Assembly: GCA_040390045.1 (NCBI GenBank) | Contig: JAZJZC010000001.1 | Coordinates: forward strand, 108,005-172,004 | Origin: Patescibacteria group bacterium | GTDB lineage: Bacteria; Patescibacteriota; Minisyncoccia; Phycocordibacterales; SIBU01 | DNA: 64,000 nt | Direction: 5' to 3' | Part shown: positions 1-64,000 of the stretch, piece after piece | Position numbering within the stretch: the first letter of the stretch is position 1 | Layout of the letters: every line of letters begins with the position of its first letter | The notes under the pieces: model-generated | Database searches by the model: none | What the model was told of the DNA's origin: nothing | Seen by the model: the letters and a program-made list of their open reading frames with translations, nothing else | Translations under genes and position numbers: made by a program

Positions 1-7
1 CGGGCTA

Positions 8-1123
8 ATGCAGCTCGGTACCTTGGTGTTCTTGTTCCCCTTAGCTCTGACTATTTTAGGGGTCACAACAGGCTGGAGCAGTTTCACTGCGTGGGGAGGA
101 GTTTGGTGCTTAACCTTTTCACTCCTTTTGATCGTTTGGGCAACCCCCATTGCAATCGCAGCTGACGCCATCCTGAGAATCAGGTGGATGAAGATCAGCT
201 GGTACGCCGAGCTTGGACGAGGGTTGCTTCTTTCGGAGGCACTCACGTTTTCAATTCTCACACTTGTTCCAATCAGAAACGCCTGGGGTGTCTTCCCCTT
301 CTGCTTACTCTGCGTTATAGGAATAATCTTGATGTCGTACCATTGGAAAATGGGGATGTCATGGTTTAAACCGATGATGTGGTACGGCACGATTGGGGCG
401 GTGATTGTCTGTTTGGGGATGTTCTTCTGGCCAGCATTGGTTAGCGGAATAAAGTGGATGCACAGTGACTGGAACACCTTCGAGGTGGTAAAGGGTTACC
501 ACTGGTTGTCGCCGCACGTCAGACCTCAAATCTGGCGGGCCGACGGCAACATGAGGACTCGAGCCATCATCGGCCTAATCCTCATCCTGGCATGGGTCGC
601 TGTTGGTAGCATCGCCCTACTCGTTACCTGGGTCTTCGGCCGAAAAGCTGGAGCTCCAGGGGCAAGTCACGCGGCTTCACCAGCGTCATCACATGGCTCA
701 GGTCATGGAGGTGGTGGAAGTGGTGGCCTGTCGTGGAAGGCGATATTTGGGGTAGTGGTCGTGATCGGGATCATCATTGCGATCTTAGAGCACGCGGACC
801 ATCCCAATAATCCCTATCCCTTCTTCGGAGGACCGGGAAGTGGGCGAATGTTCGCCACAACCAATCCCCCAAGAACAACCACGGGGCATGCGGTTGGAGC
901 GGCAGAAATCGCCGTCCCAATTCCCGACAACTACGACTTCGACGTCGTGGTCAGGGAGGTGGGAAAACCCATCTGGATCCGTCCGGAGGGTTCCACCAAC
1001 AAGTTCCGACTCCAAAGGGGAGAGTACCTCCCCCACTTCAACCTCTATGGGAACCACTTGTTCCTGTCGACGGTTGATCCGAGTCAAACTGTCGCGGTCG
1101 ACGTCAGCGTCTGGCCAAGATAG
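8..1123 (+). CDS. Hypothetical polytopic membrane protein with a Gly/Ser/His-rich linker and a C-terminal soluble domain. The frame is open to the window start, so it may be 5'-partial.
   Basis: Long ORF with many hydrophobic segments and a GGGGSGG linker. It is GC-rich (about 55%) compared with the flanks. No stop lies between position 2 and the ATG at 8. Confidence 0.45.
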   Translation: MQLGTLVFLFPLALTILGVTTGWSSFTAWGGVWCLTFSLLLIVWATPIAIAADAILRIRWMKISWYAELGRGLLLSEALTFSILTLVPIRNAWGVFPFCLLCVIGIILMSYHWKMGMSWFKPMMWYGTIGAVIVCLGMFFWPALVSGIKWMHSDWNTFEVVKGYHWLSPHVRPQIWRADGNMRTRAIIGLILILAWVAVGSIALLVTWVFGRKAGAPGASHAASPASSHGSGHGGGGSGGLSWKAIFGVVVVIGIIIAILEHADHPNNPYPFFGGPGSGRMFATTNPPRTTTGHAVGAAEIAVPIPDNYDFDVVVREVGKPIWIRPEGSTNKFRLQRGEYLPHFNLYGNHLFLSTVDPSQTVAVDVSVWPR

Positions 1124-1133
1124 TAAAATCACA

Positions 1134-1176
1134 AGCGAGGAAGAGATTATATCTCCCCTCGCTTTTTCTTTTTTTT
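1134..1176 (+). terminator. Rho-independent terminator after the 8..1123 ORF.
   Basis: Stem agcgagg/cctcgct with a 16-nt loop, followed by a T-run (ctttttcttttttt). Confidence 0.4.
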
Positions 1177-1260
1177 AATTTTCGAGCTACATGTTTTCAA
1201 TCTTCATTCACCCCACTCGTCCCGCCTCTCTGTGTGTATGTACACCGTTTCTTCTTCCGT

Positions 1261-1301
1261 ATACATTAAGGAGTCACGGCCGTGACTCCTTAATGTAGGT
1301 G
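1261..1301. repeat. Palindromic element R1 (TACATT-N-CACGGCCGTG-N-AATGTAGGTG).
   Basis: Perfect 32-bp palindrome cattaaggagtcacggccgtgactccttaatg. The ends and centre are conserved with R2 and R3. Confidence 0.7.
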
Positions 1302-1367
1302 CTCAAATCAGAGAATAATTTTTTGAAACTTAATTAGAAATAGATTTAGAAGAAACAGAAAAGAAGA

Positions 1368-1943
1368 TTACTTCAAACCAAAATTTTTACGAATTTCTGT
1401 ATCATTCTCTATTGAATCTACGATCATGTACAACACTGCCTTCCCTATCTTAAAATCCGCCTTGAGCATGGTTATAAAATCTTCGCAATCGTAGGGGTAC
1501 ACCCAAACGCTTTGTTGAAGCTTAATGAATCCGATATTTGATAAAGTTTTTCTTAAAAGATCGCGCGTCTTTCTGTTACCTTCTCGTATATCAAAAATCA
1601 CTACGCGCCATTTCTTGTCCCAACGTTTTGGTTTCATGATCCTAAAATTATGCAGTTCAAAGTGACGAAGAATACTTTGACCTTTAGGAGAGAGCTTTAG
1701 AAAGCCGTGAGCGTCATAGAACAACAGACCTTTCTCCACGAGACGCTTCCGTGAGTTATGAATTATTTCAAGCTGTCTTGCACTTTTAATTATCCCTAAC
1801 TTCTTGAGTGACTGGAGAACATTTGGTGCCAAGAGAGCAATCGCGAGTATCCCCGCAGAAGCAACTGTCTGCAAAATAATTTCCTGCAATTGATGTTTAC
1901 GCGCTCGCTTTCTCGATTCAACTTCCATGTTTCCCATATACAT
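1368..1943 (-). CDS. PaaX-family-like transcriptional regulator (N-terminal wHTH, C-terminal PaaX_C-like domain).
   Basis: The C-terminal segment WDKKWRVVIFDIREGNRKTRDLLRKTLSNIGFIKLQQSVWVYPYD matches the PaaX C-terminal pattern (W-G-W-x-VvfdiPE...R..LR..L...GFg.L..svWv.P) as I recall it. The N-terminal region resembles a wHTH. The annotated start overlaps repeat R2, so the true start may be Met3 or Met6. Confidence 0.5.
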   Translation of the reverse strand: MYMGNMEVESRKRARKHQLQEIILQTVASAGILAIALLAPNVLQSLKKLGIIKSARQLEIIHNSRKRLVEKGLLFYDAHGFLKLSPKGQSILRHFELHNFRIMKPKRWDKKWRVVIFDIREGNRKTRDLLRKTLSNIGFIKLQQSVWVYPYDCEDFITMLKADFKIGKAVLYMIVDSIENDTEIRKNFGLK

Positions 1944-1978
1944 TGATTATACACGGCCGTGTGCAATCAATGTAGTGG
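1938..1978. repeat. Palindromic element R2.
   Basis: atacattgattatacacggccgtgtgcaatcaatgtagtgg. It keeps the TACATT and AATGTAG ends and the ACGGCCGT core, and its arms are partly complementary. Confidence 0.65.
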
Positions 1979-2148
1979 AAAACTAGAGACTTTACGACAC
2001 TTCCGCTCACCCATTCCTACAAAAACCCGAATCTCTTACCTTCTGCTCGGTCTGCCGTTAATAAACAGACGCAACCTTGTTTTATTTCTATTACAGATGA
2101 CACTTACCATAGCTCTCAGATACCATGAAATAGTCGGTAATTAGCGAA

Positions 2149-2190
2149 CTACATTGATCACACACGGCCGTTGCTCATCGATGTAGGTGG
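2149..2190. repeat. Palindromic element R3.
   Basis: ctacattgatcacacacggccgttgctcatcgatgtaggtgg. The ends and core match R1 and R2. Confidence 0.6.
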
Positions 2191-2409
2191 AAGTTTTAAA
2201 GGTTTAATGATCATGAAGTCTAAGGATTTGATAATTTAAAATTTTGGAATTTAAAAGTTGAAGGATTTTTAATGTAGAGATTCTTGAAAAGGAAGGTGAA
2301 AAAGGATACGAGAAAGATTTAGTATTTAATCGATTGATACACTTTGATTAAACCAAAAGAAAAACCTCTAAACACTTAGTGTCTAGAGGTTTTTCTGAGA
2401 TAAGACCGA

Positions 2410-3948
2410 TTAGAAGATGCTCAGTAACTTTGATCCGAAGCTAACCATTTTCTGGCTCAAGGTTACAGTGGCGGCAGCCTTTACAACTGGCTTAGCTTGA
2501 GATGCCTTGAGAGCCTTGCCTCCCCCTCCAGTCTGAGGCAAGCCAGGATAAGTCTGAACAGGAGCTTGAACCGTCGGAGTAATTATTGGCGCTGGTACAG
2601 AATAGCTCGGTGAGCTCAACGAAGGAAGTACAATTGTGGGTGATGCTTGATATGTTGGACCAGCGAGCGATCGGCCAACGAACGTTGGACTAGAATCATA
2701 GGTTGGAGAACTTAGGGTATTCCCCGCTGTACCTTCTGTTGCGGCGTAGGTTGGTGAGCTCAAATTTGAACCAGCGTTACTTCCACTTGTATCATAATTT
2801 GGAGAACTTAATGAAGCACCGTTAATACCAGCTGCGGCAACATAACTTGGTGAACTTAAGGTAGCACCGTTATTACTTGCCGTAGTGTATGTGGCAGAGG
2901 ACAAGCTTCCACCATTAGAATTTTCATTTGTAGTATATGTTGCGGAACTCAAAGTGCCGCCGACAGTTGCTGTCGCAATATAGGTTGCGCCAGACAAAGT
3001 GGCGCCGTTGTTGTTTGATGCACTGTAGGTTGGGGAAGAGAGGTTGTTACCGTTAGTACTTGCAGAAGTTGTATAGGTTGCTCCAGAAAGAGTCTGACCA
3101 GAATTGCCTGGGTTGGCAACGTATGTAGCAGAGCTCAAAGTAACCCCGTTAGGGTTATTAGTCGAAGTGTAGGTCGGTGAGGAAAGATTTGTACCATTTA
3201 CGTTTGAATTTGCAACGTAGGTAGCCGAACTCAAGTTGGTACCGTTGACATTGCCTGTCGCGGTATACGTAGGAGAAGCTAAGTTGTTACCAGAGTTACT
3301 TCCTGAAGTTGTGTATGATGGAGAACTAAGGTTGGTACCGGTATTACTTCCTGAAGTACTGTAGGTCGGAGAAGCAAGATTGCTCCCAGAATTATTTCCA
3401 TTAGCAGTATAGGTAGCCGAACTCAAGGTTGTGCCGGTGGTGTTGTTTGTCGAGGTGTAGTTTGGTGAAGATAAATTAGTTCCGGAGTTACTTGAGTTAG
3501 AAACATACGTAGCTGAACTTAGAGTAGGGCCGGCAGGATTATTTGTTGCGTAGTAATTTGGTGAAGATAAGTTTGAACCGCTATTATTGGCCGATGTTGC
3601 ATACACAGGAGAAGTCAAAATATTTCCACCACTAGTTACTGTTGTTACGTACGTAACTGAAGATACAGTAGAACCATTCACGTTATTTGTAGCTGTATAG
3701 TTGGGAGAAGCTAAATTCTTACCAGTATTGTAAGAAGTTGTTGTATACCCTGGTGAAGCAAGACTGCCACCACCAGTATTGGTGTTCGCGACATAATTTG
3801 CAGCGGAACGTGAAGCGCCAGAAATATTGCTATTAGCAACATAACTTGGAGCGCTTAAAGAAGCACAGGCGCAATCAGCCTTACTTACTGCTGGTAAGAA
3901 AGCTATAAAAAGTATTGAAAAACCGATATTTATAAGGTTATTTTTCAT
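2410..3948 (-). CDS. Secreted tandem-repeat surface protein (about 27 repeats of a 16-aa unit G-x-N-L-S-S-P-T-Y-T-x-T-x-N-x-x) with a C-terminal LPQTG-like motif.
   Basis: N-terminal signal peptide MKNNLINIGFSILFIAFLPAVSKA. The 48-bp DNA tandem repeats are visible across about 2650-3800. The C-terminus reads YPGLPQTGGGGK, followed by a weakly hydrophobic basic tail. Confidence 0.6.
   Translation of the reverse strand: MKNNLINIGFSILFIAFLPAVSKADCACASLSAPSYVANSNISGASRSAANYVANTNTGGGSLASPGYTTTSYNTGKNLASPNYTATNNVNGSTVSSVTYVTTVTSGGNILTSPVYATSANNSGSNLSSPNYYATNNPAGPTLSSATYVSNSSNSGTNLSSPNYTSTNNTTGTTLSSATYTANGNNSGSNLASPTYSTSGSNTGTNLSSPSYTTSGSNSGNNLASPTYTATGNVNGTNLSSATYVANSNVNGTNLSSPTYTSTNNPNGVTLSSATYVANPGNSGQTLSGATYTTSASTNGNNLSSPTYSASNNNGATLSGATYIATATVGGTLSSATYTTNENSNGGSLSSATYTTASNNGATLSSPSYVAAAGINGASLSSPNYDTSGSNAGSNLSSPTYAATEGTAGNTLSSPTYDSSPTFVGRSLAGPTYQASPTIVLPSLSSPSYSVPAPIITPTVQAPVQTYPGLPQTGGGGKALKASQAKPVVKAAATVTLSQKMVSFGSKLLSIF
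2650..3800. repeat. In-frame 48-bp tandem repeats inside the surface-protein gene.
   Basis: The protein shows reiterated NLSSPTYT / TLSSATYV units throughout, and the nucleotide repeats can be seen directly. Confidence 0.6.
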
Positions 3949-4128
3949 AATTTTGTTGATTACTTTGGCGTGGAAAGTGAGGTTTTAGGCTCAATTTTTC
4001 ACCCCTGAATCATAACAAACATTATAAATAAAGTCAAGGGGTATACTTGACATATCGAAACCGTGTGATAAACTGCGGTGAGCGTTCGGTTGGGCTAATT
4101 CCCTACTGAACATGACGGTTCAACGCAG

Positions 4129-4929
4129 TTGCACATTACACATATCTCTATGAAAAATCTGATCCTGAAGCTGGCGTTCAGCTTCCTCGCCCTCACCGCA
4201 ACCTTCACCAGCGTCCATGCGGGCTTCCGAGCTCCAGTCTGGAATGACCGATGCTACACCTGTCACGGCGGCACGCCAAGCATCTGGCCCGGAGCGCCGG
4301 GGAGTGGTTGTGGAGGCCTCGCGTACGCGATCGCCTGCGGGTTCGTCAAACCCGTCACAGCGCCTCCGGCATGCTCTAACTGCGCCGTGGTTACGGTCTG
4401 CGATCCCCCACTATCGGCACCGGTCTATTCGCCGGCTGGAGGACCGGATTGCGCCCCATCGTTATCGGCGCCAGTCTATTCACCGGCAGGTGGAGTAATC
4501 TGTTACCCCTCGTTGTCGGCTCCGGTCTACAGCGCACAGACAAATGTCTGCTGTGGCGAGCCACTGTCCTCGCCGACATACACTGCGGATACAAACACCT
4601 GCTGTGGAGGGTCATTATCAGCACCGGTGTACACCGCCAACGTGGTTCCGTGCGCGGTGGTTGTGACTCCCCCGCCACCTCAAGCCAAGCGGCCGGTTTT
4701 GGGCCTAGTATTTGACTACACCGGTCAATACATCCAGGTCAAGATCTCCTTGAAAAACGGAGACCCGAATGCGAAGTATTCGCTCGAGGCGGCGGCGGTC
4801 ACTGGAGGACAATGGGGAGTGGTTCCCGGCCAGAAAATATCGGCCAACGGAAATGGGGTCGGAGAGGTGAAGTTCCTCTACAACTCCACCTTTCCCTTCG
4901 CTCTCTTCAGGGCGAGATTGGATCAGTGA
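4129..4929 (+). CDS. Secreted Cys-rich repeat protein (3x PSLSAPVYSPAGG; CC pairs; one CYTCH motif).
   Basis: Signal peptide MKNLILKLAFSFLALTATFTSVHA. The repeated S-L-S-A-P-V-Y motifs resemble the LSSPTY units of the divergent neighbour gene. GC-rich (about 60%). Confidence 0.5.
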   Translation: MHITHISMKNLILKLAFSFLALTATFTSVHAGFRAPVWNDRCYTCHGGTPSIWPGAPGSGCGGLAYAIACGFVKPVTAPPACSNCAVVTVCDPPLSAPVYSPAGGPDCAPSLSAPVYSPAGGVICYPSLSAPVYSAQTNVCCGEPLSSPTYTADTNTCCGGSLSAPVYTANVVPCAVVVTPPPPQAKRPVLGLVFDYTGQYIQVKISLKNGDPNAKYSLEAAAVTGGQWGVVPGQKISANGNGVGEVKFLYNSTFPFALFRARLDQ

Positions 4930-4949
4930 GGTCAGTGAAGATTTAATTA

Positions 4950-4992
4950 CCCGAGGTTTGAGACACCACAATGTCTCGAACCTCGGTTTTTT
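4950..4992 (+). terminator. Rho-independent terminator.
   Basis: cccgaggtttgagaca...tgtctcgaacctcgg followed by tttttt. Confidence 0.55.
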
Positions 4993-5010
4993 CTTTGTAA
5001 AATTAATGCA

Positions 5011-5045
5011 GAAAACACCGCCGCGCAAAGCGCGGCGGTGTTTTC
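5011..5045. terminator. Bidirectional terminator hairpin.
   Basis: aaaacaccgccgcgcaaagcgcggcggtgtttt. It is A/T-flanked on both sides and lies between convergent genes. Confidence 0.55.
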
Positions 5046-5052
5046 ACTACAC

Positions 5053-5301
5053 TTACAAAATATTAACCGTGCCCAGAATTATCTCTTTGAGCGCGTAGGC
5101 GGAAATCATAACAACCATTCCCACCACGCCCCAGATCATCTGACGAGTGCCAGTTGATCGAGCTTCGGCGTCATCGGCGGCGCCAACAAAGTTTTGGACC
5201 CCCCAAATAAAGACAAGTGTGGCCAGAGCAAACATCAACAAAATCAGCGGCTTCAGAATGAAGTCGCTGATTTTGTTTACTAATTCATTAACAGCAGTCA
5301 T
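5053..5301 (-). CDS. Pilin-like two-helix hairpin protein (TrbC/VirB2-like), core domain only.
   Basis: TM1-IWGVQNFVGAADDAEARSTGTRQMIWGVVGMVVM-TM2 topology. It shares the [IY]-x-G-x-F-x(3)-AG-[DG]-E-E-x(4)-AK-x(3)-I-W-G motif with the six upstream paralogs. Confidence 0.5.
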   Translation of the reverse strand: MTAVNELVNKISDFILKPLILLMFALATLVFIWGVQNFVGAADDAEARSTGTRQMIWGVVGMVVMISAYALKEIILGTVNIL

Positions 5302-5344
5302 AGATAATATAATTTCTGCGTATAATAAATTATTTCAAACTAGA

Positions 5345-5761
5345 TTAAACGCAAGGTGGAATAGTACAGGTAATTGTTGGCAAACCGTTCTGCGTTGCTG
5401 CTCTGTTTACTGTTGTCTGTCCAGCATTACTTAGTCCAAAAGTATTGATGAGGATTCCAACAAGACCCCAAACAGAGGCCATGAGGAAAATACCGATGAT
5501 TCCCCAAATAATAAAGCCCTTAGCGCTAGCTCGAGCCTCTTCATCTCCAGCTGAACTGATGAATCCGAAAATACCGTAGATAACAACGAAAACAGCAAGA
5601 CCGAACAAGAACGGAATAATGGTGTTAATAACAAGGGTCAGTCTCTGCAAAAAAGTAGTTAAACTAGTTACAGGGGCAGAAACTTGGGGAGCAGCTGCTG
5701 CTTGCGCGAACGCAAGAACCGGAAGAAGAAACGATGCTGAAGCGACGAGAAACTTTTTCAT
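5345..5761 (-). CDS. Pilin-like hairpin protein, paralog 6. It has a signal peptide, a variable region and a conserved hairpin.
   Basis: The C-terminal domain reads VIYGIFGFISSAGDEEARASAKGFIIWGIIGIFLMASVWGL. The C-terminal tail has a Cys pair (TCTIPPC). Confidence 0.5.
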   Translation of the reverse strand: MKKFLVASASFLLPVLAFAQAAAAPQVSAPVTSLTTFLQRLTLVINTIIPFLFGLAVFVVIYGIFGFISSAGDEEARASAKGFIIWGIIGIFLMASVWGLVGILINTFGLSNAGQTTVNRAATQNGLPTITCTIPPCV

Positions 5762-6125
5762 TATATTTTAATTGATTAATTGAAAACTAATAATTTGTAT
5801 TGATACCGAGCGACCTTTATTATTTTTTATGAATGGTTACATTATATATTGTCCATTACAGATAACAAGTGGGGTGTGGATAGTGGCGCTCGGATTGTTC
5901 TTTTCGCTAAAGCGCTTCGTAATCCTCGAAAATCAAGTCGGTGGTCTTTACGTAAAACAAAAAACTCGCTCGAGGACTCGCTCAAACAATTTCATTTTCC
6001 TAACCATCTCGTGATTTTTTACGGCTACTACGCTAACCCGCTCAAAGAACTATCCTCACTTGGATACCGAGATAGGAATCTCGGTAGGAAAACAGGGCTG
6101 GAAATTCAAATAGAGACTAATTCAG

Positions 6126-6998
6126 CTACTTGCAACCAGCTGGTGTAGGAATGGCTAAACAACGAAATATCTGAGTAGTGCCTTGAGGTGTGTTGTCAAA
6201 ATTAAAGGTTTTAACCAAAATATTAATCATGCCCCAAATGGAGAGCATGAGAAATATGAAGATAACACCCCAAATTATAAAATTCCTCGCATCGGCTCGT
6301 TTTTCCTCATTTTGAGCTTCTCGAATATAATTGAAAATACCAAGAATGACAACAAAGACAGCAATACCAATAAGAAATCCAACAATGTTGGGGCCGATGA
6401 TATTGAGCCTTGCGATGAGTTCAACAATGGTTTTTGGCGGTGTGGTCGGCAAAGGAGTATTGTTGGGATATACAGCCGTCACAATACCGTTTGACCTGTC
6501 GAGGTTGAAAGTATTGTAGAGAATGTTTATAAGACCCCAGACTGAGAGCATGCAAAAAATACCAACAATCCCCCACACAATAAAATCTCGGGCTTCTTTA
6601 CGTTTTTCTTCGTCAGCCGCCTGAGAAACATAACCGAAAATGCCGTAAATAATCAAAAATACAGCGAGACCGATCAAAAACGGTATGAAAAGGTTTATGA
6701 TACCGATGAATCTATTGAGGAGAAGGTCGATGGTATTGATAGTGCCAGTCTGCAACGCTCCGGTGACAGCGCTATACCGACTATAGCCAGCTGGGCAATT
6801 CCCGTTAGCACTAGGCTGACTACTAGAGCCATCAGCAGAAACACAAATATCGGCCGCAAAAGCTGGACTGACATTCACAAAAAAACTAAGGAGCAAGGGG
6901 AAAATCAGGAGTCCCAAAAGCACCTGTGACAGTCGTAATTTTAATAATGTAATTTTCATGAGAATAATTCTGTAATCAAAAATTTCATTGAGCACCAA
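6126..6998 (-). CDS. Pilin-like protein with two tandem hairpin domains (internal duplication).
   Basis: Two copies of ...IYGIFGYVSQAADEEKRKEARDFIVWGIVGIF... and ...ILGIFNYIREAQNEEKRADARNFIIWGVIFIF... within one ORF. There are Cys pairs near both termini. Confidence 0.5.
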   Translation of the reverse strand: MVLNEIFDYRIILMKITLLKLRLSQVLLGLLIFPLLLSFFVNVSPAFAADICVSADGSSSQPSANGNCPAGYSRYSAVTGALQTGTINTIDLLLNRFIGIINLFIPFLIGLAVFLIIYGIFGYVSQAADEEKRKEARDFIVWGIVGIFCMLSVWGLINILYNTFNLDRSNGIVTAVYPNNTPLPTTPPKTIVELIARLNIIGPNIVGFLIGIAVFVVILGIFNYIREAQNEEKRADARNFIIWGVIFIFLMLSIWGMINILVKTFNFDNTPQGTTQIFRCLAIPTPAGCK

Positions 6999-7524
6999 CC
7001 AAAGGAATCACAGGGTAACGGGAATGAACGGTCGTATTTGTGTTATCGATCCCTAAGGTGTTGTACAAAATATTTACGAGCCCCCAAACAGAGAGCATGA
7101 GAACGACACCAATAACGCCCCACATGATAAAGTCACGAGCTTGCTTGCGAGCTTCTTCGTCCGCGGCTTGAGAAATGTAAGTGAAAATGCCATAAATAAT
7201 GACGAAGACTCCTAGACCGACGAGGAATGGGATGAGAAGGTTTATGACACCAATAGCTCGGTTTAGAAGACCAGCGATACTGGTGATGGCTCCGCCCCCA
7301 CCACCCGAACAATTTCCGAGCGCTGCATAAGCTTGGTTTAGAGCTGTGCCATTATTACCTTCCCTAGTCATATTGTGAGAACTCAACCATGCATTAACTT
7401 GATCATCAGTACATGAAGCAAAAACTGGACTAACACTTATTGAAAAACTTGAAACTAGAAGCAAACTAAAAACACTTAAAAGAAAGACTCTAGTAAATTT
7501 TGATTTTAATGATAGTTTTTTCAT
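6985..7524 (-). CDS. Pilin-like hairpin protein, paralog 4.
   Basis: Start taken at the ATG giving MKKLSLKS (signal peptide). The track's longer ORF uses a GTG inside an intergenic repeat. The domain reads IIYGIFTYISQAADEEARKQARDFIMWGVIGVVLM. Confidence 0.5.
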   Translation of the reverse strand: MKKLSLKSKFTRVFLLSVFSLLLVSSFSISVSPVFASCTDDQVNAWLSSHNMTREGNNGTALNQAYAALGNCSGGGGGAITSIAGLLNRAIGVINLLIPFLVGLGVFVIIYGIFTYISQAADEEARKQARDFIMWGVIGVVLMLSVWGLVNILYNTLGIDNTNTTVHSRYPVIPLVGAQ

Positions 7525-7540
7525 GGGGTAATTATATAAT

Positions 7541-7636
7541 GAATTCATGGAACATGGAACACAAATCACAGAACACTGGGGGATAAAATTAATCTCTTTT
7601 TTATGATCCGTGTTCCATGTTTTGTGTTCTGTGACC
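7541..7636. repeat. Intergenic heptad-repeat inverted-arm element (CAYGGAA type).
   Basis: Left arm CATGGAA CATGGAA CACAAAT CACAGAA CAC at 7546-7576. Core tgggggataaaattaatctcttttttatg. Right arm cgtgttccatgttttgtgttctgtga at 7609-7634, inverted. Confidence 0.65.
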
Positions 7637-7989
7637 TAAAAGGTGTCCACTCCCAAATAGGTATTGGCCAAAAGTCTGGCTAGACCCCAGAAAGAGAAAA
7701 TAATAAACATCCCCAGAAGACCGTAAATAATGAGTTGTTTGGCTTTACCCAAACGTTCTTCGTCTCCACCTGCCCCGCTGTATTTTAAAATTCCGGTGAG
7801 CAATCCGAAAAAACCGAGACCGGCAACAAACATTGTAACGTCGCCTAAGATGTTTATAAAATTTAGAACAAATTCAGAAAAATTTCTAGACGGGGTCGCT
7901 GGCGTCGCGGCAACTGCGAGAAAAGGAAAGGTAGAAGACGAAATTATTATAGCCAAAGTTTTCGTATGTTTTCGTATTTTCGTAATCAT
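7636..7989 (-). CDS. Pilin-like hairpin protein, paralog 3.
   Basis: LKYSGAGGDEERLGKAKQLIIYGLLGMFIIFSFWGL. The N-terminal codons MITKIRKHTKT are encoded by TACGAAAAT repeats. Confidence 0.45.
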   Translation of the reverse strand: MITKIRKHTKTLAIIISSSTFPFLAVAATPATPSRNFSEFVLNFINILGDVTMFVAGLGFFGLLTGILKYSGAGGDEERLGKAKQLIIYGLLGMFIIFSFWGLARLLANTYLGVDTF

Positions 7990-8009
7990 TTAGTATGTTC
8001 GTATTACCG
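7958..8009. repeat. TACGAAAAT-family short dispersed repeat cluster.
   Basis: gttttcgtatgttttcgtattttcgtaatcatttagtatgttcgtatta. Confidence 0.55.
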
Positions 8010-8459
8010 TGTTGGACACGTGAGTCCTGCAGTACCGAGTTGTTGGATGGTGCCACAAATAATAGTGGAAATAACTTTAGCACCGAGTAGAACAGCGACA
8101 CCGATCACGGTCCACAAAAGTGCATTCTTGGCTTTACTTAATTTTTCTTCACTGCCTCCAGCCATAACCATCAGAAATCCAGCATAAATGAGAAAGAAAA
8201 TAGAGAGTAGAGCGGCAATCGGAAAAAGGGTATCGAGAAGTAATTTGATGAAAGCCTCGATAGAGTTAACGCTTCCAAGAGGATTGGTTATAATCGGGGC
8301 AATTTGTGATCCAGATCCACCTCCCGTGATCTGCGAGCCCTGAGCCAGAGCCGTAGTGGCTGAAAGCATTGCATATGTAACTCCTGTCAAAAACGCTAGA
8401 AAAATTTTAAATTTTTTAAATATCATTGAATATATTTGATTACTATTTTGGAGCTTCAT
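8004..8459 (-). CDS. Pilin-like hairpin protein, paralog 2.
   Basis: FFLIYAGFLMVMAGGSEEKLSKAKNALLWTVIGVAVLLGA. C-terminal Cys pair ICGTIQQLGTAGLTC. Confidence 0.5.
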   Translation of the reverse strand: MKLQNSNQIYSMIFKKFKIFLAFLTGVTYAMLSATTALAQGSQITGGGSGSQIAPIITNPLGSVNSIEAFIKLLLDTLFPIAALLSIFFLIYAGFLMVMAGGSEEKLSKAKNALLWTVIGVAVLLGAKVISTIICGTIQQLGTAGLTCPTR

Positions 8460-8485
8460 TAAAATGAATACGATTTGGAAAAATT

Positions 8486-8953
8486 TTATATTGGTTTTAA
8501 TGTACTCCTGCTTATAAACCCGGCATCAATTAACCCGGCGTCGATTGCATGGACAATAAGCCAGGCCGAAAGCATGATCAAAAACCCGACAAGCACTTTT
8601 CCAAAAATTTCTTTGGCATGCTCTATTTTACCCATTTCTCCTCCCGCTGTCATCATCAAAAATCCTGCCCAAGCAAAGGCGAGAGCAGAAACCGCTGCTC
8701 CAAGGACGATGAGGTAGTTAGCTATTTTATTGATGAGCGTAATAATGTGTTGAAATCCACAGGGATTCGAAACCGTACCTCCTACATATTTAACTCCACT
8801 TCCTGTTCCAAGGGTAGCCCCGTCAGGATAGACTTCTGTGCCACAGGGAATAAAATTTTGTACCGCTTGTCCAAAAACCAAAAAGGGTGCTGTAATCAAA
8901 AATATCGCCAAGAAAAACGAGAAGATGGCATTTTGATTTACAATTTTTGTCAT
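8486..8953 (-). CDS. Pilin-like hairpin protein, paralog 1.
   Basis: AFAWAGFLMMTAGGEMGKIEHAKEIFGKVLVGFLIMLSAW. The N-terminal variable region carries a Cys pair. Confidence 0.5.
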   Translation of the reverse strand: MTKIVNQNAIFSFFLAIFLITAPFLVFGQAVQNFIPCGTEVYPDGATLGTGSGVKYVGGTVSNPCGFQHIITLINKIANYLIVLGAAVSALAFAWAGFLMMTAGGEMGKIEHAKEIFGKVLVGFLIMLSAWLIVHAIDAGLIDAGFISRSTLKPI

Positions 8954-8964
8954 GAAAATTTTAT

Positions 8965-10230
8965 CTAGTTACGGAGAGACTTGCCAGCAATAGTAATTGC
9001 ATCTCCGACACCAGCTTCACCGCTTGTTATAGATTCTATCATATTTTGGAAAGCGGCCCGTGAATTTGAGGAGTTTGGATCAACCCAGGCTTTGGCGCGC
9101 AGTGCAGAATTATAAAAAATTGCTTGATATGGATCTTTCGGATCAGCAACAAGCATGGAGCGTCGAACTGGTGGAAGTCCAGTCCGTGAACTTAAAAGAT
9201 TGATGGTGTCGGGAGCTGTCATGGCAATTAGCAACGAAACTGCACTTGCCTGGTTTTGGGAACTTTTAAGAACTGCTAAACCTTGCATTTTTCCAAAGGT
9301 CGTCAATATTGAAGCGCCTTTTGGTTGAGGGAAATAGGTTACATCAAAATTGAGATTGGAGTTTCGATCACGAATTTTAGACATCTCCGAAGCGAACCCA
9401 AAATAAAAGGCTAAATCTCCTGAGGCAAACATGTCGCGAGAATTGATCAAAGCCCTATTCCAAGAGTAGTCGGGTTTTAATGGATTAGCAAAATCAGTAT
9501 AAAAATTAACAGCTCCAATAGTAGCTAAGGTTGGCGAAAGAGCGCCCATTAAGCCATCTGGACCGTACTGAGTAATGGGGCTACCTGCCTGGAGCAAGAT
9601 GGCTGAAATTATTTCAAACGCATTTGTAATGTTTTTAAATTCCCCTAAAGCAACTCCGCTTTTCAGTATGTTTGAATTGGCATCCTTAACTGACAGTCGT
9701 GGAACGAGTGTAATAAATTGATCCCACGTTTTTGGAGGAAGGGATTCACCAATATTGGTCAAGGAATCTCGGTTCCAATACATGACGAGCGGATCTACTG
9801 TGAACGGTAACGCAACAACACCTTCGCTATCTATATACAACTCAGCCTCCTGAATAAAAGTGTCTTTGAAATCCCTCAGAGGCATTATGTTGTAGGAAAA
9901 TGGCAGAATTTTGTCTCTATATTTAATAATTTTATCCTGTGGGAGCAAAATTGCGTCAGGTCCTACCCCTGAAGCCAAAGCTTCGATCAAATCCTGGTCA
10001 AAAGCTGCTTCAATTTTTTGTATATACTCAATTTTATAACCATTAGTACCTAACGTTAAATTTGATACAGAGTCGTTGAAAGCGGCAGTGTCCATTGTTC
10101 CCCAAATAACAACAGTCACGCTGTTGACACTACCATTTTTTGCTTTCGTGAGAGCAAGAACGATCACACCGCCGACTAAGGCGATAATAAAGATAGCGGT
10201 GAGTACGACTTGGAATGGGCTGGCTTTCAT
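8965..10230 (-). CDS. Membrane-anchored extracellular solute-binding protein-like (ABC transporter SBP family 1-like).
   Basis: N-terminal TM anchor followed by a roughly 390-aa periplasmic-type domain. The overall pattern resembles sugar-binding SBPs; assigned by resemblance only. It lies immediately upstream of the pilin-like array on the same strand. Confidence 0.4.
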   Translation of the reverse strand: MKASPFQVVLTAIFIIALVGGVIVLALTKAKNGSVNSVTVVIWGTMDTAAFNDSVSNLTLGTNGYKIEYIQKIEAAFDQDLIEALASGVGPDAILLPQDKIIKYRDKILPFSYNIMPLRDFKDTFIQEAELYIDSEGVVALPFTVDPLVMYWNRDSLTNIGESLPPKTWDQFITLVPRLSVKDANSNILKSGVALGEFKNITNAFEIISAILLQAGSPITQYGPDGLMGALSPTLATIGAVNFYTDFANPLKPDYSWNRALINSRDMFASGDLAFYFGFASEMSKIRDRNSNLNFDVTYFPQPKGASILTTFGKMQGLAVLKSSQNQASAVSLLIAMTAPDTINLLSSRTGLPPVRRSMLVADPKDPYQAIFYNSALRAKAWVDPNSSNSRAAFQNMIESITSGEAGVGDAITIAGKSLRN

Positions 10231-10234
10231 AATG

Positions 10235-10278
10235 ATACGAAATTATTATACGAAAATACGAAATGTATACGAAAATTA
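10235..10278. repeat. TACGAAAAT-family repeat cluster in the upstream region of the SBP gene.
   Basis: atacgaaattattatacgaaaatacgaaatgtatacgaaaat. Confidence 0.55.
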
Positions 10279-10333
10279 TGTTCCACTGTTATAATTTTTA
10301 TACTAGCTCCAACGTCCATGTAAATATAGCATA

Positions 10334-10858
10334 TTATCGTATAAAAATTAAGCCGTAGTGGTGCTCCCCTGCTGAAATTTCCCGCTGGAAAACAAATCCG
10401 GCCTTTTCAAAAAGCGCCCGAGCCATGTCAGAGGAAAAAACGTGTTCCTTTTGCGGGCCCATGCCACCAAACGACTCCTTCCAATCAACAACGAGGACAC
10501 GACCTTTTGGTTTTAAAATTCTTTTTACTTCAAATGGGAAATCGGTTTTGTGTTCTAACTGAAAAAGCGTATTGCATACCAACACGTCGTCCACAGAAGA
10601 ATCTGCCAATCGTGTACCACCAAGCTTTTCGACATTACCCAAAAGCGCTTCTACATTTGTGAGACTACTTCGTCGCGCCTCGTTTTTAAGTTTTTCCAAT
10701 AAGTCTTTTAAAACGTCCACAGCGTAGACCTTGCCTTTGTCGCCTACTGCTCGTGCGGCAGCCATAGTATAAAAACCGGCACCCGAGCCGAGGTCGGCTA
10801 CGGAAGTTCCGGGTTCAAGTCTCAATTGCTCTATATTTTTTTGTGGGTCAGAGAACAA
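10334..10858 (-). CDS. Class I SAM-dependent methyltransferase.
   Basis: Motif I VADLGSGAGFYT and motif II-like VYAVDV. Confidence 0.65.
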   Translation of the reverse strand: MFSDPQKNIEQLRLEPGTSVADLGSGAGFYTMAAARAVGDKGKVYAVDVLKDLLEKLKNEARRSSLTNVEALLGNVEKLGGTRLADSSVDDVLVCNTLFQLEHKTDFPFEVKRILKPKGRVLVVDWKESFGGMGPQKEHVFSSDMARALFEKAGFVFQREISAGEHHYGLIFIR

Positions 10859-10941
10859 GGTTTCTAATTATTAGTTGTAAGTCTTAAATATAAGAGAAAT
10901 TATACCGCTCTCAAAACCGAAAAGCTAGTGACACTCGGGGG

Positions 10942-11658
10942 TTATTTGCCGATTTTAAGTTCACCAAACAACCGGTACATCCCGATAAGTTCTTTCGTCA
11001 CAATAGCAGGGATTTTTTTCAGATAAAAAATATTGGTTTTTCCGCTCTGGCGCCTAAAATGATTAACTGGCACCTCGATTATTTTTGCGCCCGCAAGGTT
11101 TACTCGTATCACAAACTCAGCATTAAAAAACTGAAGATACGATACTTTTTGAGCAACGTCGTCCAAAAAACTTTTTTTAATAAGTCTAAAACCAGTATCC
11201 ATGTCCTCAAAAGAAACCTTGAATATCCTGCGTAACAAAAAATTATATCCTTTTGAGAGTACTGATCTTAGCGCACCGTCCTTTCTGTCGATTTTCTTTC
11301 CTAGAATAACATCATAGCGATCAGCGTACTCCCATAATTTCCAGAAATCTTTTGGGTCAAATTGGCTATCAGAATCAACGAGAAAAACCCACTCATACCG
11401 AGGGTATTTCAAAGAATCTTTAATGGCTTGAAGATACCCCTTTCTCTTTTCACTTAAGTATACTCGTATCGATAGTTCACTCTCCAAATCTTTAAGTATC
11501 CGTTTGGTGTCATCCGTACTTCCATCCTCCACGGCAATTATTTCAAAATTAAGTTTACCTTTTAGTTCGTTGTAATATGAATGAATTGTTTTAGCAATTA
11601 TGTACTCTTCATTGTATACAGGAAAAACAAATGATACGCTTCTGGTTTGTAAATTCAT
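10942..11658 (-). CDS. Family 2 glycosyltransferase (Dpm1/GtrB-like).
   Basis: IIAVEDGSTDDT (DxD region) and VDSDSQ, a typical GT-A fold. Confidence 0.7.
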   Translation of the reverse strand: MNLQTRSVSFVFPVYNEEYIIAKTIHSYYNELKGKLNFEIIAVEDGSTDDTKRILKDLESELSIRVYLSEKRKGYLQAIKDSLKYPRYEWVFLVDSDSQFDPKDFWKLWEYADRYDVILGKKIDRKDGALRSVLSKGYNFLLRRIFKVSFEDMDTGFRLIKKSFLDDVAQKVSYLQFFNAEFVIRVNLAGAKIIEVPVNHFRRQSGKTNIFYLKKIPAIVTKELIGMYRLFGELKIGK

Positions 11659-11748
11659 AATTCCGCATTATATCAGATATTTTATTCGAGTGAATAGCGA
11701 TAAAAATCTTGGAAATTAATTAAATGCTATAATTATTTTGCAATTCAA

Positions 11749-13218
11749 ATGAACGCTGTAAAACAAATTTTAACGAACCGAAAAATCATACTAAAGTGTG
11801 TTATCTGGTTTCTTATTATTGCATCGAGTGTCGCCATCTATGAACCATATCTCTCAAGCGGTTGGTCTTCGAACGAATCCCCGCGTTTTGAAGGCTGGGC
11901 GTTTTTTCATTACTATTTGGGAGCAAAATATTTTGGGGAAGTGGGTTATTTCGATTTCTACCAATGCGCTATAGAAGCTGGAGGAAAAACTGTTGGGTGG
12001 TCAGATGAGACCATAACTCGAGATTTGCGAACCTACAATCTCCTGCCCTCAAAAGACGTTCCTGCTTGTCATCGTGAACGATTTTCGGAAGCCCGTTGGC
12101 TAGAATATAAAAATGATGTAGCTTGGATTATCAAAGAAGGTGACCAGCAAAATCATCTTCCAAATCTAGACCTAGTTACCGACAAGGGTTTCAACCCAAC
12201 ACCTTTTTGGTCTGTGGTGGCAGGAGATCTTGCAAATGCATTTCCTTCCCAAAAAGGCTTGGCCTTAACCTTACTCATGATGGTAGACTTTTTGGTCTTT
12301 GTCTTTTCGATTGCATTCATACGCTGGAAGGAAGGAGACACACTGGCAATACTAACGGCCTTACTAACTCTTTTTTACTTCGGCGCATTTCATTCTCTTG
12401 GTGGACAATTTTTGCAGTATATTTGGTTTTTATGCATTATCGTTAGTACTGTTTTATGGCGCGCGAAAAAACCTTTCTCAAGTGGTGTATTAATGGGACT
12501 TGCGATAGGGATTCGGTCATTTCCGTTATTTTTTGCTGCGCCAATGTTTTGTGTCGCTTTTTATTCGCTCATCAAAAAGCAAAAAAATATACCTGTAATA
12601 ATTTTTTGCGCTGGTTGCATAACAGCAATGCTCATGTGTTTTATTATTGGAAGCACGTCAACAAGAGGAGTGAGCGCCTGGCAGGAATGGAGCGAGAAGA
12701 TATCCGTCCACGAGAAATATTTGCGTGGAGAAATTTTTGAGATTGGACTTCCGAATTTGATAAGTACGATTGCTTCAGAAGAAAATGGAAATGCGTCAAA
12801 TTACCTTGAAGATTTTCCACATACGCTTCTACGTATTGCACGTTTTGAAAAATTTATTTTCTTATATTACGCTCTGGCCGGAACTCTTCTTGCTTTGTGG
12901 GCGTGGTTGCTTTGGAAAAATAGATCTCTGGAGGTTTTTGGATATGGGTTTATACCTCTCTATGTGCTTACCTCTCTTTCCCCCATTTACTATCTTTCTC
13001 TAGCACTTTTACCCTGCATGTTTGGGGGGGCACCAATACGAATTCGTAACTATGCCGTTGGCGGGACTTTATTACTTATGGTGGCTCACCTTCCTTTTCT
13101 GCTCAGTGGTTATATAACCTTCAATTATTACGATCATCTTATCAGTGGCATATTGATTTTCCTCTTTTTCATCGGAATGGTATATGTATGGCACAAGGAA
13201 GAATCATTGGCGCCTTAA
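11749..13218 (+). CDS. Polytopic membrane protein, possible GT-C-type glycosyltransferase.
   Basis: Twelve or more predicted TM segments with a large loop. It lies in a glycosylation-type cluster. No specific motif recognised. Confidence 0.3.
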   Translation: MNAVKQILTNRKIILKCVIWFLIIASSVAIYEPYLSSGWSSNESPRFEGWAFFHYYLGAKYFGEVGYFDFYQCAIEAGGKTVGWSDETITRDLRTYNLLPSKDVPACHRERFSEARWLEYKNDVAWIIKEGDQQNHLPNLDLVTDKGFNPTPFWSVVAGDLANAFPSQKGLALTLLMMVDFLVFVFSIAFIRWKEGDTLAILTALLTLFYFGAFHSLGGQFLQYIWFLCIIVSTVLWRAKKPFSSGVLMGLAIGIRSFPLFFAAPMFCVAFYSLIKKQKNIPVIIFCAGCITAMLMCFIIGSTSTRGVSAWQEWSEKISVHEKYLRGEIFEIGLPNLISTIASEENGNASNYLEDFPHTLLRIARFEKFIFLYYALAGTLLALWAWLLWKNRSLEVFGYGFIPLYVLTSLSPIYYLSLALLPCMFGGAPIRIRNYAVGGTLLLMVAHLPFLLSGYITFNYYDHLISGILIFLFFIGMVYVWHKEESLAP

Positions 13219-14154
13219 AACAACGTCGATATATTTTGTCTTGACAAAAGTTTCTTGAATCGCATCCTCGAAAGGCGTTTGAGTGACACCAAACACCTTT
13301 TTTGTATCAACACCTTTGAAATCGTCCCCTGCCACTAATGCTGTGAGCTGCTGAACAGTAAATGGTGGTTTTTGAACAAACAACGCGCATATCTGCAACA
13401 TAAAACCAAAAAATACAATTGGGATGTGTATAATTTTTGTAGATAATTTTTTGGCGCGAATAATTGCAAAAATAATATCTTGGTAATCGATGCGAGTGTC
13501 ACCGACGATATCAAACACCTGATTATTAAACTCGGGCTTCAGAGACCGCACAAGACATCGACAAAAATCTTTAACATACAGTGGCTGTCGCAAAAACTTT
13601 CCGTTGCCAGGAATAGGAAAAATCGGAGTTTTTTCCATAAAACGTGACAACCAACCTAAGTGTTTTGGGTCAAATGGGCCAAACATCAACGTTGGCCGTA
13701 ACACCGTATATCGGAGACCGCTTCTAAGCACTCCTGCTTCTTGAATTTTTTTGGCGTTTGTGTAATCATCGGTTGCAACAGAATTGACCACCGAAGAACT
13801 GACATGAATGAGACGCGGGACACTAAATTTTCTGCATGCATTGAGCACACTGTATGTGGTGTCAATCGTGTTACGTTTAAATTGCTCCGAATGCGTACTT
13901 GTAATTTGTGCCTGCAACTGAATAACTACGTCTACACCCTCAAGCGTCCGCTCCCAAAAATCAGAAGAAATAGCTAAATCTGCCTCAACAACATCCACTT
14001 CCGGATGTAACCTGTGGAGTATCGACAAATTATAGGCACTCTTATCTATAACAACAAAACGAGTGTATCTTTCTGATTTTAATTCGAAGAGAAGATTTTG
14101 CCCAACAAATCCTGCCCCTCCAGTTATCGCAATTTTTATATTTTTATTGTTCAT
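13204..14154 (-). CDS. NAD-dependent epimerase/dehydratase (SDR family).
   Basis: MNNKNIKIAITGGAGFVGQNL Rossmann motif. Start chosen at that Met; the track's longer ORF overlaps the next gene. Confidence 0.65.
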   Translation of the reverse strand: MNNKNIKIAITGGAGFVGQNLLFELKSERYTRFVVIDKSAYNLSILHRLHPEVDVVEADLAISSDFWERTLEGVDVVIQLQAQITSTHSEQFKRNTIDTTYSVLNACRKFSVPRLIHVSSSVVNSVATDDYTNAKKIQEAGVLRSGLRYTVLRPTLMFGPFDPKHLGWLSRFMEKTPIFPIPGNGKFLRQPLYVKDFCRCLVRSLKPEFNNQVFDIVGDTRIDYQDIIFAIIRAKKLSTKIIHIPIVFFGFMLQICALFVQKPPFTVQQLTALVAGDDFKGVDTKKVFGVTQTPFEDAIQETFVKTKYIDVVLRRQ

Positions 14155-14164
14155 ACTAGTGAGG

Positions 14165-15448
14165 CTACTTCCGATAGATACTTTGTATATTTGGATATAG
14201 TCCGTCAAGCCAAATTCGTTGGTAGAATATCTTAGAGAAAAAAACAAAAAAATATAAAAATAATAAAAAATTTATTATTTCATCTATATACAATAAGTTT
14301 TGTGACCATCGACTGAGCCATACGCTAAAGATAACCCCAAGCAAAACGGCCGAGGCGGAAATACTGTATTTTCCAGCATCTTTGATCCAAATTAAAAGTT
14401 GTGGCACTAAAAAAATTAAAAAAATTAATCGATAGTCATAATTTCTACCAAGGATATAGGTACCAAGATATATTCCTGCCCCAACAAGAAAACCGGCACT
14501 AACAACTCTTCCACGTTGGGAATTTTCAAATTCCACTGCGGTTCCAAAATAGCTGCGTCTCCTAAATATAGAAAAAATCAAAACCAGCAGTGATGATAGG
14601 GTTAAAAATTCGATAAAAAAACCTACTTTTGATGTTAGAACATGCTCAATGATATCGAAGCTGACGCTAATTCCGTACGTAAAATAATTACCGATAGTTG
14701 GAAGAACTTGAACTATACGCTGAATGTCATTAAAGATTACGAATAGGTACAACAAGAAAGTGAAAAAAACACTTATAAAAATAAGCGTTCCTCTTTTTCC
14801 TTTCTCCTTCAACACAACAACAAGCGCCATTATTGGATATAATTTTAATACAGCAGCTAAAAACAAAACGACGTAACCAAAAACATTAGTTTTCTTCTGT
14901 ACGCTACTTATAGAAAACGTAGCCAAGGCCAAAAGAGAAAATATAATGAGATCATTATTACCCCGTTCAACCGCAAGCAAAACAGACGGGGAAAGCAAAA
15001 TTAAAAGATACACAATCACTTCCGGTATATTTATAAAGCCAATTATAAAATAAGCACTGGTAAAAAAAAGTATTCCCGAAAGGATTCCTAAAAAGACTGT
15101 GTGCGACTGATCTATCTGGAGTGGGGCCAGCGCCATCCATATGCGAGGATAATCAAATGGCCGCTTCCACGGATCGCATGGATTTGCGATGAGTACATCA
15201 TGTCCAGAACGATTGCACTCAAGAGCGCTCGTAGTTTGTCTTGTGTCTGCAAACAACGAACCGTTAGCTAATTCACCCGGTTTTTGCCAAAACAAAATAT
15301 AATACGGCATGAAAAAACTTGAGACAAACACCGTCAAAAAATAAAGGCCCGTGAGAAAAAATAATATCTTGCGACAATCAAATGACTGATTTTTTGCCAC
15401 CCGAGAAATACTACTACTGTTGAGAAACTGAAAAGGTGGTGTGGTCAC
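14165..15448 (-). CDS. Polytopic membrane protein (DUF2029/GT87-like?).
   Basis: Many TM helices. Lies in the envelope-glycosylation cluster. No catalytic motif recognised. Confidence 0.3.
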   Translation of the reverse strand: MTTPPFQFLNSSSISRVAKNQSFDCRKILFFLTGLYFLTVFVSSFFMPYYILFWQKPGELANGSLFADTRQTTSALECNRSGHDVLIANPCDPWKRPFDYPRIWMALAPLQIDQSHTVFLGILSGILFFTSAYFIIGFINIPEVIVYLLILLSPSVLLAVERGNNDLIIFSLLALATFSISSVQKKTNVFGYVVLFLAAVLKLYPIMALVVVLKEKGKRGTLIFISVFFTFLLYLFVIFNDIQRIVQVLPTIGNYFTYGISVSFDIIEHVLTSKVGFFIEFLTLSSLLVLIFSIFRRRSYFGTAVEFENSQRGRVVSAGFLVGAGIYLGTYILGRNYDYRLIFLIFLVPQLLIWIKDAGKYSISASAVLLGVIFSVWLSRWSQNLLYIDEIINFLLFLYFFVFFSKIFYQRIWLDGLYPNIQSIYRK

Positions 15449-15460
15449 AAAACAAAAATG

Positions 15461-17926
15461 TTACAAACAAGTAAGTGACGCGATGGCATCACCTTCGCGG
15501 AGTTTCATAATGCGAACGCCCTGAGTCTGGCGGCCAATGACAGGAATTTCTTTGATATCAACACGGATGACCTGACTTTTTTTGGAAATGGCAATCACCT
15601 CTTCGATTTCAGTTTCATCGATCACTTTTGAGGCGATGAGTACGCCAGTTTTTGGAGTAATCTTGGCGGTCTTGATGCCCGATCCTCCGCGCTTTTGCAC
15701 TTTATATTCTGAGAGATCAGTTTTCTTACCATAACCATTTTCCATGATGACAAGCAGTGATGGTTCTTTGTGACTTTTCTTAATGATGTCAGCGCCAACA
15801 AGCATGTCGCCTTTTCCGAGTCGAACAACACGAACTCCGCCGGCATTTCTGCCCATTTCTCTCACATCATTTTCTTTAAAACGAATTGATTGACCCTTGC
15901 TGGTGACGACAATACAATCATCCCCCTTCTCAACAAACGAAGCGGAAATCAATTGATCGCCCGGCTGAAGTTTAATAGCAATCAAACCACTGCGTCTGAC
16001 ATCGTGGAAACTTTTTGCGGCCACTTTTTTGCCAACGCCAGATTTTGTAACCATCATAAGAGACAGGGTTGATTGTTTAACTTCTTTCGGCATCGCCAAA
16101 ATGCTCGTAACTTTTTCGTCATCAGAAAGTGAGATGAAGTTTACAATGGATTTTCCTCGCGTGGCGCGTTTACCTTCTGGAATTTCATACATTTTCACTT
16201 GGTAGGCCTTGCCTTTATCGGTAAAGAACAACAAATCACTGTGGGTTGTGGTCGTCAAAAACATCGTCACAAAATCTTCTTCCTTAGTATCAAGATCAAC
16301 CACGCCAACTCCTCCGCGTTTCTGTTTGCGATATTCTTCTGGATCGGTGCGCTTAATGTAACCGCCCTTGGTGAGCACCAAAACGCTTTCCGCGTCGGGA
16401 ATTAAATCTTCTTCGGAAAACGTGCCCGCGCCGGCCTTGATAATTTTGGTGCGGCGTTCGTCGCCATACTTGGCTTTGATTTCGTTCAACTCATCTTTAA
16501 TAATTGAAAGAATTTTCTTTGGGCTGGCCAAAATAGCTTTGAGAATTTCGATGAGTTCTTGGATCGCTTTGAGTTCATCTTCGATTTTCTTGCGTTCAAG
16601 GCCGGCGAGACGTGAGAGTTTCATTTCCAAAATGGCGGTGGCCTGACGGTCAGAGAATTTAAATTGCTTCATCAAGTTGGCGTGAGCTTCGGGAGTGTCT
16701 TTCGACTTTTTGATGAGTTTGATAATTTCATCAATGTGATCCAGCGCTTTTTTCAGACCGATCAAAATGTGCTCGCGTTCTTCCGCTTTTCGTAAATCAA
16801 ATTCGGTGCGGCGTCGCACGACGATCACCCGATGCGCCACGAATTCCTCGAGGATGGATTTCAGTGACAAAGTTTGAGGAATACCGTCAACAAGCGCAAC
16901 CACGTTGAAGTGAAAAGCTTCTTCGAGCTGAGTGTGTTTGTATAAAAAGTTTAAAACTTTTTCTGGATAGGCTCCCTGCTTGAGATCAATCACCACGCGA
17001 ATGTCTTTTGAGGATTCATCGCGAAGACCCTTGATGCCTTCGATTTTTTTGTCGCGAACCAAGTCGGCAATGCGCATGATGAGTTCAGCTTTGTTGACGC
17101 GATACGGAATTGAGGTAATGACAATTTGAAAAGTTCCAGATTTTGATTCGATAATTTCTGCAATACCTCGAGTTACGACGCCACCGCGGCCTGAGCCGTA
17201 GGCGTGCATTAAATCTTTGGCGCCGAAGACCACGCCGCCCGTTGGAAAATCGGGGCCTTTAACAAACTGTAATAAATCTTCGGTTGTGGCACTTTTATTA
17301 TCGATAAGATGTGTTGTCGCATCAACCACTTCGCCGAGATTGTGCGGTGGGATGTTGGTGGCCATACCGACAGCAATTCCCAATGTGCCGTTGAGCAAAA
17401 GACTTGGAACGACTGAAGGTAACACTATCGGTTCTTGTTTGGTGTTGTCATAGTTTGGACGGAAATCAACAGTTTCTTTTTCGATGTCACGAAGAAGTTC
17501 TGAAGAAATTTTAGACATGCGAGCTTCAGTGTATCGGTGCGCAGCTGCTGGATCGCCGTCGATTGAACCAAAGTTTCCCTGGCCAATGATCAGCGGGTAT
17601 CTCATCGAAAAATCCTGAACCATTTTTACCATTGTGTCGTACACTGCAATGTCGCCGTGAGGGTGATAGTTACCGAGTACTTCTCCAACCACGGTGGCGG
17701 ATTTTCTAAATTTGGCAGACGAAGTGAGACCCATCTGGTTCATGGCGAAGAGAATGCGGCGGTGCACTGGTTTTAATCCATCACGAACATCAGGAAGGGC
17801 TCGAGAGGTAATAACCGACATGGCGTAGTCGAGATACGACTCGCGCATTTCAGTGGAAATGTTGCGGGAAACTACGTTTACATGAGGGGCTTTTTCCTCG
17901 TTTTTTGGTTCTTTCTTGTCGGGCAT
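15461..17926 (-). CDS. gyrA: DNA gyrase subunit A.
   Basis: [31 protein letters not shown] and GyrA-box-like QKRGGVG / KRGGSG in the C-terminal beta-pinwheel. 821 aa. Confidence 0.9.
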
Positions 17927-17972
17927 TGTGGGGCAATTTTAACAGAAAATGAATAAAAAGTGAAGTCCTTCA

Positions 17973-18016
17973 ATACGAAAAGGCGGGTATACGAAAATAC
18001 GAAATTTTACGAAAAC
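17973..18016. repeat. TACGAAAAT-family repeat cluster upstream of gyrA.
   Basis: atacgaaaaggcgggtatacgaaaatacgaaattttacgaaaac. Confidence 0.55.
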
Positions 18017-18030
18017 TTTGTGGTGTGTTT

Positions 18031-18309
18031 TCAATATTTTTGGTCGGGAGAAGTTGTAGCATCACCTGCAAACATCTCGCTACCCAACTTTTTTATGACC
18101 GTGAAAAAACTAGAAATATTTGATGCGATTTCACTAATTGGACCGGACTGTTCTTCCTCCAATGACTGTACTGGCTGGTCGAAACTGAAATTAAAAGTGC
18201 TGACCCAAATCAAAAAAATCAAACCAGTGATTGACGTGGTAACAATGAGCAAAAAACGCTTCCGGTAGGCGAGAGGTTTCTTTCTCAATTGTTCTATGTA
18301 GTCGAACAT
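18031..18309 (-). CDS. Small hypothetical membrane protein.
   Basis: 92 aa with one TM segment. It lies between two TACGAAAAT repeat clusters. Weak support. Confidence 0.3.
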   Translation of the reverse strand: MFDYIEQLRKKPLAYRKRFLLIVTTSITGLIFLIWVSTFNFSFDQPVQSLEEEQSGPISEIASNISSFFTVIKKLGSEMFAGDATTSPDQKY

Positions 18310-18328
18310 ATAAATATGAACTTGTTTA

Positions 18329-18420
18329 TGAAAATACGAAATAATACGAAAACTCTCGTTACATAGAAAAAATTTTTGTATGTTTTCGTATTTTCGTACC
18401 CATTTCGTATGTTCGTATTA
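18329..18420. repeat. TACGAAAAT-family repeat cluster with an inverted pair.
   Basis: gaaaatacgaaataatacgaaaac ... gtatgttttcgtattttcgtacccatttcgtatgttcgtatta. Confidence 0.6.
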
Positions 18421-19068
18421 AACCTGTGCCTCCAAAACAATCGCCTCGCCCTCTTTGCCCTCCAAATCTTTTTTCTTGAGCGTCAATTTATCTACCGGTT
18501 TAATTCCCTCTTCTCCGGCTTCTTTCAAAAATAACTTAAGATTTTTATCCTGAGCATTTTCGTAGTGGGTAGGAATAATAATTTTCGGTTCTAGTTTTAC
18601 TGCAAGCTCATAGGCCAGAGATGGACTCAAAACTCCTTCGCCACCAATTGGCACAAACAAAACATCAATATCATCGAGTGCTTCTTTGGTTTCCGCGGAT
18701 AAATCTTTAGAATCAAGCGCACCGAGGAAACAAAGATTCATGCCTTCCAACGATAGACTATATATAGTATTGAGTCGCGATTCGCCTGAGCCGGCCTTGA
18801 GCCCGTAGTGGGATTCACCTTTAAATCCTTTTATAAAAATTCCTTTAATTTCATATTCGCCAGGACCGGTAATAGCAAACGGCGCGCGATCGCCATGAGT
18901 GACTGCTTCAACACCGTTGAAATCTGGATCGTTTAAGGAAATCAAAGCGATGTCGGCACCAAATCGAGAAACTTTACGCTTTGAATCTTTCGAAATCGGG
19001 TTGACCGCGATCACGGTGTCGCCGAATTGAATCTTGAAGGCTTCGAGGCCTAGGTATGTGATTATCAT
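18418..19068 (-). CDS. Metallo-beta-lactamase-fold hydrolase (UPF0173-like).
   Basis: MIITYLGLEAFKIQFGDTVIAVNP N-terminus and IIPTHYEN near the C-terminus, typical of the MBL fold. Confidence 0.6.
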   Translation of the reverse strand: MIITYLGLEAFKIQFGDTVIAVNPISKDSKRKVSRFGADIALISLNDPDFNGVEAVTHGDRAPFAITGPGEYEIKGIFIKGFKGESHYGLKAGSGESRLNTIYSLSLEGMNLCFLGALDSKDLSAETKEALDDIDVLFVPIGGEGVLSPSLAYELAVKLEPKIIIPTHYENAQDKNLKLFLKEAGEEGIKPVDKLTLKKKDLEGKEGEAIVLEAQV

Positions 19069-19185
19069 AAAAATAAGCTGAAAGCTTATAGCTGTTAGCT
19101 GATAGGAAGAGGACTCAAGTATAACAGAACGGAAAAAAGATTAAAGCCCCCAATCATTGACAACTCCCAACAAATAAACTAGTTT

Positions 19186-19698
19186 TTGATTAGAAATAAT
19201 GCGAAAGAAAGACCTATGAAAAGCGATACAATACTGATCACGAACCTTTGCTCCGTAATAATCCAAGTTCCTGGGGCAATTATGACCGCCTCGCCCCACG
19301 CCTTAGTCTTGTTTCAAAGGCCATACCAAGGAGAGCCACTGACGCGTGGAGAAAATTGCATCCGAGGATTTGGCACTGAAAAGGCAGAGTGGATTTTTGA
19401 CAGGACGCTTGCCTGCGGCTACGGTGACTATCAAATCTTCGATCCGCAAGGCGACGATTCTCACTACAAATGGATCACTCTGGCCTTCGCTGACGGGACA
19501 ACAGTAAAGTTGCAGAGGATGCAAGATGATCAGGATCTAGTAATCTTACGGCACGAGAATTATGAGCACGCAACGCGTAATGTGTTGCCGCGGCTTGTGC
19601 GAAAATTCTGGCACCAATCAGGAAACTTCCCCGTCAGGAACTGGCTCAGGTTTGCGGATCTTCCTCCGTTGACTCCGCCGATCGAATCGGCCGATTAA
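19186..19698 (+). CDS. Hypothetical protein, GC-rich.
   Basis: 170-aa ORF followed by a clean terminator. No recognisable motif. Confidence 0.4.
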   Translation: MIRNNAKERPMKSDTILITNLCSVIIQVPGAIMTASPHALVLFQRPYQGEPLTRGENCIRGFGTEKAEWIFDRTLACGYGDYQIFDPQGDDSHYKWITLAFADGTTVKLQRMQDDQDLVILRHENYEHATRNVLPRLVRKFWHQSGNFPVRNWLRFADLPPLTPPIESAD

Positions 19699-19715
19699 AG
19701 CACGATGTTCACTTC

Positions 19716-19747
19716 CGAGACACAACCTTTTGTGTCTCGTTTTATTT
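19716..19747 (+). terminator. Rho-independent terminator.
   Basis: cgagacacaa-cctttt-gtgtctcg followed by ttttatttt. Confidence 0.6.
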
Positions 19748-19790
19748 TGCAAAATCAGGAAAACTTTTAACTTGAGAAACGCTCCGGTTA

Positions 19791-19818
19791 TTGCCATTGG
19801 AGCGTTTCTCTGTATAAT
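19791..19818 (+). promoter_or_regulatory. Putative sigma70-type promoter for rpsA, overlapped by an inverted repeat.
   Basis: TTGCCA, 16-nt spacer, extended -10 TGTATAAT. The inverted repeat is gagaaacgctcc...ggagcgtttctc. Confidence 0.4.
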
Positions 19819-20052
19819 ACCCCCATGCCTGTTCGCCAGATTGCGGATGCATAATTGAGAACTAATTAAATAGCCTCCAGATGCGAGGCGCCAGCGAGGA
19901 TTGCGACCAAAATGTATTCATATACATTGCGGGAGCAAACGGAGCTGGCAACAAAGCAGATGGGGTTATTTTATTAGTTCTTGGGCATTTAATAGAAAGA
20001 GTGTGAGCTAACCTTAGACAAAGTGTCTGAGCCTCGCATTCACCATTAAAAA

Positions 20053-21204
20053 ATGAAAAAAGATACTACTGCGAAAGTAAAGGACGGTTCAAGTGGAGCA
20101 GATATGATCGCGAAAGATCACGAGGAAAAAGTAGAAGAAGAAAGCTTGATGACACGTCTCATCAAGGAAACCGGCAATCCAGCCGCCGTTGGAGATTTGG
20201 TTGAGGGTACTGTTTTAAATATCGAAAAAGCTAAAGTGTTTGTTGACCTGTCGCCATTCGGCACGGGTATTATTTATGGACGGGAATACATCAACGCCCG
20301 AGATGTTATCAAAAAAGTAAGCATCGGGGACAAGATTGCCGCCAAGGTTGTCGATGTTGAAAATGAAGATGGTTATGTTGAACTCTCTCTTCGAGAAGCT
20401 CGACAGGCGATGATTTGGAGCGAGGCCGAAGCGGCTATTCGCGACAAGAAAACTTTAGAACTTTTGGTTAAGGAAGCTAACAAAGGAGGTTTGATTTTGG
20501 AATGGCAAGGCATTGCAGGATTCCTTCCTGCGTCACAATTGAAGCCTGAACATTACCCTCGCGTGGCTGAAGGCGATAAAGATAAGATTATCGAGGAACT
20601 CCGCAAGTTGGTTGGCGAACGAATTTCTGTCTGCGTTATTTCCGCCATTCCTAAAGAAGGTAAATTGATTTTCTCTGAGAAAAATCCTGAAACAAAAGAT
20701 AAAGAAAAGATTGTCGGTAAATATACTGTTGGCGATGAAGTCGGAGGTGAAATCACGGGCATCGTAGACTTCGGCATCTTCGTGAAAATCGAAGAAGGAC
20801 TTGAGGGCTTGGTGCACATTTCTGAAATCGACTGGGCACTTGTAGAAAACCCACGACTTTTGTACAAAGTCGGCCAGAAAGTAAACGTGAAAATAATTGA
20901 AATTAAGGAAGGAAAAATTTCACTTTCAATTAAAGCGTTGAAAGCAAACCCTTGGGTTGATGCCAGCAAGAAATACAAAAAAGATGATGTGGTCAAGGCG
21001 GTTATCATCAAATTCAACAAACACGGAGCCTTGGCTTCGATTGAAGAGGGTGTCGCCGGACTTGTTCACATTTCTGAATTTGGAACCGAAGAAAAATTGC
21101 GCGCCAATCTAGAACTCGGCAAAACCTACTCTTTCAAAATCACCTTCTTTGATGCGAAGGAGCAGAAGATGGCGCTGTCGTTTGCAGGTGAAAAGAAAGC
21201 CTAG
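20053..21204 (+). CDS. rpsA: 30S ribosomal protein S1 (four S1 domains).
   Basis: Repeated S1 OB-fold segments (GDLVEGTV..., GDKIAAKVVDV..., GEITGIVDFGIFVKI..., VKAVIIKFNKHGALASI...). Confidence 0.8.
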   Translation: MKKDTTAKVKDGSSGADMIAKDHEEKVEEESLMTRLIKETGNPAAVGDLVEGTVLNIEKAKVFVDLSPFGTGIIYGREYINARDVIKKVSIGDKIAAKVVDVENEDGYVELSLREARQAMIWSEAEAAIRDKKTLELLVKEANKGGLILEWQGIAGFLPASQLKPEHYPRVAEGDKDKIIEELRKLVGERISVCVISAIPKEGKLIFSEKNPETKDKEKIVGKYTVGDEVGGEITGIVDFGIFVKIEEGLEGLVHISEIDWALVENPRLLYKVGQKVNVKIIEIKEGKISLSIKALKANPWVDASKKYKKDDVVKAVIIKFNKHGALASIEEGVAGLVHISEFGTEEKLRANLELGKTYSFKITFFDAKEQKMALSFAGEKKA

Positions 21205-21233
21205 AGCTGAAAAAAAATTTTTTGATTAAACTG

Positions 21234-21268
21234 AAAACTCCGCCGCGACTACGTCGCGGCGGAGTTTT
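21234..21268 (+). terminator. Rho-independent terminator after rpsA.
   Basis: ctccgccgcgac-tac-gtcgcggcggag followed by tttt. Confidence 0.7.
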
Positions 21269-21317
21269 CTCTACTTATTTGCTTTTAATTTCGTTCTAGT
21301 TATTGTCATTAAAATAT

Positions 21318-21339
21318 TTTGTACGATATATCGTACAAA
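21318..21339. promoter_or_regulatory. Perfect 22-bp palindrome TTTGTACGATATATCGTACAAA, copy 1. It overlaps the putative promoter of the regulator gene.
   Basis: Exact palindrome. TTGTCA lies 17 nt upstream of the central ATATAT. Confidence 0.6.
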
Positions 21340-21363
21340 ATATTGTTGTGATACAATAACAAC

Positions 21364-21765
21364 ATGCCACATGTATCCAAACACCTTGTAGCTGAAAAGG
21401 TACTCCGCGAACTAGAGGAGCACATTATCGCTGTCTTGAGTGACACAGGTTTGAAAGCCAGAAACAAAATCTTCAAAGAAATACTAACAAAGACAGAGAG
21501 ACTGATGGTTGCGAAACGTCTGGCAATGATTTACTTGATACAGAAAGGGAGGGCGACGCACGAGATCAGCGAGATGTTGAAGGTTAGTCCTTCAACTGTA
21601 GCTCGTTTTGAGAACCAACTTGAGCAAAAGTGTTTCATACACACCGCTTCGTGGGTAAAAAATCACGTTGCCATGAATCGCGTTTTTAAACTTATTTTTA
21701 ACTTAGCTGCCGTTCCGTTTGAAGCCCAGAAAAAATCTCTCGGCCAAATGCTTGATGAAAACTAA
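21364..21765 (+). CDS. TrpR/YerC-like HTH transcriptional regulator.
   Basis: LMVAKRLAMIYLIQKGRATHEISEMLKVSPSTVARF helix-turn-helix. Small (133 aa). Confidence 0.5.
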   Translation: MPHVSKHLVAEKVLRELEEHIIAVLSDTGLKARNKIFKEILTKTERLMVAKRLAMIYLIQKGRATHEISEMLKVSPSTVARFENQLEQKCFIHTASWVKNHVAMNRVFKLIFNLAAVPFEAQKKSLGQMLDEN

Positions 21766-21788
21766 TTATTGAACATGTCGGTTCACTA

Positions 21789-21810
21789 TTTGTACGATAT
21801 ATCGTACAAA
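21789..21810. promoter_or_regulatory. 22-bp palindrome, copy 2.
   Basis: Exact TTTGTACGATATATCGTACAAA. Confidence 0.6.
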
Positions 21811-21870
21811 ATCAATTTGACACCTTGAATTGTTCACGAAAGAAGAGACAAAAAAAACGGCTCTGCCCAA

Positions 21871-21892
21871 TTTGTACGATATATCGTACAAA
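21871..21892. promoter_or_regulatory. 22-bp palindrome, copy 3.
   Basis: Exact copy, embedded in a roughly 60-bp direct repeat shared with copy 4. Confidence 0.6.
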
Positions 21893-21902
21893 GTAGAGAT
21901 TT

Positions 21903-22532
21903 TTATAGAATAATTTCGTCACCTTTTCCGATCAATTCCACCTTCCCATCTCGCATCAAAATCCCTTGCTCATCGGTAAGAATTTTTACCGGAAGTGGGG
22001 TTTGAGAAATTTTTTCCTTCAAAATCTGATCATACTCTGGTTTGTAATGAACCGTCATAAGAAATGGAACCAAACTCATGGCGGTCAAATCGGTAAGATT
22101 GTAATGACTGTATTTATCCTGATGTTTCCAAAGCGCCATTTCTATTGTTGGACAGGCAACATAACTGCCGGCACTTGCTCCCATGTAAATTAAACCTTTC
22201 GGCAACAACTCTTTTATAATTTTTTCAAAACCACTCTGCCTAATTGACTTCATGAGTAAAAACGTATTACCACCTTCAACGTACACTAATTCAGTTTTTT
22301 CTAAAACTTTTTTTAAATCATCCCCTGTCGTGTGATCCAAATCTATTTCCGTGCAATCATAGTTGTGTTCTTTGAAAAACTTTCGATTCCTTTCAAAGTA
22401 GGCTGTATCAGAAACTCCTTTCGAAGCAGTTGTAATGTGAACCATCTTGAAAGTATTGAAAGGCCGCCCCAAAACTTCAGGAGGGTTGTTCATCAAAAAC
22501 CGAGCGGTGGAAAGCAATAAAATTGTACTCAT
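21903..22532 (-). CDS. Peptidase S51 (dipeptidase E-like).
   Basis: VYVEGGNTFLL motif and a Ser-nucleophile region GASAGS. Confidence 0.65.
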   Translation of the reverse strand: MSTILLLSTARFLMNNPPEVLGRPFNTFKMVHITTASKGVSDTAYFERNRKFFKEHNYDCTEIDLDHTTGDDLKKVLEKTELVYVEGGNTFLLMKSIRQSGFEKIIKELLPKGLIYMGASAGSYVACPTIEMALWKHQDKYSHYNLTDLTAMSLVPFLMTVHYKPEYDQILKEKISQTPLPVKILTDEQGILMRDGKVELIGKGDEIIL

Positions 22533-22599
22533 GTTTTTAAATTCTAGCTGGCTGTTTCATTACTCAAGAAAGAAGACGTACCAAAACAACCCTAGCCAA

Positions 22600-22621
22600 T
22601 TTGTACGATATATCGTACAAA
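22600..22621. promoter_or_regulatory. 22-bp palindrome, copy 4.
   Basis: Exact copy. Confidence 0.6.
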
Positions 22622-22631
22622 TTGCAAATAC

Positions 22632-23297
22632 TTATAATTTACTTTGATTGAAAATAAGATACTTCCCTTCACTAACAACCTCAACTTCCTCATCAACAAC
22701 TTTAAGTGCGGACTCATCGTCAAGAGCATATATTGGTTCTTTAATTTTTTCTGCAACCTTAGTGAGATTTTCTTTTGTATTCTTTGGTGAATCTGGAGAA
22801 TGTAAATGAGGGTAAAAATAAAAAGGAACCAAACCAAGTGCGTCATTGTCATCATACCCAGTAAGTTCTTTATAGACCGAACGTTTGTTACTCATCAGAA
22901 GTGTTGGTGCAGTAACAATACTGCCGGCGCTTATCCCAGCATATACCTTAGTTTTTAAGAGTTCAGGCAAAAGCTCCTTCAGGCCAGATTTTTTCATCCA
23001 ATACATCAAGTGAGCTGAAGTTCCTCCTGAGAAAAACAAAACATTAGCCTTCTCAAGTTTTGGTAACCAAATATCTTGAGGTAATGCAGAAATATCTACA
23101 ATATCAATAAATTTGAGACCAAGATTTTTGAGATTGGATAAATCATCTATAAACCAACTTTTGTCGCCCCTACTGACGTTCATTGCAGTAGGAATAAAAG
23201 CGAGGTGAATCTCACTCGCTGGCTTTCCGACTAAATCAATAAAGGCCTCGGCAATCGACTTGTTGCTAATACCGTTTGAAGTAAGAAATAATTTCAT
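22632..23297 (-). CDS. Peptidase S51 (dipeptidase E-like) paralog.
   Basis: FFSGGTSAHLMYWM and GISAGS. Tandem paralog of 21903..22532. Confidence 0.65.
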   Translation of the reverse strand: MKLFLTSNGISNKSIAEAFIDLVGKPASEIHLAFIPTAMNVSRGDKSWFIDDLSNLKNLGLKFIDIVDISALPQDIWLPKLEKANVLFFSGGTSAHLMYWMKKSGLKELLPELLKTKVYAGISAGSIVTAPTLLMSNKRSVYKELTGYDDNDALGLVPFYFYPHLHSPDSPKNTKENLTKVAEKIKEPIYALDDESALKVVDEEVEVVSEGKYLIFNQSKL

Positions 23298-23331
23298 GTT
23301 TTATTAAAAGCTCACAGCTCTCAGCTTAAAG

Positions 23332-23961
23332 CTATAAGCCACTTTGTTGACTCATCGCCATTTCGCGACCGTCGACAACAAGCGTATGCAATGATTCGTT
23401 TAGGGTTTTTGAAAGTTTTTTTAGAGTGGCAAGCTGATCAGGAGAAAATTTTCCGAGAATGTGTTTATCGACGGCTTCTTCACCCTTTGGTTTCTTGAGG
23501 TCGCCTTTGGGAGTGACCGGAGAAATACCGACCCGAACGCGGACAAAACTTTCAGTTTTAATTGCTTTCATAATTGACTCAACTCCCCTGTGGCCCCCAG
23601 AACTTTTGTTGAAAGAAATTTTCACTTTTCCAAACGGAATATCTAAGTCATCATGAATGACTGCCAAGTTGACCGCTTCAACCATTTTTTGTTTTCCCTT
23701 GCCGGTGGTTTTAAATTTTAAATCCTTGCACTTCTTCACCGCGTCACCTGACTTGTTCATGAAGGTTTCAGGTTCGATGAGCATGACAGCTGATGTACCG
23801 ACTTTGCCAGAAGAAATCAAAGCTTTGGTTTTAAAATCAGTTTCCCAATCGGACAAATTTTCAGCCACGCGAAAAGCCTCGAGAAAAATTCTTCCAGTGT
23901 TGTGACGGGTATTTTCGTATTCTGCACCGGGATTTCCGAGGCCGACAATGATGTAAGACAT
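23332..23961 (-). CDS. pth: Peptidyl-tRNA hydrolase.
   Basis: MSYIIVGLGNPGAEYENTRHNTGRIF. The track's 60-nt N-terminal extension lies in an intergenic heptad repeat. Confidence 0.85.
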   Translation of the reverse strand: MSYIIVGLGNPGAEYENTRHNTGRIFLEAFRVAENLSDWETDFKTKALISSGKVGTSAVMLIEPETFMNKSGDAVKKCKDLKFKTTGKGKQKMVEAVNLAVIHDDLDIPFGKVKISFNKSSGGHRGVESIMKAIKTESFVRVRVGISPVTPKGDLKKPKGEEAVDKHILGKFSPDQLATLKKLSKTLNESLHTLVVDGREMAMSQQSGL

Positions 23962-24002
23962 GGAAACAAGTATAGAGTATGGGGTATAAAGTATCAAGCG
24001 GG

Positions 24003-24112
24003 AAGACAGATCACGGAACACGGACCACAGAACATTAAAGCCGGCGCACTTCGCGCGCCGGCCTCTGTTCCCTCTTTTTTATGTTCCATGTTCTATGTTT
24101 CGTGTTCTGTGA
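24003..24112. repeat. Heptad-repeat inverted-arm element (CAYGGAA type) enclosing a GC hairpin terminator.
   Basis: TCACGGAA CACGGAC CACAGAA CAT at 24011-24035. Hairpin gccggcgc-acttcgc-gcgccggc followed by a T-run. Inverted arm atgttccatgttctatgtttcgtgttctgtga at 24081-24112. Confidence 0.65.
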
Positions 24113-25802
24113 GATATTCGGGCGTATTCCCCGCCATCCATTCAAAAAGTTGTCGCATCACATACAAAGCCCCAATCGTATTTTCGTATGGACCTTTTTC
24201 CATAATGGCAGCAAAAGCATATCGAGGGTGATCGTATGGGAAAAAACCCACAACCCATGAATTCACCAATTTTTTAGTTGTTCCAAGTTCAGCGGTTCCA
24301 GTTTTTGCGGCAAGCTCGACTTGTGAAATGTTCAAACCTTTTGAGGTTCCGACAAGTACTGATTGTCGCATGCCCTCCCGAACCACTTGCATTTGATCTT
24401 CAGTAAATGGTAACACTTCGGCAGCCTTATCTGCTTCAACCTTGCTTGTTTGCAACAAAGTTGGACTTAAAAGTTTTCCTCCGTTGACCAAACTGGCAAC
24501 TGCCCGAACCACTTGCGTCGGTGTCACCTGAAAACCATACTGACCAATCGCGGTGTGATACGTGTCTCCAATTCTCCAATCTTCTCCATTAAAATTTTCC
24601 TTTTTCCATTCCGGACTAGGAATCGTTCCATTTTTTTCCAAAAGCGGATTCCCGGGCAAGGTTTCTCCGAAACCAAAAAGTCGCATGTATTTTTCAATTT
24701 TGGCGATACCGAGACCAATCTGATTTTCAAATCCCCCGCCGATTTCGTAAAAATAAACGTCAGACGAAACCGCCAAGGCATCTCTCATGGCAACATACCC
24801 TTGCGGCCGCCAATCGTTAAACACACTTTTTTTAGTTGGATCAAATGGATTGGGAATAGAAATTGAACCGGTACTTAAAATAGTTTTGTTGGGATCAATA
24901 ATATTTTCTTTCAGCGCCGCGAGCGCCACAAACGGCTTGACGATCGAGCCTGGCGTGTACAAACCGTCAGTCACCCGATTAAGAAAAGGCATATTCTTAC
25001 TTTTGAAAAAATCGTTTATCTCTTTGGTGTTTGTGCGATCAGACATCACATTAGAATCATATTCAGGATAACTTACAGACGTTAAAATTTCGCCAGTGGT
25101 AACATCCATAATCACTCCCGCTCCACCTTGAAAGCCGATGCTATCCGCCGAGGCTTTCATAAGATCGTATAGTTTCTCACCGATTCTCACATCAATTGAA
25201 AGGTTGAGCGTCTGACCGTTTTCTGGAGGTTCGATCACGCTTTCAGTTTCAATTTTTCCCAGCGCGTTGGTTTCAATAATTTTCAGTCCCGGTTTTCCAG
25301 AAATTTGGCTTTCGTACATTTTCTCAACACCATCCATTCCTTCATAATGACCTTGGTAATAAAAACCGTTGGCATCTTTAGATGGATAGCGAATGTACCC
25401 TAGAATATGAGCGAGACCGTCAATCGAAGCGTATTTTCTTTGGGAATATTCGTTGGTTGTACTGGCTGAGACATTTGAGATTAAAGAAACCTTATTGCGG
25501 TCGTACACCACGCCACGTTCAGGGAAAATGGTAGTTTGACGCAAACTATTTTGTTCACTTTTCAATGCGTACTGTTTGCCCTGGGCCACTTGCAACATAG
25601 AAATTTTTCCGGAAAAAACCAAAAAAATAATCAAAAAAAGTATTCCCGCGCCAATAATGGTCTTTTTTGAAATTGGTTTTTCCAGGCGCCCTTCAAATTG
25701 ACTCCGATCGAAATCGGGCAAATTTTTGGCATCAAGCAAAACCTCATCAGGATCGATTTCCCTATTCCAATTTTTTTGATGAAGGTTTTTTTTAAATACC
25801 AT
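24093..25802 (-). CDS. mrdA: Penicillin-binding protein 2 (elongasome transpeptidase).
   Basis: SIVKP (SxxK), SSD (SxN) and KTG motifs. N-terminal TM segment. Lies in the mreBCD context. Confidence 0.8.
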   Translation of the reverse strand: MVFKKNLHQKNWNREIDPDEVLLDAKNLPDFDRSQFEGRLEKPISKKTIIGAGILFLIIFLVFSGKISMLQVAQGKQYALKSEQNSLRQTTIFPERGVVYDRNKVSLISNVSASTTNEYSQRKYASIDGLAHILGYIRYPSKDANGFYYQGHYEGMDGVEKMYESQISGKPGLKIIETNALGKIETESVIEPPENGQTLNLSIDVRIGEKLYDLMKASADSIGFQGGAGVIMDVTTGEILTSVSYPEYDSNVMSDRTNTKEINDFFKSKNMPFLNRVTDGLYTPGSIVKPFVALAALKENIIDPNKTILSTGSISIPNPFDPTKKSVFNDWRPQGYVAMRDALAVSSDVYFYEIGGGFENQIGLGIAKIEKYMRLFGFGETLPGNPLLEKNGTIPSPEWKKENFNGEDWRIGDTYHTAIGQYGFQVTPTQVVRAVASLVNGGKLLSPTLLQTSKVEADKAAEVLPFTEDQMQVVREGMRQSVLVGTSKGLNISQVELAAKTGTAELGTTKKLVNSWVVGFFPYDHPRYAFAAIMEKGPYENTIGALYVMRQLFEWMAGNTPEYLTEHET

Positions 25803-26055
25803 AAAATTTTAGATGTCTGCGCAAAAAAGCTTTGAGAATAAAAATAGCTGACATAGAAACCGAATAGAGCACAGGGGTGGGAAGAAACCGAGTGGGGACG
25901 CCGTAGAGCACATCAACAATGACTCCTAATATAATACATTCGTAAAAATTATCAAAAATAAACAAACAGATAATCGCTACCAAAAAAACCAGCCAGACGG
26001 GCAGTGCAAAAACGGCGGCCAAAAGAATGATGTCCATTAGAATTCTTAGTACCAT
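25792..26055 (-). CDS. mreD: Rod shape-determining protein MreD-like (short).
   Basis: 87-aa membrane protein with three TM segments between mreC and mrdA. Assigned by position. Confidence 0.4.
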   Translation of the reverse strand: MVLRILMDIILLAAVFALPVWLVFLVAIICLFIFDNFYECIILGVIVDVLYGVPTRFLPTPVLYSVSMSAIFILKAFLRRHLKFYGI

Positions 26056-26059
26056 AGAA

Positions 26060-26926
26060 TTATTCTTCGGAGGAAAGTATCAAAACCTGATCAACGATGT
26101 TCAAGTTGACCGGTAAGGTAAAAAGGATAGATTGAAAGGCGCTCGTTTCTGTCTGCTCAACATCTCCAACAACGCCGTAAAATTTCGGGTAGAGGCCCGT
26201 GGATTTTATCACGTCTCCCGGCTTAACCAGAATTTCTTTTGGGAGTTTAATAGAAAAATTTCCGGCTCCTCTGCCGAGCGCTTCGGTATCAACACCACTT
26301 GTACCGACCCTCACTAACACTGACTCACCGAAGGACGAAAACAAAGAAATTTTTGCATAGCGATTAAACACCTCTTCCACTGTACCAATAGCAAAGTCTT
26401 GAACTAAAACCAAATCGCCTTTTTTCACGCCATCATTTTTTCCCGCGTCAACCACAAAAGAATCATACGCAGTATGGCCGGGACGACTAAGAACGGAGGC
26501 TAAAACTGATTTCTCGCCGTTGGTCCTCCCGAGCAAAGTCTTGAGCGTGTCATTTTCTCTTTTGTAATCATCGAGGGTCGTAAGCGCCACGTTTGCAATA
26601 CTGAGCTTTAAAAGAAGCGCGGCATTTTCAGATTCCAGTTTCGCCTTATCATCAAACATAGACCACACAGCGGCAAAACTACCTTTGACAAATTCACTTG
26701 AATTCCAAACAGGCGTTGCAACCCCGTACAACGTTTGTGTCAAAAAGTTCGGAAGGAAAAAATAAAAAATTCCGGCCAGTCCAAGAACTAAAACCACGCC
26801 AACAATAGACTTCCAAGCGCTACTATTTCTGTGGTTATTTTTTTGGAGGTAATTCATCTTCATTCTGAAGCAACACTTCACTATACCGATCGAGATCTTC
26901 GAGAATAATTCCAGCGCCACGAGCAA
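26060..26926 (-). CDS. mreC: Rod shape-determining protein MreC.
   Basis: N-terminal TM segment, coiled-coil, then a beta-rich C-terminal domain. Lies downstream of mreB. The true start is probably the MKMNYLQ Met near 26863. Confidence 0.55.
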   Translation of the reverse strand: MLVALELFSKISIGIVKCCFRMKMNYLQKNNHRNSSAWKSIVGVVLVLGLAGIFYFFLPNFLTQTLYGVATPVWNSSEFVKGSFAAVWSMFDDKAKLESENAALLLKLSIANVALTTLDDYKRENDTLKTLLGRTNGEKSVLASVLSRPGHTAYDSFVVDAGKNDGVKKGDLVLVQDFAIGTVEEVFNRYAKISLFSSFGESVLVRVGTSGVDTEALGRGAGNFSIKLPKEILVKPGDVIKSTGLYPKFYGVVGDVEQTETSAFQSILFTLPVNLNIVDQVLILSSEE

Positions 26927-27899
26927 CGGCAGTCAAAGGGTCTTCGGCGATGTGTACGGGAATTTTTAAAGAATCGACCAACAGTTCATCAAAACCTTTG
27001 AGGAGCGCTCCACCTCCGACAAGATAGGCGCCGCGATGCATGATGTCTGCCACAATTTCAGGCGGCGTGGTTTCAAGAACTTCTTTAACGGACTCAACGA
27101 GATTATCGACCGATTGCGCAATCGCCTCACGAACATCAGAATCGGTCACAATCACTTCGCGTGGCAATCCGGTAATCAAATCGCGCCCTCGGATTGAAGC
27201 TTCCATTGGAGAGCCGCTGGGCAAGACAGAACCAATGGCAATTTTAATACTCTCAGCGGTTTTCTCCCCAATTAAAATTTTAAATTCGCCTCGAATATAG
27301 GAAATAATATCTTCATTCAATCGATCGCCGGCAATTTTCAAACTTTTTGAACGCACAATTCCTCCGAGAGAAATAACGGCAATGTCTGACGTACCTCCAC
27401 CGATATCAATAATCATATTTCCAACCGGTTCCTGCACGGGAAGACGAATACCGATGGCGGCGGCCATCGGTTCTTCTACGATATGGACTTCGCGCGCGCC
27501 GTTATTTTTGGTAGCGTCGCGTACCGCTCGGGTTTCCACATTTGTAATTCCTGAAGGAACTCCAACAACCACTCGCGGTCCCAAAAGTTTTCTAGAATTA
27601 GCTTCAGCTTTTTTTATCAAGTACGAAATCATTTCTTCAGTCACTTCAAAATCTGAAATTACACCGCCAACAAGCGGTTTGACCGCACTAATGTGCGGCG
27701 GCGTGCGTCCCAACATCGATTTAGCGTGAATACCAACGGCCACCACTTGACCAGTTTTATTATTAACGGCAACAACAGAAGGTTCGTTGATAATAATTCC
27801 CTGTCCGCGCATGTAGACCAGTGTATTAGCCGTACCGAGATCAATCCCGATGTCATTCGACAAAAAAGTATACATTTTTTCTAGGTGTTTGTTTCTCAT
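26835..27899 (-). CDS. mreB: Rod shape-determining protein MreB.
   Basis: IGIDLGTANTLVY, DIGGGTSD and LVGGGALLKG actin-fold motifs. Confidence 0.85.
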   Translation of the reverse strand: MRNKHLEKMYTFLSNDIGIDLGTANTLVYMRGQGIIINEPSVVAVNNKTGQVVAVGIHAKSMLGRTPPHISAVKPLVGGVISDFEVTEEMISYLIKKAEANSRKLLGPRVVVGVPSGITNVETRAVRDATKNNGAREVHIVEEPMAAAIGIRLPVQEPVGNMIIDIGGGTSDIAVISLGGIVRSKSLKIAGDRLNEDIISYIRGEFKILIGEKTAESIKIAIGSVLPSGSPMEASIRGRDLITGLPREVIVTDSDVREAIAQSVDNLVESVKEVLETTPPEIVADIMHRGAYLVGGGALLKGFDELLVDSLKIPVHIAEDPLTAVARGAGIILEDLDRYSEVLLQNEDELPPKK

Positions 27900-27907
27900 G
27901 TGGCTTC

Positions 27908-29149
27908 TTAGATCATCTTGAGCACTTCAGCTTCACTCAACATTTTTGATTGGCTTTCGGTTCTGCCTTTAACTTCAATCACGCCCGCCTTGACTGTTTT
28001 ATCGCTGACCACAAGCCGCCATGGTAGACCCAACAAATCCGAATCAGCAAATTTTTCTCCGGCGCGAAGATCTCGATCGTCATACAAAACCTCAACTCCC
28101 ATCTTATTTAATTTCTCGTACAACTCGTCTGCGTATTTTTTAGCGTCACCTTCCATAGAAAGTGAGATGAGGTGAACTTTAAACGGCGCAACTGATTCTG
28201 GCCAGACAATGCCTTTTTCATCGGCGAGAACTTCCACAATCGTACCCATGAGTCTCCCGAGCCCGATACCGTAGCAACCCATAATAACGGTTTTCTTTTC
28301 ACTTTTTTCGTCCATGAAATGGAGCTCAAGTGGTTCAGAAAAATTAACTCCGAGATTAAAAATATTTCCAACCTCAACGGCTTTTTTCTTCACTAAATCT
28401 TTATTGCCACAATTAGGACAAGCGGATACTTCCTTGAAAATTTCATCGTTAATAGCCATTTTACATTTCTCGCAAATATAAATGACATCTTCTCCTGCGT
28501 CAGTCACCGTCTGAAATTCATCTGAGTATTTTGAAAAACTTCCACCACTTGAAGACGTGATGTACGTCTGTGAACCAATTCCAACTGCATCGTAAATATT
28601 TTTGTACGCAGTTTTTGCTCCCTCATAAAAAGCTGAGTGTTCCTCCTGAGTTCTCGAAAAAGAATACATATCTTTCATCAAAAATTCTCGGCCGCGAATG
28701 ATGCCACTTTTGGCTCGCGCTTCATTTCTAAATTTCGTTTGGATTTGGTAAATATACAACGGCAAATCTCTCCACGAACGAACATAATCTTTCAAAAGAT
28801 TGGTGAGCTCGGCTTCGTGACTGTATCCAAGCCCGACCTCGTTGTCATTTTTTAATTTAGTTTTAAACCAATTGTCGACAACCGCGTCACTCCATTTGCC
28901 AGCTTTCTCCCAAAGATTTTTGTCTTGAAGAACCGTGAGCATCACTTCCTGTCCGCCAACCGCATTCATTTCCCTGCGAATAATGTTGCCAATTTTGTTT
29001 ATAACTCTAAGGCCGAGCGGCAGATATGAATAAACTCCAGCCATTTCTTTGTGAATAAATCCTGCGCGAATGAGCAGTTCGGCATTTTTTGCCACTTCAT
29101 CTTTTGGAGCCTCTTTGCGAGTTTTTGTAAAAAGTTTTGATTGGCGCAT
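27908..29149 (-). CDS. proS: Prolyl-tRNA synthetase, short form without the INS editing domain.
   Basis: The N-terminus MRQSKLFTKTRKEAPKDEVAKNAELLIRAGFIHKEMAGVYSYLPLGLRV aligns with bacterial ProRS. 413 aa implies no insertion domain. Confidence 0.75.
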   Translation of the reverse strand: MRQSKLFTKTRKEAPKDEVAKNAELLIRAGFIHKEMAGVYSYLPLGLRVINKIGNIIRREMNAVGGQEVMLTVLQDKNLWEKAGKWSDAVVDNWFKTKLKNDNEVGLGYSHEAELTNLLKDYVRSWRDLPLYIYQIQTKFRNEARAKSGIIRGREFLMKDMYSFSRTQEEHSAFYEGAKTAYKNIYDAVGIGSQTYITSSSGGSFSKYSDEFQTVTDAGEDVIYICEKCKMAINDEIFKEVSACPNCGNKDLVKKKAVEVGNIFNLGVNFSEPLELHFMDEKSEKKTVIMGCYGIGLGRLMGTIVEVLADEKGIVWPESVAPFKVHLISLSMEGDAKKYADELYEKLNKMGVEVLYDDRDLRAGEKFADSDLLGLPWRLVVSDKTVKAGVIEVKGRTESQSKMLSEAEVLKMI

Positions 29150-29215
29150 AAAATAAAATAGGTGGATAGAAATTAAAATCCGTGGCTTTAATACTACAGC
29201 AAAGCCCGAAAAAAC

Positions 29216-29233
29216 GCGATAGTTGACTATCGC
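29216..29233. promoter_or_regulatory. Palindrome GCGATAGTTGACTATCGC in the proS upstream region.
   Basis: 7-bp inverted repeat around TTGAC. Confidence 0.3.
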
Positions 29234-29306
29234 AATTCTTTATTGTAACTGACGAGGACAAACTCTATTATCGTAGACTTAGAGAAAAGGGCCAAACAGG
29301 CAAGTT

Positions 29307-30407
29307 CTAAAAGAGCTTAACGATATCGTGATAGGTAATAAATAGCATCAGTAAAATAAGCAACCCGAATCCTGCCGTGTTTAATCCTTGAATCAATTTC
29401 GGTTTGAGCGGCGAGCCTTTAATAGCTTCAATGAGGACCACAAAAATTCTACCGCCATCGAGCGCCGGCAGTGGTAAAAGATTAATAACAGCCAAATTTA
29501 TTGAAAGAAGCGCGGTGAAAAAAATCAAATACGAGAAACCAAGATTTTTCGCGTCGCCAACCAACGAGACCATACCGATGGGACCCGAGACCGTAGACAA
29601 ATCAGCTCGTCCAAAAATCGCATCTTTGAAAAAATCAAAAATTCCCAGCGCCACATTTACAAACAAACGCTCAGTCATAATTCCTGCTTGCCAAAAAGCT
29701 TTAAAAATTGGCAACTTGATGTAGCCGATCATGTCCATGCCGATTCCGATAGCTACCGCGTCCCCAACGATTCCTTTTTTCGCTTCAATCTGCAGTTGAG
29801 AAATTTTTGACCCGCGCTGTATAGACATCTCAATTGGACCCTTGCTTTTCATAATAAAATCGTGAACCGTGTCTGGATTTAATTTTTCCGTCATTTGAGC
29901 CGTTGTGGTTTTTAATGAAAGAATCGCGTCTCCCGCTTTCAACCCTGACAATTCTGCTGGTGAATTTGGCAAAATGGAAGTGACAGTTAATTGTACATTA
30001 GTCAGTTGTGAAGCATTGGTCGTGTCGAGGGCTGTCGGCAAACCGAACATAAAACCTAGAGAAATAATAAGCCACGCAAAAATAACATTAAACAAAACGC
30101 CGCCAGAGAGCACAGCCGCTTGAACGAAACTACTTTTATGCGCCAAACTTCGACTTTTATTTTCAACCACTCCATTGGGGCTTTCTAAACTTTCAGCGTT
30201 CTCACCGAAAATTCTCACAAACCCGCCGAACGGTAAGAGGTTCAGCGAGTAGATAGTCTCACCAATTTTTTTACTAAAAAGTGTGGGAGGAAATCCCAAA
30301 CCAAATTCATCTACTCTCACTCCATTTTTTTTGGCAATCAAAAAATGGCCAAGTTCGTGAACGAGGACGAGCAACGCTAAAATTATTAGAAAAATTATTA
30401 TGTTCAT
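29307..30407 (-). CDS. rseP: RIP metalloprotease RseP (site-2 protease).
   Basis: HELGHFLIAKKNGV zinc motif, a PDZ segment and C-terminal LDGG. Start taken at MNIIIFLIIL; the track extension runs into an intergenic repeat. Confidence 0.75.
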   Translation of the reverse strand: MNIIIFLIILALLVLVHELGHFLIAKKNGVRVDEFGLGFPPTLFSKKIGETIYSLNLLPFGGFVRIFGENAESLESPNGVVENKSRSLAHKSSFVQAAVLSGGVLFNVIFAWLIISLGFMFGLPTALDTTNASQLTNVQLTVTSILPNSPAELSGLKAGDAILSLKTTTAQMTEKLNPDTVHDFIMKSKGPIEMSIQRGSKISQLQIEAKKGIVGDAVAIGIGMDMIGYIKLPIFKAFWQAGIMTERLFVNVALGIFDFFKDAIFGRADLSTVSGPIGMVSLVGDAKNLGFSYLIFFTALLSINLAVINLLPLPALDGGRIFVVLIEAIKGSPLKPKLIQGLNTAGFGLLILLMLFITYHDIVKLF

Positions 30408-30417
30408 TTTTAAAAAG

Positions 30418-30506
30418 GGTTTAGGGTAGAGGGCACAGGGTTTAATCAAAAAAGATTTCTTGTATTTCAAAAACTACACCCTTAACCCTAACCCCTATAC
30501 CCTAAC
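30418..30506. repeat. Heptad-repeat inverted-arm element (AGGGTNN type).
   Basis: GGGTTTA GGGTAGA GGGCACA GGGTTTA at 30418-30447. AT-rich core. Inverted arm cacccttaaccctaacccctataccctaac at 30477-30506. Confidence 0.6.
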
Positions 30507-31050
30507 TTTGTATTTCCTTCTCCTTCCTCTCCGCCGCGTCCCCAAGTTTTTTATTGAGCGCATCCACAAGCTTTTGCAATTCCGCTTTTAAACGAAACTT
30601 TTCGTCTTCTCCCATGCCCCCTGCTTTTTCTGCCGCCTCAATTTCTTTTTGGACTTCATCACGCAATTTTCTCACTGAGACTCGCGCATCTTCCAATTTA
30701 TCTTTCGCGATTTTCAATAACGCTGTTCGTCGATCGTTGGTTAGTTCTGGAAATGAAACTCGAACACCAGTGTCCACTGCGGCTACAGATAGCCCCAGGC
30801 TCGCCGCCACAACCGCTTTTTCAATTTCTTTTATGAGTGACGTGTCCCACGGTGTGATAAAAAGTGATCGCGCGTCCTGACTAGCGATGCTTCCAACAGA
30901 ACTAATCGGCATCTTGGCGCCATATGACTCAACTAAAATTCCATCGAGAATAGCTGGCGTTGCGCGAGACGTGCGAACACTCCCCAACTCCTTAGTGAGC
31001 CACTCTTCGATATCTTTGCCTTTTTGATTGAATTTAGTGAAGGAAAACAT
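30502..31050 (-). CDS. frr: Ribosome recycling factor.
   Basis: Full-length similarity to RRF (TSRATPAILDGILVESYG ... ELTNDRRTALLKIAK). Confidence 0.85.
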   Translation of the reverse strand: MFSFTKFNQKGKDIEEWLTKELGSVRTSRATPAILDGILVESYGAKMPISSVGSIASQDARSLFITPWDTSLIKEIEKAVVAASLGLSVAAVDTGVRVSFPELTNDRRTALLKIAKDKLEDARVSVRKLRDEVQKEIEAAEKAGGMGEDEKFRLKAELQKLVDALNKKLGDAAERKEKEIQS

Positions 31051-31057
31051 AGAGGGT

Positions 31058-31140
31058 CATGGAACACGTAGCACACAACATGGAGCAAGGGGATAAATCT
31101 TGTCTGCATGTTCCATGCTTCATGATACGTGCTCCATGTT
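31058..31140. repeat. Heptad-repeat inverted-arm element (CAYGGAA type).
   Basis: tcatggaacacgtagcacacaacatggagcaag - ggggataaatcttgtctg - catgttccatgcttcatgatacgtgctccatgtt. The GGGGATAAA core is shared with the 7541 element. Confidence 0.65.
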
Positions 31141-31179
31141 ATATTATCAGCTCTCCAGAAAAAATCCAATCACGAAAAA

Positions 31180-31881
31180 TCATTTAGGCAGCGGAACTAT
31201 AAGAGAAACGTATTCCAAAAGCATTTTGACGCTCGCCGAGCGGTCGAGCATATAGTCTCGGCATTTTTCGATATCGACTAAAATTTTTGGCGACAGCCCC
31301 TTTTTATCTTTAAACTTTTGATACAAAATTTCTTCAACACCTTCGATCAAACGGAGTGCTTCTGCCTTAGTTTTCTTTTCGTCTTTAATATCGTCGGCTA
31401 GTTTTTTAACAAAGGCGAGACGTTTGGGTAAACTGAGAGAGAGGAATTCTTTGGCCCCGGCCGCGGCGGCCGGGGCTGTTCTCATCTCAATCTTTGCCAC
31501 ACGCGAGAGCAACGTCGGGATCAAATTTTTCACACATTCGCCAAGCAAGAAAAAATAAGTATTTTCAGTCGGTTCTTCAAAAACTTTCAACAATGAATTT
31601 TGGGCTTCGAGCGTTATCGAGTCCGCTTCAATCACAAAAATTTTCTTAGCGTCCACTACAAAAGATTTTTTTTCTTGAAATTCTTTCAGAATTCTGGCGT
31701 TTTCAATGTTCAATGATTCAAATTTCTGATACGAAAAATCTGGGTTGCCCTTCGTTTCAATCTTCCACGAGCGTTCTAAAAGTTCAAATAATTTTTCTTT
31801 GGCGTTAACATCTCCAAAAATAGCATTGGCATGATGCCCCAAAATTTCGGCATGTTCCGTGTTCCGTGTTTTGTGTTCCAT
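31180..31881 (-). CDS. DNA polymerase III delta-prime-like clamp-loader subunit, with no Walker A.
   Basis: IFVIEADSITLEAQNSLLKVFEEP sensor-1 / SRC-region motif. No P-loop is visible. The N-terminal codons overlap a heptad repeat, so the start is uncertain. Confidence 0.5.
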   Translation of the reverse strand: MEHKTRNTEHAEILGHHANAIFGDVNAKEKLFELLERSWKIETKGNPDFSYQKFESLNIENARILKEFQEKKSFVVDAKKIFVIEADSITLEAQNSLLKVFEEPTENTYFFLLGECVKNLIPTLLSRVAKIEMRTAPAAAAGAKEFLSLSLPKRLAFVKKLADDIKDEKKTKAEALRLIEGVEEILYQKFKDKKGLSPKILVDIEKCRDYMLDRSASVKMLLEYVSLIVPLPK

Positions 31882-31882
31882 G
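31851..31882. repeat. Single heptad-repeat arm (CAYGGAA type).
   Basis: catgttccgtgttccgtgttttgtgttccatgg. Confidence 0.55.
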
Positions 31883-31886
31883 GCTT

Positions 31887-32900
31887 CTAGCGCTTCGCTA
31901 TGATGCTCTTCTTGTACATCTCAAGATGCTCCAACGCAATTCCTGTCCCGAGAGCCACACAATAGAGTGCATCTTTAGCAAGTGTGGCTTTCACTCCAGT
32001 TCGGCGAAAAACCAATTCTGGTAAATTGCGCAACTGCGAAGAACCGCCTGTCATCATAATTCCTTGATCAATAATATCCGCAGCCAGTTCTGGTGGCGTT
32101 TCCTGCAAAACATCTTTAATAGCTTTGACCATTTCGCGAAGTTCTTTACTGATGGCTTTGACCACTTCGTTGGTTTTTACTTCAGCTGTTCGAGGAAGCC
32201 CAGTAATAAAATCACGGCCTTTGATTGTCATGGCAATCTCTTCTTCGAGCGGCACGGCAGAACCGATATTAATTTTTATATCCTCCGCCATTTTATCCCC
32301 AATCGCTAAGTTGAAAGTTTTTTTAATGTAATCGGTAATGGCAATATCAATTTTGTTGCCAGCCACTTTTACGGAAGTTGAAGCAACAATACCTCCAAGC
32401 GAAATCACCGCCACATCTGTCGTGCCACCACCGATATCCACAATCATTCGTCCCACAGCTTCTTGAATAGGAATACCCGCGCCGATGGCCGCCAAAATTG
32501 GTTCCTTCACCACGTAGGCATTTTTGGCTCCAGCTTTAATAGCCGCCTCAATCACCGCGCGCCGTTCAGTCGAAGTCACGCCAGCTGGCACACTGATCAT
32601 CACTTCTGGTTTCCAAATATTCCATTTGCCAAGAGCCTTGTTTATAAAATATCGCAACATGGCTTCGGTCACTCGATAATCAGCAATCACACCATCTTTC
32701 ATCGGGCGGTAGGCAATAATCGAATCGGGGGTTTTCCCAATCATATTTTTGGCTTCAACTCCGACGGCTAAAATTTTATTGTCTTGTTCAGACACGGCAA
32801 CCACTGATGGTTCGTTTAACACGACGCCTTTACCCGGAACAAACACCAAGGTGTTGGCGGTGCCGAGATCAATGCCAAGTTTTTTGGAAAATAAACTCAT
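31887..32900 (-). CDS. MreB-like actin homolog, second paralog.
   Basis: LGIDLGTANTLVF, DIGGGTTD and MTGGSSQL actin-fold motifs. Confidence 0.8.
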   Translation of the reverse strand: MSLFSKKLGIDLGTANTLVFVPGKGVVLNEPSVVAVSEQDNKILAVGVEAKNMIGKTPDSIIAYRPMKDGVIADYRVTEAMLRYFINKALGKWNIWKPEVMISVPAGVTSTERRAVIEAAIKAGAKNAYVVKEPILAAIGAGIPIQEAVGRMIVDIGGGTTDVAVISLGGIVASTSVKVAGNKIDIAITDYIKKTFNLAIGDKMAEDIKINIGSAVPLEEEIAMTIKGRDFITGLPRTAEVKTNEVVKAISKELREMVKAIKDVLQETPPELAADIIDQGIMMTGGSSQLRNLPELVFRRTGVKATLAKDALYCVALGTGIALEHLEMYKKSIIAKR

Positions 32901-32904
32901 AAGA

Positions 32905-32934
32905 AGGGTTGAGGGTATAGGGTTCAGGGTTTAG
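32905..32934. repeat. Single heptad-repeat arm (AGGGTNN type).
   Basis: agggttgagggtatagggttcagggtttag, upstream of the mreB paralog. Confidence 0.55.
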
Positions 32935-33040
32935 TAAAAGAATTGTAACAGTATAGTACGTTTTGCGAAAAAGGTTTAATAGTTGACGAGACCAGTTTAT
33001 TATTTTAGTCTGGTTTTAGAAAAGTCGAAGGCCCCATTAT

Positions 33041-33307
33041 ATGGAACCTATACATTGGATTATCGTGGACACGGGATTAACCTGCACAGCAATCCTGTTC
33101 ATCTACGAAACGAAGGAGTCATACCTGCATTGGTGCCTTGTGTCCTTTCTTGATTTTTGGATAGGCGCTCACCTTGTTGGAACTGCTGCACTGGGAGTAA
33201 CCATGGGCAACTCCATAATCCCGTCTGTAGCCTTTTTGTTCAGTGTGCTCTTTTTTGTGAACGCTAAAAGGGATTTCGAAAAGGCACTCAAATTTCCTCG
33301 GGAATAA
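33041..33307 (+). CDS. Small hypothetical membrane protein.
   Basis: 88 aa with 2-3 TM segments, followed by a clean terminator. Confidence 0.4.
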   Translation: MEPIHWIIVDTGLTCTAILFIYETKESYLHWCLVSFLDFWIGAHLVGTAALGVTMGNSIIPSVAFLFSVLFFVNAKRDFEKALKFPRE

Positions 33308-33323
33308 TTCCTTTCCTGAATCC

Positions 33324-33355
33324 CCCGCGCTCGTACTCGAGCGCGGGTTTTCTTT
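33324..33355 (+). terminator. Rho-independent terminator.
   Basis: cccgcgctcg-tac-tcgagcgcggg followed by tttt. Confidence 0.65.
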
Positions 33356-33491
33356 TACCTTTCCTCTAACCTTTCTCAAATTGCTGTAAACCACAAAACT
33401 TCATTTGCAAAGAAAAACTTCTCCAGCGCGCCTTGTCCGGGCTTGGGCAAGCGGGAGGAGTTTTTCGAAGCAGAGGGTTTTGTGTTTACAG

Positions 33492-34799
33492 CTAATTACT
33501 CACTCTCTCTATATCCACTCCCACCGCCTTTAGCCTCTCCTCAATTCTTTCATAGCCTCGATCGACATAATGAACATTATTAATAACGGATCGCCCCTTC
33601 GCCACAATAGCTGCCAAAATGTAGGCGAGACCAGCGCGAATGTCTGGTCCGTCGAGCTCCCTACCTTTTAAAATCGCTGGACCTTTGATTGTCATGGTGT
33701 GCTTACTCCAGACGTTCAGCTTCGCTCCCATCTTTACCAAATCATCAGCGTAATTTAATCGGCCGTCAAAAATAGTTTCAAAGACGCTACTCTCGCCCGT
33801 TACTTGAGTCAAAAAAACCGTCAGCGGCGCTTGCAAGTCAGTTGGAAAACCTGGGTACTCGTGAGTGGTGACACTGGTTCCATGAAAATTAGAATTTTTT
33901 GCATCCCGTGAATATTTAACATGAATGGAGTCTTTCGTGATATTCATGTGAAGTCCAGAACGCTCAAAGGTGGCAATCAAACTTTCCAAATGCATCGGGT
34001 TACAATTTTTTATAGTGATGTCCTCTCCTGCAAGCGCAGCCAAAATAAGGAAACTTCCCGCCTCGATTCGATCCGGAATAGTTTTAAAACTTTTTTTGCC
34101 AGCTTTCAAAATGCCTCCACCAACAATCGTCAATGTTGGAGAACCCACACCAGTAATTTTCGCGCCGCAAGAAATTAAAAATTCAGCGACATTTCCGATC
34201 TCCGGTTCCATAGCGGCGTTTTTAATAACCGTCGTTCCTTCAGCCAACGTGGCCGCCATCATTACCGTCTCGGTGACGGTATGACTTGGCACACGAAGGA
34301 AAATTTCCGCACCATGAAGTTTCTTACCGTTAGTTTTAAATGTATAAATTTCTGAATCAAATGTAACCGTCGCACCCATTTTTTCAAAAGCCGAAATAAA
34401 CATATCCACCGGTCGCTCACCGAGCACGCAACCTCCCGGATGCGGCAACACCACCTCTCCATAGCGTGCGAGCAGAGGGCCAATAAAAACCGTCGACGCT
34501 CTCATTTTTTTCGAAAGTTCATGGTCGAGAATTTTGCTCGTTAAAACCGAAGCATCGATTCTCCACTCGTGATAACCTTTTCGCTCAATCTTACCACCTA
34601 GATTTTTTATAATTTCTACCGAACTTTGGACATCCTGAATAAACGGCACGTTTTCAAATAGTATCGGCTCGTCAAATAAAATGGCGCTTGCAAACGCCGG
34701 CAATACAGCATTCTTCGCGCCAAACACAGGAAGTTCTCCGACGAGAGCTCGTTTGCCGTGCTGGCCTTTGATAAGAAAAATGTCTTTCATACAGCGCAT
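33492..34799 (-). CDS. murA: UDP-N-acetylglucosamine 1-carboxyvinyltransferase.
   Basis: GAKNAVLP, RPVD, LAEGTT and HVDRGYERIEERL, colinear with E. coli MurA. The start is probably MKDIF, at 34790. Confidence 0.85.
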   Translation of the reverse strand: MRCMKDIFLIKGQHGKRALVGELPVFGAKNAVLPAFASAILFDEPILFENVPFIQDVQSSVEIIKNLGGKIERKGYHEWRIDASVLTSKILDHELSKKMRASTVFIGPLLARYGEVVLPHPGGCVLGERPVDMFISAFEKMGATVTFDSEIYTFKTNGKKLHGAEIFLRVPSHTVTETVMMAATLAEGTTVIKNAAMEPEIGNVAEFLISCGAKITGVGSPTLTIVGGGILKAGKKSFKTIPDRIEAGSFLILAALAGEDITIKNCNPMHLESLIATFERSGLHMNITKDSIHVKYSRDAKNSNFHGTSVTTHEYPGFPTDLQAPLTVFLTQVTGESSVFETIFDGRLNYADDLVKMGAKLNVWSKHTMTIKGPAILKGRELDGPDIRAGLAYILAAIVAKGRSVINNVHYVDRGYERIEERLKAVGVDIERVSN

Positions 34800-34913
34800 T
34801 CTAATCGTTTCAGCAACTTTTTACAAATAGAACAAGATTGCAAGGTCGATACTTTTTTGCGACTATGTATTTACAATCTGTTTCTTAAATTGAAACTAAT
34901 CTAAATCCGTTAT

Positions 34914-36815
34914 ATGAAACTCATTGAAGTCATTCCCATAGCTCGTGGCATTGGAAAGGAAACTCTTTCCTACTTTTCTAATGCAGACATTCCCAATGGC
35001 TCCCTTGTCACCGTACCTGTTCGCAAACGCCTGATTTCTGGCCTTGTCGTTTCTTCGCACGACGCGCAAGAAGAAAAATCTTCCATCAGATCGTCCGACT
35101 ATCAAATGAGAAAGGTTGGTGAATTCAAATCTGAAAGTTTTTTATCGGAAAATTTCATGAAGGCGGCGAAATCAATCGCAGACTTCTCGGCAAGTTCAAT
35201 CGGCAGTGTGCTCAATCTTCTTATTCCGAAAACTATTTTGGAACACGCACCAGAGGTTAAAGCCAATAACCCTAAACAAATTCAGAAACTGGAAAATTTT
35301 GACCGGCTGGCACTTCAAGCCGAAGATGAGGAGCGGTTTGCGACCTATCGCAGTTTGATACGTGAGGAATTTGCCCGCAGACACTCGGTATTTTTCTGTG
35401 TGCCAACCGCGGAAGACGCTATAAAACTTTCAGCACTTTTACCCAAAGGCATTGAGGATTACACCTTTGCTTTTTACGGCTCGCTCCCGAAAAATAAAAT
35501 GCTAACGCTTTGGCAAAAAGCCGTTAGCGAAGAACATCCGATTTTAATTATTGCCACAGCGCCCTTTTTTTCAATTTCACGATCTGACATCAGTACGATC
35601 GTAGTTGAAAATGAAAGTTCCCGATCATACAAAATGCAGATGCGACCCTTTTTGGATGTGCGGATTTTTGCTGAATTTTTTGCCAAAGAAATTGGCGCAA
35701 AATTTATTGTTGGTGATAATTTTTTGCGAACCGAAACAATTTTCAAAGTTAAACAAGGAGAATTTGCAGAACTTTCTCCGCTAAAATTTCGATCGCTCTC
35801 CCCCGCTAGAAATACAGTCATCGACATGAGCGCTCTGAAAAAAAGTACTGGAGGAAAATTTGAAACTTTGAGCCCTGAACTTGAAGCGCTAATACAGCAG
35901 TCACATACTGCCAATCAAAATTTATTTATTTTTGCTGCCCGAAGAGGTTTCGCGCCGGAAACTATTTGTGGCGACTGCGGAACTCTTGTCCTCTGCAGTC
36001 GTTGCCGATCACCGATTACGCTCCATCGCGCCAAACCCGGAGACAACAGCCAAAACTTTTTTTTCTGCCACGGATGTAATGAGAAACGAAGTACCGAGGA
36101 ACATTGTTCGAAATGCGGCAGTTGGAAGTTGCAATCAATTGGCATCGGGATTGAGCTCGTAGAAGTGGAACTAGAAAAAAAATTCCCTTTCATCAAAATA
36201 TTCAGAGTCGATAAAGACACCACGCCAACCAAAAAACAAATTTCTAAAAAGATTGCTTCGTTTTACGCGTCACCTGGAAGTATTCTATTGGCAACCGAAA
36301 TGGTGTTTCCCTATTTAGACAAAAAAATCGAAAATACCGCAGTGGCCTCACTCGACGCCCTGTTTTCACTTCCGGATTTTCGAATCAACGAAAAAATCCT
36401 CCATATTCTTCTGAAAATCAGAGCACTCACCGAATCTTCTTTTTTTGTGCAAACTCGAATTCCAAATGAAAAAATTCTTGATTACGCACTCAAAGGAAAT
36501 TTGATCGATTTTTATCGAGAAGAAATTGCCGCGAGGAAAGACTTTAATTATCCCCCATTTACCACGCTCATTAAAATTTCCCTCTCAGGAACACGAGCGG
36601 CCGTTTCAAAAGAAATGCTCGAACTTAAAGAGTTTCTTCAGCCTTTCACAACAGAGATTTTTCCAGCGTTCATTGAGGAATCTCGCGGGGCCTTTACGCT
36701 TCACGCTCTCATCCGCTTGCCTATCGGCGGCTGGATCAATCGCGAACTTTTGTCAAAACTTCTTCAGCTCCCTCCTCAATTTCGCATCGCGGTGGAACCG
36801 GAGAGTCTGCTATAA
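34914..36815 (+). CDS. priA: Primosomal protein N' (PriA)-like, with degenerate helicase ATPase motifs.
   Basis: N-terminal 3'BD-like region (MKLIEVIPIARGIGKETLSYF...VTVPVRKRLISGLVV). Cys4-type Zn-binding region CGDCG...CSRC...CHGC...CSKC. A C-terminal region colinear with PriA. No GxGKT Walker A and no DEAH/DExH box found. Confidence 0.6.
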   Translation: MKLIEVIPIARGIGKETLSYFSNADIPNGSLVTVPVRKRLISGLVVSSHDAQEEKSSIRSSDYQMRKVGEFKSESFLSENFMKAAKSIADFSASSIGSVLNLLIPKTILEHAPEVKANNPKQIQKLENFDRLALQAEDEERFATYRSLIREEFARRHSVFFCVPTAEDAIKLSALLPKGIEDYTFAFYGSLPKNKMLTLWQKAVSEEHPILIIATAPFFSISRSDISTIVVENESSRSYKMQMRPFLDVRIFAEFFAKEIGAKFIVGDNFLRTETIFKVKQGEFAELSPLKFRSLSPARNTVIDMSALKKSTGGKFETLSPELEALIQQSHTANQNLFIFAARRGFAPETICGDCGTLVLCSRCRSPITLHRAKPGDNSQNFFFCHGCNEKRSTEEHCSKCGSWKLQSIGIGIELVEVELEKKFPFIKIFRVDKDTTPTKKQISKKIASFYASPGSILLATEMVFPYLDKKIENTAVASLDALFSLPDFRINEKILHILLKIRALTESSFFVQTRIPNEKILDYALKGNLIDFYREEIAARKDFNYPPFTTLIKISLSGTRAAVSKEMLELKEFLQPFTTEIFPAFIEESRGAFTLHALIRLPIGGWINRELLSKLLQLPPQFRIAVEPESLL

Positions 36816-36874
36816 ATAAGTTAAAAGTTCATCAAGTTCGTAAAGTTTATAAAGTAAAAATAGAAATCAACCTA

Positions 36875-36912
36875 AACCATTCACACATTCGTGCGAATGT
36901 GTGAATGGTTTA
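36875..36912. terminator. Strong hairpin (17-bp stem) between convergent genes.
   Basis: aaaccattcacacattcg-tgc-gaatgtgtgaatggttt. Confidence 0.55.
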
Positions 36913-36925
36913 ATTGTGAAAAAAC

Positions 36926-36959
36926 AGCATTATACCTTTCGCTCGAAAGGTATAATGCT
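36926..36959. terminator. Second strong hairpin (15-bp stem).
   Basis: agcattatacctttc-gctc-gaaaggtataatgct followed by attt. Confidence 0.55.
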
Positions 36960-37007
36960 ATTTGATAAAAACTGTAAATCCTAAAATGTTCCTAAATCTG
37001 TCTCGCC

Positions 37008-37421
37008 TTAACGCTCCCATTTCTTTTCTTCAGGGTGAAAATCAACTTGGTGTTCAGGAATTCCTAGAGAAATGCCGTAACGTTTCGCCGCGTCATATTC
37101 TTGCTGGCTATTCTTATTGATTTTGAAAATTTTTCCGGGGAAAATAATAAAGTGAGTATTCTCGTTTTTAAAATCTGCGTACCATGCTGAAGGTTGGGAA
37201 ATTAAAGTTTGGCTCAAAATTTTTGTAGCCAGATCAACTTTTTCCTCAGAAATTTCTACTGTGTGCAAAGTCCACTGCGAAAGCCATGGGGTGTGATGTT
37301 CAGGTGTCACCGTTTCAATTTCAGTTTTAAGAACCGCGACCTCCGCGAGCACCTCTAAATTCTTCAAACTTTCTTCGATTATTATGCCACTGTAATTCAT
37401 AAATTTATTTGATTGTAACAT
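37008..37421 (-). CDS. Hypothetical protein.
   Basis: 137-aa ORF with compact spacing. No motif recognised. Confidence 0.4.
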   Translation of the reverse strand: MLQSNKFMNYSGIIIEESLKNLEVLAEVAVLKTEIETVTPEHHTPWLSQWTLHTVEISEEKVDLATKILSQTLISQPSAWYADFKNENTHFIIFPGKIFKINKNSQQEYDAAKRYGISLGIPEHQVDFHPEEKKWER

Positions 37422-37432
37422 GCAATTTTTCC

Positions 37433-37466
37433 AAAGAAAAAGCGCCGAAATAATTTAGCGGCGCTC
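37433..37466 (-). terminator. Rho-independent terminator on the minus strand.
   Basis: The reverse-complement hairpin gcgccgctaaattatttcggcgc is followed by ttttt. Confidence 0.5.
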
Positions 37467-37640
37467 CGGCAAAAACGAGCGAGTGATTCTTCTCCCATCC
37501 GGACCCTTGGCATGCCGAGAGATCAACCTTTGTTGAAGACGGTGATCAAAGATGGCTGGAATCCTCTCTTTGAGCGCAGCTTGGGAGTTTGGATTTTCTA
37601 CTTCTGGGTTGTTACCTTTTGTCTTCATTTGATACCTCAA
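37455..37640 (-). CDS. Small basic hypothetical protein (61 aa), or a small RNA.
   Basis: The ORF is bracketed by a terminator at its 3' end and sits in a GC-rich patch. No homolog recognised. Confidence 0.25.
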   Translation of the reverse strand: MRYQMKTKGNNPEVENPNSQAALKERIPAIFDHRLQQRLISRHAKGPDGRRITRSFLPERR

Positions 37641-37712
37641 TTTGATCTGTCAAAATTGTAACTTACTATTTCCTACTTTGCTAAAGCTCTTTTTGCACGG
37701 TACAATTATTTA

Positions 37713-38255
37713 ATGACACCGATTGTCCAAAACCCTAATCCTGTTCTACGCAAAGTAGCGAAGGAAGTGCCGGAAAAAACCATAAAAAGCCCTAAAATCA
37801 TTGCTGTTTTAGAAAGGATGAAAGAGGCCCTTGATTCCCAAGAAGACGGCGTGGCCATTGCTGCACCACAAATTGGCGAATCATTGAGAATTTTTGTAAT
37901 CACCGAACGAGCTCTTGAAATTTCAGATGAACTAGCGGAAGGAAAAAAAATCGCTAAGAACCCTGAAAAAGTTTATGGTCATTTGGTTTTTATCAATCCC
38001 GTAATTTCCAAAATTTCGAAAACCAAAGCCGTACTCGAAGAAGGGTGTCTCAGTGTCAGGTATGCCTATGGAAAAGTTAACCGTTCAACCAAGGCCACGG
38101 TCAAAGCGTTCAACGAAAAAGGTGAAAAATTTACACGCGGCGGAAGCGGGCTTTTAGCGCAAATTTTCCAGCATGAAATCGATCATCTCAATGGCATTTT
38201 ATTTATTGATACGGCAAAAGAGGTTAAGGAGGTTCCACCTGAAAAAACTACATGA
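37713..38255 (+). CDS. def: Peptide deformylase.
   Basis: GIAAPQIG, EGCLSV and HEIDHLNG motifs. Confidence 0.9.
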   Translation: MTPIVQNPNPVLRKVAKEVPEKTIKSPKIIAVLERMKEALDSQEDGVAIAAPQIGESLRIFVITERALEISDELAEGKKIAKNPEKVYGHLVFINPVISKISKTKAVLEEGCLSVRYAYGKVNRSTKATVKAFNEKGEKFTRGGSGLLAQIFQHEIDHLNGILFIDTAKEVKEVPPEKTT

Positions 38256-39118
38256 GTACGACACCTCTCAATTACGTTTTTTTCGGAACTCCAGAATTTT
38301 CCACACTTGTCCTCGCTGAACTTTTATCGAAGGGATATTCCCCCGCCTTTGTGGTGACGACTCCCGACAAGCCGGCAGGAAGAGGGCTGGCACTCACGGA
38401 ATCGCCGGTGAAAATTTTTGCGACAAAGCAAAATATTCCGGTATTGCAACCAGAAAAACTCGATGCCGAATTTGTTTCTAATCTCAAAGAAAAAAATCTC
38501 GACCTATGTATTGTGGCGGCATATGGAAAAATTTTGCCAGAATCTCTACTGTCCATTACAAAGTATCCTCCGCTCAACGTGCACCCATCACTGCTTCCAA
38601 AGTATCGCGGTACGTCTCCCGTTGAAAGCCAGATTTTAGCGGATGAAAAAAATATCGGCGTTTCAGTAATTCGCATGGATGAAAAAACCGATCACGGACC
38701 GATCGTTGCCCAAGAAAAAGTGGAAATACCTAACTGGCCGATTTCACGAGATACCTTAAATACTATTTTATGGAAAAAAGGAGGAGCGTTGATTGCGCAG
38801 GCGTTACCGAGCTGGATAGATGGAAGCCTAAAAGAAATTCCTCAAAATCACGACGAGGCCACACCTACACCAAGAACACAAAAAACCGACGGACTCGTTG
38901 AACTTTTAGATTCTGATCGAAAAAATTATCTTAAATATCTTGCGTACGAAGGCTGGCCGGGCACCTATTTTTTTAGTGAGAAAGATGGTAAAAAAATCCG
39001 TGTCATTATCAAAAAAGCGCGCCTTCTTGATGAAAAATTTGTGATCGACACTGTGCTACCTGAAGGGAAAAAAGAAATGGGGTATGAAGATTTTCTTAAG
39101 GGGAAAAAAGTCGGTTAA
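38252..39118 (+). CDS. fmt: Methionyl-tRNA formyltransferase.
   Basis: N-terminal formyltransferase fold (VFFGTPEFS ... NVHPSLLPKYRG). Adjacent to def, with a 4-nt overlap. Confidence 0.8.
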   Translation: MSTTPLNYVFFGTPEFSTLVLAELLSKGYSPAFVVTTPDKPAGRGLALTESPVKIFATKQNIPVLQPEKLDAEFVSNLKEKNLDLCIVAAYGKILPESLLSITKYPPLNVHPSLLPKYRGTSPVESQILADEKNIGVSVIRMDEKTDHGPIVAQEKVEIPNWPISRDTLNTILWKKGGALIAQALPSWIDGSLKEIPQNHDEATPTPRTQKTDGLVELLDSDRKNYLKYLAYEGWPGTYFFSEKDGKKIRVIIKKARLLDEKFVIDTVLPEGKKEMGYEDFLKGKKVG

Positions 39119-39160
39119 AAAATCCCCGTTCCGATGTACATCGGAACGGGGATTTTCTTT
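39117..39160 (+). terminator. Rho-independent terminator after fmt.
   Basis: aaaatccccgttccgatg-tac-atcggaacggggatttt followed by a T-run. Confidence 0.7.
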
Positions 39161-39339
39161 ACTGCTCCTATTTACTCCAACAACTCATTAATCTCTGCTC
39201 TGTGGTCTGGATTATCAAGCTTGCTCAATGCCCCATCCGCGACACGATAGATCGCAGCCGCGATAATAGTTATCGCCAGAAGAAAAAATAAAGAAAGATT
39301 TTTACCCAAACTTTGATGTAGGTTCATTGTAGAAACTAA

Positions 39340-39705
39340 CTATCGGTAAAACCGGCGAAACATATTTTTAATTCTTTGCCCACTTCTTCTGACGAGCGAC
39401 ATCTTTTTTCCTTTGTGCGAACTCAATTCCCTACTTATTTCATCTTTAATGTCATCGATGGCGGTCATCAAATCTTCTTGTTCTGAAACGGCGCGAAAAG
39501 CCTTGCCCCCAATGTGAATATTGATTTCAGCTCTAAAAATATCCCCGGCTTGATGATGTTTAGTGGTTTTGCCGAGTTCAACGTCAATAATATATCCATC
39601 GGCCTCGCTTGGTAAAAATTTCTCAATAGCTCCGAGTCTCTTATACAAATAATCCGACACATCTGGGGTAATTTCTAACCCTGTACCTTTTAAGTTTATT
39701 TTCAT
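39340..39705 (-). CDS. hpf: Ribosome hibernation promoting factor / RaiA.
   Basis: MKINLKGTGLEITPDVSDYLYKRL... typical of the YfiA/HPF family. Confidence 0.75.
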   Translation of the reverse strand: MKINLKGTGLEITPDVSDYLYKRLGAIEKFLPSEADGYIIDVELGKTTKHHQAGDIFRAEINIHIGGKAFRAVSEQEDLMTAIDDIKDEISRELSSHKGKKMSLVRRSGQRIKNMFRRFYR

Positions 39706-39864
39706 ATATTTAGTATAACACGCAGGTTAACTTTACATTACAATCCTCTGTCTCTTAATTTTTCTCTTATTCTTAATTTCCCGATGCTCCGTAATCGGAG
39801 TTCGGGATCCCGACCGTCTTCGCGTCGGGACTTAAATCTTAAATCCTGAATCTTGAATCTTCTG

Positions 39865-41475
39865 CTAGTACACGTCCTCCTGCTTCTCCTTCAAAAAGGA
39901 CACGAAGGCGTCTGAAAATTGGAGCAGAAGTTTGAACGGTGTTTCGATAATAAAATCGAGAACGAAGGCGAATAAATTGATTGAAGAAAATTTTCGAGAA
40001 AGCCACTTGCCGGCTTGGACAATTGGGAGGGCGAAGAGATTAAACATCATAGTGACAATGCGATCTTCCTCAACAGACACTTTCCATTTGTTGGCGCTAT
40101 GGCGAATTCGCAGGGCAAAATAACTAACGAGGGTTAAGAATGAGAGAAACAATAAAATACTCACAATGCTCCAATTAAATTTATTGAGCACAAAGACAAT
40201 GAAACCGAATACGATCAAAAACAAAACCGCGTACATCATGAGGAAGAATGAATAAATCACACCGACGCCTTTGTCTCTCACTTTTATGATTTTAATATTT
40301 TCGCCCGCGATAACATCCCCCACCCCGTGGATTATGGCGCTGGTATTTTTATCTCCCAACGGACGAACAGAAATAGTCATGAACAACAAAAGGGCTGGGT
40401 GGAAAAGAACGTTTGTGGCAATCGGGGCGTACTCGATTCCATGTTCAAAATACCATTGGTACGGCAACTCGATAGCCAGAGCTAAAAGAATTTTGGTAGT
40501 TAAAATAAAAAACACCGCGCGCACTGCGCTCGCGCGCGCTTTCTTGTATTGTTTTAAATAATTTTTTTCCAAAAATTCCCGACTAAAGTGAGCTAACGTT
40601 GCACTATCAATAAACACTCTTTCGGATTCTGCCCCGTAAGCTCTGACCACTTCACGAATGACAGAAAAATAAATGGCGTAATTATTTAATCTAGGCAAAA
40701 GTTTGAAACTGAGCGGATGTTTTAAAGACGCGTGAATGCTGTGCCAAATGGCTGGACAATTTTCCGCAATGTTTTTAATGGCAACATCACTTTCAAGATT
40801 TGGCCATTCTGGAGGAAGGTATCGCAACCAAAATTTATAAAACAAGGTTTCGTCGTCAACGTGGAGTAATCCTCGATAACAGGCAATGGCAACCTGAGAT
40901 TCCAATTCTTCTTCGGAAACTGAGGATCCAACCTTGATAGAATCTTTCACCGTGTCAAAAAAAGCGTCGGCTACAAAATCATCTTCGTTGTTGGGATAAA
41001 AAAAAGCTTCGATCTCACTCGCCATGAGACTGACAATTATTTTCTGGGATCGTGAGGGAGTAAAACTACTTCGTGGTAGAAAATTTTCAATTTTTTTGTA
41101 CTTCCGGATAATTTTTTCCACGTCAACCGCCACCATTTCAGGAATGGAGTTGTTCAACAAATATCGTCCGGCAATAAGTTCTTGGATTAGAGAAAGTCCA
41201 ATTCCCGTACCACCTTCAAAAATAACTTTTCTTTTTATAATTCTCTCGATAGCACTCCGGCGGATATGTCGTTCATCTTTGTAGTCCACCAAATAGCGGA
41301 GCTTTTCATAGGCAGCGCCAGCTTTTTCGGTCAGCTTGTGAACGTTTATCAGAGTGTCGTTTGGAGAATGGGGTATGATCCCCTTCTGAGTCTTCAGCTT
41401 CGTAATCAACGTCTCTATTGGCCTTGAAATCATCGGATTATTATGCCAGATTTTAAAGCAATTTGCTAATTGCAA
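39865..41475 (-). CDS. Hypothetical protein with an N-terminal soluble domain and a C-terminal polytopic membrane domain.
   Basis: 536-aa ORF. The start is possibly at MISRPIETL. No motif recognised. Confidence 0.4.
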   Translation of the reverse strand: MQLANCFKIWHNNPMISRPIETLITKLKTQKGIIPHSPNDTLINVHKLTEKAGAAYEKLRYLVDYKDERHIRRSAIERIIKRKVIFEGGTGIGLSLIQELIAGRYLLNNSIPEMVAVDVEKIIRKYKKIENFLPRSSFTPSRSQKIIVSLMASEIEAFFYPNNEDDFVADAFFDTVKDSIKVGSSVSEEELESQVAIACYRGLLHVDDETLFYKFWLRYLPPEWPNLESDVAIKNIAENCPAIWHSIHASLKHPLSFKLLPRLNNYAIYFSVIREVVRAYGAESERVFIDSATLAHFSREFLEKNYLKQYKKARASAVRAVFFILTTKILLALAIELPYQWYFEHGIEYAPIATNVLFHPALLLFMTISVRPLGDKNTSAIIHGVGDVIAGENIKIIKVRDKGVGVIYSFFLMMYAVLFLIVFGFIVFVLNKFNWSIVSILLFLSFLTLVSYFALRIRHSANKWKVSVEEDRIVTMMFNLFALPIVQAGKWLSRKFSSINLFAFVLDFIIETPFKLLLQFSDAFVSFLKEKQEDVY

Positions 41476-41550
41476 ATACGAAATACAAATTGGTACGAAT
41501 ATACAAATTACAGCATTTGTACTTTTGTATTGATTTGTATTTCGTATTTA
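41473..41550. repeat. TACGAAAT-family repeat cluster with an 18-bp inverted pair.
   Basis: caaatacgaaatacaaat ... atttgtatttcgtattta. Confidence 0.55.
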
Positions 41551-41558
41551 CCTTGAAA

Positions 41559-41786
41559 TTACAGTATTTTATCAACACTCACAATCTTATGCGGACTATG
41601 ATGCCCGCTCACAAGCCTGATCTGAACTCGCTTTTCACCAAATTCTTTTCTCATGAGATCTAAAACTTTACGATTGGCCTGATTTTGTAGCGCTTTCTCT
41701 TTCACAGAAATATCGTAGGAATCTATACCGGTTTTTTGTATGGACTCTTCCCGAGCGTCGGCAACTACGTGAAGCTTTATATACAT
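41559..41786 (-). CDS. DUF167 / YggU-family protein.
   Basis: NQANRKVLDLMRKEFGEKRVQIRLVSGHHSPHKIVSV matches the GxANxxLixxL...ivsGxxsxxKxv pattern. Confidence 0.55.
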   Translation of the reverse strand: MYIKLHVVADAREESIQKTGIDSYDISVKEKALQNQANRKVLDLMRKEFGEKRVQIRLVSGHHSPHKIVSVDKIL

Positions 41787-42113
41787 TTAGAAATTATTTC
41801 ACTTTTTCCTAAACTTTGCTATCATAACGAAGGTTTTAAAAAACCAACATTCCCCGGCCCGCCCGTACCGACACGGCATGTTCGGGCAGGTGGCGCAGTG
41901 TGGCGTGAGCTTGGGGTGGGACCCAAGCGCAAGACCGGAGCGTGACGACGCGAGGAGGGCGAGCAGTAGCGAGTGTCGTGAGACTTCGCGGAATTCGCTA
42001 GCAAGCGAATATCCGTGATGAGCCTGTTAAACGGTTAAAAAATTCATCTATTTTAAACCTTTCTTCTGTTTACGAAATTTTTGCAAACAGATTGAGTTTT
42101 AAAACTCAGACAT

Positions 42114-42188
42114 TCCCCGGTGGCGCAGTGGTAGCGCAGTCGCCTGTTAAGCGATTGGTCGTAGGTTCGAATCCTACCCGGGGAGCCA
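42114..42188 (+). tRNA. tRNA-Asn (anticodon GTT), CCA encoded.
   Basis: Cloverleaf drawn by hand. Acceptor tccccgg/ccgggga, D-arm gcgc-agtggta-gcgc, anticodon stem gtcgc/gcgat with loop cTGTTaa, T-arm gtagg-ttcgaat-cctac, discriminator G, CCA. Confidence 0.85.
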
Positions 42189-43685
42189 AATAGGACTGTC
42201 AGCTAGTTCTAGGACTAGATTGAACGGAGAACGCAAGGTAAACCCTAGCGTTTTTTCGTTTACAGTCGGGTTCTGAAGTATGAAGTTAAGAAAGGCCCTT
42301 TGCTCGGCTGTTTCAGAACCCTCGAAGATTTGTCTTGCACGGCGGGCAACAGAAAGGACAGTGGCCACAGTAGTCTGATACTCGTAGTCGGCTTTTGTAT
42401 GTTCCTCTAGTTCGATGTTAAGAAGCTGCAACTTGTCCGCATACTCTTGATGCTTTCTGTCATAGGTTTCCTTAGTAATACTCTGGTCAAGGAAGGCCTC
42501 TAGTAATCTGTCATCCTTCATTTTGATTTGCTCGTACTCACTGCGGATGCGCTTAATCTGGGCCTTATGAAAGACAATTTCGGTTTCGGTGCTCTTCCGC
42601 AGTTCATCCACCAGCTCGCTCTGTACCTCGTCTGTAATGCCCTCAAACCGCTCCAGTACCTCGTATACAGGCTTGAGCAAGTCCTTTTCAGGTACATACA
42701 CTCTCTTGCAGATACCCTTAGCGTTGGTACAGGAATAATAGGTAAAAGTCAGCCCGCTTTTCTTGGTCTTGGTTTCGCCGCTCATAGAGCAACCACAGTT
42801 TTGACACTTCAGCAGACCCTTAAATATAAAATCTTTGGAGCGACCCATATAAGGCGACACTCGACGCTTCAAACGTATTTCTTGGCACTTATCAAAGAGT
42901 TCTTTATCAACCAAGCGCGGATATTTATGAGGATAGGAACCATACTTTTTCGACATAGCGATGCCACAATAAAAAGTATCCTTGAGGATATTTTCAACAC
43001 CACTCTTCGAGAGTTTGTTACCCTTGAGCGTTCGTAAACCAAGCTCGGTCATTTTGATACGGATAGTTTCAAGCGAGTGGTTTCCTGTCGCGTATAGCTC
43101 AAACATCTTTTGAATGAGATGTCCTCTTTCGGGGTCTATAATTATGTCCTTTCGTAATCTTTTTTCTACATCCAAAGACACATTCAAATAACCCAAACGA
43201 ACACTGCCCGTCCACTCACCACTTCTTCGTTTTTGTTCAAAAGCTCTTTTGACGTTGTCGCCGATTGCATCAGAGTAATACTTGGCCAAACCTAAGCTCA
43301 TACCAAATTGAAACTTCTCAACCGCAGACATCTGATTATTTATAACTTGCCCATCAGATACAAAGTGAAGCTCTATTTTGTCTGCTACCGCCATCTCGTA
43401 GAGGGTGCCAACCCTTTTATCAAAAACGCTTCTTGAAAGGCGGTCTACCTTATCAAAACAAACGGCAACTTTTTCTTTTTTCGCTACCTCTTCAACAGAC
43501 TCAACTAACTTATCAAACTCATCTCTCTTATCTTTGTACGCACTTTCGTCAAAGCTATACTTTTCTATAATCGTAAAGCCTTTCTTAGCACAATAATCGT
43601 TTATGCGCTTATCCTGCGCTGGCAAAGAATTGCCCGCTTCTTTTTGTTCCTCTGTTGATACTCGTGAGACGATTATTGCTTTCAT
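42174..43685 (-). CDS. Large serine recombinase (integrase).
   Basis: N-terminal resolvase domain MKAIIVSRVSTEEQ with the catalytic Ser, a recombinase domain, a zinc-ribbon region (CQNCGC...C) and a C-terminal coiled-coil. 503 aa. Confidence 0.8.
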   Translation of the reverse strand: MKAIIVSRVSTEEQKEAGNSLPAQDKRINDYCAKKGFTIIEKYSFDESAYKDKRDEFDKLVESVEEVAKKEKVAVCFDKVDRLSRSVFDKRVGTLYEMAVADKIELHFVSDGQVINNQMSAVEKFQFGMSLGLAKYYSDAIGDNVKRAFEQKRRSGEWTGSVRLGYLNVSLDVEKRLRKDIIIDPERGHLIQKMFELYATGNHSLETIRIKMTELGLRTLKGNKLSKSGVENILKDTFYCGIAMSKKYGSYPHKYPRLVDKELFDKCQEIRLKRRVSPYMGRSKDFIFKGLLKCQNCGCSMSGETKTKKSGLTFTYYSCTNAKGICKRVYVPEKDLLKPVYEVLERFEGITDEVQSELVDELRKSTETEIVFHKAQIKRIRSEYEQIKMKDDRLLEAFLDQSITKETYDRKHQEYADKLQLLNIELEEHTKADYEYQTTVATVLSVARRARQIFEGSETAEQRAFLNFILQNPTVNEKTLGFTLRSPFNLVLELADSPIWLPG

Positions 43686-43686
43686 A

Positions 43687-44454
43687 TTATTCTTTCGCTT
43701 TTGAGACGTAGTCTACAATTTTATCCCAATCCAACTGGTCTTTTGTGTAGAACAGCTCAATTAAATCTTTCGTCATTTCGTTGATTTTCTTTACGTAGGT
43801 TTCTTTGAAAGTATCGTCTCGTTTCTTCACTTCCTTATCGAGCGGCTTAATCAAGTTTCGATAAAGGTCTTTATCACCAGAAATTAATTCCCAAAAGTTT
43901 TGCCCGCAGAGTTTGGTGTAGTCAAGCTCACTATCTACCTTATGCTTTTTAAGAGGCACGTTATCTTTCCCATAAATACACCCGTTCACACAAACCATTT
44001 CTTGGGTCTTGCCTTCTTCGCGTAGGATACGCCGCGCTTCCTTAAGATTGCTTCTCATACCACTAATCTGGTCAGCGTTTCCCCAATTTGGGCCTGATTT
44101 TATGCCAACAATGTAGAGTTTGTTATCTCTTTCAAAGATTAAGTCCACACTCTTAAACTTATTCTCTTCAGCTTTTAGGCCCTTAAAAACAGTATGATTG
44201 ATATTGATAGCCAGATTCTCTAGCAGGTCTCCAAAAATTGTTTCCTCTTGTGAGGATAGAAACGCGTTTAATATATCGTTTACTAAGTCGCCAGCCGTTT
44301 GTATATTCTTGGCCTTAAATAGGTAGGGATTTTTTCTACGCATCACATCCTTAAGTTTTATGCTCTTCAGCTTCTCTATGCGTTTATCATAGAAAGGTTG
44401 AATCACATCTGATGCTACAAACTTATCCAATTCTTCGTAATTAATTTTTTTCAT
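43687..44454 (-). CDS. Putative type II restriction endonuclease, partner of the adjacent methyltransferase.
   Basis: No clear family match. It is tightly coupled to the methyltransferase gene (2-nt spacing). VDLIFERDNKLYIVGIKSG is a possible PD-(D/E)xK-like segment. Confidence 0.35.
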   Translation of the reverse strand: MKKINYEELDKFVASDVIQPFYDKRIEKLKSIKLKDVMRRKNPYLFKAKNIQTAGDLVNDILNAFLSSQEETIFGDLLENLAININHTVFKGLKAEENKFKSVDLIFERDNKLYIVGIKSGPNWGNADQISGMRSNLKEARRILREEGKTQEMVCVNGCIYGKDNVPLKKHKVDSELDYTKLCGQNFWELISGDKDLYRNLIKPLDKEVKKRDDTFKETYVKKINEMTKDLIELFYTKDQLDWDKIVDYVSKAKE

Positions 44455-44455
44455 A

Positions 44456-45328
44456 TTATTTTTGTGATTCTTGAAAGTTAGTAATTGATAATTCGTAGTA
44501 TTCAGGGAGTATCTCTATACCGATGGAACTTCGCCCTAATTGACCAGCAACAAGAGAGGTAGTGCCAGACCCTAAAAATGGGTCAAGCACGGTATCACCT
44601 GGTTTAGTAAAAAGTTTAATAAACCATTCGGGCAAGGATGCAGGAAAAGCCGCGCTATGGTTTTTATTTCCGCTTTCTGTCGCCATACTTACAACATTAG
44701 TCGGGTATGCCATATCCCGTCCGACCCAACTAGATACATTTTTTCCAAACCCGCTTCCGACTTTTGAATTATCTCTTCGCTTGTCAGTCTCACTTAAGTT
44801 TTTTAAGCGAGTTTTAGCCCAATCTCCCATTGGAACCATAACTTCATCTTGGTACATATTAAAGCTCTTATCCTTATTGAACTGCAACAATCGCTCCCAA
44901 GCATCTCGAAACCTGTTCGGCCATTTACCAGGGAAGCAGTTTTTCTTATGCCAGATAAACTCTTCAGTCCAAAGCCAGCCGTGCTTTCTCATTTCGATAA
45001 TTAACTCCATTACATACGTATGGCGCTCTCCGTTTGAAACCTTTTCTTTTATATTCAAAATAAACGTACCGTCTTTTTTAAGTACCCTCAATAACTCTTT
45101 TGATATTGGAGTAAACCACTCTACATATTTCTCTGGCTTTATACCGCCGTAAGTCTTGGCTCTCTGGTCTGCATAGGGAGGAGAAGTGACAATCAAGTCC
45201 ACTGAATTATCTGGCAATTCTTTGAGTGCCTCGACACAATCACCATTAATAAATCTTGCCTCAACAGATTTATCATTCGCAAAAAGCGTATTTGATTTTA
45301 TTACTTTTGCTTTCATATCTTTTTGCAT
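44456..45328 (-). CDS. DNA methyltransferase (N4-cytosine or N6-adenine, beta class).
   Basis: Motif IV DLIVTSPPY comes before motif I DPFLGSGTT. Confidence 0.8.
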   Translation of the reverse strand: MQKDMKAKVIKSNTLFANDKSVEARFINGDCVEALKELPDNSVDLIVTSPPYADQRAKTYGGIKPEKYVEWFTPISKELLRVLKKDGTFILNIKEKVSNGERHTYVMELIIEMRKHGWLWTEEFIWHKKNCFPGKWPNRFRDAWERLLQFNKDKSFNMYQDEVMVPMGDWAKTRLKNLSETDKRRDNSKVGSGFGKNVSSWVGRDMAYPTNVVSMATESGNKNHSAAFPASLPEWFIKLFTKPGDTVLDPFLGSGTTSLVAGQLGRSSIGIEILPEYYELSITNFQESQK

Positions 45329-45498
45329 TTCTTAAGAAAGGAATTGAACTCCTCTTTATCAATACGAAACTCTTTGCCAATCTTGTAGGCTTGTAACCGA
45401 CCTGCTTTTATATAGCGGTAAATTGTCATAATGTTTACCTCTAGTATCGTTGCCAGGTCTTCCGCTTTATAAAATGGTTTGTCTTTTTTTGTGTCCAT
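45313..45498 (-). CDS. Excisionase/AlpA-like HTH DNA-binding protein.
   Basis: 61 aa. LATILEVNIMTIYRYIKAGRLQAYKIGKEFRI is an excisionase-family HTH. Confidence 0.6.
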   Translation of the reverse strand: MDTKKDKPFYKAEDLATILEVNIMTIYRYIKAGRLQAYKIGKEFRIDKEEFNSFLKKCKKI

Positions 45499-45535
45499 AA
45501 TTACCTAATTATTATACTTTACTTTGCTTTACATA

Positions 45536-46638
45536 TCAATTTGGCACCTGTGGATAATCCCCATACTTATACGTCTTAAACTCATTAAGCTTAGTGTCTA
45601 TTTGCATAACCCAATTCCTAATTCCATTCTTAGTAACAAACTCGCTAACCAGCTTTAAGTCATTGGCAATTCGGTACCAGGTTCGCTCTCCTGATTTTTT
45701 AGAGACTACCGAACGCAGCTCTCTTACTCCATCTTTCGCAAGAAGTAATAATCCTGCGAGATAGATTGCTTGCTTTGGCTTTATATTTTTCTGTTCCATA
45801 AAAATGCTTTGCAAAATATCTTTGTTACTTATGGAAATGGATAGTAGAGCACTGTTTCCTTCTTTGATAACTGCTTGCCAATAATGCGTCACTACCGCCT
45901 TACTCAATTTTGAGCTAAAGACATCTTGGAAAGTTGGATTTTGAGAATAGCCTAACTTCTTAAGTACGCTGTTCATTTTCTGTTTACGAACTAGCCGAAC
46001 TTCAAAACGGATTATTTCTGGCAACCTCTTAACACCTGAAAGGATGCTTCTCTGGTAATAGGTCTGGTCTCTATCAATAGCTCTTTTCTCGCTGGCGAGT
46101 ATGTCTGCGACCTTGTCATAGATAATGAACTCGTGAGATGCGGTATGCGCATACAAGCTTTGGCCGTCATTGGTATAGCGTGAGCGGGTAAAATCAAAAC
46201 CTTTCTAAGATTTACTTTATTTATTTCACTGATTAAATAATTTGTCGTATAGCCATCTTCTAGGTGGATATTCTTTGAGAAGTGCACTGAACTTACTACT
46301 GCATTTTTGATACTCTCTTCGGAGACAATGAGTCCCATTGTTTTAAGACGTTCTTGTAATGTACTGACTGCTTTAGGAAAATCAGCATCTTCTAATTCGT
46401 CCAGGTTATTAAGAAAGAGAAGTTTGGAAACTGAAAACTCTATCCTTACGTTTGCGTTCTGCTTAAACCACTTGCCGTAACTTGTAAGCCGTGGAAAGTA
46501 GTAGCCAGTTTTCAAATCGCTTTTAGAGGGATTCTTTATGTACCTAGAATAGCGCTCGGTTCGTGATTGTAAGTCCCAATCATCCGCGATATTTTGTATC
46601 TCGCTCCAGGGAATTGAAAGGCAGATAGAATCAATCAT
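45536..46638 (-). pseudogene. Rep_trans-like replication initiation protein interrupted by a frameshift (two overlapping ORFs, 46012..46638 and 45536..46156).
   Basis: The downstream part contains HEFIIYDK...RFEVRL, recalled from Rep_trans-type initiators. The two ORFs overlap by 145 nt in different frames. Confidence 0.4.
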
Positions 46639-47107
46639 TTTTCTCTCGTTGCTTCTTATAAAGATGCGGATTTATTCGTTTATCAACTTTTATGAGCAGC
46701 GCAAAAAAGCCGACAAGGTTGCGCTTGTCTTCAGGCGTTAATTTCTCCTGATTCTTTTTTAATTTTTCTTGCTTTTGTACGCTCAACATAAAAGCCCGCT
46801 CTTGGCTTGGCAGGTTTCCATTGGCGTGGCGACCCGCGAAGCCAAGAAAGGGCTTGCGTACATTTTGCCAATGAAATTACCGCCGTTATTTAAGAACGGA
46901 CTTTTGTTTGATAAACAAAAAATTGCCCGTACAATCGCTATCCTCTACTGGGCAGTTGGCAGATATTTCTGCGCTACTTCAGCAATTCGGATACGATTAT
47001 ATTGGGCAATTACGGTTGAGATGGTAGGCGCGGTTTTCTCTCCGCGGCTATGTAATTGATTACTTTAAGTGTAGCGAGACGAAACGGGCGCGTCAATAAA
47101 AAGCGCT

Positions 47108-47168
47108 GTTATACAGTGACCAAGCGCGCCATACTCTGTTATCCAGGATTAAAGTCGGTTATCCACAG
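47108..47168. promoter_or_regulatory. Cluster of DnaA-box-like 9-mers.
   Basis: TGTTATACA at 47108, TGTTATCCA at 47137 and an exact TTATCCACA at 47159-47167. They lie in the divergent region between the Rep-like gene and the AbiEii gene. Confidence 0.4.
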
Positions 47169-47192
47169 AAAGAAAAAACCAGGCCCAAAAAA

Positions 47193-48650
47193 TTGCTATC
47201 ACTGACAGAAATCGCTACAATTCACTTGACAATGATTTACAAAGAAGAAATCGAAGCAAAAGCAAAAGAGTTTGAAATCCATCCCTCGAATGTCGAAAGG
47301 GACTATGTTTTTGGATGGCTGCTTTTTGGCATCTTCACCGCGAGTGGACTGAAGGATAGAATCTTTCTCAAGGGCGGAAATGCCCTCCGAAAAGGCTACT
47401 TTGAGAATACTCGCTTTTCGAGCGACTTGGATTTTGGAATACCTGACGACATAAGCCAGGAAGAATTGCTGTCCGAAATAAATAAAGTCTGCGAGCTTGC
47501 TCAAGAGAAGTCGGGAGTGGTCTTTGTCAAAGATGACAACAAAGTTGAAGAAAAGTTTACCGCCAGTGAAGCGCCACTGCCTGACCTAAAGGTCTATGAG
47601 GTGCGGGTTTACTTCAAAGGTTTTAATGGAGAGTCCGACCATATAAAAATAAGAATCTCAATGGACGTCACGCGTTTCGATAAAGTTCTTCTACCTCTTC
47701 AGACTGTGAAGTTGATACATCCTTATTCAGATGCGGCAGACTTAGTTTGTGACATTCAGTGTATGAAGCTCGAAGAGATTATCGCTACAAAACTGAAATG
47801 CCTTATACAACGACAGCACGCGCCTGACCTTTTTGACTACGCTCACTCCATCAAACTTTTAGGCGGTACTTTGAACAAGGAAGAGGTGGTGGAGACCCTC
47901 GTCAAGAAAACAATTTTCAATCGTAACCCTTTCATCCTCAAAGGCATTTTGAACGGCACAGCGTTTACCTATTTCAGAACAGAGTGGGCTAAATCCGTTA
48001 TCTGCGCGAAACAACTTGCTATGAATGTTGAGGATGCCATCGCGGCTTTCATTGCCGACCTCGATATTCTTTTTGCGAACTACACCGATAACGGATTTGC
48101 TCAATTCGTCTACTTCAGTCCTGAAGTGCGAGCAAAGATTATGCACGCGGGGCGCACGCAGACGCTAATGAAAGTTCGGTATAAGGGCTATGACAGAATC
48201 ATTGAACCGTATTCTCTAAAATATCTTGAAAAGAAAAGTGGTGAGGCCCGTGAGTATTTCTATCTTTATAATTGTAGTGGTGGCGAGAGCAAACCAGATA
48301 CTCGTTGCTTTCTTCCTGAACGTATTGAGTCCATCGAAAACACCGAAGAGAAGTTTACGCCTCGGTTTCAAATTGAATTGTCAAAAGCAGGAGAGTTACC
48401 AGAAAATCGCTATCTCTTTGACCCAAACAGACCTACTCCTGCTCCACGGCCGCGTGTTTCGAGAAGTACCAGTCCAAGAGCGCCGCGTGCGCGCGGTTTT
48501 TCTAGTGGAATAAAGTACATATATAAATGCACTTCTTGCGGCAAGACATCCACGAAAACTACGATGGATGGAAATCTGCGTGCTCATAAGGCCCCTGGTG
48601 GTTATGCTTGTGGCGGCAGATTTGGTTATTACGTTCGGACAAAGTACTAA
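47193..48650 (+). CDS. AbiEii/DUF1814-type nucleotidyltransferase fused to a WYL-like domain and a C-terminal Zn-ribbon-like tail.
   Basis: N-terminal FLKGGNALRKGYFENTRFSSDLDFG, the AbiEii signature. Middle region KVRYKGYDRIIEPYSLKY...EYFYLYNC...RCFLPERIESIE, WYL-domain-like. C-terminal CTSCGK...H...C. Confidence 0.6.
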   Translation: MLSLTEIATIHLTMIYKEEIEAKAKEFEIHPSNVERDYVFGWLLFGIFTASGLKDRIFLKGGNALRKGYFENTRFSSDLDFGIPDDISQEELLSEINKVCELAQEKSGVVFVKDDNKVEEKFTASEAPLPDLKVYEVRVYFKGFNGESDHIKIRISMDVTRFDKVLLPLQTVKLIHPYSDAADLVCDIQCMKLEEIIATKLKCLIQRQHAPDLFDYAHSIKLLGGTLNKEEVVETLVKKTIFNRNPFILKGILNGTAFTYFRTEWAKSVICAKQLAMNVEDAIAAFIADLDILFANYTDNGFAQFVYFSPEVRAKIMHAGRTQTLMKVRYKGYDRIIEPYSLKYLEKKSGEAREYFYLYNCSGGESKPDTRCFLPERIESIENTEEKFTPRFQIELSKAGELPENRYLFDPNRPTPAPRPRVSRSTSPRAPRARGFSSGIKYIYKCTSCGKTSTKTTMDGNLRAHKAPGGYACGGRFGYYVRTKY

Positions 48651-49014
48651 AAAGTTTTCCCTCAAAAAAGCTCAACTGGGTTAGGGTGTCCCCCCAGCGC
48701 GAAAAAAGTCGAAACGGAAAATACCCACTACCCGAAAAGGCAAAACGAAGAGGGTTACACCCCTTTGGTATAACTCTGCATAACCTTGTTATGCTCTGTT
48801 ATACCGTGCGTAAGTAGCATAGCCAGATACTACCTGTGCTATGGCGGGTTAAAGTATCCGACAGGCATAGCACACCCTCACTTTACCCACACCCCGAAAA
48901 TACTTCGTATAGAACGCTACGTACTGGTCTATGCAAAGGATAGAATACCGCTAAACTGAAGTTCACTCTTGATACTTGCCCAGTTGAGAGTTCTGAACCT
49001 GTCCACGAGTGGGA

Positions 49015-49048
49015 GCAAAACAAACGCCGAAAGGCGTTTTTGTTTTGC
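49015..49048. repeat. Strong GAAA-tetraloop hairpin in the element-end noncoding region.
   Basis: gcaaaacaaacgcc-gaaa-ggcgtttttgttttgc. Confidence 0.5.
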
Positions 49049-49219
49049 TCACCGGAGGAAGCGCAAATCGCTTCCGTGTAGGATTCGAAAACCTTCTCCC
49101 GTATCCGCCGCGGCGGATGGGAAAGGTGTACCGTCTACAGGTGTCTATCACAAACGATAGACCTGACCCTGTAAGGTTCGAAATTCCTACCCACAACCTC
49201 TTTATGCTACAATTTTTAA

Positions 49220-49702
49220 ATGAAAACGTATCTAATCGAAGGTTTGTCTGGTACCGGTAAAACAACAGTCTGCGCAGAATTAAATAAAAGGAATTACACA
49301 GCCGTAGATGCCGATGAGGTATTTGCTCATTTTGTTGACCCTAAAACTGGTTTGCATAGTGATGAAAAGACTACACACTGGATGTGGGAGGAAGAAAAAT
49401 TTAATACTATCGTTAAACAGGAAAGGGACGGACAATTATTTGTGTGTGGAGGCGCCACTAATCAGGAAAATTTTAAACATCATTTTGATAAAATTTTTAC
49501 TCTCCATGTTGATGATAACGTTCTGAAAGATAGGCTGTTACATAGAACTAACAATGACTACGGTAAGGACCCGAAGGAATTAGAACAACAACTAGAGTGG
49601 AACAAAGGTGCTGTACAGCATTCAAGACACAGAGGAACAACTTTGATCGACGCAACCAAGCCAATAAGTGACGTGGTGGATGAAATACTAAAAAATCTTT
49701 AA
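49220..49702 (+). CDS. P-loop nucleotide/nucleoside kinase-like protein.
   Basis: Walker A GLSGTGKTT at the N-terminus. 160 aa. Confidence 0.5.
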   Translation: MKTYLIEGLSGTGKTTVCAELNKRNYTAVDADEVFAHFVDPKTGLHSDEKTTHWMWEEEKFNTIVKQERDGQLFVCGGATNQENFKHHFDKIFTLHVDDNVLKDRLLHRTNNDYGKDPKELEQQLEWNKGAVQHSRHRGTTLIDATKPISDVVDEILKNL

Positions 49703-49768
49703 ATTAGATTTGGAAACTTAGTTTCCAAAATACTAGCTGACCCTATTCTCCTTGTATCCCCTTGTGAT

Positions 49769-50350
49769 ATGATTTTTATTATGTCTGAAAATCCATCACC
49801 ACTTGAAAAACCTCCTCAAGAAAATATACCCTATCCTGAAATGATAGCTGGACAAAAGCTAGAGACATTAATGAGCCCTGAGTTCAGAACATTTGCTGTG
49901 CGATTTGTAAATTTCCAACAATACAAAGAATATCTTGAAGCGGGCATGGGAGATTCCGGCGGTCGTGGGTTTCAAGCCTACGGAGAAGTTGTAGGTGTTA
50001 TGGACCAATCATTTCCTGAATTTTTAAAGGAATCCTCAAAAGATTGGGGTGAATCCATTCATGAATATACAGACTGGCCTCAATCTCGTGTTGGCATAAA
50101 AGTGCATGAACAGCTAACAGAAATTTTTAGAAATGCTCACACTGAAGCACTGAAATCGGTCGGTAGCAAGGATGAATTGAGAGAAAGATCGCTTGAAATA
50201 TTTCGTGATATTATTTTAAAAAAAGCAAGATCGATTAGAGAAAAAAAGGAAAGTCCTGGATATGATGGTGCGGATGAACGTGGAGCTTTAAACAGAAATC
50301 CTCCTGACTCTTCTTTAGAAAGTAGTCGCTGTATCAAAACTAACGAGTAA
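49769..50350 (+). CDS. Hypothetical protein.
   Basis: 193-aa ORF in a same-strand run. No motif recognised. Confidence 0.4.
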   Translation: MIFIMSENPSPLEKPPQENIPYPEMIAGQKLETLMSPEFRTFAVRFVNFQQYKEYLEAGMGDSGGRGFQAYGEVVGVMDQSFPEFLKESSKDWGESIHEYTDWPQSRVGIKVHEQLTEIFRNAHTEALKSVGSKDELRERSLEIFRDIILKKARSIREKKESPGYDGADERGALNRNPPDSSLESSRCIKTNE

Positions 50351-50363
50351 TGATTCTGGATGG

Positions 50364-50822
50364 TTGTATGATGGTAGGAATCTTAATGAATTCTTAGAGG
50401 GCGAAAAGACAAACTGGGATTGGCTATATAAAAAGCGTGACCCTAAGCCCCCTTTTCCCGAAGAAATGTTGCGGACAATATACAAATTTGTACACACACC
50501 TAGGGATATTACCCCTGCGGAATTAAAGGTTGTTTTTACCTATCTTTCAGATCTTAATATCGAGGGTGAACTTCAATATGACGTGGCAGTAATTTTTGAT
50601 CCAAGTGTTATGAAAGATTTTTCCAAGTCAGAACATTCCGCAAATCGTTTCTGGTCAGATGTAATTCCCAGAGGAGGAGAACAAAAAATCATGGGTGCTG
50701 TAGCCCTTCGGTCAGATCGTGAACTTGTAGAAAAAATTATTCACACCCCCAACAACAACACAAATCTATCCCATCCTGTGTTTGATTCCAAAGGAAACAT
50801 TAGATATCCCCTTGGGAAGTAA
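50364..50822 (+). CDS. Hypothetical protein.
   Basis: 152-aa ORF, 14 nt after the previous gene. Confidence 0.4.
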   Translation: MYDGRNLNEFLEGEKTNWDWLYKKRDPKPPFPEEMLRTIYKFVHTPRDITPAELKVVFTYLSDLNIEGELQYDVAVIFDPSVMKDFSKSEHSANRFWSDVIPRGGEQKIMGAVALRSDRELVEKIIHTPNNNTNLSHPVFDSKGNIRYPLGK

Positions 50823-50977
50823 TCTATTTACAAAGGTTCGACCTTTGTACTTGGAATTCCCACTCAAATTGACAAAACAACCTTTACACTCTAACCTCAA
50901 ACAAGTTGTTAGGGCTGTTCCCTAACACTTTCAACGCTCAGCAGAGCATAAAAGAGCAGTAGCTCTAGAAAGGTAGT

Positions 50978-51493
50978 ATGAAAAGCGTGGTTTCGCAGTA
51001 TCGCAATAGTTACATTCCAACAAATGACGAAGGTCGAGTCCTCGGGAAATTTTTCAAAGAATTTCCGTGGCTTTGGGCCTTATCATCTGACTGGTCCGGT
51101 CTCCTACTCATAAAAGTGCACAGGGCAGATCCTGGAATCGTTGAGGAGAACTTAGGGTGCCCATCATTCGCTTCGACGGCTGGGATTGCAACCACAACCT
51201 TTTGGCTCAAGGCTTGGGGTCGTGATTGTAACCTCAACTTGTGGGAATCTGTTAAACGGATTGAAACGGACGATTGGAATCGGGAAAAGGGCGAGAATCT
51301 GACGTATCTGGTCCGCAAAGCGTTTCGTCAGTTGCCTCCGGAATGTGAACTTGAGTTTCTAATCAGTAAGAAAGAATTCAGGGGGTATACCTCATCTGCA
51401 ATGCATGACGGTCCATGCCCTAGCCATGAGTACAACATCTTCAAGCCACCTCTGGGAGACAAAGGTTTTCGCGGTTTTGCTGGTGTGAAGTAG
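50978..51493 (+). CDS. Hypothetical protein.
   Basis: 171-aa ORF. The upstream region shares a CGACCTTTGTA...TTGACA motif with the next gene. Confidence 0.4.
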   Translation: MKSVVSQYRNSYIPTNDEGRVLGKFFKEFPWLWALSSDWSGLLLIKVHRADPGIVEENLGCPSFASTAGIATTTFWLKAWGRDCNLNLWESVKRIETDDWNREKGENLTYLVRKAFRQLPPECELEFLISKKEFRGYTSSAMHDGPCPSHEYNIFKPPLGDKGFRGFAGVK

Positions 51494-51605
51494 AGTCCGC
51501 GCTTCAAAATTTTCAATCCGTCTTACGTTTAAATAGTAGACGGGTTTTTCTTTTTTAAAAACTTAAAGCGTTCAACTTACAGAAGTGCGACCTTTGTATA
51601 TAAAT

Positions 51606-51634
51606 TTGACAAAGAACCATATCTCTGTTATATT
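51606..51634 (+). promoter_or_regulatory. Putative sigma70 promoter TTGACA-17-TATATT, preceded by the conserved CGACCTTTGTA motif.
   Basis: The boxes have exact spacing. The ATG follows 28 nt downstream. Confidence 0.45.
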
Positions 51635-51661
51635 ACCTGTAGCAGTAGAAAAATTTTAACC

Positions 51662-51904
51662 ATGAACGCTCAACTTCTTGTGGTAACGCAAACCGTACTC
51701 GAGAACTTCTCGAATACCGATTTGGCCGCTTTAAACACCCAAGTCGGGTTTTACGGGAATATGGCAAAGGGTTGTCCTGGCTACGCTCAAGCGTTTGAGA
51801 CTGGACTCATCAAGGAAAGCGGCGAGCCCGCTGACCTCGACACACTTCGGGAAGCTTGCAGGCTTGAGGTCGTCCGCCGGGACGAAGCAGGAACATTCCA
51901 ATAA
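51662..51904 (+). CDS. Small hypothetical protein (80 aa).
   Basis: The ORF follows a good promoter. No motif recognised. Confidence 0.35.
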   Translation: MNAQLLVVTQTVLENFSNTDLAALNTQVGFYGNMAKGCPGYAQAFETGLIKESGEPADLDTLREACRLEVVRRDEAGTFQ

Positions 51905-52100
51905 ATCCCCTCCTCGTCTCATCAGCCGAGGAAACACCCAAGCGCGACCGCCCAACTCAAGTTTCACTTGGGATGGGCGGTTTTCTTTTTTAGAAAATCT
52001 AAGTCCCCTGACTTGTAAGTAATGACATTCTTGCCACTATAAACTTGTAAATGCTATTATCATATATGTAGCCTGAATTTATTAACTAACATTAAAGTTT

Positions 52101-52724
52101 ATGAAAGTGAAAATAATGCCAGTGATTTCAAGTGCTATTGTATTTTCTAGTCTGATATTCGGAATAGCGTCAGCTCAAAGTGTTGCCGCAATCAATATTC
52201 ACGCGAATGCAAACGTTGAACTAGAAACAAAAGGTAACGCCACAAGCACTAACGCAAAAAACGGTAACGCAACGAGCACGGATGCAAACAGCCAAGGTCA
52301 ACTTACTGCCGAATCACACCGTAGTACAGTTGCGTCGTTTGTGGAATCACTTCTCAGTGTCGCCAATCGCGAAGGTGGAATCGGAGCCCAAGTACGAGTA
52401 ATTGCCCAAGCACAAAACGATTCAGCGAGCACCACTGCAGAAGCCATCACAAAGGTGGAGAGCCGAAACAGTCTTAAGACATTTTTGATTGGTAGTGACT
52501 ACAAAAATTTAGGCCAACTTCGTAGCGAAATTGTTACCACTCAAAACAACATAGACCAACTAAAAAAACTAGAAGCGCAAGCAACGAGTGATGCAGACAA
52601 AGCAGAACTGACAGTTCAGATCAAAGCCCTTGAGGATTCTCAGGTAAAAGTGGAAGCATTTGTTAAGGCGCATGAAAGTTCATTCAGCCTCTTTGGCTGG
52701 TTTGTAAAGCTATTCGTAAAATAA
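52101..52724 (+). CDS. Secreted hypothetical protein (signal peptide, coiled-coil).
   Basis: Signal peptide MKVKIMPVISSAIVFSSLIFGIASAQS, then an Ala/Gln/Glu-rich helical region. Confidence 0.45.
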   Translation: MKVKIMPVISSAIVFSSLIFGIASAQSVAAINIHANANVELETKGNATSTNAKNGNATSTDANSQGQLTAESHRSTVASFVESLLSVANREGGIGAQVRVIAQAQNDSASTTAEAITKVESRNSLKTFLIGSDYKNLGQLRSEIVTTQNNIDQLKKLEAQATSDADKAELTVQIKALEDSQVKVEAFVKAHESSFSLFGWFVKLFVK

Positions 52725-52755
52725 TTTACTAGGCATACATGTAGCCGTCAAGCAA

Positions 52756-52950
52756 TTGCTTGAACCTGTTTTTGGTGTCATGACAAATACGAGCAAAACT
52801 AAAATACTATATTCCGTTCTTGCAACACTATTCGGGGCATTTTTTGTTGTATACAGTGGGATTGATGACAGTCCTGGAGGACAATTGCTCGGACTCGTGG
52901 TAGTTATTGCCGGCATTGTAGGCATAGTAAAAAGCAAGAAGAAAATCTGA
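52756..52950 (+). CDS. Small membrane protein (64 aa, two TM segments).
   Basis: Hydrophobic hairpin. Lies immediately downstream of the secreted protein. Confidence 0.35.
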   Translation: MLEPVFGVMTNTSKTKILYSVLATLFGAFFVVYSGIDDSPGGQLLGLVVVIAGIVGIVKSKKKI

Positions 52951-53050
52951 CCAAACAAGGCTCTGACACCGTCTGCTAAAATTAGAATTAGTAATACATT
53001 AAAAATGTATACTGCCTTCTCAAATACATGAGAATAATTAAATAAGTCGC

Positions 53051-53599
53051 ATGTCTGTAAAAATTACATACTTTGTACACGGAACAACTACCGACAATGA
53101 GAAGGAGGTGTCATCAGGTTGGTCTGATGCGGAACTTTCAGAACTTGGTATCCAGCAATCAATTGATTTGAAAGAAAAAACTAAGGATAAAACATTTGAT
53201 GCGATCTTTTGTTCTGATTTACAGCGTGCGGTTAGGTCAGCAGAACTAGTTTGGGGTGGAATATATCCTATTGTTCCTGACGCTAGGTTAAGAGAGTGTA
53301 ATTATGGAAAACTTAATGCCAACCCCTCTGCCATAGTTGAACCAATGCAAGAGGAAGAGTGCCTTACAAGCCCCTTTCCTGAAGGAGAAAGTTACGAAGA
53401 TGTGAAAACTAGAATTGCCGACTTTCTTGAATTTCTAAAAAAGAATTATGACGGAAAAAGTGTTGCGATTGTTGCACACAAAGCCCCGCAACTTTCGCTT
53501 GATGTTTTACTAAAGGGCAAAACTTGGACACAAGCTCTTGCAGAAGATTGGAGAAAGACTAAATCTTGGAAAGCGGGTTGGTACTATGTGCTAAACTAA
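53051..53599 (+). CDS. Histidine phosphatase superfamily (phosphoglycerate mutase-like) protein, non-canonical.
   Basis: ITYFVHGTTTDNE resembles the RHGE(T/S) motif but has Val in place of Arg. Confidence 0.45.
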   Translation: MSVKITYFVHGTTTDNEKEVSSGWSDAELSELGIQQSIDLKEKTKDKTFDAIFCSDLQRAVRSAELVWGGIYPIVPDARLRECNYGKLNANPSAIVEPMQEEECLTSPFPEGESYEDVKTRIADFLEFLKKNYDGKSVAIVAHKAPQLSLDVLLKGKTWTQALAEDWRKTKSWKAGWYYVLN

Positions 53600-53639
53600 A
53601 AAAACTTAAGTACAAAGAGCTTCTTTTCAAAAATTTCCC

Positions 53640-53960
53640 AAATGACCCAACTTTTCATCCCACGTGTCGGGCTGGTTATCTGCACGCTTGCAAATCAATT
53701 GCTCATAAACAGCAGGGTCAGGAAAAGCAAATAAAGTTTGTCCTCGTCCTATCCCCGCCGCAAGCGGTTCCCTCGCGGACTCGGCGGGGTATTAGGCGAG
53801 GAATCGGGGCAAACTTTTTGTAGCAGAGTCGGCTCCGCCGACTCATCCATTCGTTGTGGATTCATCCTCGCCGCAAGGCAGGCGAGGTATTCTCCGCAGT
53901 TACAATAAAAAAGACACCGAGGGATTGCCCTTGGTGTCGGTTATCTTGTGGCCAATTTGT
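53640..53960. other. GC-rich structured noncoding region (candidate ncRNA) between convergent genes.
   Basis: Multiple GC stems: ccccgccg...cggcgggg, agtcggctccgccgactc and cctcgccgcaaggcaggcgagg. It includes the speH terminator gacaccaaggg-caat-ccctcggtgtc followed by tttttt, read on the minus strand. Confidence 0.3.
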
Positions 53961-53970
53961 GTTAGTGACC

Positions 53971-54408
53971 CTACTGACGAAAACGTTTTCCACGAACCGT
54001 GAGTTGCACGTCCTCTTTTTTTGCCTCAAACGTTTTACGAATGAAAGCCAAGGCTTTTTCCTGGTCGAACGCCTTGCATGAGAAGATGTCCAGAAAGAAC
54101 GTCTTGTCATACGGATAGGTGTGGATGGAGATGTGGGAGGTCGCAATAATAACGACCCCGGTCACTCCATAATCATTCGGCATATCAGCCCCGTCATATG
54201 AAATGACGTAAGGTTGAGTCAGCCGTTGCATTCCGATGACCGCCGGCAATTTGAGCAAGAACTCAAACACCACTTGCATGTCATTCAGACGAACATGATC
54301 AGCCTCATACCCGTCGTAAGTGAGGTGCGGACCGTACCCTTTGATTTCGTTTTTACGGTCGGTGTCAGAAGGAATGTTCTGACTAACTGCCCTTTGCTTC
54401 GTGTTCAT
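53971..54408 (-). CDS. speH: S-adenosylmethionine decarboxylase proenzyme (SpeH type).
   Basis: TSHISIHTYPYD around the Ser processing site. About 145 aa, the archaeal/bacterial class 1a size. Confidence 0.75.
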   Translation of the reverse strand: MNTKQRAVSQNIPSDTDRKNEIKGYGPHLTYDGYEADHVRLNDMQVVFEFLLKLPAVIGMQRLTQPYVISYDGADMPNDYGVTGVVIIATSHISIHTYPYDKTFFLDIFSCKAFDQEKALAFIRKTFEAKKEDVQLTVRGKRFRQ

Positions 54409-54690
54409 TTAATTGCTTGAAGTTTTAGTTTTTTATACTGGTACCCGCTTCCTGAGCGCCTCTGCATGGAAGTATAGGGAAGAATGTTTAAAATGTAAAT
54501 GTGGATAACATAATTTGCAAATGAACATCGAACATGAATATTGACAAGTGCTGGTAAATTCTATACTGTACTTTTAGTTCGAAAAAGCTTTTGCCTTTCC
54601 TTTTTGATCATCAATCTGATTAGTAAAGGATCTGTTTTTTTATTGAACCTTAAAAAATGACGGTACACCCGTCTGTGATAGGAGAAACAC

Positions 54691-56547
54691 ATGAAATCGA
54701 AAAGAGTAGTTGAAAAGTCGGAAAACGGCTTGGCCCATCTTGTTGATGGCGTTCTGTGCTTAGCGCTTAGTTCCAAGGTCTTTGCGGACTGTAGGTCACC
54801 GCGGGAAGTTGTTACTGTCGGCACTCCGCCAAATCCGGAGCTTGGTGACATTTCAGTTGTTTGTTTCGGACTTGCGGAGAAACTTAACCGGAAGAAAGAT
54901 GTAAACACCGTGGCTAAACAACTTGCCGCGGCGATTCCGTCGACTTCAAAAATCGCAAAGGTGTCGGCTGCCGGACCTTATGTGAACATAACGTTCGATC
55001 GCGCGGCGGTAAGCGCGCCTGCAGTTACGGCAATACTTGCCGAGAATGAGCGGTACGGGTTCAACAAAACCCTTGCAGGAAAAACATTCATGGTGGAGTA
55101 TCTTTCCCCAAATACCAACAAGCCACTTCACTTAGGACACCTGAGAAATGGCGTAATCGGAACAACCGCAGCTCGGTTGCTCGAAGCGTGCGGCGCAACG
55201 GTGCTCAAGGCGAACAACATCAACGATCGGGGCATTCACATCATCAAGTCAATGCTCACCTACCAGAAATTTGGCAACGGCGAAACTCCCGAATCAACTG
55301 GTGAAAAAGGAGATCATTTCGTCGGTCGGTATTATGTCCGGTTCGAAACGGAACTTCGCCGCCTAAAAGCCGAGTGGCTGAAAGAGAGAGGCCTTACTTG
55401 GGACGTACTCTCGGAAGAGGAGCAAGAAAAAATTAGCGAACTTTTCGAGAAGGAATGTCCGCTCATGGTTGAAGCGCGGGAGATGCTGCGTCTTTGGGAA
55501 TCAGGCGACCCTGCGGTCCTTCCGCTCTGGCGCAGGATGAACCAATGGGTGTTGTCCGGATTCGACCAGTCAAATGCCCGTTTAGGGTACGCGTTTGACA
55601 GGGTCTATTACGAGAGTGAGACCTACCTTCTCGGACGCAGGATTGTTCTGGAACAACTCGAGCGCGGAATCGGCGAGCGCCGCCCCGATCAGGCGGTGGT
55701 CGTTGACCTCAGCAATTCAAAGCTTGGTACAAAACTACTTCTTCGTGCGGACGGAACTTCAGTGTACATGACCCAAGATGTCGGTCTGGCCGTTACGCGA
55801 TTCGAACAAGAAGGACGACTTGATGGCATCATTTATGTGGTGGCCACTGAGCAGGAGCATCATTTCAAGGTCCTCTTCGAATTGTTGAAACGCTACGGTT
55901 ATGATTGGGCGTCGTCGCTATACCACCTTTCATATGGGATGGTGAATCTGCCATCAGGCCGGATGAAGTCTCGTGAAGGAACAGTGGTTGACGCCGATAA
56001 TCTGCTTGATGAACTTGAGCGGTCGGCGGCGCAGAAACTTGGGCGCGACGGTTCGGAGGCTACCAGCAAAGAAGTTCAACGTTCCTCATCGATTATCGCG
56101 ATTGGGGCGCTGAACTACTACTTGGCAGCGGTTACTCCGCGAGCCGACATGTTGTTTGACCCAAGCTCGTCAATCGAGTTTGAGGGCGATACTGGACCGT
56201 ACATCCAGTACTCCTGCGTTCGGATATCGTCAATCATCAATAAAGCGGGAGGACTGCCGGTGGTGCAGTATCCGGACGCACTGACAGATGATGATGCCTT
56301 TGCGCTTGTCAAAGCACTGATTGAGTTTCCGAACGCAGTCAAACAGGCGGCGCAGCAGTTCAATCCCACCATACTCACTGCTGCCCTCTATAAAACGGCA
56401 AAAACATTTTCGTCGTTTTATAGAAATCGGCACGTGCTTCATGATGGTACTGTCAACCAAGATAGGCTTGAACTGTGTCAGGCCACGAAAGTCGTGCTAA
56501 CAAACGGGTTGAAATTGCTTGGCGTCGGGATTCCCGAGCGGATGTAA
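54691..56547 (+). CDS. argS: Arginyl-tRNA synthetase.
   Basis: HIGH-class motif SPNTNKPLHLGHLRN. N-terminal additional domain. C-terminal DALS anticodon-binding region. GC-rich (about 55-60%). Confidence 0.85.
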   Translation: MKSKRVVEKSENGLAHLVDGVLCLALSSKVFADCRSPREVVTVGTPPNPELGDISVVCFGLAEKLNRKKDVNTVAKQLAAAIPSTSKIAKVSAAGPYVNITFDRAAVSAPAVTAILAENERYGFNKTLAGKTFMVEYLSPNTNKPLHLGHLRNGVIGTTAARLLEACGATVLKANNINDRGIHIIKSMLTYQKFGNGETPESTGEKGDHFVGRYYVRFETELRRLKAEWLKERGLTWDVLSEEEQEKISELFEKECPLMVEAREMLRLWESGDPAVLPLWRRMNQWVLSGFDQSNARLGYAFDRVYYESETYLLGRRIVLEQLERGIGERRPDQAVVVDLSNSKLGTKLLLRADGTSVYMTQDVGLAVTRFEQEGRLDGIIYVVATEQEHHFKVLFELLKRYGYDWASSLYHLSYGMVNLPSGRMKSREGTVVDADNLLDELERSAAQKLGRDGSEATSKEVQRSSSIIAIGALNYYLAAVTPRADMLFDPSSSIEFEGDTGPYIQYSCVRISSIINKAGGLPVVQYPDALTDDDAFALVKALIEFPNAVKQAAQQFNPTILTAALYKTAKTFSSFYRNRHVLHDGTVNQDRLELCQATKVVLTNGLKLLGVGIPERM

Positions 56548-56590
56548 TTCGGTATCGCCATTAAATTGTAGTTAACCCAAGGAGAATTTC

Positions 56591-56640
56591 CAAAAGATTT
56601 TCTCCTTTTTTATTGACATCGGTTTTAATATGGTTTATTC
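56591..56640 (+). promoter_or_regulatory. Terminator-promoter module, copy 1.
   Basis: ggagaatttccaaaagattttctcc followed by tttttta, then TTGACA-17-TATTCT. Confidence 0.45.
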
Positions 56641-57355
56641 TCAACTTCAGAAATTGTCAGTAAAAACTCAACCAAAGGAGATAAAAGTGTCGAATTCGAA
56701 TCTCTCGAAAACAGAAGACCACGGTCCTCTCAGTAAGTTTCTCCGGACTTTGCGGTTCAATAAGATAACCGAGGTAACCATTGAGGCCGGACATATCTAT
56801 GCCGACCAGGTACCGGGCCAAGAACAACGGGAGGGCTTTGCGGTAGCGTGTGAGATTTGCAAGCAATTATCTTTGGAGGGTATTACTCCAAGGCGAATCG
56901 TGTTTGTTGATGACTACAACGCCAAAAGAAATGGCTTTTCCGTGGAAGGTTATCTCGAATTTGCCACCGTTTGCGGATTTGCTCCCGACAGTGTTTTTTG
57001 GGAGTCGGAGATGGCCGGACACGCTGAAGTCTTGATTGATAAGCTCATGAAGCAGGGTCAACTGGAGAATGGCGAGGGTCAAAAACTTCTGACTGTGAAG
57101 CAGGGTATCAAGCTTCGTCATTCCGATGGGCGCTATACCTGCGCTGCTCTAGACACAGCCTTTCATCTTGAGCGGTTTCGTCAATTTGGTTACAACGTTA
57201 CGGTGTTACCCAAATGTTCGGAGCATAACCCCGAGCAAGATTATGCCGACCAGCAGCGAAATGTGCGGCGGCTCTTACGAATTCTCGGAAACGATCATTC
57301 GCCGCTCGCGACCGTGTTCTTTGACCCACAGCGCAATCTCAACATTGTGCACTGA
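56630..57355 (+). CDS. Hypothetical protein (241 aa).
   Basis: The ORF has its own promoter module. No motif recognised. Confidence 0.45.
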   Translation: MVYSQLQKLSVKTQPKEIKVSNSNLSKTEDHGPLSKFLRTLRFNKITEVTIEAGHIYADQVPGQEQREGFAVACEICKQLSLEGITPRRIVFVDDYNAKRNGFSVEGYLEFATVCGFAPDSVFWESEMAGHAEVLIDKLMKQGQLENGEGQKLLTVKQGIKLRHSDGRYTCAALDTAFHLERFRQFGYNVTVLPKCSEHNPEQDYADQQRNVRRLLRILGNDHSPLATVFFDPQRNLNIVH

Positions 57356-57363
57356 ATATATTA

Positions 57364-57420
57364 GGAGGAGAATTTCTGAACGATTTTCTCCTTTTTTCTT
57401 GCCAAAATATCTAATGCCAT
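57364..57420 (+). promoter_or_regulatory. Terminator-promoter module, copy 2.
   Basis: ggagaatttctgaacgattttctcc followed by ttttttc, then TTGCCA-17-TATTAT. Confidence 0.45.
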
Positions 57421-57457
57421 TTATTATTCAATTTTTGATGACTCTAGTGCTTCCCCT

Positions 57458-58669
57458 ATGTTGTGGTATGCTTTTAATTCAAGAATTACGATGAAGAAAG
57501 ATATTACAATTGTTTGCAGTAAATGTTTAAAGCCGTCGAAGAAAGGTGTTATTTCCTGCACATGCTCAACGAGCCGGTACTACGATTATGAAACCGTGCT
57601 TTATGACTACAAAAAGGCGGCTGAAAATTTTCCACTCGTCGGTACTCATAACGGTTTAGATAGATTTTTACCGTTGCTTCCCAATGAAAAGTTTTCAATT
57701 ACTTTGGGTGAAGGTAATACTCCCCTGCTTCACTTTCAAAAATTCGGACTGAAATACGGTTTGGCGCGCCTTTTTGTCAAAAACGAAACTGGAAATCCCA
57801 CCGGATGTTTTAAAGACCGAGAAACCGCGGTAGGCATCAATGTTGAAAGTGAGCAAGGCACAAAAAAAATTGAGATTGTTTCATCGGGAAATGCCGCGAT
57901 TTCAGCCGTAGCTTATAGCAATAAGGCCGGTATCGAGTGTCTCTGCCATATACCGGAGACGACTTCTGAAGGTAAAAAGCAGTTGCTTCAGATTTTTGGT
58001 GCAAAGTTTCAATTGCACAAGGGTGACTACGAAAACATTTATCGCAATGTCATTGATTCACATTCGTTGAAAGATACAGTTGTAAATTTTACGGCTGGCA
58101 AATATGTTTATAGGGAAGAAGGTAATAAGACCATTGCTTTTGAAATTTATGAACAGTTAGATGCGGTACCCGATACCGTTGTTGTTCCAATCGGTAACGG
58201 TTCGCTGCTTTTCGCAGTATACAAAGGTTTTTGGGAACTTTTACAGATGAAGAAAATAAAAAAAATTCCGAAGATGATAGGAGTTCAAATTGCCGGATTT
58301 TCACCTGTTGCTGAAGCGTTACGGCAGGGAAAGGATTTTGTCGCCCTACCCAATTCACCCCATTCAATTGCTGAGGGGGGAATTGCCGCCATGGAAAGTT
58401 ATTGTTCTCCGAAAGCGATAAAGGCCATTAAGGAAACGGATGGCGCTGTAATTGAAATTACTGATGCCGATTTGGTCCGTGTACTTAAAGAATTGATAAC
58501 TGAAGAATCCTTTGTTGTTGAGCCAACTTCTCTTGCTCCTTTTGCTGCGTTCTCGCAGATTAAGTCAGAGCCGAACGAAACGATAGTGTGTGTTGCAACC
58601 GGGAATGCTTTTAAAAATCTTGAAGAAATTCTTCGGATGCTTGAGGGGTGGAGTCACGCAAAAAAGTAA
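57458..58669 (+). CDS. Threonine synthase-like PLP enzyme (Trp-synthase-beta fold).
   Basis: NPTGCFKDRE (Lys-PLP motif). N-terminal Cys-rich zinc ribbon. GNGS loop. Confidence 0.65.
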   Translation: MLWYAFNSRITMKKDITIVCSKCLKPSKKGVISCTCSTSRYYDYETVLYDYKKAAENFPLVGTHNGLDRFLPLLPNEKFSITLGEGNTPLLHFQKFGLKYGLARLFVKNETGNPTGCFKDRETAVGINVESEQGTKKIEIVSSGNAAISAVAYSNKAGIECLCHIPETTSEGKKQLLQIFGAKFQLHKGDYENIYRNVIDSHSLKDTVVNFTAGKYVYREEGNKTIAFEIYEQLDAVPDTVVVPIGNGSLLFAVYKGFWELLQMKKIKKIPKMIGVQIAGFSPVAEALRQGKDFVALPNSPHSIAEGGIAAMESYCSPKAIKAIKETDGAVIEITDADLVRVLKELITEESFVVEPTSLAPFAAFSQIKSEPNETIVCVATGNAFKNLEEILRMLEGWSHAKK

Positions 58670-58964
58670 AAATATAATGAAGTTGCTTTTCGTAGACATT
58701 ATTACGGATGACCCGATTTTTCAGGAAAGTGATGAAAAAATGTTGTCCAAATATTGCCGGTGGTTATTTCAGCAGGTAACATTCGGCCTTCGTCCACGGG
58801 ACGGGGGCGATTTTTTTCATATATCTTTTATGTATAATAATGTTGTAATTTAGGGCTACTTTCTTCGTGCTGCCTTTCATTTTCTGACCGTCAAGATTTA
58901 CATTTTTGGTATAAAAAAACCCGGGGCACATTTCTGTAACTCCGGGTGTGATTGCTATCGACAT

Positions 58965-60194
58965 TCAACTTTCGAGCCGTCGCACCAAGATTGTGATGGC
59001 GGATGAACTGTTGCTGGCCTGAAGATCTAGCGGGAGATCCGAAATCTTACCGGTAGTAAACTTCTGACTGAGCCACCATTGCCCTGTGTGCGGGCTGACC
59101 AATGTTAGTAGCGCCACCCCCTGACCCCCCGCTTCTTCAAAGAGGCGCTCAAGCATGAGCTCCCCAATACCGTCACTGAGGTATGATTGATCAACCGCAA
59201 GCGAACTAATCAACGCCTTTTTCTCACTTGGGAAACAGCGCAGACAACCGCAAGCCATAACTCCGTCGTCCTTTACTGCAACACGATAATTCGCGAGCTG
59301 CGCCCCGATCATCTCTTCCGTGTGTTGACGAACATCGCCACGGCTTTCCTGTGTGCCAAGGACATTCAGAATACCGCCAATGTCGGATTCGCGCGCGGAG
59401 CGAATTTCCTGGTAGGGATTCTGGTGAATCATTGTTCCGACGCCATCCTTGGTGAACACTTCACTGAGTAAGCCACCAATGACCTTGCCATTAATGAAGT
59501 GAACGCGCAACACTCCTGTACTGATTACCTGTTCTGCCATTGACGTGAACTCCGCGAACTGTCCCGTAATGACACCGTCCGTTACCAGTTGGCGGACTTC
59601 ACTCGGCTGCGCTTCTCTCAGTAGAGCGCTACCCCTTTGGAAAATACCGTCAACGCACGAGAGGTAGATCAGTTTGTTTGTCGATATTCCTGCGCACAGA
59701 CTGGTCGTGACTCGCAGCAACGAACCAAACCACGATTCATCGGTATTTTCATCTTTCGGTCTTGCAACAATGACCGGCAGTAACCCTTTGGCCAGAATGT
59801 CACCAACCTTGTCCGGAAGCGACTCGGTGCCGATGTCATTCTCCTCCACCTTGAATGCGAAACCCTGTGATTTTGTAACTTCCGGTTTGTTTGAAACCAA
59901 GAAATTGCAGTGGAGCATGTTAAGGGATCGGCACAACTGCGCGGCAAGTGATTGCAGTCGTGCGTACCGAGTTTTCCGTCTTATCCGGTAATCAGACTGG
60001 TCGGAAGAACCGAGCACTAGCACAATACGAATACCGACCGCATGAAGCAGAGTAATGTCCCCTGCTACAGAGAGTATGTCATTACCCTCAAGTACCCTGC
60101 CATCAATTGCGATGACGAAGGTTGAATGTCCGAACCGCGCGACGTAGGTAAGCATCTCGCGAAGCTGGCTCGTCGCCAATTTTCTATCTTTCAT
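58965..60194 (-). CDS. Amino-acid N-acetyltransferase (N-acetylglutamate synthase-like: amino-acid kinase fold plus C-terminal GNAT).
   Basis: The AAK-fold N-terminal half (FVIAIDGRVL...VLVLGSS) and a GNAT-like C-terminal half. Start taken at MKDRKL, which removes the overlap with argE. Confidence 0.5.
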   Translation of the reverse strand: MKDRKLATSQLREMLTYVARFGHSTFVIAIDGRVLEGNDILSVAGDITLLHAVGIRIVLVLGSSDQSDYRIRRKTRYARLQSLAAQLCRSLNMLHCNFLVSNKPEVTKSQGFAFKVEENDIGTESLPDKVGDILAKGLLPVIVARPKDENTDESWFGSLLRVTTSLCAGISTNKLIYLSCVDGIFQRGSALLREAQPSEVRQLVTDGVITGQFAEFTSMAEQVISTGVLRVHFINGKVIGGLLSEVFTKDGVGTMIHQNPYQEIRSARESDIGGILNVLGTQESRGDVRQHTEEMIGAQLANYRVAVKDDGVMACGCLRCFPSEKKALISSLAVDQSYLSDGIGELMLERLFEEAGGQGVALLTLVSPHTGQWWLSQKFTTGKISDLPLDLQASNSSSAITILVRRLES

Positions 60195-60216
60195 AATGAA
60201 TCCTTTCCTTTTGGTT

Positions 60217-61374
60217 TCAGAGACACATCTTTTGTGCAATCTGCCTGAACTTGGTAACGGCAGACTCTAGTTGCTCAGTTTTGACAAACTCATTCGGTTT
60301 GTGCGCTTGCGCGATGTCGCCAGGTCCCAAGATGAGACAGTCGGTACCCATTAGTTGGAGAACTGACGCGTCTGTGCCGTATGGTACTCCTCGCGCCTTG
60401 ATACCTGTCACCTGTTCCGCCACGGTCACGATTAATGAATTCGCATCCGTGGTTACCGGTTCAGTAGGACAACGCATGAGGCGAAGCGAAACGAGGGGTT
60501 GCCCTCCGTGCTCCCCAATACTTCGCATTCGGGCCACGAGGTCTTGAATCATCAAATCCGATGTCTGCCCTTTGATGGGGCGGATATCAAACTCGATTGC
60601 GCATTCCTCGGCAATCACATTGGCTTTTGTACCGCCTTTGATCACCCCGATGTTTAATGTCGCGCAAGGAGGATCATATTCCTCGTTTTCCTGCATCGCT
60701 AGTTCACCAGCAAATGCGCGTAACTTTTCAATAACCCCTGCTGCGATCTCAATAGCGTTGATACCGCTTTGGGGGTCACTCGCATGACCACTGACTCCGC
60801 GACATAGGGCGCGCAAGTAAATGTGTCCCTTGTGCATACGCATCGGTCGCATTAAAGTTGGTTCACCAACCAACGCGTATCGAGGTCGAATCAATTTGGA
60901 TTCGACGAGATGTTTGGCTCCAAGCAGGCCAACCTCTTCGTCATACGTGAGCCCGAGAATCAGTTCCCGTTTGAAGCTTCCCGCTTTCGACAAAAGGGGC
61001 GCGATTGCACAGATCATTGCTGCAATTGAACCTTTCATGTCGACCGAGCCGCGTCCAAACAGCAATCCTCGCCTTTTCTCCTCAGTCAGCTGAAATGGCG
61101 GATAATCCCAGTGATTGCTGGAACCCACGGGGACTGTATCTGTGTGGGCGGAAAACATAAACGATTCCACGTCTCGCGGGCCGGCGCGGGCGATTATGTT
61201 TGCCTTCTCCAGTGTTCCATGCTCAAAGGTTCTCTGTTGGATTTCCACCTCAAAACCGATATCGACTAACAAAGGGTGGAGAAATTTCACCAACGGCAAA
61301 TTGCTATTGGTTGAAACGGTATCGAACGAAACCATCCTGCTCGTTAGCTCTTTTACATCAAGTATTGTGCTCAT
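60217..61374 (-). CDS. argE: Acetylornithine deacetylase / M20 family metallopeptidase.
   Basis: HTDTVPVG, GRGSVDMKGSIAAMICA and the ArgE/DapE-family layout. Confidence 0.7.
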   Translation of the reverse strand: MSTILDVKELTSRMVSFDTVSTNSNLPLVKFLHPLLVDIGFEVEIQQRTFEHGTLEKANIIARAGPRDVESFMFSAHTDTVPVGSSNHWDYPPFQLTEEKRRGLLFGRGSVDMKGSIAAMICAIAPLLSKAGSFKRELILGLTYDEEVGLLGAKHLVESKLIRPRYALVGEPTLMRPMRMHKGHIYLRALCRGVSGHASDPQSGINAIEIAAGVIEKLRAFAGELAMQENEEYDPPCATLNIGVIKGGTKANVIAEECAIEFDIRPIKGQTSDLMIQDLVARMRSIGEHGGQPLVSLRLMRCPTEPVTTDANSLIVTVAEQVTGIKARGVPYGTDASVLQLMGTDCLILGPGDIAQAHKPNEFVKTEQLESAVTKFRQIAQKMCL

Positions 61375-61745
61375 TTTTTCCTCTCTTTCGTATCTGGGAT
61401 TTGTTATTGTGTGTTCAATTTACAGCCTTATTGAGCCCCACCAAGGGCAGTACTGTCCTTAAAACAGTCGTTTTCAAAGGTCTATATATGAAACTAATTC
61501 CACCCTATCACAAATTTTGAGGCTTTGTCCAGAATCAGTACCCCGAGTTCAACAACCGATTTGCAACGCATGACTTAATGACAAAGGAACAGATTATCAA
61601 CCGCATCAAAAACGACGGAGTATCGATCATTCAAGCTGCGCAAGACTACAGGGTATCGGAAAATTCGCAATCGCATATCCATATGCGAAAAACAAAAAAA
61701 CATCCCGATCGGGATGTTTTTTTGTTTAAACTATTTCTGCGAAAT

Positions 61746-62273
61746 CTAGAACTTAATATTTGCCGGAACAGTGAGCAACTTGGCGTCCATCAACCAATCG
61801 TGACAATCCCAACTGACATTGTCTGGATTGGTACCATATACCGCTCCACTGGTAAGATCGCTTGGAATAACTTCAGGAAGTTCTGCCACTGAAGTGATGC
61901 TTAATTTCTTGCCAGTCACCGCGCCTTCTTTCCAAGAATAGAGAAGTCCCCCACTGTAGATCATGAGATTTGCAGTGCTTGTGGTAGCAGTGATCGTTCG
62001 AAACTCTCCTCGCATTTTTCCATCTGCAATGTAAACCACACTGGTGCTTCGACTGGTTGGGTTAACCTGTTCATAGGAGCACTGATGATTTCCTGATTGC
62101 GCAAAAATACTTCTAAATGTCGTCGTATTTTTTACCGGTGTGACATTTGTTTGAGTGTTAGTGCTACTTGTTTCTGCTGGCACACTTGGCATAGTTGACG
62201 ATGAAAAATACCAAATACCGAGTATTGCCAAAATTGCGACAACGACGATTCCAATTATTATGTTGCGATTCAT
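61746..62273 (-). CDS. Secreted or membrane-anchored hypothetical protein.
   Basis: N-terminal TM/signal segment MNRNIIIGIVVVAILAILGIWYF, then a Ser/Thr-rich linker and a beta-rich domain. Confidence 0.45.
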   Translation of the reverse strand: MNRNIIIGIVVVAILAILGIWYFSSSTMPSVPAETSSTNTQTNVTPVKNTTTFRSIFAQSGNHQCSYEQVNPTSRSTSVVYIADGKMRGEFRTITATTSTANLMIYSGGLLYSWKEGAVTGKKLSITSVAELPEVIPSDLTSGAVYGTNPDNVSWDCHDWLMDAKLLTVPANIKF

Positions 62274-62464
62274 GTGTAATATAAATTAAATTTTTAATGT
62301 AGGAAATTAAATTCGTCGACCTTTTAAGTCCGTGATAATTATATCACGTTAGGTTTGAAACACTTTATTTTGTAATACATAACAGCTTTTGCCGTCACTA
62401 GTCAGCAAGCAATATAATTGTTTATAATACTATCGTAGCTTATTTACTAATTAACAACAAAAAT

Positions 62465-62887
62465 ATGGCAAAAGTTAATCCGTTTATTAGATTCAACGAC
62501 AAGAAGTGCCGCGAAGCAATGACTTTTTACAAAGACTGTCTCGGTGGTGAACTTGAATTTATGACCGCCAAAGGCACGCCGATGGAAAAAGACATGGACG
62601 CTGACAAGCTCGACCTAGTCATGCACTCAACTTTGAAGAAGGGCGACTGGGTGCTCATTGGTTCAGACATGATGCGAGATAAAGCGAAAAGTGGCGACCA
62701 AGTCGGTATTTCCCTTGATTGTGAAAGTGCCAAAGAAATCAAAACAATTTTCGACAAACTTGCAAAAGGCGGAGACGTCTTCATGCCGCTTGAAGATCAA
62801 TTTTGGGGCGCGACCTTTGGTCTCGTTACTGACAAATACGGTGTCGAGTGGATGCTGAACTTCCAAAAAGCTCCGATGAAAAAATAA
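62465..62887 (+). CDS. VOC / PhnB-like glyoxalase-fold protein.
   Basis: FIRFNDKKCREAMTFYKDCLGGELEF resembles the PhnB N-terminus. Confidence 0.55.
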   Translation: MAKVNPFIRFNDKKCREAMTFYKDCLGGELEFMTAKGTPMEKDMDADKLDLVMHSTLKKGDWVLIGSDMMRDKAKSGDQVGISLDCESAKEIKTIFDKLAKGGDVFMPLEDQFWGATFGLVTDKYGVEWMLNFQKAPMKK

Positions 62888-62902
62888 AGAGTCGCAACAA
62901 AA

Positions 62903-62940
62903 AACCGCCGCGCGAAAATTCACGCGGCGGTTTTTGTTTT
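62903..62940 (+). terminator. Rho-independent terminator.
   Basis: ccgccgcg-cgaaaattca-cgcggcgg followed by ttttt. Confidence 0.65.
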
Positions 62941-63022
62941 CAAAAAAATTGACGCATGCTACTTAGGCGTGCTATTTTGATTTTTAGAAAATCACAGTTT
63001 TGACAATCAAACTCGGTACACC

Positions 63023-64000
63023 ATGAGTGACAATACAAACCGCCTCGAGGAGGCTTTGCGCCTTTGGGAAACGCACGCCTTCCTTTTTGGAAGAACGTTG
63101 TGCTCCAGAAACAAAGGACAGGAATTGCCCGAGACCCGTGATGGCGTTTTCGCACATTATCAGGAGTTTAGGCAATTCTTGCTTTCGCGGAATCAAACCT
63201 TCCGGCCTGATAAATTTTTTCACCCGAATCAAAAAACAATGGAGGAGAACATCGCTATCGGAGGGAACCTCCTCCTGCCGCTCGAACTCCATCAATGGTC
63301 TTGCAGATCGCGAAGAATTTATAGTGTAACTTCCGAGTTGCAACAATTCCTCGAAACTACCTCGACGAAACACATCACTTGGAATGATGTAACACTTCCA
63401 TTTGATTCGTTCGGTATCGCCCTCTCCATTCCCTTGAAATCATTTAATCGAGGTGAATCTGGAGTGAGGACGGTCACATCAAACTGCGACTTCATTCTCG
63501 TCACACGTCAGAGCATACCTGAAAAAAGATTTACCCTCTTGATCCGGCAAATTGCAATCGATCCCAACTATGTACACCCCGCTAAAGGCCTGCGCCAACA
63601 TATTGATGAGTTATTACAAAGTGGAAAATATTCGAAAGCTTCGACCATCTTAGAGGAACGAATAGCCACAATAAGGGCTTCGAGCGGTTACATGAGTCTT
63701 TTGCGACTTAACCTTTCGGAAGAAGAATTTAATTCCCCTCTCAGTCTTGTTCTTGACAGTGACCCGATGGTTTTGGCGCACCCGCTTGCATCGTCGGAAG
63801 CAAAAGAATACGGCGAGACTGAAATTCAAAGTGTGGCTCGTTTGAGCATCAGAATTGTGGTGGGGCTTTGTCTGTACCTCGAATCCCTCGGGACCAAAAG
63901 TAAGGGTAAAGGAAAACTAGCTGAACCCATTTGGGAGCGGCAGACTTCAACCGATCCGCGCACGCTGGTTTCCGAGTCGCAGGTTCTTACCGTCACTGGT
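63023..64000 (+). CDS. Hypothetical protein, 3'-partial; it runs off the window end and is not in the supplied ORF track.
   Basis: ATG at 63023 followed by 325 sense codons with no stop to position 64000, checked codon by codon. GC-rich. No motif recognised. Confidence 0.5.
   Translation, partial: MSDNTNRLEEALRLWETHAFLFGRTLCSRNKGQELPETRDGVFAHYQEFRQFLLSRNQTFRPDKFFHPNQKTMEENIAIGGNLLLPLELHQWSCRSRRIYSVTSELQQFLETTSTKHITWNDVTLPFDSFGIALSIPLKSFNRGESGVRTVTSNCDFILVTRQSIPEKRFTLLIRQIAIDPNYVHPAKGLRQHIDELLQSGKYSKASTILEERIATIRASSGYMSLLRLNLSEEEFNSPLSLVLDSDPMVLAHPLASSEAKEYGETEIQSVARLSIRIVVGLCLYLESLGTKSKGKGKLAEPIWERQTSTDPRTLVSESQVLTVTG

Follow-up and report, generated by a model that had tools for sequence, protein, structure and literature searches.

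Looping repressors such as LacI, with its operators O1, O2 and O3, and GalR, with OE and OI, combine an operator at the promoter with auxiliary ones placed hundreds of bp upstream and downstream. In REPtrons, cognate palindromic elements stand on both sides of a RAYT gene, and the palindrome type varies with the paralogue. Closer in terms of protein is PaaX, for which the E. coli operator is TGATTC-N27-GAATCA and which autorepresses the promoter Px by hindering RNA polymerase (PMC9493321). In Patescibacteria (CPR), whose genomes are tiny and contain few regulators that can be recognised, the control of transcription is almost undescribed. A literature search returned no description of the patescibacterial family dealt with here, mini-PaaX, or of its palindromes.

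The window, that is, the whole 64-kb stretch of DNA analysed, carries one mini-PaaX gene accompanied by three related palindromes, R1, R2 and R3. The sites themselves, their restriction to the regulator gene, an architecture repeated across the family, the placement of a -10 hexamer and the covariation between protein residues and bases make it probable that the three are cognate binding sites of the regulator encoded between R1 and R2, R2 being the putative autorepression operator and R1 and R3 putative auxiliary ones. The features of the region are the following (positions in the window).

1125-1172, no strand assigned: hairpin with T-run, GCGAGG...CCTCGC (TTTTTCTTTTTTTT), outside the palindrome family
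1262-1297, no strand assigned: R1, TACATTAAGGAGTCACGGCCGTGACTCCTTAATGTA, perfect 36-bp palindrome (18/18 pairs), proposed auxiliary 3' operator
1368-1937, minus strand: mini-PaaX gene, 189 aa, winged helix at about residues 1-100 and Cas2-like PaaX_M domain at about 105-189
1939-1974, minus strand: R2, 36-bp palindrome (16/18 pairs) coinciding with the predicted core promoter of the regulator, proposed autorepression operator
1946-1951, minus strand: TATAAT, presumed -10 hexamer as read from the sequence, in the start-proximal arm of R2 (gene-strand palindrome positions 24-29)
1975-2149, no strand assigned: R2-R3 spacer, 175 bp, non-coding, its sole ORF a 61-aa one with a GTG start and no Pfam match
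2150-2185, minus strand: R3, degenerate copy (14/18 pairs) in the orientation of R2, with ends and centre kept
2358-2396, no strand assigned: canonical bidirectional intrinsic terminator serving a 512-aa repeat-protein gene, at the far edge of the non-coding region that bears R3

The palindromes follow the 36-bp pattern TACATT-N7-CACGGCCGTG-N7-AATGTA. A search for the motif, suggested by the initial annotation, returned R1, R2 and R3 and no other site in the 64 kb at up to three mismatches, with 0.00-0.01 expected; the full pattern had no site in 100 shuffles, and the half pattern matched five times in the window versus 0.01 expected. The initial annotation had thus placed the three elements correctly: R1 lies 3' of the regulator gene, 71 bp past its stop codon and with convergent genes on either side, R2 at the start-codon region, and R3, put at some 170 bp further upstream, 175 bp beyond R2. 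It had also rightly described R2 and R3 as sharing termini and centre with arms only partly complementary, and R1 as a perfect palindrome, the length of which is however 36 and not 32 bp. The 641-bp interval between R1 and R2 holds the regulator gene. As for the R2-R3 spacer, the view that nothing credible is coded there stands; tblastn found no similarity to the regulator family, hence no remnant of the gene; the spacer has no similarity to the DNA of the other loci fetched either. R3 departs from the ends-plus-centre pattern by two mismatches and reads TGTGAT at the position of the TATAAT of R2; it is proposed to be a weak upstream auxiliary operator or a decayed duplicate of R2. On the plus strand, GGTG, GGTGG and GTGG follow R1, R2 and R3, so that the three share one orientation, a flank which is not conserved across the family loci. 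TRF detected no repeat array in the window, where Rfam at gathering thresholds matched only a tRNA and none of the palindromes.

The description of the gene product as PaaX-like is borne out by PF20803 (PaaX_M), with 74.4 bits versus a cutoff of 24 and E = 7.6e-21. The full-length PaaX model TIGR02277 reaches 35.8 bits versus a cutoff of 264.55, its positions 37-144 of 279 aligning with residues 61-168; the protein stops at residue 189 and the C-terminal helical effector domain of PaaX, which responds to phenylacetyl-CoA, is absent. TIGR01573 (Cas2) scores just above its cutoff (25.4 versus 24.5 bits) and PF09827 just below (21.8 versus 23.8), the alignment being confined to about the first 40 model positions. 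Foldseek gives PaaX (8a39) and Rv0674 (3kfw) as best matches and also matches Cas2, and residues 38-82 of the AlphaFold model have the helix-helix-helix-strand-strand topology of a winged helix; because pLDDT is only 63-66 in two runs, structural claims are restricted here to the order of secondary structures and to matches at the level of the fold. The protein is 100% identical to P0001 of a Patescibacteria MAG, and the family, found in Patescibacteria, comprises 370 clusters at 50% identity (E <= 1e-30); homologues number 1,600 or more. Genes within 10 kb encode ORFans, T4SS_pilin paralogues, a solute-binding protein, a methyltransferase and a glycosyltransferase. A search for homologues of the adjacent 371-aa ORF, which might have led to orthologous loci that have or lack the module, gave no match.

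The position of R2 is that of a promoter element. It ends 2 nt ahead of the family-consensus start, the ATG at 1937-1935, and contains an alternative in-frame ATG at 1943. The arms of R2 differ over 3 nt (GCA versus TAT) because the TATAAT hexamer sits in one of them. The same layout recurs in the family, in which the upstream copy abuts the ATG (0-2 nt) in 51 of 83 loci and a match of at least 4/6 to TATAAT occurs at positions 24-29 in 41/51 upstream copies versus 18/62 downstream copies; upstream copies give up their symmetry at positions 9-13 in favour of this hexamer. The hexamer and the abutting ATG together imply that the palindrome, R2 included, would cover a leaderless promoter from about -35 to +1, and the regulator mRNA is predicted to be leaderless or nearly so. 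Weighing against an operator at this place, a scan for the sigma-70 consensus missed the predicted R2 promoter owing to its non-canonical -35, the equivalent hexamer TACATT being a poor match to sigma-70.

A case in point for the generality of the arrangement is the sample of 83 family loci, in which the best 36-bp palindrome was counted at 13/18 pairs or more, with 150-nt windows drawn at random from these loci as control. Such a palindrome is present upstream of the gene in 68 loci (82%) and downstream in 62 (75%), versus 33 of 947 random windows. In the 60 loci with a cognate pair, the two copies of a locus are alike at half-site positions 1-8 (agreement 0.84-0.99) and 15-17 (0.91-0.98) and less so at 9-13 (about 0.6), which is the same pattern of conserved ends and centre with variable arms as in the window; the between-locus control is 0.34-0.60 at positions 1-8 and 15-17, except for a family-wide invariant C at 16. 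Paralogues of one assembly differ at two or more of 13 determinant positions in 15/16 pairs. Extra cognate copies exist in five loci (L011, L031, L033, L037 and L063). The downstream palindrome lies between convergent genes in 34/54 cases, and its reading as the promoter of a co-directional neighbour was rejected on this count. A metagenome scan for TACATT-N7-CACGGCCGTG returned 87 stretches; the 80 checked (L086-L165) are nearly all chance half-matches, true palindromes being found only at L111/L153, a single locus where they abut a family gene, and at L159, where the site is solo.

Pairing between protein and palindrome is also visible at the level of residues. At the ends, palindrome positions 3-5 vary together with residues 57, 58 and 61 of the recognition helix: E57 goes with C3, R57 with G3, Y or F at 58 with TACGT (18/18) and R61 with C5. 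Residues 122, 139 and 142 of the Cas2-like domain covary with positions 15-18, at the centre, K122 going with G15 and D142 being present in 34/34 loci that have T and A at half-site positions 17-18 (CTATAG-type centre), whereas N, K, H or Q at 142 accompany CGRYCG centres. Among close pairs (at least 62% identity), and with phylogeny only partly corrected for in these statistics, the focal residue takes first place out of 155 at four DNA positions (p = 7e-22 to 9e-29). The centre keeps varying with residues 122 and 142 inside the Y58/TACGTT subfamily, which makes the candidate recognition code modular.

The operator and autoregulation reading, which the initial annotation had put forward, is well supported by this comparison of sequences, namely by the layout in 83 loci, the placement relative to -10 box and ATG, the covariation and the geometry of the PaaX operator (PMC9493321). 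The protein would be a truncated PaaX-type repressor of 189 aa, made of a winged helix and a Cas2-like dimerisation domain, of which a homodimer would cover the full 36 bp. The outer 5-8 bp, TACATT and AATGTA, would be recognised by the two recognition helices of the winged helices, and the central CACGGCCGTG by the Cas2-like dimer resting on it. Since R2 coincides with the core promoter of the gene, a dimer bound there would shut out RNA polymerase and bring about negative autoregulation, like E. coli PaaX at Px. R1 and R3 would serve the same dimer as auxiliary sites, most likely reinforcing repression by cooperative binding or looping, and R1, lying between convergent genes, may in addition insulate the gene as a protein roadblock. 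It counts against such a reading that conserved operators 3' of the gene for the repressor itself are unusual, and that extra cognate sites which could point to a regulon are few.

A first alternative, very unlikely, regards the palindromes as recombination or cleavage sites to which the winged helix would target the Cas2-like nuclease, the gene being excised, inverted or copied and solo sites such as R3 being scars. Cognate sites do occur on both sides of the gene in most loci, as REPs do around RAYT genes, and the two sites of L016, of which the upstream one is imperfect, are exact reverse complements of each other, as in terminal inverted repeats. Asp116, at the Cas2 catalytic position within a YDI-like FDI motif, is invariant in the family, so that nuclease activity of the Cas2-like domain is conceivable. 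No neighbour family is common to more than 6/83 loci, and the contexts are arbitrary housekeeping genes, including, in L002, a ribosomal protein operon with the regulator unit between rplB and rpsS. Moreover, L159 has an array of four different palindromes, solo copies exist and one orthologous spacer holds 0, 1 or 4 palindromes in three relatives, from which it follows that palindrome units have been gained and lost over evolution. Signs of mobility are nevertheless scarce. Proteins of identical sequence, on 22 and on 18 contigs, are each confined to a single context, and orthologues of at least 85% identity share their neighbours in 7/8 pairs. Paralogues are old (50-60% identity), with no near-identical copies within a genome, and contigs show no inverted-orientation variants. 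No target-site duplication was seen, nor a recombinase among the neighbours scanned, which cover part of the window. In 2.9 million viral contigs the family is all but missing, the one partial match involving the Cas2-like domain only, and the placement of the -10 box makes the upstream site an ordinary promoter element. Along the same line, there is little likelihood that the gene and its two palindromes form an autonomous unit, in which an active Cas2-like nuclease (Asp116) would cut or exchange strands at the centres and R3 and the L159 array would be footprints; were it true, it would mean Cas2-based site-specific DNA processing outside CRISPR and would bear on the origin of the association between Cas2 and repeats.

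It is also very improbable that the palindromes function as hairpins, in RNA or in a single strand, with R1 as a terminator or 3'-end stabiliser, R2 masking the start codon and no specific protein involved. R1 and R2 would indeed fold stably as RNA (-25.2 kcal/mol, z = -7.1, and -18.8 kcal/mol, z = -4.7, respectively). Downstream copies are often perfect (12/62) and in 34/54 cases sit between convergent genes, where terminators are found; double changes in their variable arms are compensated in 53 cases and uncompensated in 29. This arm symmetry exceeds the need of a protein reading ends and centre alone, and it is a point against the operator reading. However, a T-run (TTTT) follows only 7/60 downstream copies and is missing after R1, and no intrinsic terminator was called at R1, R2 or R3, while this genome's own terminators are canonical hairpins followed by T, as at 2358-2396 and 61691-61726. 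The hairpin at 1125-1172 probably terminates the convergent 371-aa gene and may terminate the regulator transcript as well. R3 retains the motif without a stable hairpin (z = 0.02), and mismatches in downstream copies show no strand bias of G.U versus A.C (24 versus 21); the presence of the determinants in a copy that does not fold, together with this lack of bias, points to recognition of duplex DNA. Hairpins would further leave unaccounted for the ends and centre shared by paired copies and their covariation with the protein, and upstream copies lose pairing to make TATAAT.

A third possibility, just as improbable, is that the palindromes are operators of a protein whose main job is to control other genes in trans, the copies at the regulator gene being incidental, for instance products of local duplication. 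The solo site of L159 (1106-1141), perfect and cognate, is distant from family genes, in a spacer that precedes a large gene, beside a TraG-like gene, and a matching regulator (L153) occurs in the same metagenome. L031 has a third cognate site 59 bp upstream of a patatin-like gene, and the start-proximal arms of R3 and R2 match at 18/21 positions, which suggests duplication. But 74/81 palindromes, within 571 kb, are near family genes (<=150 bp), and 75% of 83 diverged loci have retained a downstream copy whose determinants match those of the upstream one, a retention that speaks for selection rather than accident. Finally, the comparison of the elements with cassettes, also raised by the initial annotation, is not supported: the same gene family is bracketed everywhere, as in the 60 cognate-pair loci, identical proteins stay in one context, orthologues are syntenic, no recombinase or conserved partner gene accompanies the elements among the neighbours scanned and their ends are unlike attC.

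If the palindromes are operators, binding sites can be predicted for almost every member of the family from the flanks of its own gene, together with a candidate recognition code in which residues 57, 58 and 61 would specify the operator ends and 122, 139 and 142 its centre. The covariation at the centre suggests that a Cas2-fold domain may read DNA bases, in addition to the dimerisation and nuclease roles already known for it. For CPR promoters, the fixed TATAAT-6 nt-ATG arrangement offers a model that predicts leaderless transcription.

To sum up, the locus shares traits with several known systems. Integron attC sites are likewise imperfect palindromes with conserved ends and variable arms, bounding a gene and a short non-coding segment; the ends here are however TACATT/AATGTA, with no RYYYAAC/GTTRRRY core, R1 has no extrahelical bases (18/18 pairs), the bracketed gene always belongs to the mini-PaaX family, and no integrase was found among the neighbours scanned in part of the window. 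With CRISPR Cas2 the protein has in common a C-terminal half with a ferredoxin-like fold and an FDI motif with invariant Asp, and the 36-bp elements have a length typical of CRISPR repeats; unlike in CRISPR, there is no repeat-spacer array (intervals of 641 and 175 bp) and no cas1 or other conserved neighbour in 83 loci, the Cas2-like domain is fused to a winged helix and the palindrome arms differ between copies.

The resemblance to REP/RAYT systems lies in a gene flanked on both sides by cognate palindromes and in paralogues with different palindromes. Yet mini-PaaX is not an HUH/Y1 transposase, Pfam giving PaaX_M/Cas2 only, and its palindromes are not widely dispersed, as the three in 64 kb are all at the gene and so are 74/81 across 571 kb. 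Arrangements of the LacI/GalR kind offer an analogy, with one putative operator on the promoter and auxiliary candidates upstream and downstream, although the downstream site here lies past the entire coding region of the repressor and is usually the more perfect palindrome.

PaaX of the E. coli and Pseudomonas phenylacetate catabolon has the same succession of an N-terminal winged helix and a Cas2-like PaaX_M domain, and far-apart inverted hexamers on its own promoter, TGATTC-N27-GAATCA in E. coli (PMC9493321) as compared with TACATT-N24-AATGTA in the putative operator. Mini-PaaX differs by its 189 aa without C-terminal effector domain, and by the lack of any conserved neighbour and of paa catabolic genes (neighbours within 10 kb; 83 family loci). 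In HMMER alignments it keeps the Cas2-type FDI Asp, which is missing from E. coli PaaX and Rv0674. Its palindromes, in turn, have a conserved centre, which varies in step with Cas2-like residues; another cognate site, 3' of the gene, is conserved family-wide, and several mini-PaaX paralogues coexist in a genome, each with distinct sites.

The three palindromes sit where the initial annotation had placed them, as seen on inspecting positions 1-4000 of the sequence:

1262-1297: R1, TACATTAAGGAGTCACGGCCGTGACTCCTTAATGTA, a perfect 36-bp palindrome
1368-1937, - strand: the regulator gene, between R1 and R2
1939-1974: R2, TACATTGATTATACACGGCCGTGTGCAATCAATGTA, 16 of 18 pairs
2150-2185: R3, TACATTGATCACACACGGCCGTTGCTCATCGATGTA, 14 of 18 pairs

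The length of R1, reported as 32 bp, is corrected here to 36 bp. A search for the ends-plus-centre pattern, run on the 64-kb window with up to 3 mismatches, returned R1, R2 and R3 alone (none in 100 shuffles), and the half pattern matched 5 times in the 64 kb against 0.01 expected. The 175 bp between R2 and R3 had been described as devoid of credible coding, and indeed their sole ORF is one of 61 aa with a GTG start and no Pfam match; neither a leftover of the regulator gene nor likeness to any other DNA fetched for comparison was detected in this interval. The start-proximal arm of R3 equals that of R2 at 18 of 21 positions, with TGTGAT replacing TATAAT, so that R3 looks like a decayed duplicate of a putative R2 promoter-operator.

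The description of the regulator gene as PaaX-like holds, its product carrying the Cas2-like PaaX_M domain (PF20803, E = 7.6e-21). Since this domain is present, the NCBIfam Cas2 cutoff is barely exceeded (25.4 vs 24.5 bits) and the score lies far under the PaaX equivalog cutoff (35.8 vs 264.55 bits), the protein is, judged from its sequence, a truncated 'mini-PaaX': a winged helix and a Cas2-like domain, lacking the C-terminal effector domain. AlphaFold gave weak models (pLDDT 63-66) with the elements in the expected order: three helices plus a beta wing, then a linker helix, then beta-alpha-beta-beta-alpha-beta. Foldseek ranks E. coli PaaX (8a39) and Rv0674 (3kfw) at the top, then numerous structures of Cas2 and VapD. 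A Patescibacteria MAG encodes an identical protein, and there are more than 1,600 homologues of ~189 aa (370 clusters at 50% identity, E <= 1e-30). Asp116 is invariant and sits in an FDI motif equivalent to the YDI of Cas2.

The layout of the window recurs throughout this family. The flanks of family genes were scanned for 36-bp palindromes in 80 loci from species-representative genomes and several from metagenome assemblies; palindromes of at least 13 of 18 pairs lie directly upstream in 68/83 loci and directly downstream in 62/83, compared with 33 of 947 random 150-nt windows of the same loci. The two palindromes of one locus are of one type, agreeing at 0.84-0.99 over half-site positions 1-8 (counted along one arm) and 0.91-0.98 over 15-17, and at only ~0.6 over 9-13; the between-locus control gives 0.34-0.60 at positions 1-8 and 15-17, save for position 16, where C is invariant. 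Conservation of ends and centre with variation in the arms, first noticed in the window, is a pattern of upstream/downstream pairs across the family. From locus to locus the centres vary (CTATAG, CGGCCG, CGATCG, CGGTCG/CGACCG and CTGTGG among them), as do the ends (TACAY, TACGT, TGTAC and GGGAA among them), and paralogues of one assembly differ at two or more of 13 determinant positions in 15/16 pairs. A few other loci hold extra cognate palindromes (L011, L031, L033, L037 and L063), that of L031 lying 59 bp upstream of a patatin-like gene. In L011, the solo and the downstream palindrome (1004-1260 and 2053-2240) each precede the same GGTGGTTTTTTGTTTTGGTTCACAAAATAC... and tRNA or tRNA-like DNA, a 'palindrome + tRNA region' stretch being duplicated locally on the regulator's flanks. 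As to orientation, the imperfect upstream and the downstream palindrome of L016 (2966-3001 and 3603-3638) match exactly as reverse complements (36/36), the whole unit being mirror-symmetric, unlike L069 and L054, for example, where the two copies are in direct orientation; both arrangements occur where the centre is the asymmetric CGGTCG/CGACCG. GTCAAT(A/C) recurs right before the upstream palindrome of some loci (e.g. L001:3945-3956, L002:3954-3964), too distant from TATAAT for a -35 element; it is absent from the window locus.

Protein and palindrome covary. When 81 distinct proteins were aligned and each paired with its own half-site consensus, the strongest associations joined recognition-helix residues 57, 58 and 61 to the outer positions 3-5 (E57 with C3, R57 with G3, R61 with C5, and Y/F58 with TACGT in 18/18 loci), and residues 122, 139 and 142 of the Cas2-like domain to positions 15-18. 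K122 goes with G15 and R122 mostly with A15; D142 is found in 34/34 loci with T,A at positions 17-18 (CTATAG-type centre), and N/K/H/Q142 accompany CGRYCG centres. In a retest on 257 pairs of at least 62% identity, meant to limit phylogenetic inflation, residues 142, 61, 58 and 57 came out on top of the 155 variable positions, each for its own DNA position (p = 7e-22, 9e-29, 2e-12 and 2e-14, respectively), residue 122 coming third after two further Cas2-domain positions variable in few loci only. Because the centre still varies jointly with residues 122 and 142 inside the Y58/TACGTT subfamily, the winged helix and the Cas2-like domain appear to read ends and centre independently. The window protein (E57, I58, N61, R122, Q142) agrees with its own TACAT...CACGGCCGTG site, and the sole other Q142 protein, that of L065, likewise goes with a CACGGCCG centre.

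In 51/83 loci 0-2 nt separate the end of the upstream palindrome from the ATG, the final A of the palindrome commonly being the A of ATG. TATAAT is matched at four or more of six bases at palindrome positions 24-29 in 41/51 upstream copies vs 18/62 downstream copies, and pairing in upstream copies is lost precisely at the partner positions 9-13. On the gene strand the sequence of R2 and the start region after it is TACATT GATTGCA CACGGCCGTG TATAAT CAATGTA TATGGG, its hexamer (1946-1951) arising from a 3-nt asymmetry (GCA vs TAT). As the hexamer lies 6-8 nt from the ATG, we infer that the 36 bp would span roughly -35 to +1 of a promoter whose transcript is leaderless or nearly so. TACATT, the -35 equivalent, is a poor sigma-70 match, and a generic promoter scan called no promoter at R2.

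In the simplest picture, a dimer joined via its Cas2-like domains would sit above the centre and place one winged helix on each end. The autoregulation first suggested for all three elements is supported for R2 by predicted promoter overlap, family layout and covariation; for R1 and R3 it is kept as a working view, in which the same dimer would use them as auxiliary operators through cooperative binding or looping, R1 possibly being also a roadblock between convergent genes. R3 retains the determinants though it is not predicted to fold (z = 0.02). Downstream copies are more symmetric than upstream ones (12 are perfect), and where both arms changed relative to the upstream copy complementarity was kept in 53/82 cases; this could come from a dimer that reads the arms symmetrically, or from quasi-palindromes undergoing templated correction.

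A different origin, namely that gene and palindromes form a recombination-site-bounded cassette or mobile unit, has a low probability. The unit does occur in arbitrary housekeeping contexts, no neighbour family being common to more than 6/83 loci, and one copy (L002) lies within a ribosomal protein operon. This 2.2-kb insert (2501-4685) between rplB and rpsS comprises an antisense regulator gene, two ORFan genes, a 56-bp perfect palindrome and a hairpin-plus-T terminator directly after rplB. Solo palindromes also occur, and in the spacer that separates map from the gene after it, three relatives with Map proteins 85-100% identical have 0, 1 and 4 of them; palindrome-plus-spacer units seem to have been gained or lost singly there. 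The four, of 36-40 bp and all different, are in L159 (797-1141; centres GCTATAGC, ACGATCGT, ACGATCGT and ACGGCCGT), the single one in L188 (4783-4818), and L186 has none (compare 4768-4796); the gene after the spacer is a large ORF, behind which the relatives carry a TraG-like gene. The 4.5-kb L159 contig has no family gene, and one of its palindromes is a perfect site of the window type, cognate to the L153 regulator from the same metagenome; trans regulation explains this remote site at least as well as mobility. Against mobility, identical proteins keep one context each over 22 and 18 contigs, orthologues at least 85% identical have common neighbours in 7/8 pairs, the paralogues diverged long ago, no recombinase turned up among the neighbours scanned, neither target duplications nor orientation variants were observed, and viral contigs virtually lack the family. 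Nor do the palindromes flank different genes in relatives as a rule: in 571 kb scanned, 74 of 81 such palindromes are no more than 150 bp away from a family gene. The chance is small that a DNA-processing unit, in place of a plain repressor, is what the bracketing sites and the retained catalytic Asp of Cas2 denote. Simple terminator hairpins are unlikely, for R1 lacks a T-run, as do all but 7/60 downstream copies in the family, ordinary hairpin-plus-T terminators being used elsewhere in the genome; nor do the mismatches of downstream copies favour G.U over A.C (24 vs 21), as RNA-level selection would lead one to expect; as a general promoter of the neighbour the downstream palindrome fails likewise, 34/54 downstream neighbours being convergent.

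The genomic surroundings have peculiarities of their own. Two window ORFs (8-1123 and 4129-4929) have 54-55% G+C in a genome of 41%; the former, membrane-like and of 371 aa, has no homologue among 5.8 billion proteins, and the latter (266 aa) is secreted-looking, with PSLSAPVYS-type repeats and no Pfam match. At 2410-3948 (- strand) a 512-aa signal-peptide protein, also without Pfam match, consists almost wholly of degenerate ~16-aa units ending in LSSPTY/LSSATY, TRF reporting a 48-bp period at 3272-3399 within its gene. Six paralogous T4SS_pilin (PF18895) genes stand in a row at 5053-8953 (- strand), 3-7 kb from the regulator, and such genes adjoin the family gene also in L004 and a few other loci. 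In L001 (1277-2624) an RVT_1 reverse transcriptase gene stands next to a bAvd gene, the hallmark pair of a diversity-generating retroelement, at a distance of 1.4 kb from the family gene.

Literature searches yielded a review of canonical PaaX, but no description of the mini-PaaX family or its palindromes. E. coli PaaX recognises TGATTC-N27-GAATCA, a half-site spacing similar to that of the mini-PaaX palindromes, and autorepresses Px by excluding RNA polymerase (PMC9493321). The mini-PaaX module is predicted to work as an autorepressor of the PaaX type whose inverted half-sites are widely spaced; it has neither the effector domain nor the paa genes of canonical PaaX, and neither the array nor the cas1 of CRISPR Cas2. 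The unit is judged not to be an integron cassette and, though REP/RAYT systems likewise have a gene between cognate palindromes, it is not such a pair. What is new with respect to these systems is the truncated PaaX architecture, the apparent reading of bases by a Cas2-fold domain, a second predicted operator 3' of the gene family-wide, and the occurrence of several distinct paralogue/site pairs together in genomes that are very small.

Follow-up and report, generated by a model that had tools for sequence, protein, structure and literature searches.

A tandem array of predicted VirB2-like pilin genes forms a conserved operon with an orphan solute-binding-protein gene in Paceibacteria

Seven adjacent genes in the 64,000-nucleotide stretch of Patescibacteria DNA analyzed here (contig JAZJZC010000001.1; "the window") are, by profile similarity, VirB2-like pilins of PF18895 (T4SS_pilin), a family confined to the type IV secretion-related apparatus of this phylum. 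The window derives from a Paceibacteria-type (Taylorbacteria-like) genome, and comparison with related genomes indicates that in Paceibacteria this pilin array and the gene of a solute-binding protein (SBP) make up a single conserved operon on the chromosome. From these features, we infer that the products function as subunits of a pilus or conduit together with a binding protein associated with it. The reading we favor, as the probable one, is that the pilins and the SBP, encoded in one operon, are assembled by a VirB4 machine encoded elsewhere into a heteromeric filament or conduit with the SBP as its partner.

The seven pilin genes, all co-oriented on the minus strand, span positions 5053 to 8953 and are preceded by the gene of the SBP-fold protein (421 aa; 8965 to 10230, minus strand), whose stop codon lies 11 nt from the start of the first pilin gene. 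Ahead of it, at 10334 to 10858 on the minus strand, lies the gene of a class I SAM-dependent methyltransferase (MTase; 174 aa), which matches Pfam Methyltransf_31/11/25, with no specific NCBIfam family reaching its cut-off. Numbered from the SBP gene onward, the paralogs are located at 8486 to 8953 (paralog 1, 155 aa), 8004 to 8459 (paralog 2, 151 aa; 140 aa if translation begins at the second ATG), 7636 to 7989 (paralog 3, 117 aa), 6985 to 7524 (paralog 4, 179 aa), 6126 to 6959 (paralog 5, a two-module fusion of 277 aa), 5345 to 5761 (paralog 6, 138 aa), and 5053 to 5301 (paralog 7, 82 aa). An ORF check reproduced exactly the positions that the preliminary description had given for the array and the SBP gene. 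The likely start of paralog 5 is nevertheless 6959, not 6998 (NCBI and Logan gene calls of 277 aa), and that of paralog 4 is the ATG at 7524, not 7569 (179-aa gene call), so that the overlap of these two genes is only apparent. Between paralogs 5 and 6, a noncoding gap of 364 nt (5762 to 6125) contains, on the minus strand, a promoter-like site (5841 to 5868) and a weak terminator-like site (5966 to 5989), both of them consensus matches only; an Rfam search of the gap returned no match, and a plus-strand ORF of 99 aa within it has no Pfam match. At the far end of the array, a minus-strand hairpin at 5012 to 5044, with a GC-rich stem of 15 bp (dG −33.5 kcal/mol; z −7.8 versus shuffles), is predicted to close the pilin operon as a terminator.

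All seven genes match PF18895, with E values from 5e-10 to 8e-6, and the similarity of their modules is therefore not a matter of chance. The values are 2.9e-8 for paralog 1, 9.6e-10 for paralog 2, 8.4e-6 for paralog 3, 7e-7 for paralog 4, 4.9e-10 for paralog 6, and 2.2e-7 for paralog 7, while paralog 5 contains two PF18895 stretches. Six genes pass the gathering cut-off of 26.6 bits (whole-protein HMM score) with 29.7 to 39.8 bits; paralog 3 falls 0.4 bit short (26.2 bits), is recovered by a locus-trained HMM, and has conserved orthologs. These matches bear out the earlier reading of the genes as TrbC/VirB2-type T4SS pilin-like. The search against T4SS pilin families was thus significant for PF18895, whereas matches to TrbC (PF04956) remained below threshold: none of the seven genes reaches its gathering cut-off of 27.9 bits, the best being paralog 2 (22.2 bits, E 1.6e-4), followed by paralog 1 (18.8 bits, E 1.9e-3) and paralog 7 (14.2 bits). 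The best-scoring curated family after PF18895 is NF045849, which matches all seven genes (E 2.9e-15 to 2.9e-3); its cut-off of 40 bits is passed only by paralog 5, whose 55.7 bits are summed over two modules, and the other six genes score 17 to 38.5 bits, the upper value belonging to paralog 4. When a profile of 316 modules was compared by hhalign with eight annotated VirB2/TrbC proteins, 64 columns aligned in register (E 5e-4, at a probability of only 31%). The module profile had no significant match among PDB sequences, and a Foldseek search of the medium-confidence hairpin model against the PDB gave no match at E ≤0.001.

The shared C-terminal module noted in the preliminary description proved real: an alignment of eight modules of about 70 to 78 aa, one in each gene and two in paralog 5, shows a first TM helix, a loop of the form A-[AG]-[GD]-[DE]-E-x(4)-A-[KR] followed by I-W-G, and a second TM helix. 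Scanned for hydropathy, each module shows two TM helices, and paralog 5 shows four; together with its two PF18895 stretches, this agrees with the double module reported for this gene. Its AF2 model (pLDDT 66) contains two helical hairpins (H77-112/H117-151 and H178-213/H218-251), and 21 further double-module homologs of 216 to 311 aa were found. As read from the sequences, six of the seven paralogs begin with a hydrophobic segment and an AxA-like site and are predicted to carry a signal peptide. Paralog 7 is the leaderless bare hairpin that had been described; in 31 of 55 arrays, no more than 12 residues precede the domain in the last-position gene, but the orthologs from two loci (L007 and L008) have a signal peptide, and the mature N terminus predicted for them matches the start of paralog 7.

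Around this hairpin, which is 55 to 75% identical between orthologs, the termini retain only 3 to 33% identity, a pattern of a conserved hairpin with hypervariable termini. The extensions beyond the hairpin are mostly just 6 to 38 residues long, that at the N terminus of paralog 3 being short. N-terminal Cys pairs occur in paralogs 1, 4, and 5; in paralog 1, the signal peptide is followed by a Cys-Cys loop (C37...C65) and then the hairpin. For the C-terminal tails, the spacing C-x(5-8)-C proposed earlier has to be amended to C-x12-C in paralog 2, C-x8-C in paralog 5, and C-x4-C in paralog 6. Paralog 2 consists of a signal peptide, the hairpin, and this conserved tail, which is 62 to 85% identical to the tails of its orthologs. 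Since Cys pairs are conserved in the N- and C-terminal segments, we argue that these segments are probably extracytoplasmic.

Could the hairpin then be a mere membrane anchor that displays short, variable, disulfide-stabilized peptides on the surface, with no polymer involved? The location of the variable, Cys-containing parts in the terminal segments and the lack of a specific pilin match in the fold searches would suit this idea, to which we nevertheless give little credence. The conservation of the hairpin and its loop motif among orthologs is far above what a generic anchor needs, the extensions offer little to display, PF18895 is a T4SS pilin family, and the bare-hairpin paralog 7 displays nothing, yet 52 of 54 arrays retain it as their last gene.

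This positional constancy extends to other members of the array. Paralog 1 finds its best match at array position 1 in 54/54 other arrays, paralog 2 at position 2 in 50/54, and paralog 7 at the last position in the 52 arrays just mentioned, so that the first, second, and last paralogs appear to be ancient positional orthologs across about 54 genomes and not, as the preliminary description had implied, free to diversify. The remaining, middle class (paralogs 3 to 6) duplicates and fuses. Pairwise module identity within the array is 19 to 36%, but it rises to 47 to 72% among modules 4, 5a, 5b, and 6, with 72% between the hairpin of paralog 4 and module 5a and 58 to 62% between paralog 6 and modules 4 and 5a; paralog 3 has orthologs in three loci (L003, L007, and L008) with 60 to 71% hairpin identity. 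Fused genes with two or three modules were seen among related loci, and elsewhere up to 11 hairpin modules are joined in a single polypeptide. Fixed first, second, and last paralogs fit distinct roles better than interchangeability, and it is this positional orthology, together with the fused modules, that leads us to favor a heteromer over the alternatives. The least probable of these, an antigenic- or host-range-variation cassette in which each paralog would take its turn as the major pilin, was raised for Patescibacteria by analogy with the Bartonella and Anaplasma VirB2 paralogs, for which alternating pilins have been proposed (PMC12102498), and can draw on the low identity of most pairs, the hypervariable exposed termini, and the promoter-like site within the array, but it is hard to reconcile with the three fixed classes, with fused modules that show co-assembly, and with the lack of extended identical repeats or invertible stretches by which switching could be driven (233 nt at 71% for the best direct repeat).

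The gene order around the array is conserved as well. The unit of SAM-dependent methyltransferase, SBP, and pilin array is present in 57 of 58 related genomes, usually adjoining gyrA, with at least two pilin genes straight behind the SBP gene in 57 of 58 loci and a median of 2 nt between the SBP stop and the first pilin start. The MTase gene heads this unit and is conserved there: in 69 of 75 loci, a homolog lies immediately upstream of the SBP gene and co-oriented with it, frequently with a 4-nt overlap. It probably belongs to the operon. What had been taken for a variable cell-surface locus is thus a core operon, whereas the adjoining glycosylation genes and two repeat proteins, without counterpart in the other 81 loci, appear to be lineage specific.

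The SBP itself scores above the cut-offs of SBP_bac_8 (PF13416; 62.7 bits, E 6e-17) and SBP_bac_1 (PF01547; 56 bits, E 8e-15), and its nearest relatives among more than 1,900 homologs are from Taylorbacteria. In Foldseek comparisons of its AF2 model (pLDDT 85) with the PDB, oligosaccharide-binding proteins and MalE rank at the top (TM 0.74, about 17% identity), and the best match of its profile among PDB sequences is MBP1 (4r9f; E 2e-14). It had been described as a lipoprotein, but its first 40 residues contain no Cys and hence no lipobox; the N terminus instead holds a hydrophobic helix, modeled as H5-32. Although it shares its fold with the MalE-type SBPs of ABC importers (PF13416/PF01547), it differs from them in lacking a lipobox and permease and ATPase genes and in being translationally coupled to a pilin gene, and its identity to any solved SBP is only about 17%. 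No permease or ATPase gene adjoins it, no permease was found among the scanned ORFs of the window, and in over 90% of loci, as in the window, it stands between the MTase and pilin 1 genes. From this gene order alone, we infer a partnership between the SBP and the pilins.

Scans of the window ORFs confirmed the reported absence of VirB4 and VirD4: no VirB4, VirB3/PrgI, VirB6, TrsD, or coupling protein is encoded in the 64-kb window, and no virB4, from which arrays of the published type are at most about 20 genes away, lies in the roughly 5 kb covered to the left of the array or in the 55 kb to its right. Likewise, 81 related loci had no VirB4-like or other T4SS machinery gene at a distance of 10 kb or less from the operon. 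This consistent separation from VirB4 speaks for a different possibility, namely, a T4SS-independent envelope complex in which the hairpins form a membrane ring or tube to which the SBP hands over a host oligosaccharide or other solute. The orphan state of the SBP, its translational coupling to pilin 1 in almost every locus, and the concatenation of up to 11 hairpins, which is easier to picture in a fixed membrane assembly than in a pilus built by extracting one subunit after another, point in the same direction, as does the VirB4-negative score of 9 among the 23 Taylorbacteria draft assemblies that part 14 of Table S1 lists. However, missing VirB4 is explicable by MAG incompleteness; VirB4 was found in 2,417 of 3,035 Patescibacteria assemblies, and two genomes with the orthologous operon (L058 and L072) are listed as VirB4 positive. 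Moreover, all functional and contextual data for PF18895 point to T4SS clusters, the operon has no energizing component, and such a transporter would be without precedent. We therefore hold this complex to be unlikely, if the most serious competitor of a VirB4-assembled structure.

The VirB4-dependent reading can be spelled out as follows. Like VirB2 and TraA, the hairpins would enter the membrane in such a way that the N and C termini face outward and the charged loop faces inward, six of them by way of Sec and signal peptidase and the leaderless last one without a signal peptide. Their assembly into one heteromeric filament or conduit outside the cell would then fall to a VirB4-containing machine whose genes lie in another part of the genome. 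In this filament or conduit, the single-copy first, second, and last classes might serve special positions (initiation, tip, or base), whereas the duplicating and fusing middle class would supply the bulk and decorate the outer surface with its variable termini. The co-translated, membrane-anchored, oligosaccharide-type SBP would be the partner of this structure. To our knowledge, a pilus has so far been seen for no PF18895 protein.

Comparison with known systems shows both sides of this assignment. The array shares with VirB2/TrbC/TraA pilins small size, a predicted leader, a pair of hydrophobic helices flanking a short, charged loop, termini predicted outside the membrane, and a weak but in-register profile similarity. 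It differs in a loop about 7 residues longer (hhalign, versus VirB2/TrbC), PF04956 scores below the cut-off, a monoderm host, and multiple paralogs with fused modules; also, the eight canonical VirB2/TrbC loci have adjacent VirB1/B3/B4, which are lacking here. The NF045849 protein of Mycoplasma ICEs (Mbov_0395/MMCAP2_0565) is a similar hairpin protein of 80 aa from a monoderm MPF-FATA-type T4SS, but is encoded by a single gene inside the ICE and not by a chromosomal array. Bartonella and Anaplasma likewise have pilin genes that were amplified in tandem and diverged; these diderm pathogens, however, keep the paralogs inside the virB locus, and antigenic variation is thought to be their purpose, whereas the present array has three classes of fixed positional orthologs and no sign of a switching mechanism.

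The closest parallels are published tandem PF18895 arrays of Patescibacteria, and our core finding joins them. With seven adjacent PF18895 genes of low mutual identity, the array fits the published type (Wang 2023; Quinonero-Coronel 2025), and it has the family, the tandem small genes, the low identity, and the phylum in common with those of Southlakia ML1 and Nanosynbacter lyticus TM7x. In Ca. Southlakia epibionticum ML1, six such genes (SEML1_0014-0019), essential by Tn-seq, lie inside a T4SS cluster. A survey counted 441 arrays of 2 to 11 genes with about 25% mean identity, mostly in Microgenomatia and Saccharimonadia, the array ring of its Fig. S9 being defined as "near virB4" (Quinonero-Coronel et al. 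2025, PMC12102498). Whereas published arrays lie inside or beside the virB4 cluster, the present one belongs to an operon found throughout Paceibacteria, next to gyrA and preceded by the MTase and orphan SBP genes. In the Patescibacteria pilin literature searched, the main texts make no mention of an SBP linkage, and term searches of these papers turned up no positional classes, leaderless last pilin, or fused modules. The conserved operon with an orphan SBP, away from secretion-machine genes, is thus apparently the sole new point. In the literature, what the T4SS of Patescibacteria does is called completely unknown. In a VirB4-assembled structure, the SBP would most likely bind a glycan or solute from the host, as a receptor or adhesin, and not be part of an ABC importer; should the T4SS-independent complex prove true, the operon would encode a novel device for SBP-dependent uptake or sensing in which no ABC permease is required.

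Eight genes run on the minus strand from 10230 down to 5053, as seen both in the ORF listing and in a read of the reverse strand. The first (8965-10230) encodes a 421-aa product with the fold of a solute-binding protein (SBP), and it is followed by seven small genes, here paralogs 1 to 7, whose open frames lie at 8486-8953, 8004-8459, 7636-7989, 6985-7569, 6126-6998, 5345-5761 and 5053-5301. By a hydropathy scan, six of the seven have an N-terminal hydrophobic segment followed by two transmembrane (TM) helices; 6126-6998 has four such helices, and 5053-5301 shows the two-helix hairpin alone. Counting the two hairpins of paralog 5 separately (5a and 5b), all eight modules share an alignment of about 78 residues with the loop A-[AG]-[GD]-[DE]-E-x(4)-A-[KR], then I-W-G. 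The tandem hairpin array recognized in the preliminary description is thus confirmed, although its Cys-loop spacings and start codons needed small corrections. Specifically, independent gene calls (NCBI and Logan) place the start of the double-module gene at 6959 (277 aa) and that of the gene upstream at 7524 (179 aa), so that the apparent overlap between the two genes disappears. The array is split by a non-coding gap of 364 nt (5762-6125), longer than the equivalent gap (125-250 nt) in L003, L007 and L008, three related loci from other genomes. Within the gap, positions 5841-5868 resemble a promoter and positions 5966-5989, weakly, a terminator; the two plus-strand ORFs there (99 and 61 aa) have no family match in Pfam or NCBIfam. 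Past the last gene, the sequence at 5012-5044 forms a strong hairpin (dG -33.5 kcal/mol, z -7.8). The intergenic region that separates pilin gene 3 from pilin gene 4 has an imperfect inverted repeat (7551-7621; 23-nt arms, 83% complementary, 25 nt apart) that could be a transcript-processing or attenuation element; an Rfam scan of 4900-10400 gave nothing meaningful.

The array genes belong to PF18895, the T4SS_pilin family of Pfam: six of the seven reach its gathering score of 26.6 bits, and the remaining one (7636-7989) scores 26.2 bits. The classical TrbC/VirB2 family (PF04956) is matched below threshold by three of the seven genes (best E 1.6e-4). All seven also match NF045849, a family of pilin-like proteins from Mycoplasma ICEs, the double-module gene above that family's cut-off. 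We then aligned 316 hairpin modules with eight annotated plasmid VirB2/TrbC pilins, each encoded between a VirB1-like gene and VirB3. With hhalign, 64 columns fall into register at E 5e-4, with a probability of only 31%. Searches of the PDB were uninformative: a 51-module profile run against all PDB sequences found designed helical proteins only, at E≥0.015, and Foldseek with the AF2 model of the double pilin, a model of medium confidence (pLDDT 66, pTM 0.35), returned no PDB entry at E≤0.001. The hairpins are therefore secure members of PF18895, a family of Patescibacterial T4SS pilins, which bears out their reading as VirB2-like; homology to classical VirB2 is no more than plausible.

To see how far this arrangement extends, we gathered 86 related loci via the SBP and searched the ORFs of all six frames in them with an HMM built from the modules of the window. 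Among the 58 loci with at least 3.5 kb of downstream sequence, 57 carry two or more pilin genes on the same strand after the SBP (mode 5-6 per locus, range 1-8), and in 53 the first pilin start lies no more than 30 nt from the SBP stop (median 2 nt). Directly upstream of the SBP, a homolog of the SAM-dependent methyltransferase (MTase) encoded on the minus strand at 10334-10858 is present in 69 of 75 loci, and in 41 of 50 loci gyrA is found no more than 2.5 kb upstream. Together with at least 577 SBP homologs confirmed by a pattern scan among species-representative genomes, these counts indicate that the MTase-SBP-pilin unit is a widespread core operon of Paceibacteria-type genomes; the window itself is Patescibacterial, and the closest relatives of the SBP come from Taylorbacteria and Paceibacterota. 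The genes around the array in the window are housekeeping genes, and the recurrent neighbors within 10 kb of related operons include IF-2, HisRS, S1, ClpB, a Band-7 protein and a cysteine desulfurase-like protein. No VirB4-like ATPase was found among the recurrent ORFs of at least 400 aa in the same 10-kb range. One 191-aa protein (1368-1943, minus strand), which has a PaaX central Cas2-like domain, recurs near the operon in another related locus (L001, 3527-4102); the window showed neither CRISPR nor cas genes.

The product of the first gene passes the SBP_bac_8 and SBP_bac_1 thresholds, and its confident structural model (pLDDT 85) superposes on oligosaccharide-binding proteins and MalE (TM ~0.74, ~17% identity), the best sequence-profile match being the mannooligosaccharide-binding protein 4r9f. 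It has an N-terminal helix, no transporter partner and no lipobox Cys, so that lipoprotein anchoring, as first proposed for this gene, was rejected. Many Trp, Asp, Glu and Arg residues are invariant in the SBP alignment (W43, D92, D146, W152, R154, W169, E206, W257, E282, D296, R356 and W382), a pattern compatible with a conserved ligand site. Ahead of the hydrophobic helix, Phe6 is invariant and Gln7 more than 90% conserved, and Gly21 within the helix is invariant as well; such conservation is unusual for a simple signal anchor.

We next asked how the paralogs correspond between loci by finding the best match of each window module in 54 other arrays. Paralog 1 matches position 1 in all 54 arrays, paralog 2 matches position 2 in 50, and the bare-hairpin last paralog matches the last position in 52, and paralogs 3-6 fall in the middle of the arrays, in no constant order. 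Modules 4, 5a, 5b and 6 of the window are mutually 47-72% identical; every other pair shares 19-36%. The two-module fusion is kept in the clade of the window (21 further homologs, 216-311 aa), and another related locus (L051) has one three-module gene. Genes of other kinds that lie among the pilin genes of related arrays have no Pfam or NCBIfam match. No more than 12 residues precede the domain of the last-class pilin in 31 of 55 arrays; its orthologs in L007 and L008 do have a leader, and the mature proteins predicted for them would begin with ITxVNxLVN, in agreement with MTAVNELVN at the start of the protein in the window. Class 1 is marked by an N-terminal PCG...CG[FW] Cys pair in the window, L007 and L008, and class 2 by a C-terminal CGT...C loop in these three and in L003, where no class-1 gene was seen. 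When we compared orthologs from genomes with SBPs 61-65% identical, the hairpins were 55-75% identical, whereas the N-extensions and C-tails, which vary in length, were only 3-33% identical, with the exception of the class-2 Cys-loop tail (62-85%). Taken together, positional orthology, module identities and conserved hairpins with variable ends argue for a fixed heteromeric set: three specialized single-copy subunits and a middle class that can expand and whose exposed ends vary. The set does not resemble a cassette whose variants replace one another, and a recombination-based switching cassette was rejected because the array contains no long identical repeats or invertible segments. The eight-module profile of the window also retrieved 45,414 cluster representatives at E≤1e-3, many of them single polypeptides with 2-11 tandem hairpins (“poly-pilins”), for example, an 11-module protein of 1,147 aa and a 9-module protein of 820 aa; examples outside the window with 3-11 modules are P0236, P0253, P0162, P0164 and P0161.

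The flanks of the operon behave differently from its core. Between gyrA and the MTase, the window carries a glycosylation cluster (GT2, GT87, NAD-epimerase, GT87; 10942-15448) that has no homolog in any other related locus. Since gyrA and the MTase are only ~0.5-1.4 kb apart elsewhere, the cluster looks like a lineage-specific insertion. We rejected it as a part of the pilin system because all other loci lack it. On the other side lie two secreted repeat proteins: one of 512 aa (2410-3948, minus strand), with dozens of ~13-aa “LSSPTYT”-type repeats and LPQTG near the C-terminus, and a Cys-rich one of 266 aa (4129-4929, plus strand) with “LSAPVYSPAGG” repeats. Neither has a Pfam or NCBIfam match or a homolog in 81 related loci. 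From this distribution, the glycosylation cluster and the repeat proteins are lineage-specific neighbors of the operon, and the suggestion that they form one locus with the array finds no counterpart in any other related locus.

Farther along the window, a large serine recombinase gene (42174-43685) shares its end with part of a tRNA-Asn gene (42114-42188), after which come an EcoO109I-type restriction enzyme, an N6/N4 DNA methylase and an AbiEii toxin-domain protein; the region 42114-48650 looks like an integrated defense island. It coincides with a minimum of cumulative GC skew (~44000-46700), where genes mainly on the minus strand give way to genes mainly on the plus strand; the scanned ORFs of the window yielded no dnaA. 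Two full-length MreB paralogs (26835-27899 and 31887-32900), accompanied by MreC and PBP2, and two adjacent Peptidase_S51 paralogs (21903-22532 and 22632-23297) presumably sit in a very small genome.

Pilin arrays as such have been described before. A search of 3,035 assemblies with PF18895 and PF04956 reported 441 VirB2 arrays of 2-11 genes in 383 assemblies, with a mean identity of 25% (Quinonero-Coronel et al. 2025, PMC12102498), and a 2025 review calls VirB2 arrays a unique feature of these monoderm T4SSs. The seven-gene array is a member of this class and not a new kind of system; the VirB2-like idea of the preliminary description was right in its core but not new. What appears to be added is the conserved MTase-SBP-pilin operon, the positional subunit classes, the leaderless terminal pilin and the fused modules, none of which we found in the literature searched: neither “solute” nor “substrate-binding” occurs in the main text of PMC12102498, a search of it for “fused” or “fusion” found no mention of module fusion, and a full-text literature search for the SBP-pilin combination came back empty. 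In Southlakia epibionticum, SEML1_0014-0019 are annotated as PF18895 and scored essential (Wang et al. tables), but there the T4SS cluster lacks an SBP, unlike this operon. Pilin-gene organization in the studied Saccharibacteria differs from that in Paceibacteria, which have a core operon with an orphan sugar-binding-fold protein, fixed classes and fused subunits. We consider the array a variant worth a short follow-up.

How might such an operon work? We favor, as the probable reading, that its products are pilins of a Patescibacterial T4SS-related apparatus. The hairpins would be inserted in the membrane with their termini outside, a VirB4 machine encoded elsewhere would build them into one heteromeric filament or conduit, and the co-translated SBP would act as an associated receptor or adhesin. 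The distant VirB4 is inferred from its presence in 80% of Patescibacteria assemblies, from VirB2-like genes lying away from virB4 in 813 of 1,948 assemblies, and from two operon-bearing genomes, Parcubacteria C7867-006 and Zambryskibacteria RIFOXYC1_FULL_39_10, that are listed as VirB4-positive in Table S1 (PMC12102498). The main rival is a T4SS-independent, SBP-coupled membrane assembly, which we regard as unlikely; in its favor, the operon is consistently unlinked from virB4, VirB4 went undetected in 9 of 23 Taylorbacteria drafts within one portion of Table S1 (PMC12102498), and very long poly-pilins exist. Rather improbable, in our judgment, is a separate organelle specified by the operon, acting as a conduit for host contact or as an uptake device, in which an orphan oligosaccharide-type SBP caps or feeds hairpins derived from VirB2. 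Such a device would have no genetic link to virB4 and would need no ABC permease; its polymer of variable middle subunits would be nucleated and terminated by the fixed first, second and last ones, and poly-pilins of up to 11 hairpins would be the same architecture as one chain. If true, the pilin fold would here have a new use, and ultra-small epibionts a candidate means of capturing nutrients.

Whether as part of the T4SS-related apparatus that we favor or otherwise, the locus offers testable handles: the SBP ligand, SBP-pilin binding and the role of each paralog. To our knowledge, no T4SS other than the Patescibacterial T4SS-like system, with its VirB2-like pilins, has been shown to be essential to the organism that carries it. 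Patescibacteria are unable to make most of their building blocks themselves, and how they draw these from their hosts is a question on which this locus bears.

Follow-up and report, generated by a model that had tools for sequence, protein, structure and literature searches.

The window, as we call the whole stretch of DNA that was analysed (64 kb from a 'Ca. Taylorbacteria'-like MAG of the Paceibacteria, Patescibacteria), carries 14 strict period-7 arrays at 10 sites between 7.5 and 39.9 kb, all at junctions or in leaders of minus-strand genes (Table 1). The 7-nt unit consists of a conserved 4-5-nt core and 2-3 free positions, and five types of unit are found in the window, GGAACAY (type A), AGGGTNN (B), AGCTNNN (C), GTATNNN (D) and GATTYNN (E), several unrelated unit families thus lying side by side in one genome. 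Arrays of one type cluster locally in the window. A preliminary description of this DNA had recognised a family of elements at gene boundaries, with inverted arms that repeat every 7 nt, at six or more sites; the family exists and all six sites are present, but with two types, A and B, it was understated. The arrays, described there as three to five tandem heptamers, almost always have four units.

The head-to-tail repetition is far above chance, as in other simple-sequence or STRR-type arrays. Scoring 21-nt windows with at least 15 matches, we found 11 period-7 self-similar segments in the window versus 0.2 in dinucleotide shuffles, so that the frequency expected by chance, which the preliminary description had named as grounds for dropping the family, does not account for them. 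The same scan of the window at periods 5, 6 and 8-12 gave 0-4 segments versus 0.1-0.7 in shuffles, with no enrichment at periods other than 7. Exact 4-mer cores at fixed spacing (at least three consecutive) form 13 runs at spacing 7 in the window versus 0-3 at each control spacing across 5-12; nine of the 13 have four units and none is longer, and every array is spaced 7,7,7, nearly all with four units. In 1.8 Mb of related loci 58 spacing-7 runs have at least four units, while any other spacing gives at most five. The distribution of array sizes is capped (73 arrays of three units, 41 of four, 41 of five, three of six and one of seven), a module corresponding to 4-5 unit copies or 28-35 bases.

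Table 1. Heptanucleotide arrays and related features in the window.
Position	Strand	Feature	Location or remark
7546-7634	-	Type A, two arms, 4+4 units	Between two T4SS_pilin paralogs
18333-18419	-	Class F (looser), TACGAAA / TTTCGTA boxes in inverted arms	Spacing irregular, 8-11 nt
19073-19106	-	Type C, single array, AGCTNNN x4	Upstream of Lactamase_B_3 gene (18418-19068)
23305-23339	-	Type C, single array, AGCTNNN x4	pth / Peptidase_S51 junction
23969-23998	-	Type D (GTATNNN), single array, ATACTNN x4 in mRNA sense	pth leader
24001-24112	-	Type A, two arms	Between mrdA (PBP2) and pth
24037-24065	-	GC-rich hairpin, 13 pairs	Core of 24001-24112; terminator scan
30414-30506	-	Type B, two arms	Between frr and rseP; conserved in relative L118
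31058-31140	-	Type A, two arms, 4+4 units	Between -10-like GATAAT/TATAAC and frr ATG
31851-31883	-	Type A, single array, GGAACAC AAAACAC GGAACAC GGAACAT	5' end of holB-like gene
32903-32935	-	Type B, single array, ACCCTNN x4 in mRNA sense	mreB leader
39828-39864	-	Type E (GATTYNN), single array, GATTYAR x4 in mRNA sense	3' of 39865-41475 gene
7955-8003		Class F	
10240-10290		Class F	
17930-18005		Class F	
41476-41558		Class F	

The modules occupy the stop-to-start spacers of co-directional genes or the gaps between a -10 box and a start, each array either adjoining a stop codon or ending 4-21 nt before a start. Non-coding sites of this kind, near ORF ends and between co-directional ORFs, are those of STRR-type repeats. 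At 7546-7634 the 5' arm begins 1 nt past the stop of the 7636-7989 gene and the 3' arm ends 21 nt upstream of a putative ATG at 7524, this start of the 6985 gene being placed by reading the sequence only. The 3' arm of the 31058-31140 element ends 6 nt before the frr ATG. The array upstream of the Lactamase_B_3 gene ends 7 nt before its ATG, that at the pth / Peptidase_S51 junction runs from the pth stop to 11 nt before the ATG of Peptidase_S51 (22632-23297), and the type E array begins 5 nt past the stop of its gene. The type D array stops 8 nt short of the true start of pth (ATG at 23961) and doubles as a predicted sigma-70-like promoter, TTGATA-17-TATACT. The preliminary description had placed all sites exactly at gene boundaries. 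Two arrays overlap coding ends: the mrdA stop TAG (24093-24095) lies within the 5' arm of the 24001-24112 element, and the array at 31851-31883, 5 nt beyond the mreB stop, forms codons 1-10 (MEHKTRNTEH) of the DNA_pol3_delta2 (holB-like) gene. The N-termini suspected of over-extension into the elements are indeed too long for pth and rseP (true start 30407), but for the holB-like gene the array represents its real first 10 codons. Start-proximal arrays contain 10% G in sense orientation versus 22% in the background, the bias of C over G being modest when counted per array, and they lie near the starts of genes without a Shine-Dalgarno sequence, a position typical of TAACTGA repeats.

The REP/BIME or MITE likeness noted previously would make the elements small non-autonomous mobile elements (REPIN included) inserted at boundaries, which we regard as very improbable. 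The type A copies at 7546 and 24011 can be aligned along the two arms and into the beginning of the loop, CATAAAAAAGAG, and the sequence said to be shared by two type A cores is confirmed as GGGGATAAA at 7580-7592 and 31089-31100. The local clustering and the presence or absence of elements in relatives also resemble the outcome of insertion, and larger MITE-like inserts are found in the corresponding spacer of four relatives (L001, L014, L058 and L078). However, mean column identity among the type A copies is only ~60%, their flanks show no target-site duplication, the types are unrelated to each other and the non-A types occur only once or twice in the window. The arms are not true inverted repeats, single-arm and coding arrays do not fit, and the 30 scanned window proteins include neither a transposase nor a RAYT. 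Outside the window type A is seen in one other fetched genome only, at the orthologous site; an array orthologous to 31851-31883 is carried by L082. REP/BIME and REPIN elements are likewise intergenic, at gene ends within operons, and give mRNA stem-loops (PMC3116915), but they represent many near-identical copies of one RAYT-mobilised imperfect palindrome. The elements here are 7-nt periodic and of many unrelated sequences, and on the 64 kb of this genome that was covered we have rejected this class, as well as MITEs in view of the type A flanks. The serine recombinase at 42174-43685 is part of a separate integrated element.

The two type B sites differ in design. In the frr-rseP spacer the arm rich in G (sense AGGGTNN x4) begins on the frr stop codon and the one rich in C (ACCCTNN x4) extends to 9 nt from the rseP ATG, while the single array upstream of mreB makes up most of its ~35-nt leader, from the conserved -10 region (CGTACTATACT / TACAAT) to the ATG at 32900. 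The three type B arrays each contain four tracts of at least three G with loops of 1-7 nt, and the window has no other canonical G3N1-7 x4 motif (three versus 0.34 expected from shuffles), so these arrays alone might, judging by their sequence, act as G-quadruplex or i-motif switches, on DNA or RNA, for transcription or translation of mreB and rseP. Their placement also agrees with that of the quadruplex-forming GGGNATC repeats (PMC4692102), with four units preferred and with the G-rich strand being the non-coding one ahead of an ORF and the coding one past a stop. We nevertheless consider such switches highly improbable. The GGAACAY, AGCT, GTAT and GATTY arrays cannot form a quadruplex and share the four-unit 7-nt design, and therefore four units do not need a quadruplex explanation. 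In the L118 ortholog of the frr-rseP element the sense-strand arm has lost a GGG tract, and facing G-rich and C-rich arms would pair with each other rather than form a quadruplex.

On the sense strand every two-arm element gives a much more stable fold than its shuffles (z -3.2 to -9.2), and the inverted sets are able to form hairpins between genes as STRR-type repeats do. The four strict two-arm elements span z -3.2 to -6.1: -29.5 kcal/mol (z -3.9) at 7546-7634, -52.4 kcal/mol (z -6.1) at 24001-24112, -34.4 kcal/mol (z -3.2) at 30414-30506 and -37.0 kcal/mol (z -5.9) at 31058-31140. Among the elements only the 24037-24065 hairpin was flagged in the intrinsic-terminator scan; the hairpin of the terminator reported previously is thus real, but its T-tail is weak (TTTAATGTT). 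Transcription punctuation, which had been offered as one role of the whole family, fits this one site, where the terminator-like core of 24011-24112 is followed by the type D promoter array. Complementarity of the arms arises through the unit consensus only. In the hairpin (mirror) register there are 173 mismatches versus 158.5 +/- 5.65 for random unit order, i.e. worse than random (P=0.005, 23 elements), and no compensatory changes between arms were found, those between the window and L118 being uncompensated. The stem therefore shows no optimisation for hairpin formation. Arrays of one type would pair in trans as well as with their own partner, and the antisense strands of two-arm elements fold as well as the sense strands, without any strand bias.

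Equal folding of the strands and arms not optimised as hairpins would also be expected if the arrays were duplex-DNA operators with one 7-bp heptad per dimer, read by a protein such as the omega repressor/ParB of pSM19035 or by a nucleoid protein. Omega operators consist of 6-10 unspaced heptads, direct or inverted, over promoters, with one dimer bound per heptad (PMC4627068), so proteins are able to read a 7-bp register, and the geometry is alike. The conserved cores with free spacer positions and the overlap of the GTAT array with a predicted promoter point the same way. Even so, such operators seem to us quite unlikely. Five unrelated cores in 64 kb, and one and the same junction carrying other cores in related genomes, would need many specific proteins in a very small genome and are hard to reconcile with the single nucleoid or regulatory protein suggested initially. 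Many arrays lie between cistrons, away from any promoter, and the strand rule that the arrays follow at start and stop codons is not expected of a symmetric protein that binds duplex DNA. The one consensus (WATCACW), 6-10 heptads, plasmid promoters and neighbouring cognate protein of the omega system do not hold here, and five unrelated cores, with no RHH/omega-like protein among the 30 scanned window proteins, speak against an omega-type operator.

Most of 62 relatives have only a minimal spacer between frr and rseP (less than about 20 nt, often a TAATG overlap), and about 12 of the 62 contain inserted hairpins, most with 7-periodic arms unrelated in sequence to those in the window. Relatives have no element like 31058-31140 at the frr start, where the -10 box is 7 nt from the ATG. 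In 39/79 mreB loci of relatives a -10-like hexamer ends 4-13 nt upstream of the ATG, with an SD-like motif in only 3/79, and all genus-level relatives carry an array in the leader, with three different units. Since relatives mostly have stop/start overlaps or near-leaderless starts with a -10 box ~10 nt from the ATG, the arrays represent lineage-specific insertions. The conservation of position that was to be checked is seen for the frr-rseP element, which is kept in L118; most relatives are without arrays. In that element 28/31 positions of the 5' arm and 24/30 of the 3' arm are identical and every CCCT core is preserved, whereas the neighbouring frr gene is saturated at its four-fold degenerate sites (20/61 identical). 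At least this module pair is under strong constraint.

This constraint bears on the possibility that the arrays are functionless by-products of slippage, surviving only at harmless gene boundaries and dispensable termini. Heptanucleotide repeats are the commonest class of long prokaryotic SSR and are attributed to polymerase slippage, according to Mrazek (2007) as cited in PMC4679880 and PMC4692102; the same junctions are array-free in most relatives, the units are arbitrary in sequence and vary from genome to genome, -10 boxes, start or stop codons could have served as seeds, some arrays lie at coding ends, and the arms do not evolve in a compensatory manner. We still judge a purely neutral origin unlikely. 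Conservation of the frr-rseP arms is 80-90%, against 33% identity at saturated neutral sites, the same junctions repeatedly bear arrays with different units, and the cap at 4-5 units lacks the long tail expected from slippage. Across 10 contigs of the L082 species, at 98.6-99.96% identity, no indels and hence no length polymorphism were found in any array, and ongoing slippage is disfavoured by the imperfect units.

We favour the reading that these are heptanucleotide short-tandem-repeat modules of the STRR/GGGNATC/TAACTGA kind, kept as cis elements of mRNA, to which we give a probability of about one half. Their role is likely that of a cis mRNA module at cistron junctions. The heptad periodicity and the common design of different types, called unusual before, are the published signature of such repeats, known as cyanobacterial STRR, GGGNATC in Xanthomonas and Nostoc, and TAACTGA in Beggiatoaceae (PMC2670836, PMC4692102, PMC4679880), while the phylum is new and the unit sequences differ. 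The regularities seen here narrow the possible roles. STRR consist, as here, of tandem 7-bp units with inverted sets capable of forming hairpins, but in another phylum and with unrelated units, and they can be long, in contrast to the 4-5 imperfect units of this tiny patescibacterial genome. Several STRR unit families per genome were reportedly noted by Mazel et al. in 1990. Hairpins of STRR lie between co-transcribed genes, e.g. hupS-hupL, and a role in stability or translational coupling was proposed (PMC2670836); cyanobacterial STRR are also the subject of Vioque (1997), as referred to in PMC7593598.

GGGNATC/GGGGAYT repeats (Rehm et al., 2015; PMC4692102) show a four-unit preference and a strand rule relative to start and stop. 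They lie between co-directional ORFs, may overlap the stop codon, form stem-loops from inverted copies, vary at the same genes across related species and are not associated with mobile elements, all as here. In the 50 bp upstream of an ORF their G-rich strand is the non-coding one, in the 50 bp that follow a stop it is the coding one, and type B behaves likewise, although its unit is AGGGTNN. In contrast to GGGNATC, whose arrays reach 26 units, none is so long here, and the four-unit design extends to units that are not G-rich. TAACTGA repeats, found in marine Beggiatoaceae, some Cyanobacteria and Bacteroidetes (MacGregor, 2015; PMC4679880), are similarly placed, with 2-6 copies a few nucleotides upstream of starts in the position of the missing Shine-Dalgarno sequence. 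The genes downstream show no functional pattern, and S1, Csp and CsrA were proposed as readers (PMC4679880). TAACTGA repeats have one unit genome-wide, not matched here, against at least five in our case, and almost no inverted pairs (one indirect repeat), unlike the present elements.

We propose that modules of this kind would originate by 7-nt slippage or duplication seeded on a stop-codon context, a -10 box or a start codon, could then be copied locally, and would be retained through cis action on operon mRNA. A single G-poor array 5' of the AUG may provide an unstructured leader, or landing pad, suited to an organism that hardly uses Shine-Dalgarno sites. Candidate readers would be the S1 protein with four OB domains that is encoded at 20053-21204, or a Csp-type protein whose footprint is ~7 nt. 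Opposite arrays of one unit could form an interrupted stem-loop, in which internal loops of 2-3 nt lie between four short core helices. Spanning the whole spacer, it would bring stop and start codons side by side, and a ribosome terminating on one gene might open up the start of the following one (translational coupling); the stem-loop may also protect the transcript. Against this reading, most relatives do without arrays, folding is equal on the two strands and the arms are not hairpin-optimised. A role in mRNA leaders leaves the arrays in coding sequence unexplained, and it gives no reason for the 7-nt length of the unit. What is seen, in any case, is a tiny uncultured bacterium in which the few untranslated intergenic bases are filled with heptamer modules. 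Beside them stands the looser class F, whose TACGAAA/TTCGTAT boxes are overall irregularly spaced at 7-13 nt.

The six heptamer sites of the preliminary description, which had distinguished two types of heptamer, are all present exactly where it placed them, as reading the sequence at each site confirmed. They are also well beyond chance: an unbiased self-similarity scan of the window, covering periods 5-12, detects 11 segments of period 7, where dinucleotide shuffles give 0.2. Periods 5, 6 and 8-12 were not enriched, and exact 4-mer cores at a fixed spacing form 13 runs in the window at spacing 7 and 0-3 at spacings 5, 6 and 8-12. Nine of these 13 spacing-7 runs have exactly four copies and none is longer; the strict arrays, read in mRNA sense and cut at their cores, are all spaced 7,7,7 and so consist of four units. 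Across 1.8 Mb of related loci, runs of at least four cores number 58 at spacing 7 and at most five at any other spacing, and with tolerant extension the arrays there contain three (73 cases), four (41), five (41), six (3) or seven (1) units. Array size has a sharp upper limit, at 28-35 nt.

Three arrays with new units (two of AGCTNNN and one of GATTYNN), missed by the preliminary description, came out of the window scans, and a GTATNNN array that directly adjoins one of the type A elements had likewise been overlooked (see the table). The looser class F boxes (TACGAAA/TTCGTAT, at an irregular spacing of 7-13 nt) were treated separately from the strict heptamer arrays. They stand singly or in inverted arms, resemble the -10 region of the clade (CGTATAGT) and are family-wide the commonest array type before mreB, being found in the mreB leaders of the fetched related loci L015, L018, L022, L082-L084 and L087. 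From 42 kb to the window end there are no heptamer arrays, and Rfam at gathering thresholds returned for the window one tRNA only, with no match at the elements.

Arrays, genes and other features of the window
Feature	Position	Remarks
Type A (GGAACAY) two-arm element	7546-7634
Type A two-arm element	24001-24112
Type B (AGGGTNN) two-arm element	30414-30506	frr-rseP spacer
Type A two-arm element	31058-31140	holB-frr spacer
Type A array	31851-31883	5' end of the holB-like gene
AGCTNNN array	19073-19106
AGCTNNN array	23305-23339
GTATNNN array	23969-23998	adjoins 24001-24112
GATTYNN array	39828-39864
Class F boxes	7955-8003	extend into N-terminal codons of a pilin paralog (MITKIRKHTK)
Class F boxes	10240-10290, 17930-18005, 18333-18419, 41476-41558
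T4SS_pilin (TrbC/VirB2-like) paralogs	5053-8953	six in a row, minus strand; one type A element and one class F array between them
Short ribosomal protein S1 homolog	20053-21204	383 aa, four S1 domains
Minus-strand genes	21314-39148	MreB, DNA_pol3_delta2 (holB-like), RRF (frr), Peptidase_M50 (rseP), class II aminoacyl-tRNA synthetase, second MreB, MreC, PBP2 (mrdA), Pth, two Peptidase_S51
22-bp palindrome TTTGTACGATATATCGTACAAA	21318-21339, 21789-21810, 21871-21892, 22600-22621	four perfect copies, 0 expected
Trp_repressor/HTH_23-like gene	21364-21765
Period-9 array, AAGTTCATC x3.6	36824-36855	downstream of priA
Two long perfect palindromes	36880-36990	AACCATTCACACATTCG/CGAATGTGTGAATGGTT and GCATTATACCTTTCG/CGAAAGGTATAATGC
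tRNA	42114-42185
Large serine recombinase	42174-43685
HTH_17 excisionase-like gene	45313-45498
AbiEii toxin	47193-48650
PaaX_M / Cas2-like ORF	1368-1943	flanking inverted repeats include CACGGCCGTG
48-nt tandem repeat, 2.7 copies	3272-3399	within 512-aa ORF 2410-3948 (no Pfam match)

Heptanucleotide repeat arrays at gene boundaries were first reported 35 years ago, from cyanobacteria, with Xanthomonas and Beggiatoaceae following, and to our knowledge they have no accepted function. The window arrays are a variant, in a new phylum, of this known but functionally unsolved kind of repeat, and we put the probability that they are heptanucleotide SSR/STRR-type modules at about 0.8. In cyanobacteria, the 7-bp STRR repeats have no known function; they form hairpins between genes transcribed together, for example hupS and hupL, and have been proposed to act in transcript stability or translational coupling (PMC2670836). 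The GGGNATC heptamers that Rehm et al. reported from Xanthomonas and Nostoc have their G-rich strand non-coding up to 50 bp before an ORF and coding up to 50 bp after a stop codon. Inverted copies may form stem-loops, and the same genes carry variable repeats in related species; no function was found (PMC4692102). Our type B arrays follow all of these rules and differ only in the sequence of the unit. TAACTGA repeats lie a few nucleotides before the start codons of genes without a Shine-Dalgarno (SD) motif, with S1, Csp or CsrA as proposed readers (MacGregor, PMC4679880, where Mrazek is also cited for heptanucleotide repeats being the commonest long SSR class in prokaryotes). We found no report of heptamer repeats in Patescibacteria or Parcubacteria in the literature, and their occurrence here makes a shared cause likelier than lineage-specific accidents.

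The arrays were described from the start as boundary elements, and every one of them in the window does lie in the spacer or leader of a minus-strand gene (Pfam names come from a contig that matches window 21314-39148 exactly, and the pilins are paralogs of the T4SS_pilin family). In mRNA sense, the frr-rseP element has its G-rich arm starting on the frr stop codon, and its C-rich arm ends 9 nt 5' of the true rseP ATG (30407, fixed by aligning 62 relatives). The holB-frr element ends 6 nt upstream of the frr ATG, an ACCCTNN array fills the mreB leader between the conserved -10 region and the ATG, and the gap between array end and ATG is 7 and 11 nt for the two AGCT arrays and 8 nt for the GTAT array (pth ATG, 23961). 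In the related loci arrays either stop 4-16 nt short of a start codon or touch or overlap a stop codon. Start-proximal arrays are poor in G in sense orientation (10% vs 22% background), and a sign test of their orientation (C>G), counted by eye, is weakly one-sided. Two arrays are partly coding: one arm contains the mrdA stop codon, and the array at the 5' end of the holB-like gene makes up its first ten codons. This last N-terminus is not a spurious extension, because the residues AEIL after the array-encoded ones are kept in the relative L083 and there is no other in-frame start. The suspicion that annotated N-termini had been extended into the arrays was therefore misplaced for holB, but was right for pth and rseP, where ORF callers are indeed misled, and probably for the 6985 gene, whose start we place at 7524 from sequence alone. 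Transcription punctuation probably applies locally: one core (24037-24065) was flagged as terminator-like, with a weak T-tail, and the GTAT array is itself a sigma-70-like promoter, TTGATA-17-TATACT. A terminator reading for all elements was rejected, as just this one core was flagged.

Patescibacteria have minimal genomes with little non-coding DNA, make almost no use of Shine-Dalgarno sequences and have near-leaderless genes. Searches with MreB gave 80 loci from Paceibacteria / 'Ca. Taylorbacteria' MAGs (83-88% amino-acid identity), and those with the holB-like protein 41 loci from metagenomes, some of them genus-level relatives whose MreB is at 93-94%. Within the 60 nt upstream of mreB in loci L001-L080, 39 of 79 relatives have a -10-like hexamer whose end lies 4-13 nt from the ATG, with a peak at 10 nt, and only 3 of 79 have an SD-like motif, so that the clade seems to use leaderless or near-leaderless mRNAs. 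The frr-rseP spacer is minimal (< ~20 nt) in most of the 62 relatives, often with a TAATG overlap, and about 12 of the 62 have an inserted hairpin, in most cases with 7-periodic arms of unrelated sequence (for example AATCCTT/AAGGATT in L022, TAGTATN/ATACTAN in L049, CCAATTN/AATTGGA in L068 and CAATTTN/GAAAATT in L072). Among genus-level relatives, L082 and L084 have TACGAAA/TTCGTAT arms here, L089 the AGCT type and L118 the AGGGT/ACCCT element of the window. The mreB leader of the window genus consists of a conserved promoter, then an array, then the ATG, with units that are ATTCGTA-like in L082, L083, L084 and L087, TAATTCC (four times) in L085 and ACCCTNN in the window. In the holB-frr spacer of relatives, 7 nt separate the end of the -10 box from the ATG; in the window an 83-nt type A element stands between the two. 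Since junctions are tight in the relatives, the modules are lineage-specific insertions into originally tight junctions. Mobile elements are one rival account of them, and kinship with REP/BIME or MITE-like families had been suggested. This assignment is wrong, and membership in REPIN families fails with it: the copies are dissimilar, there is no target duplication, the arms are not mirror-symmetric and no transposase was found among the 30 window proteins scanned. The frr-rseP spacers of L001, L014, L058 and L078 contain larger inserts (200-490 nt), which have long inverted repeats, and L030 has a near-perfect period-8 array (GTTTAGTC x6) after mreB, at 11194-11250.

At least one module is constrained. 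Between the window and L118 the 5' arm of the frr-rseP element is identical at 28 of 31 positions and the 3' arm at 24 of 30, with all CCCT cores identical and all changes between cores, against 20 of 61 four-fold degenerate sites (and 36% of third codon positions) in the adjacent frr gene. This comparison speaks against another rival, that the arrays are neutral slippage debris. Phase variation at a contingency locus is unsupported: in the L082 species, the nearest one with many contigs, no array indel separates 10 contigs that come from different samples and are 98.6-99.96% identical, so the arrays do not look like hypervariable contingency repeats. As for strains of the window genome, the exact-protein match of RRF is only the contig identical to the window, its cluster has a single member and MreB gave no record. 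A four-unit heptamer array also occurs inside the fmt coding sequence of L018 (899-940), L022 (4869-4905) and L077 (6665-6693); it reads FLYKLKAKSYKLFIVVAYG and is equal in length to FVSNLKEKNLDLCIVAAYG of the window. Its units are AAGCTAN in L018 and AAACTAN in L022, so the same G/A difference recurs in all four, as if a stretch of coding sequence had changed in concert.

Folding the RNA across the elements, as had been advised, showed that the two-arm elements beat shuffles (z -3.2 to -9.2). Stability does not differ between the sense and antisense folds, and hence no G-U asymmetry points to structure at the RNA level. The complementarity of the arms comes from the unit consensus only: when units are paired in mirror (hairpin) order across 23 elements matched up automatically, there are 173 mismatches, which is worse than random order (158.5 +/- 5.65, P=0.005), and pairing in the same order gives 151, slightly fewer than random (P=0.11). 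In the 7546-7634 element the right arm repeats the left-arm units, each reverse-complemented, with their order kept (3 mismatches vs 11 in mirror order). The native hairpin never stood out in the unit permutation test, which together with the poor mirror register means no evidence of covariation; the differences between the window and L118 in the frr-rseP element show no compensation, and one-type arrays pair in trans as well as with their own partner. Thus the fold amounts to four core helices of 4-5 bp with small internal loops and not to an optimised stem; long perfect palindromes may be avoided, or the arrangement may go back to how the arrays arose. Conserved cores, free inter-core positions and non-mirror arms indicate that the selected object is an array of short cores and not a perfect hairpin. 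Three regularities constrain any model: arrays have four to five units whatever the sequence, only the cores are conserved, and the arms are not mirror images. Duplex-DNA heptad operators, a third rival, share their geometry with the window arrays in the omega-type case (PMC4627068), but the window lacks the single consensus of that system, and no cognate protein was found among the 30 window proteins scanned. G-quadruplex switches could apply to type B only: the three canonical G4 motifs in the window are all type B arrays, and as there are four to five units whatever their sequence, a G-quadruplex cannot be the general reason for array size.

What could the role of the arrays be? That the modules stand in for tight stop/start overlaps and for leaderless starts points to translation initiation or coupling, and we tentatively propose, at somewhat less than even odds, that they serve as cis modules of the operon mRNA. 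Their origin may lie in the duplication of 7 nt, starting from sequence already present at the site: four -10-like hexamers make up the GTAT array, type A units include a start codon and many stop-side arrays open with a stop codon. Local copying is suggested by same-type arrays being neighbours. A single G-poor array beside the AUG would provide an unstructured leader or a multivalent landing pad, and opposed arrays would fold back and keep stop and start adjacent despite the insertion, so that a terminating ribosome could open the start region and the coupling once given by the ancestral TAATG overlap would be preserved. The window encodes a four-domain S1 protein, whose best match is the four-domain S1 profile, under curated cut-offs, and this short homolog is a possible reader of four-unit arrays. 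A far more speculative and improbable extension is that the 4 x 7-nt module works as a sequence-programmable cis element, in which any core, present in four equally spaced copies, would bind the four OB folds of S1 or four Csp monomers in place of a Shine-Dalgarno sequence, and that arrays of one unit within an operon would pair alternatively over long range, balancing the translation of cell-shape genes. An equally doubtful example would be ACCCU x4 in the mreB leader, AGGGU x4 after frr and ACCCU x4 before rseP. Pairing of the mreB-leader array with the post-frr arm (-38.7 kcal/mol) is at least as good as that of the local partner (-34.2 kcal/mol), and in three genomes, which between them use two different units, the mreB leader and the rseP-proximal arm have their unit in common.

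Several other features of the window were noted. The TTTGTACGATATATCGTACAAA palindromes flank the Trp_repressor/HTH_23-like gene and the two Peptidase_S51 genes, and are probably the operator of this regulator. The region 42114-48650, from the tRNA through the recombinase and excisionase-like genes to the toxin, probably represents a mobile element that has integrated. DnaA-box 9-mers and a strand switch had suggested an oriC near 47 kb, which was rejected: the gene there is the AbiEii toxin, and the 3 boxes (0.66 expected) were reached in 3 of 100 shuffles. The period-9 array is followed by the two long perfect palindromes, and the first 4 kb hold the PaaX_M / Cas2-like ORF and the 48-nt tandem repeat.
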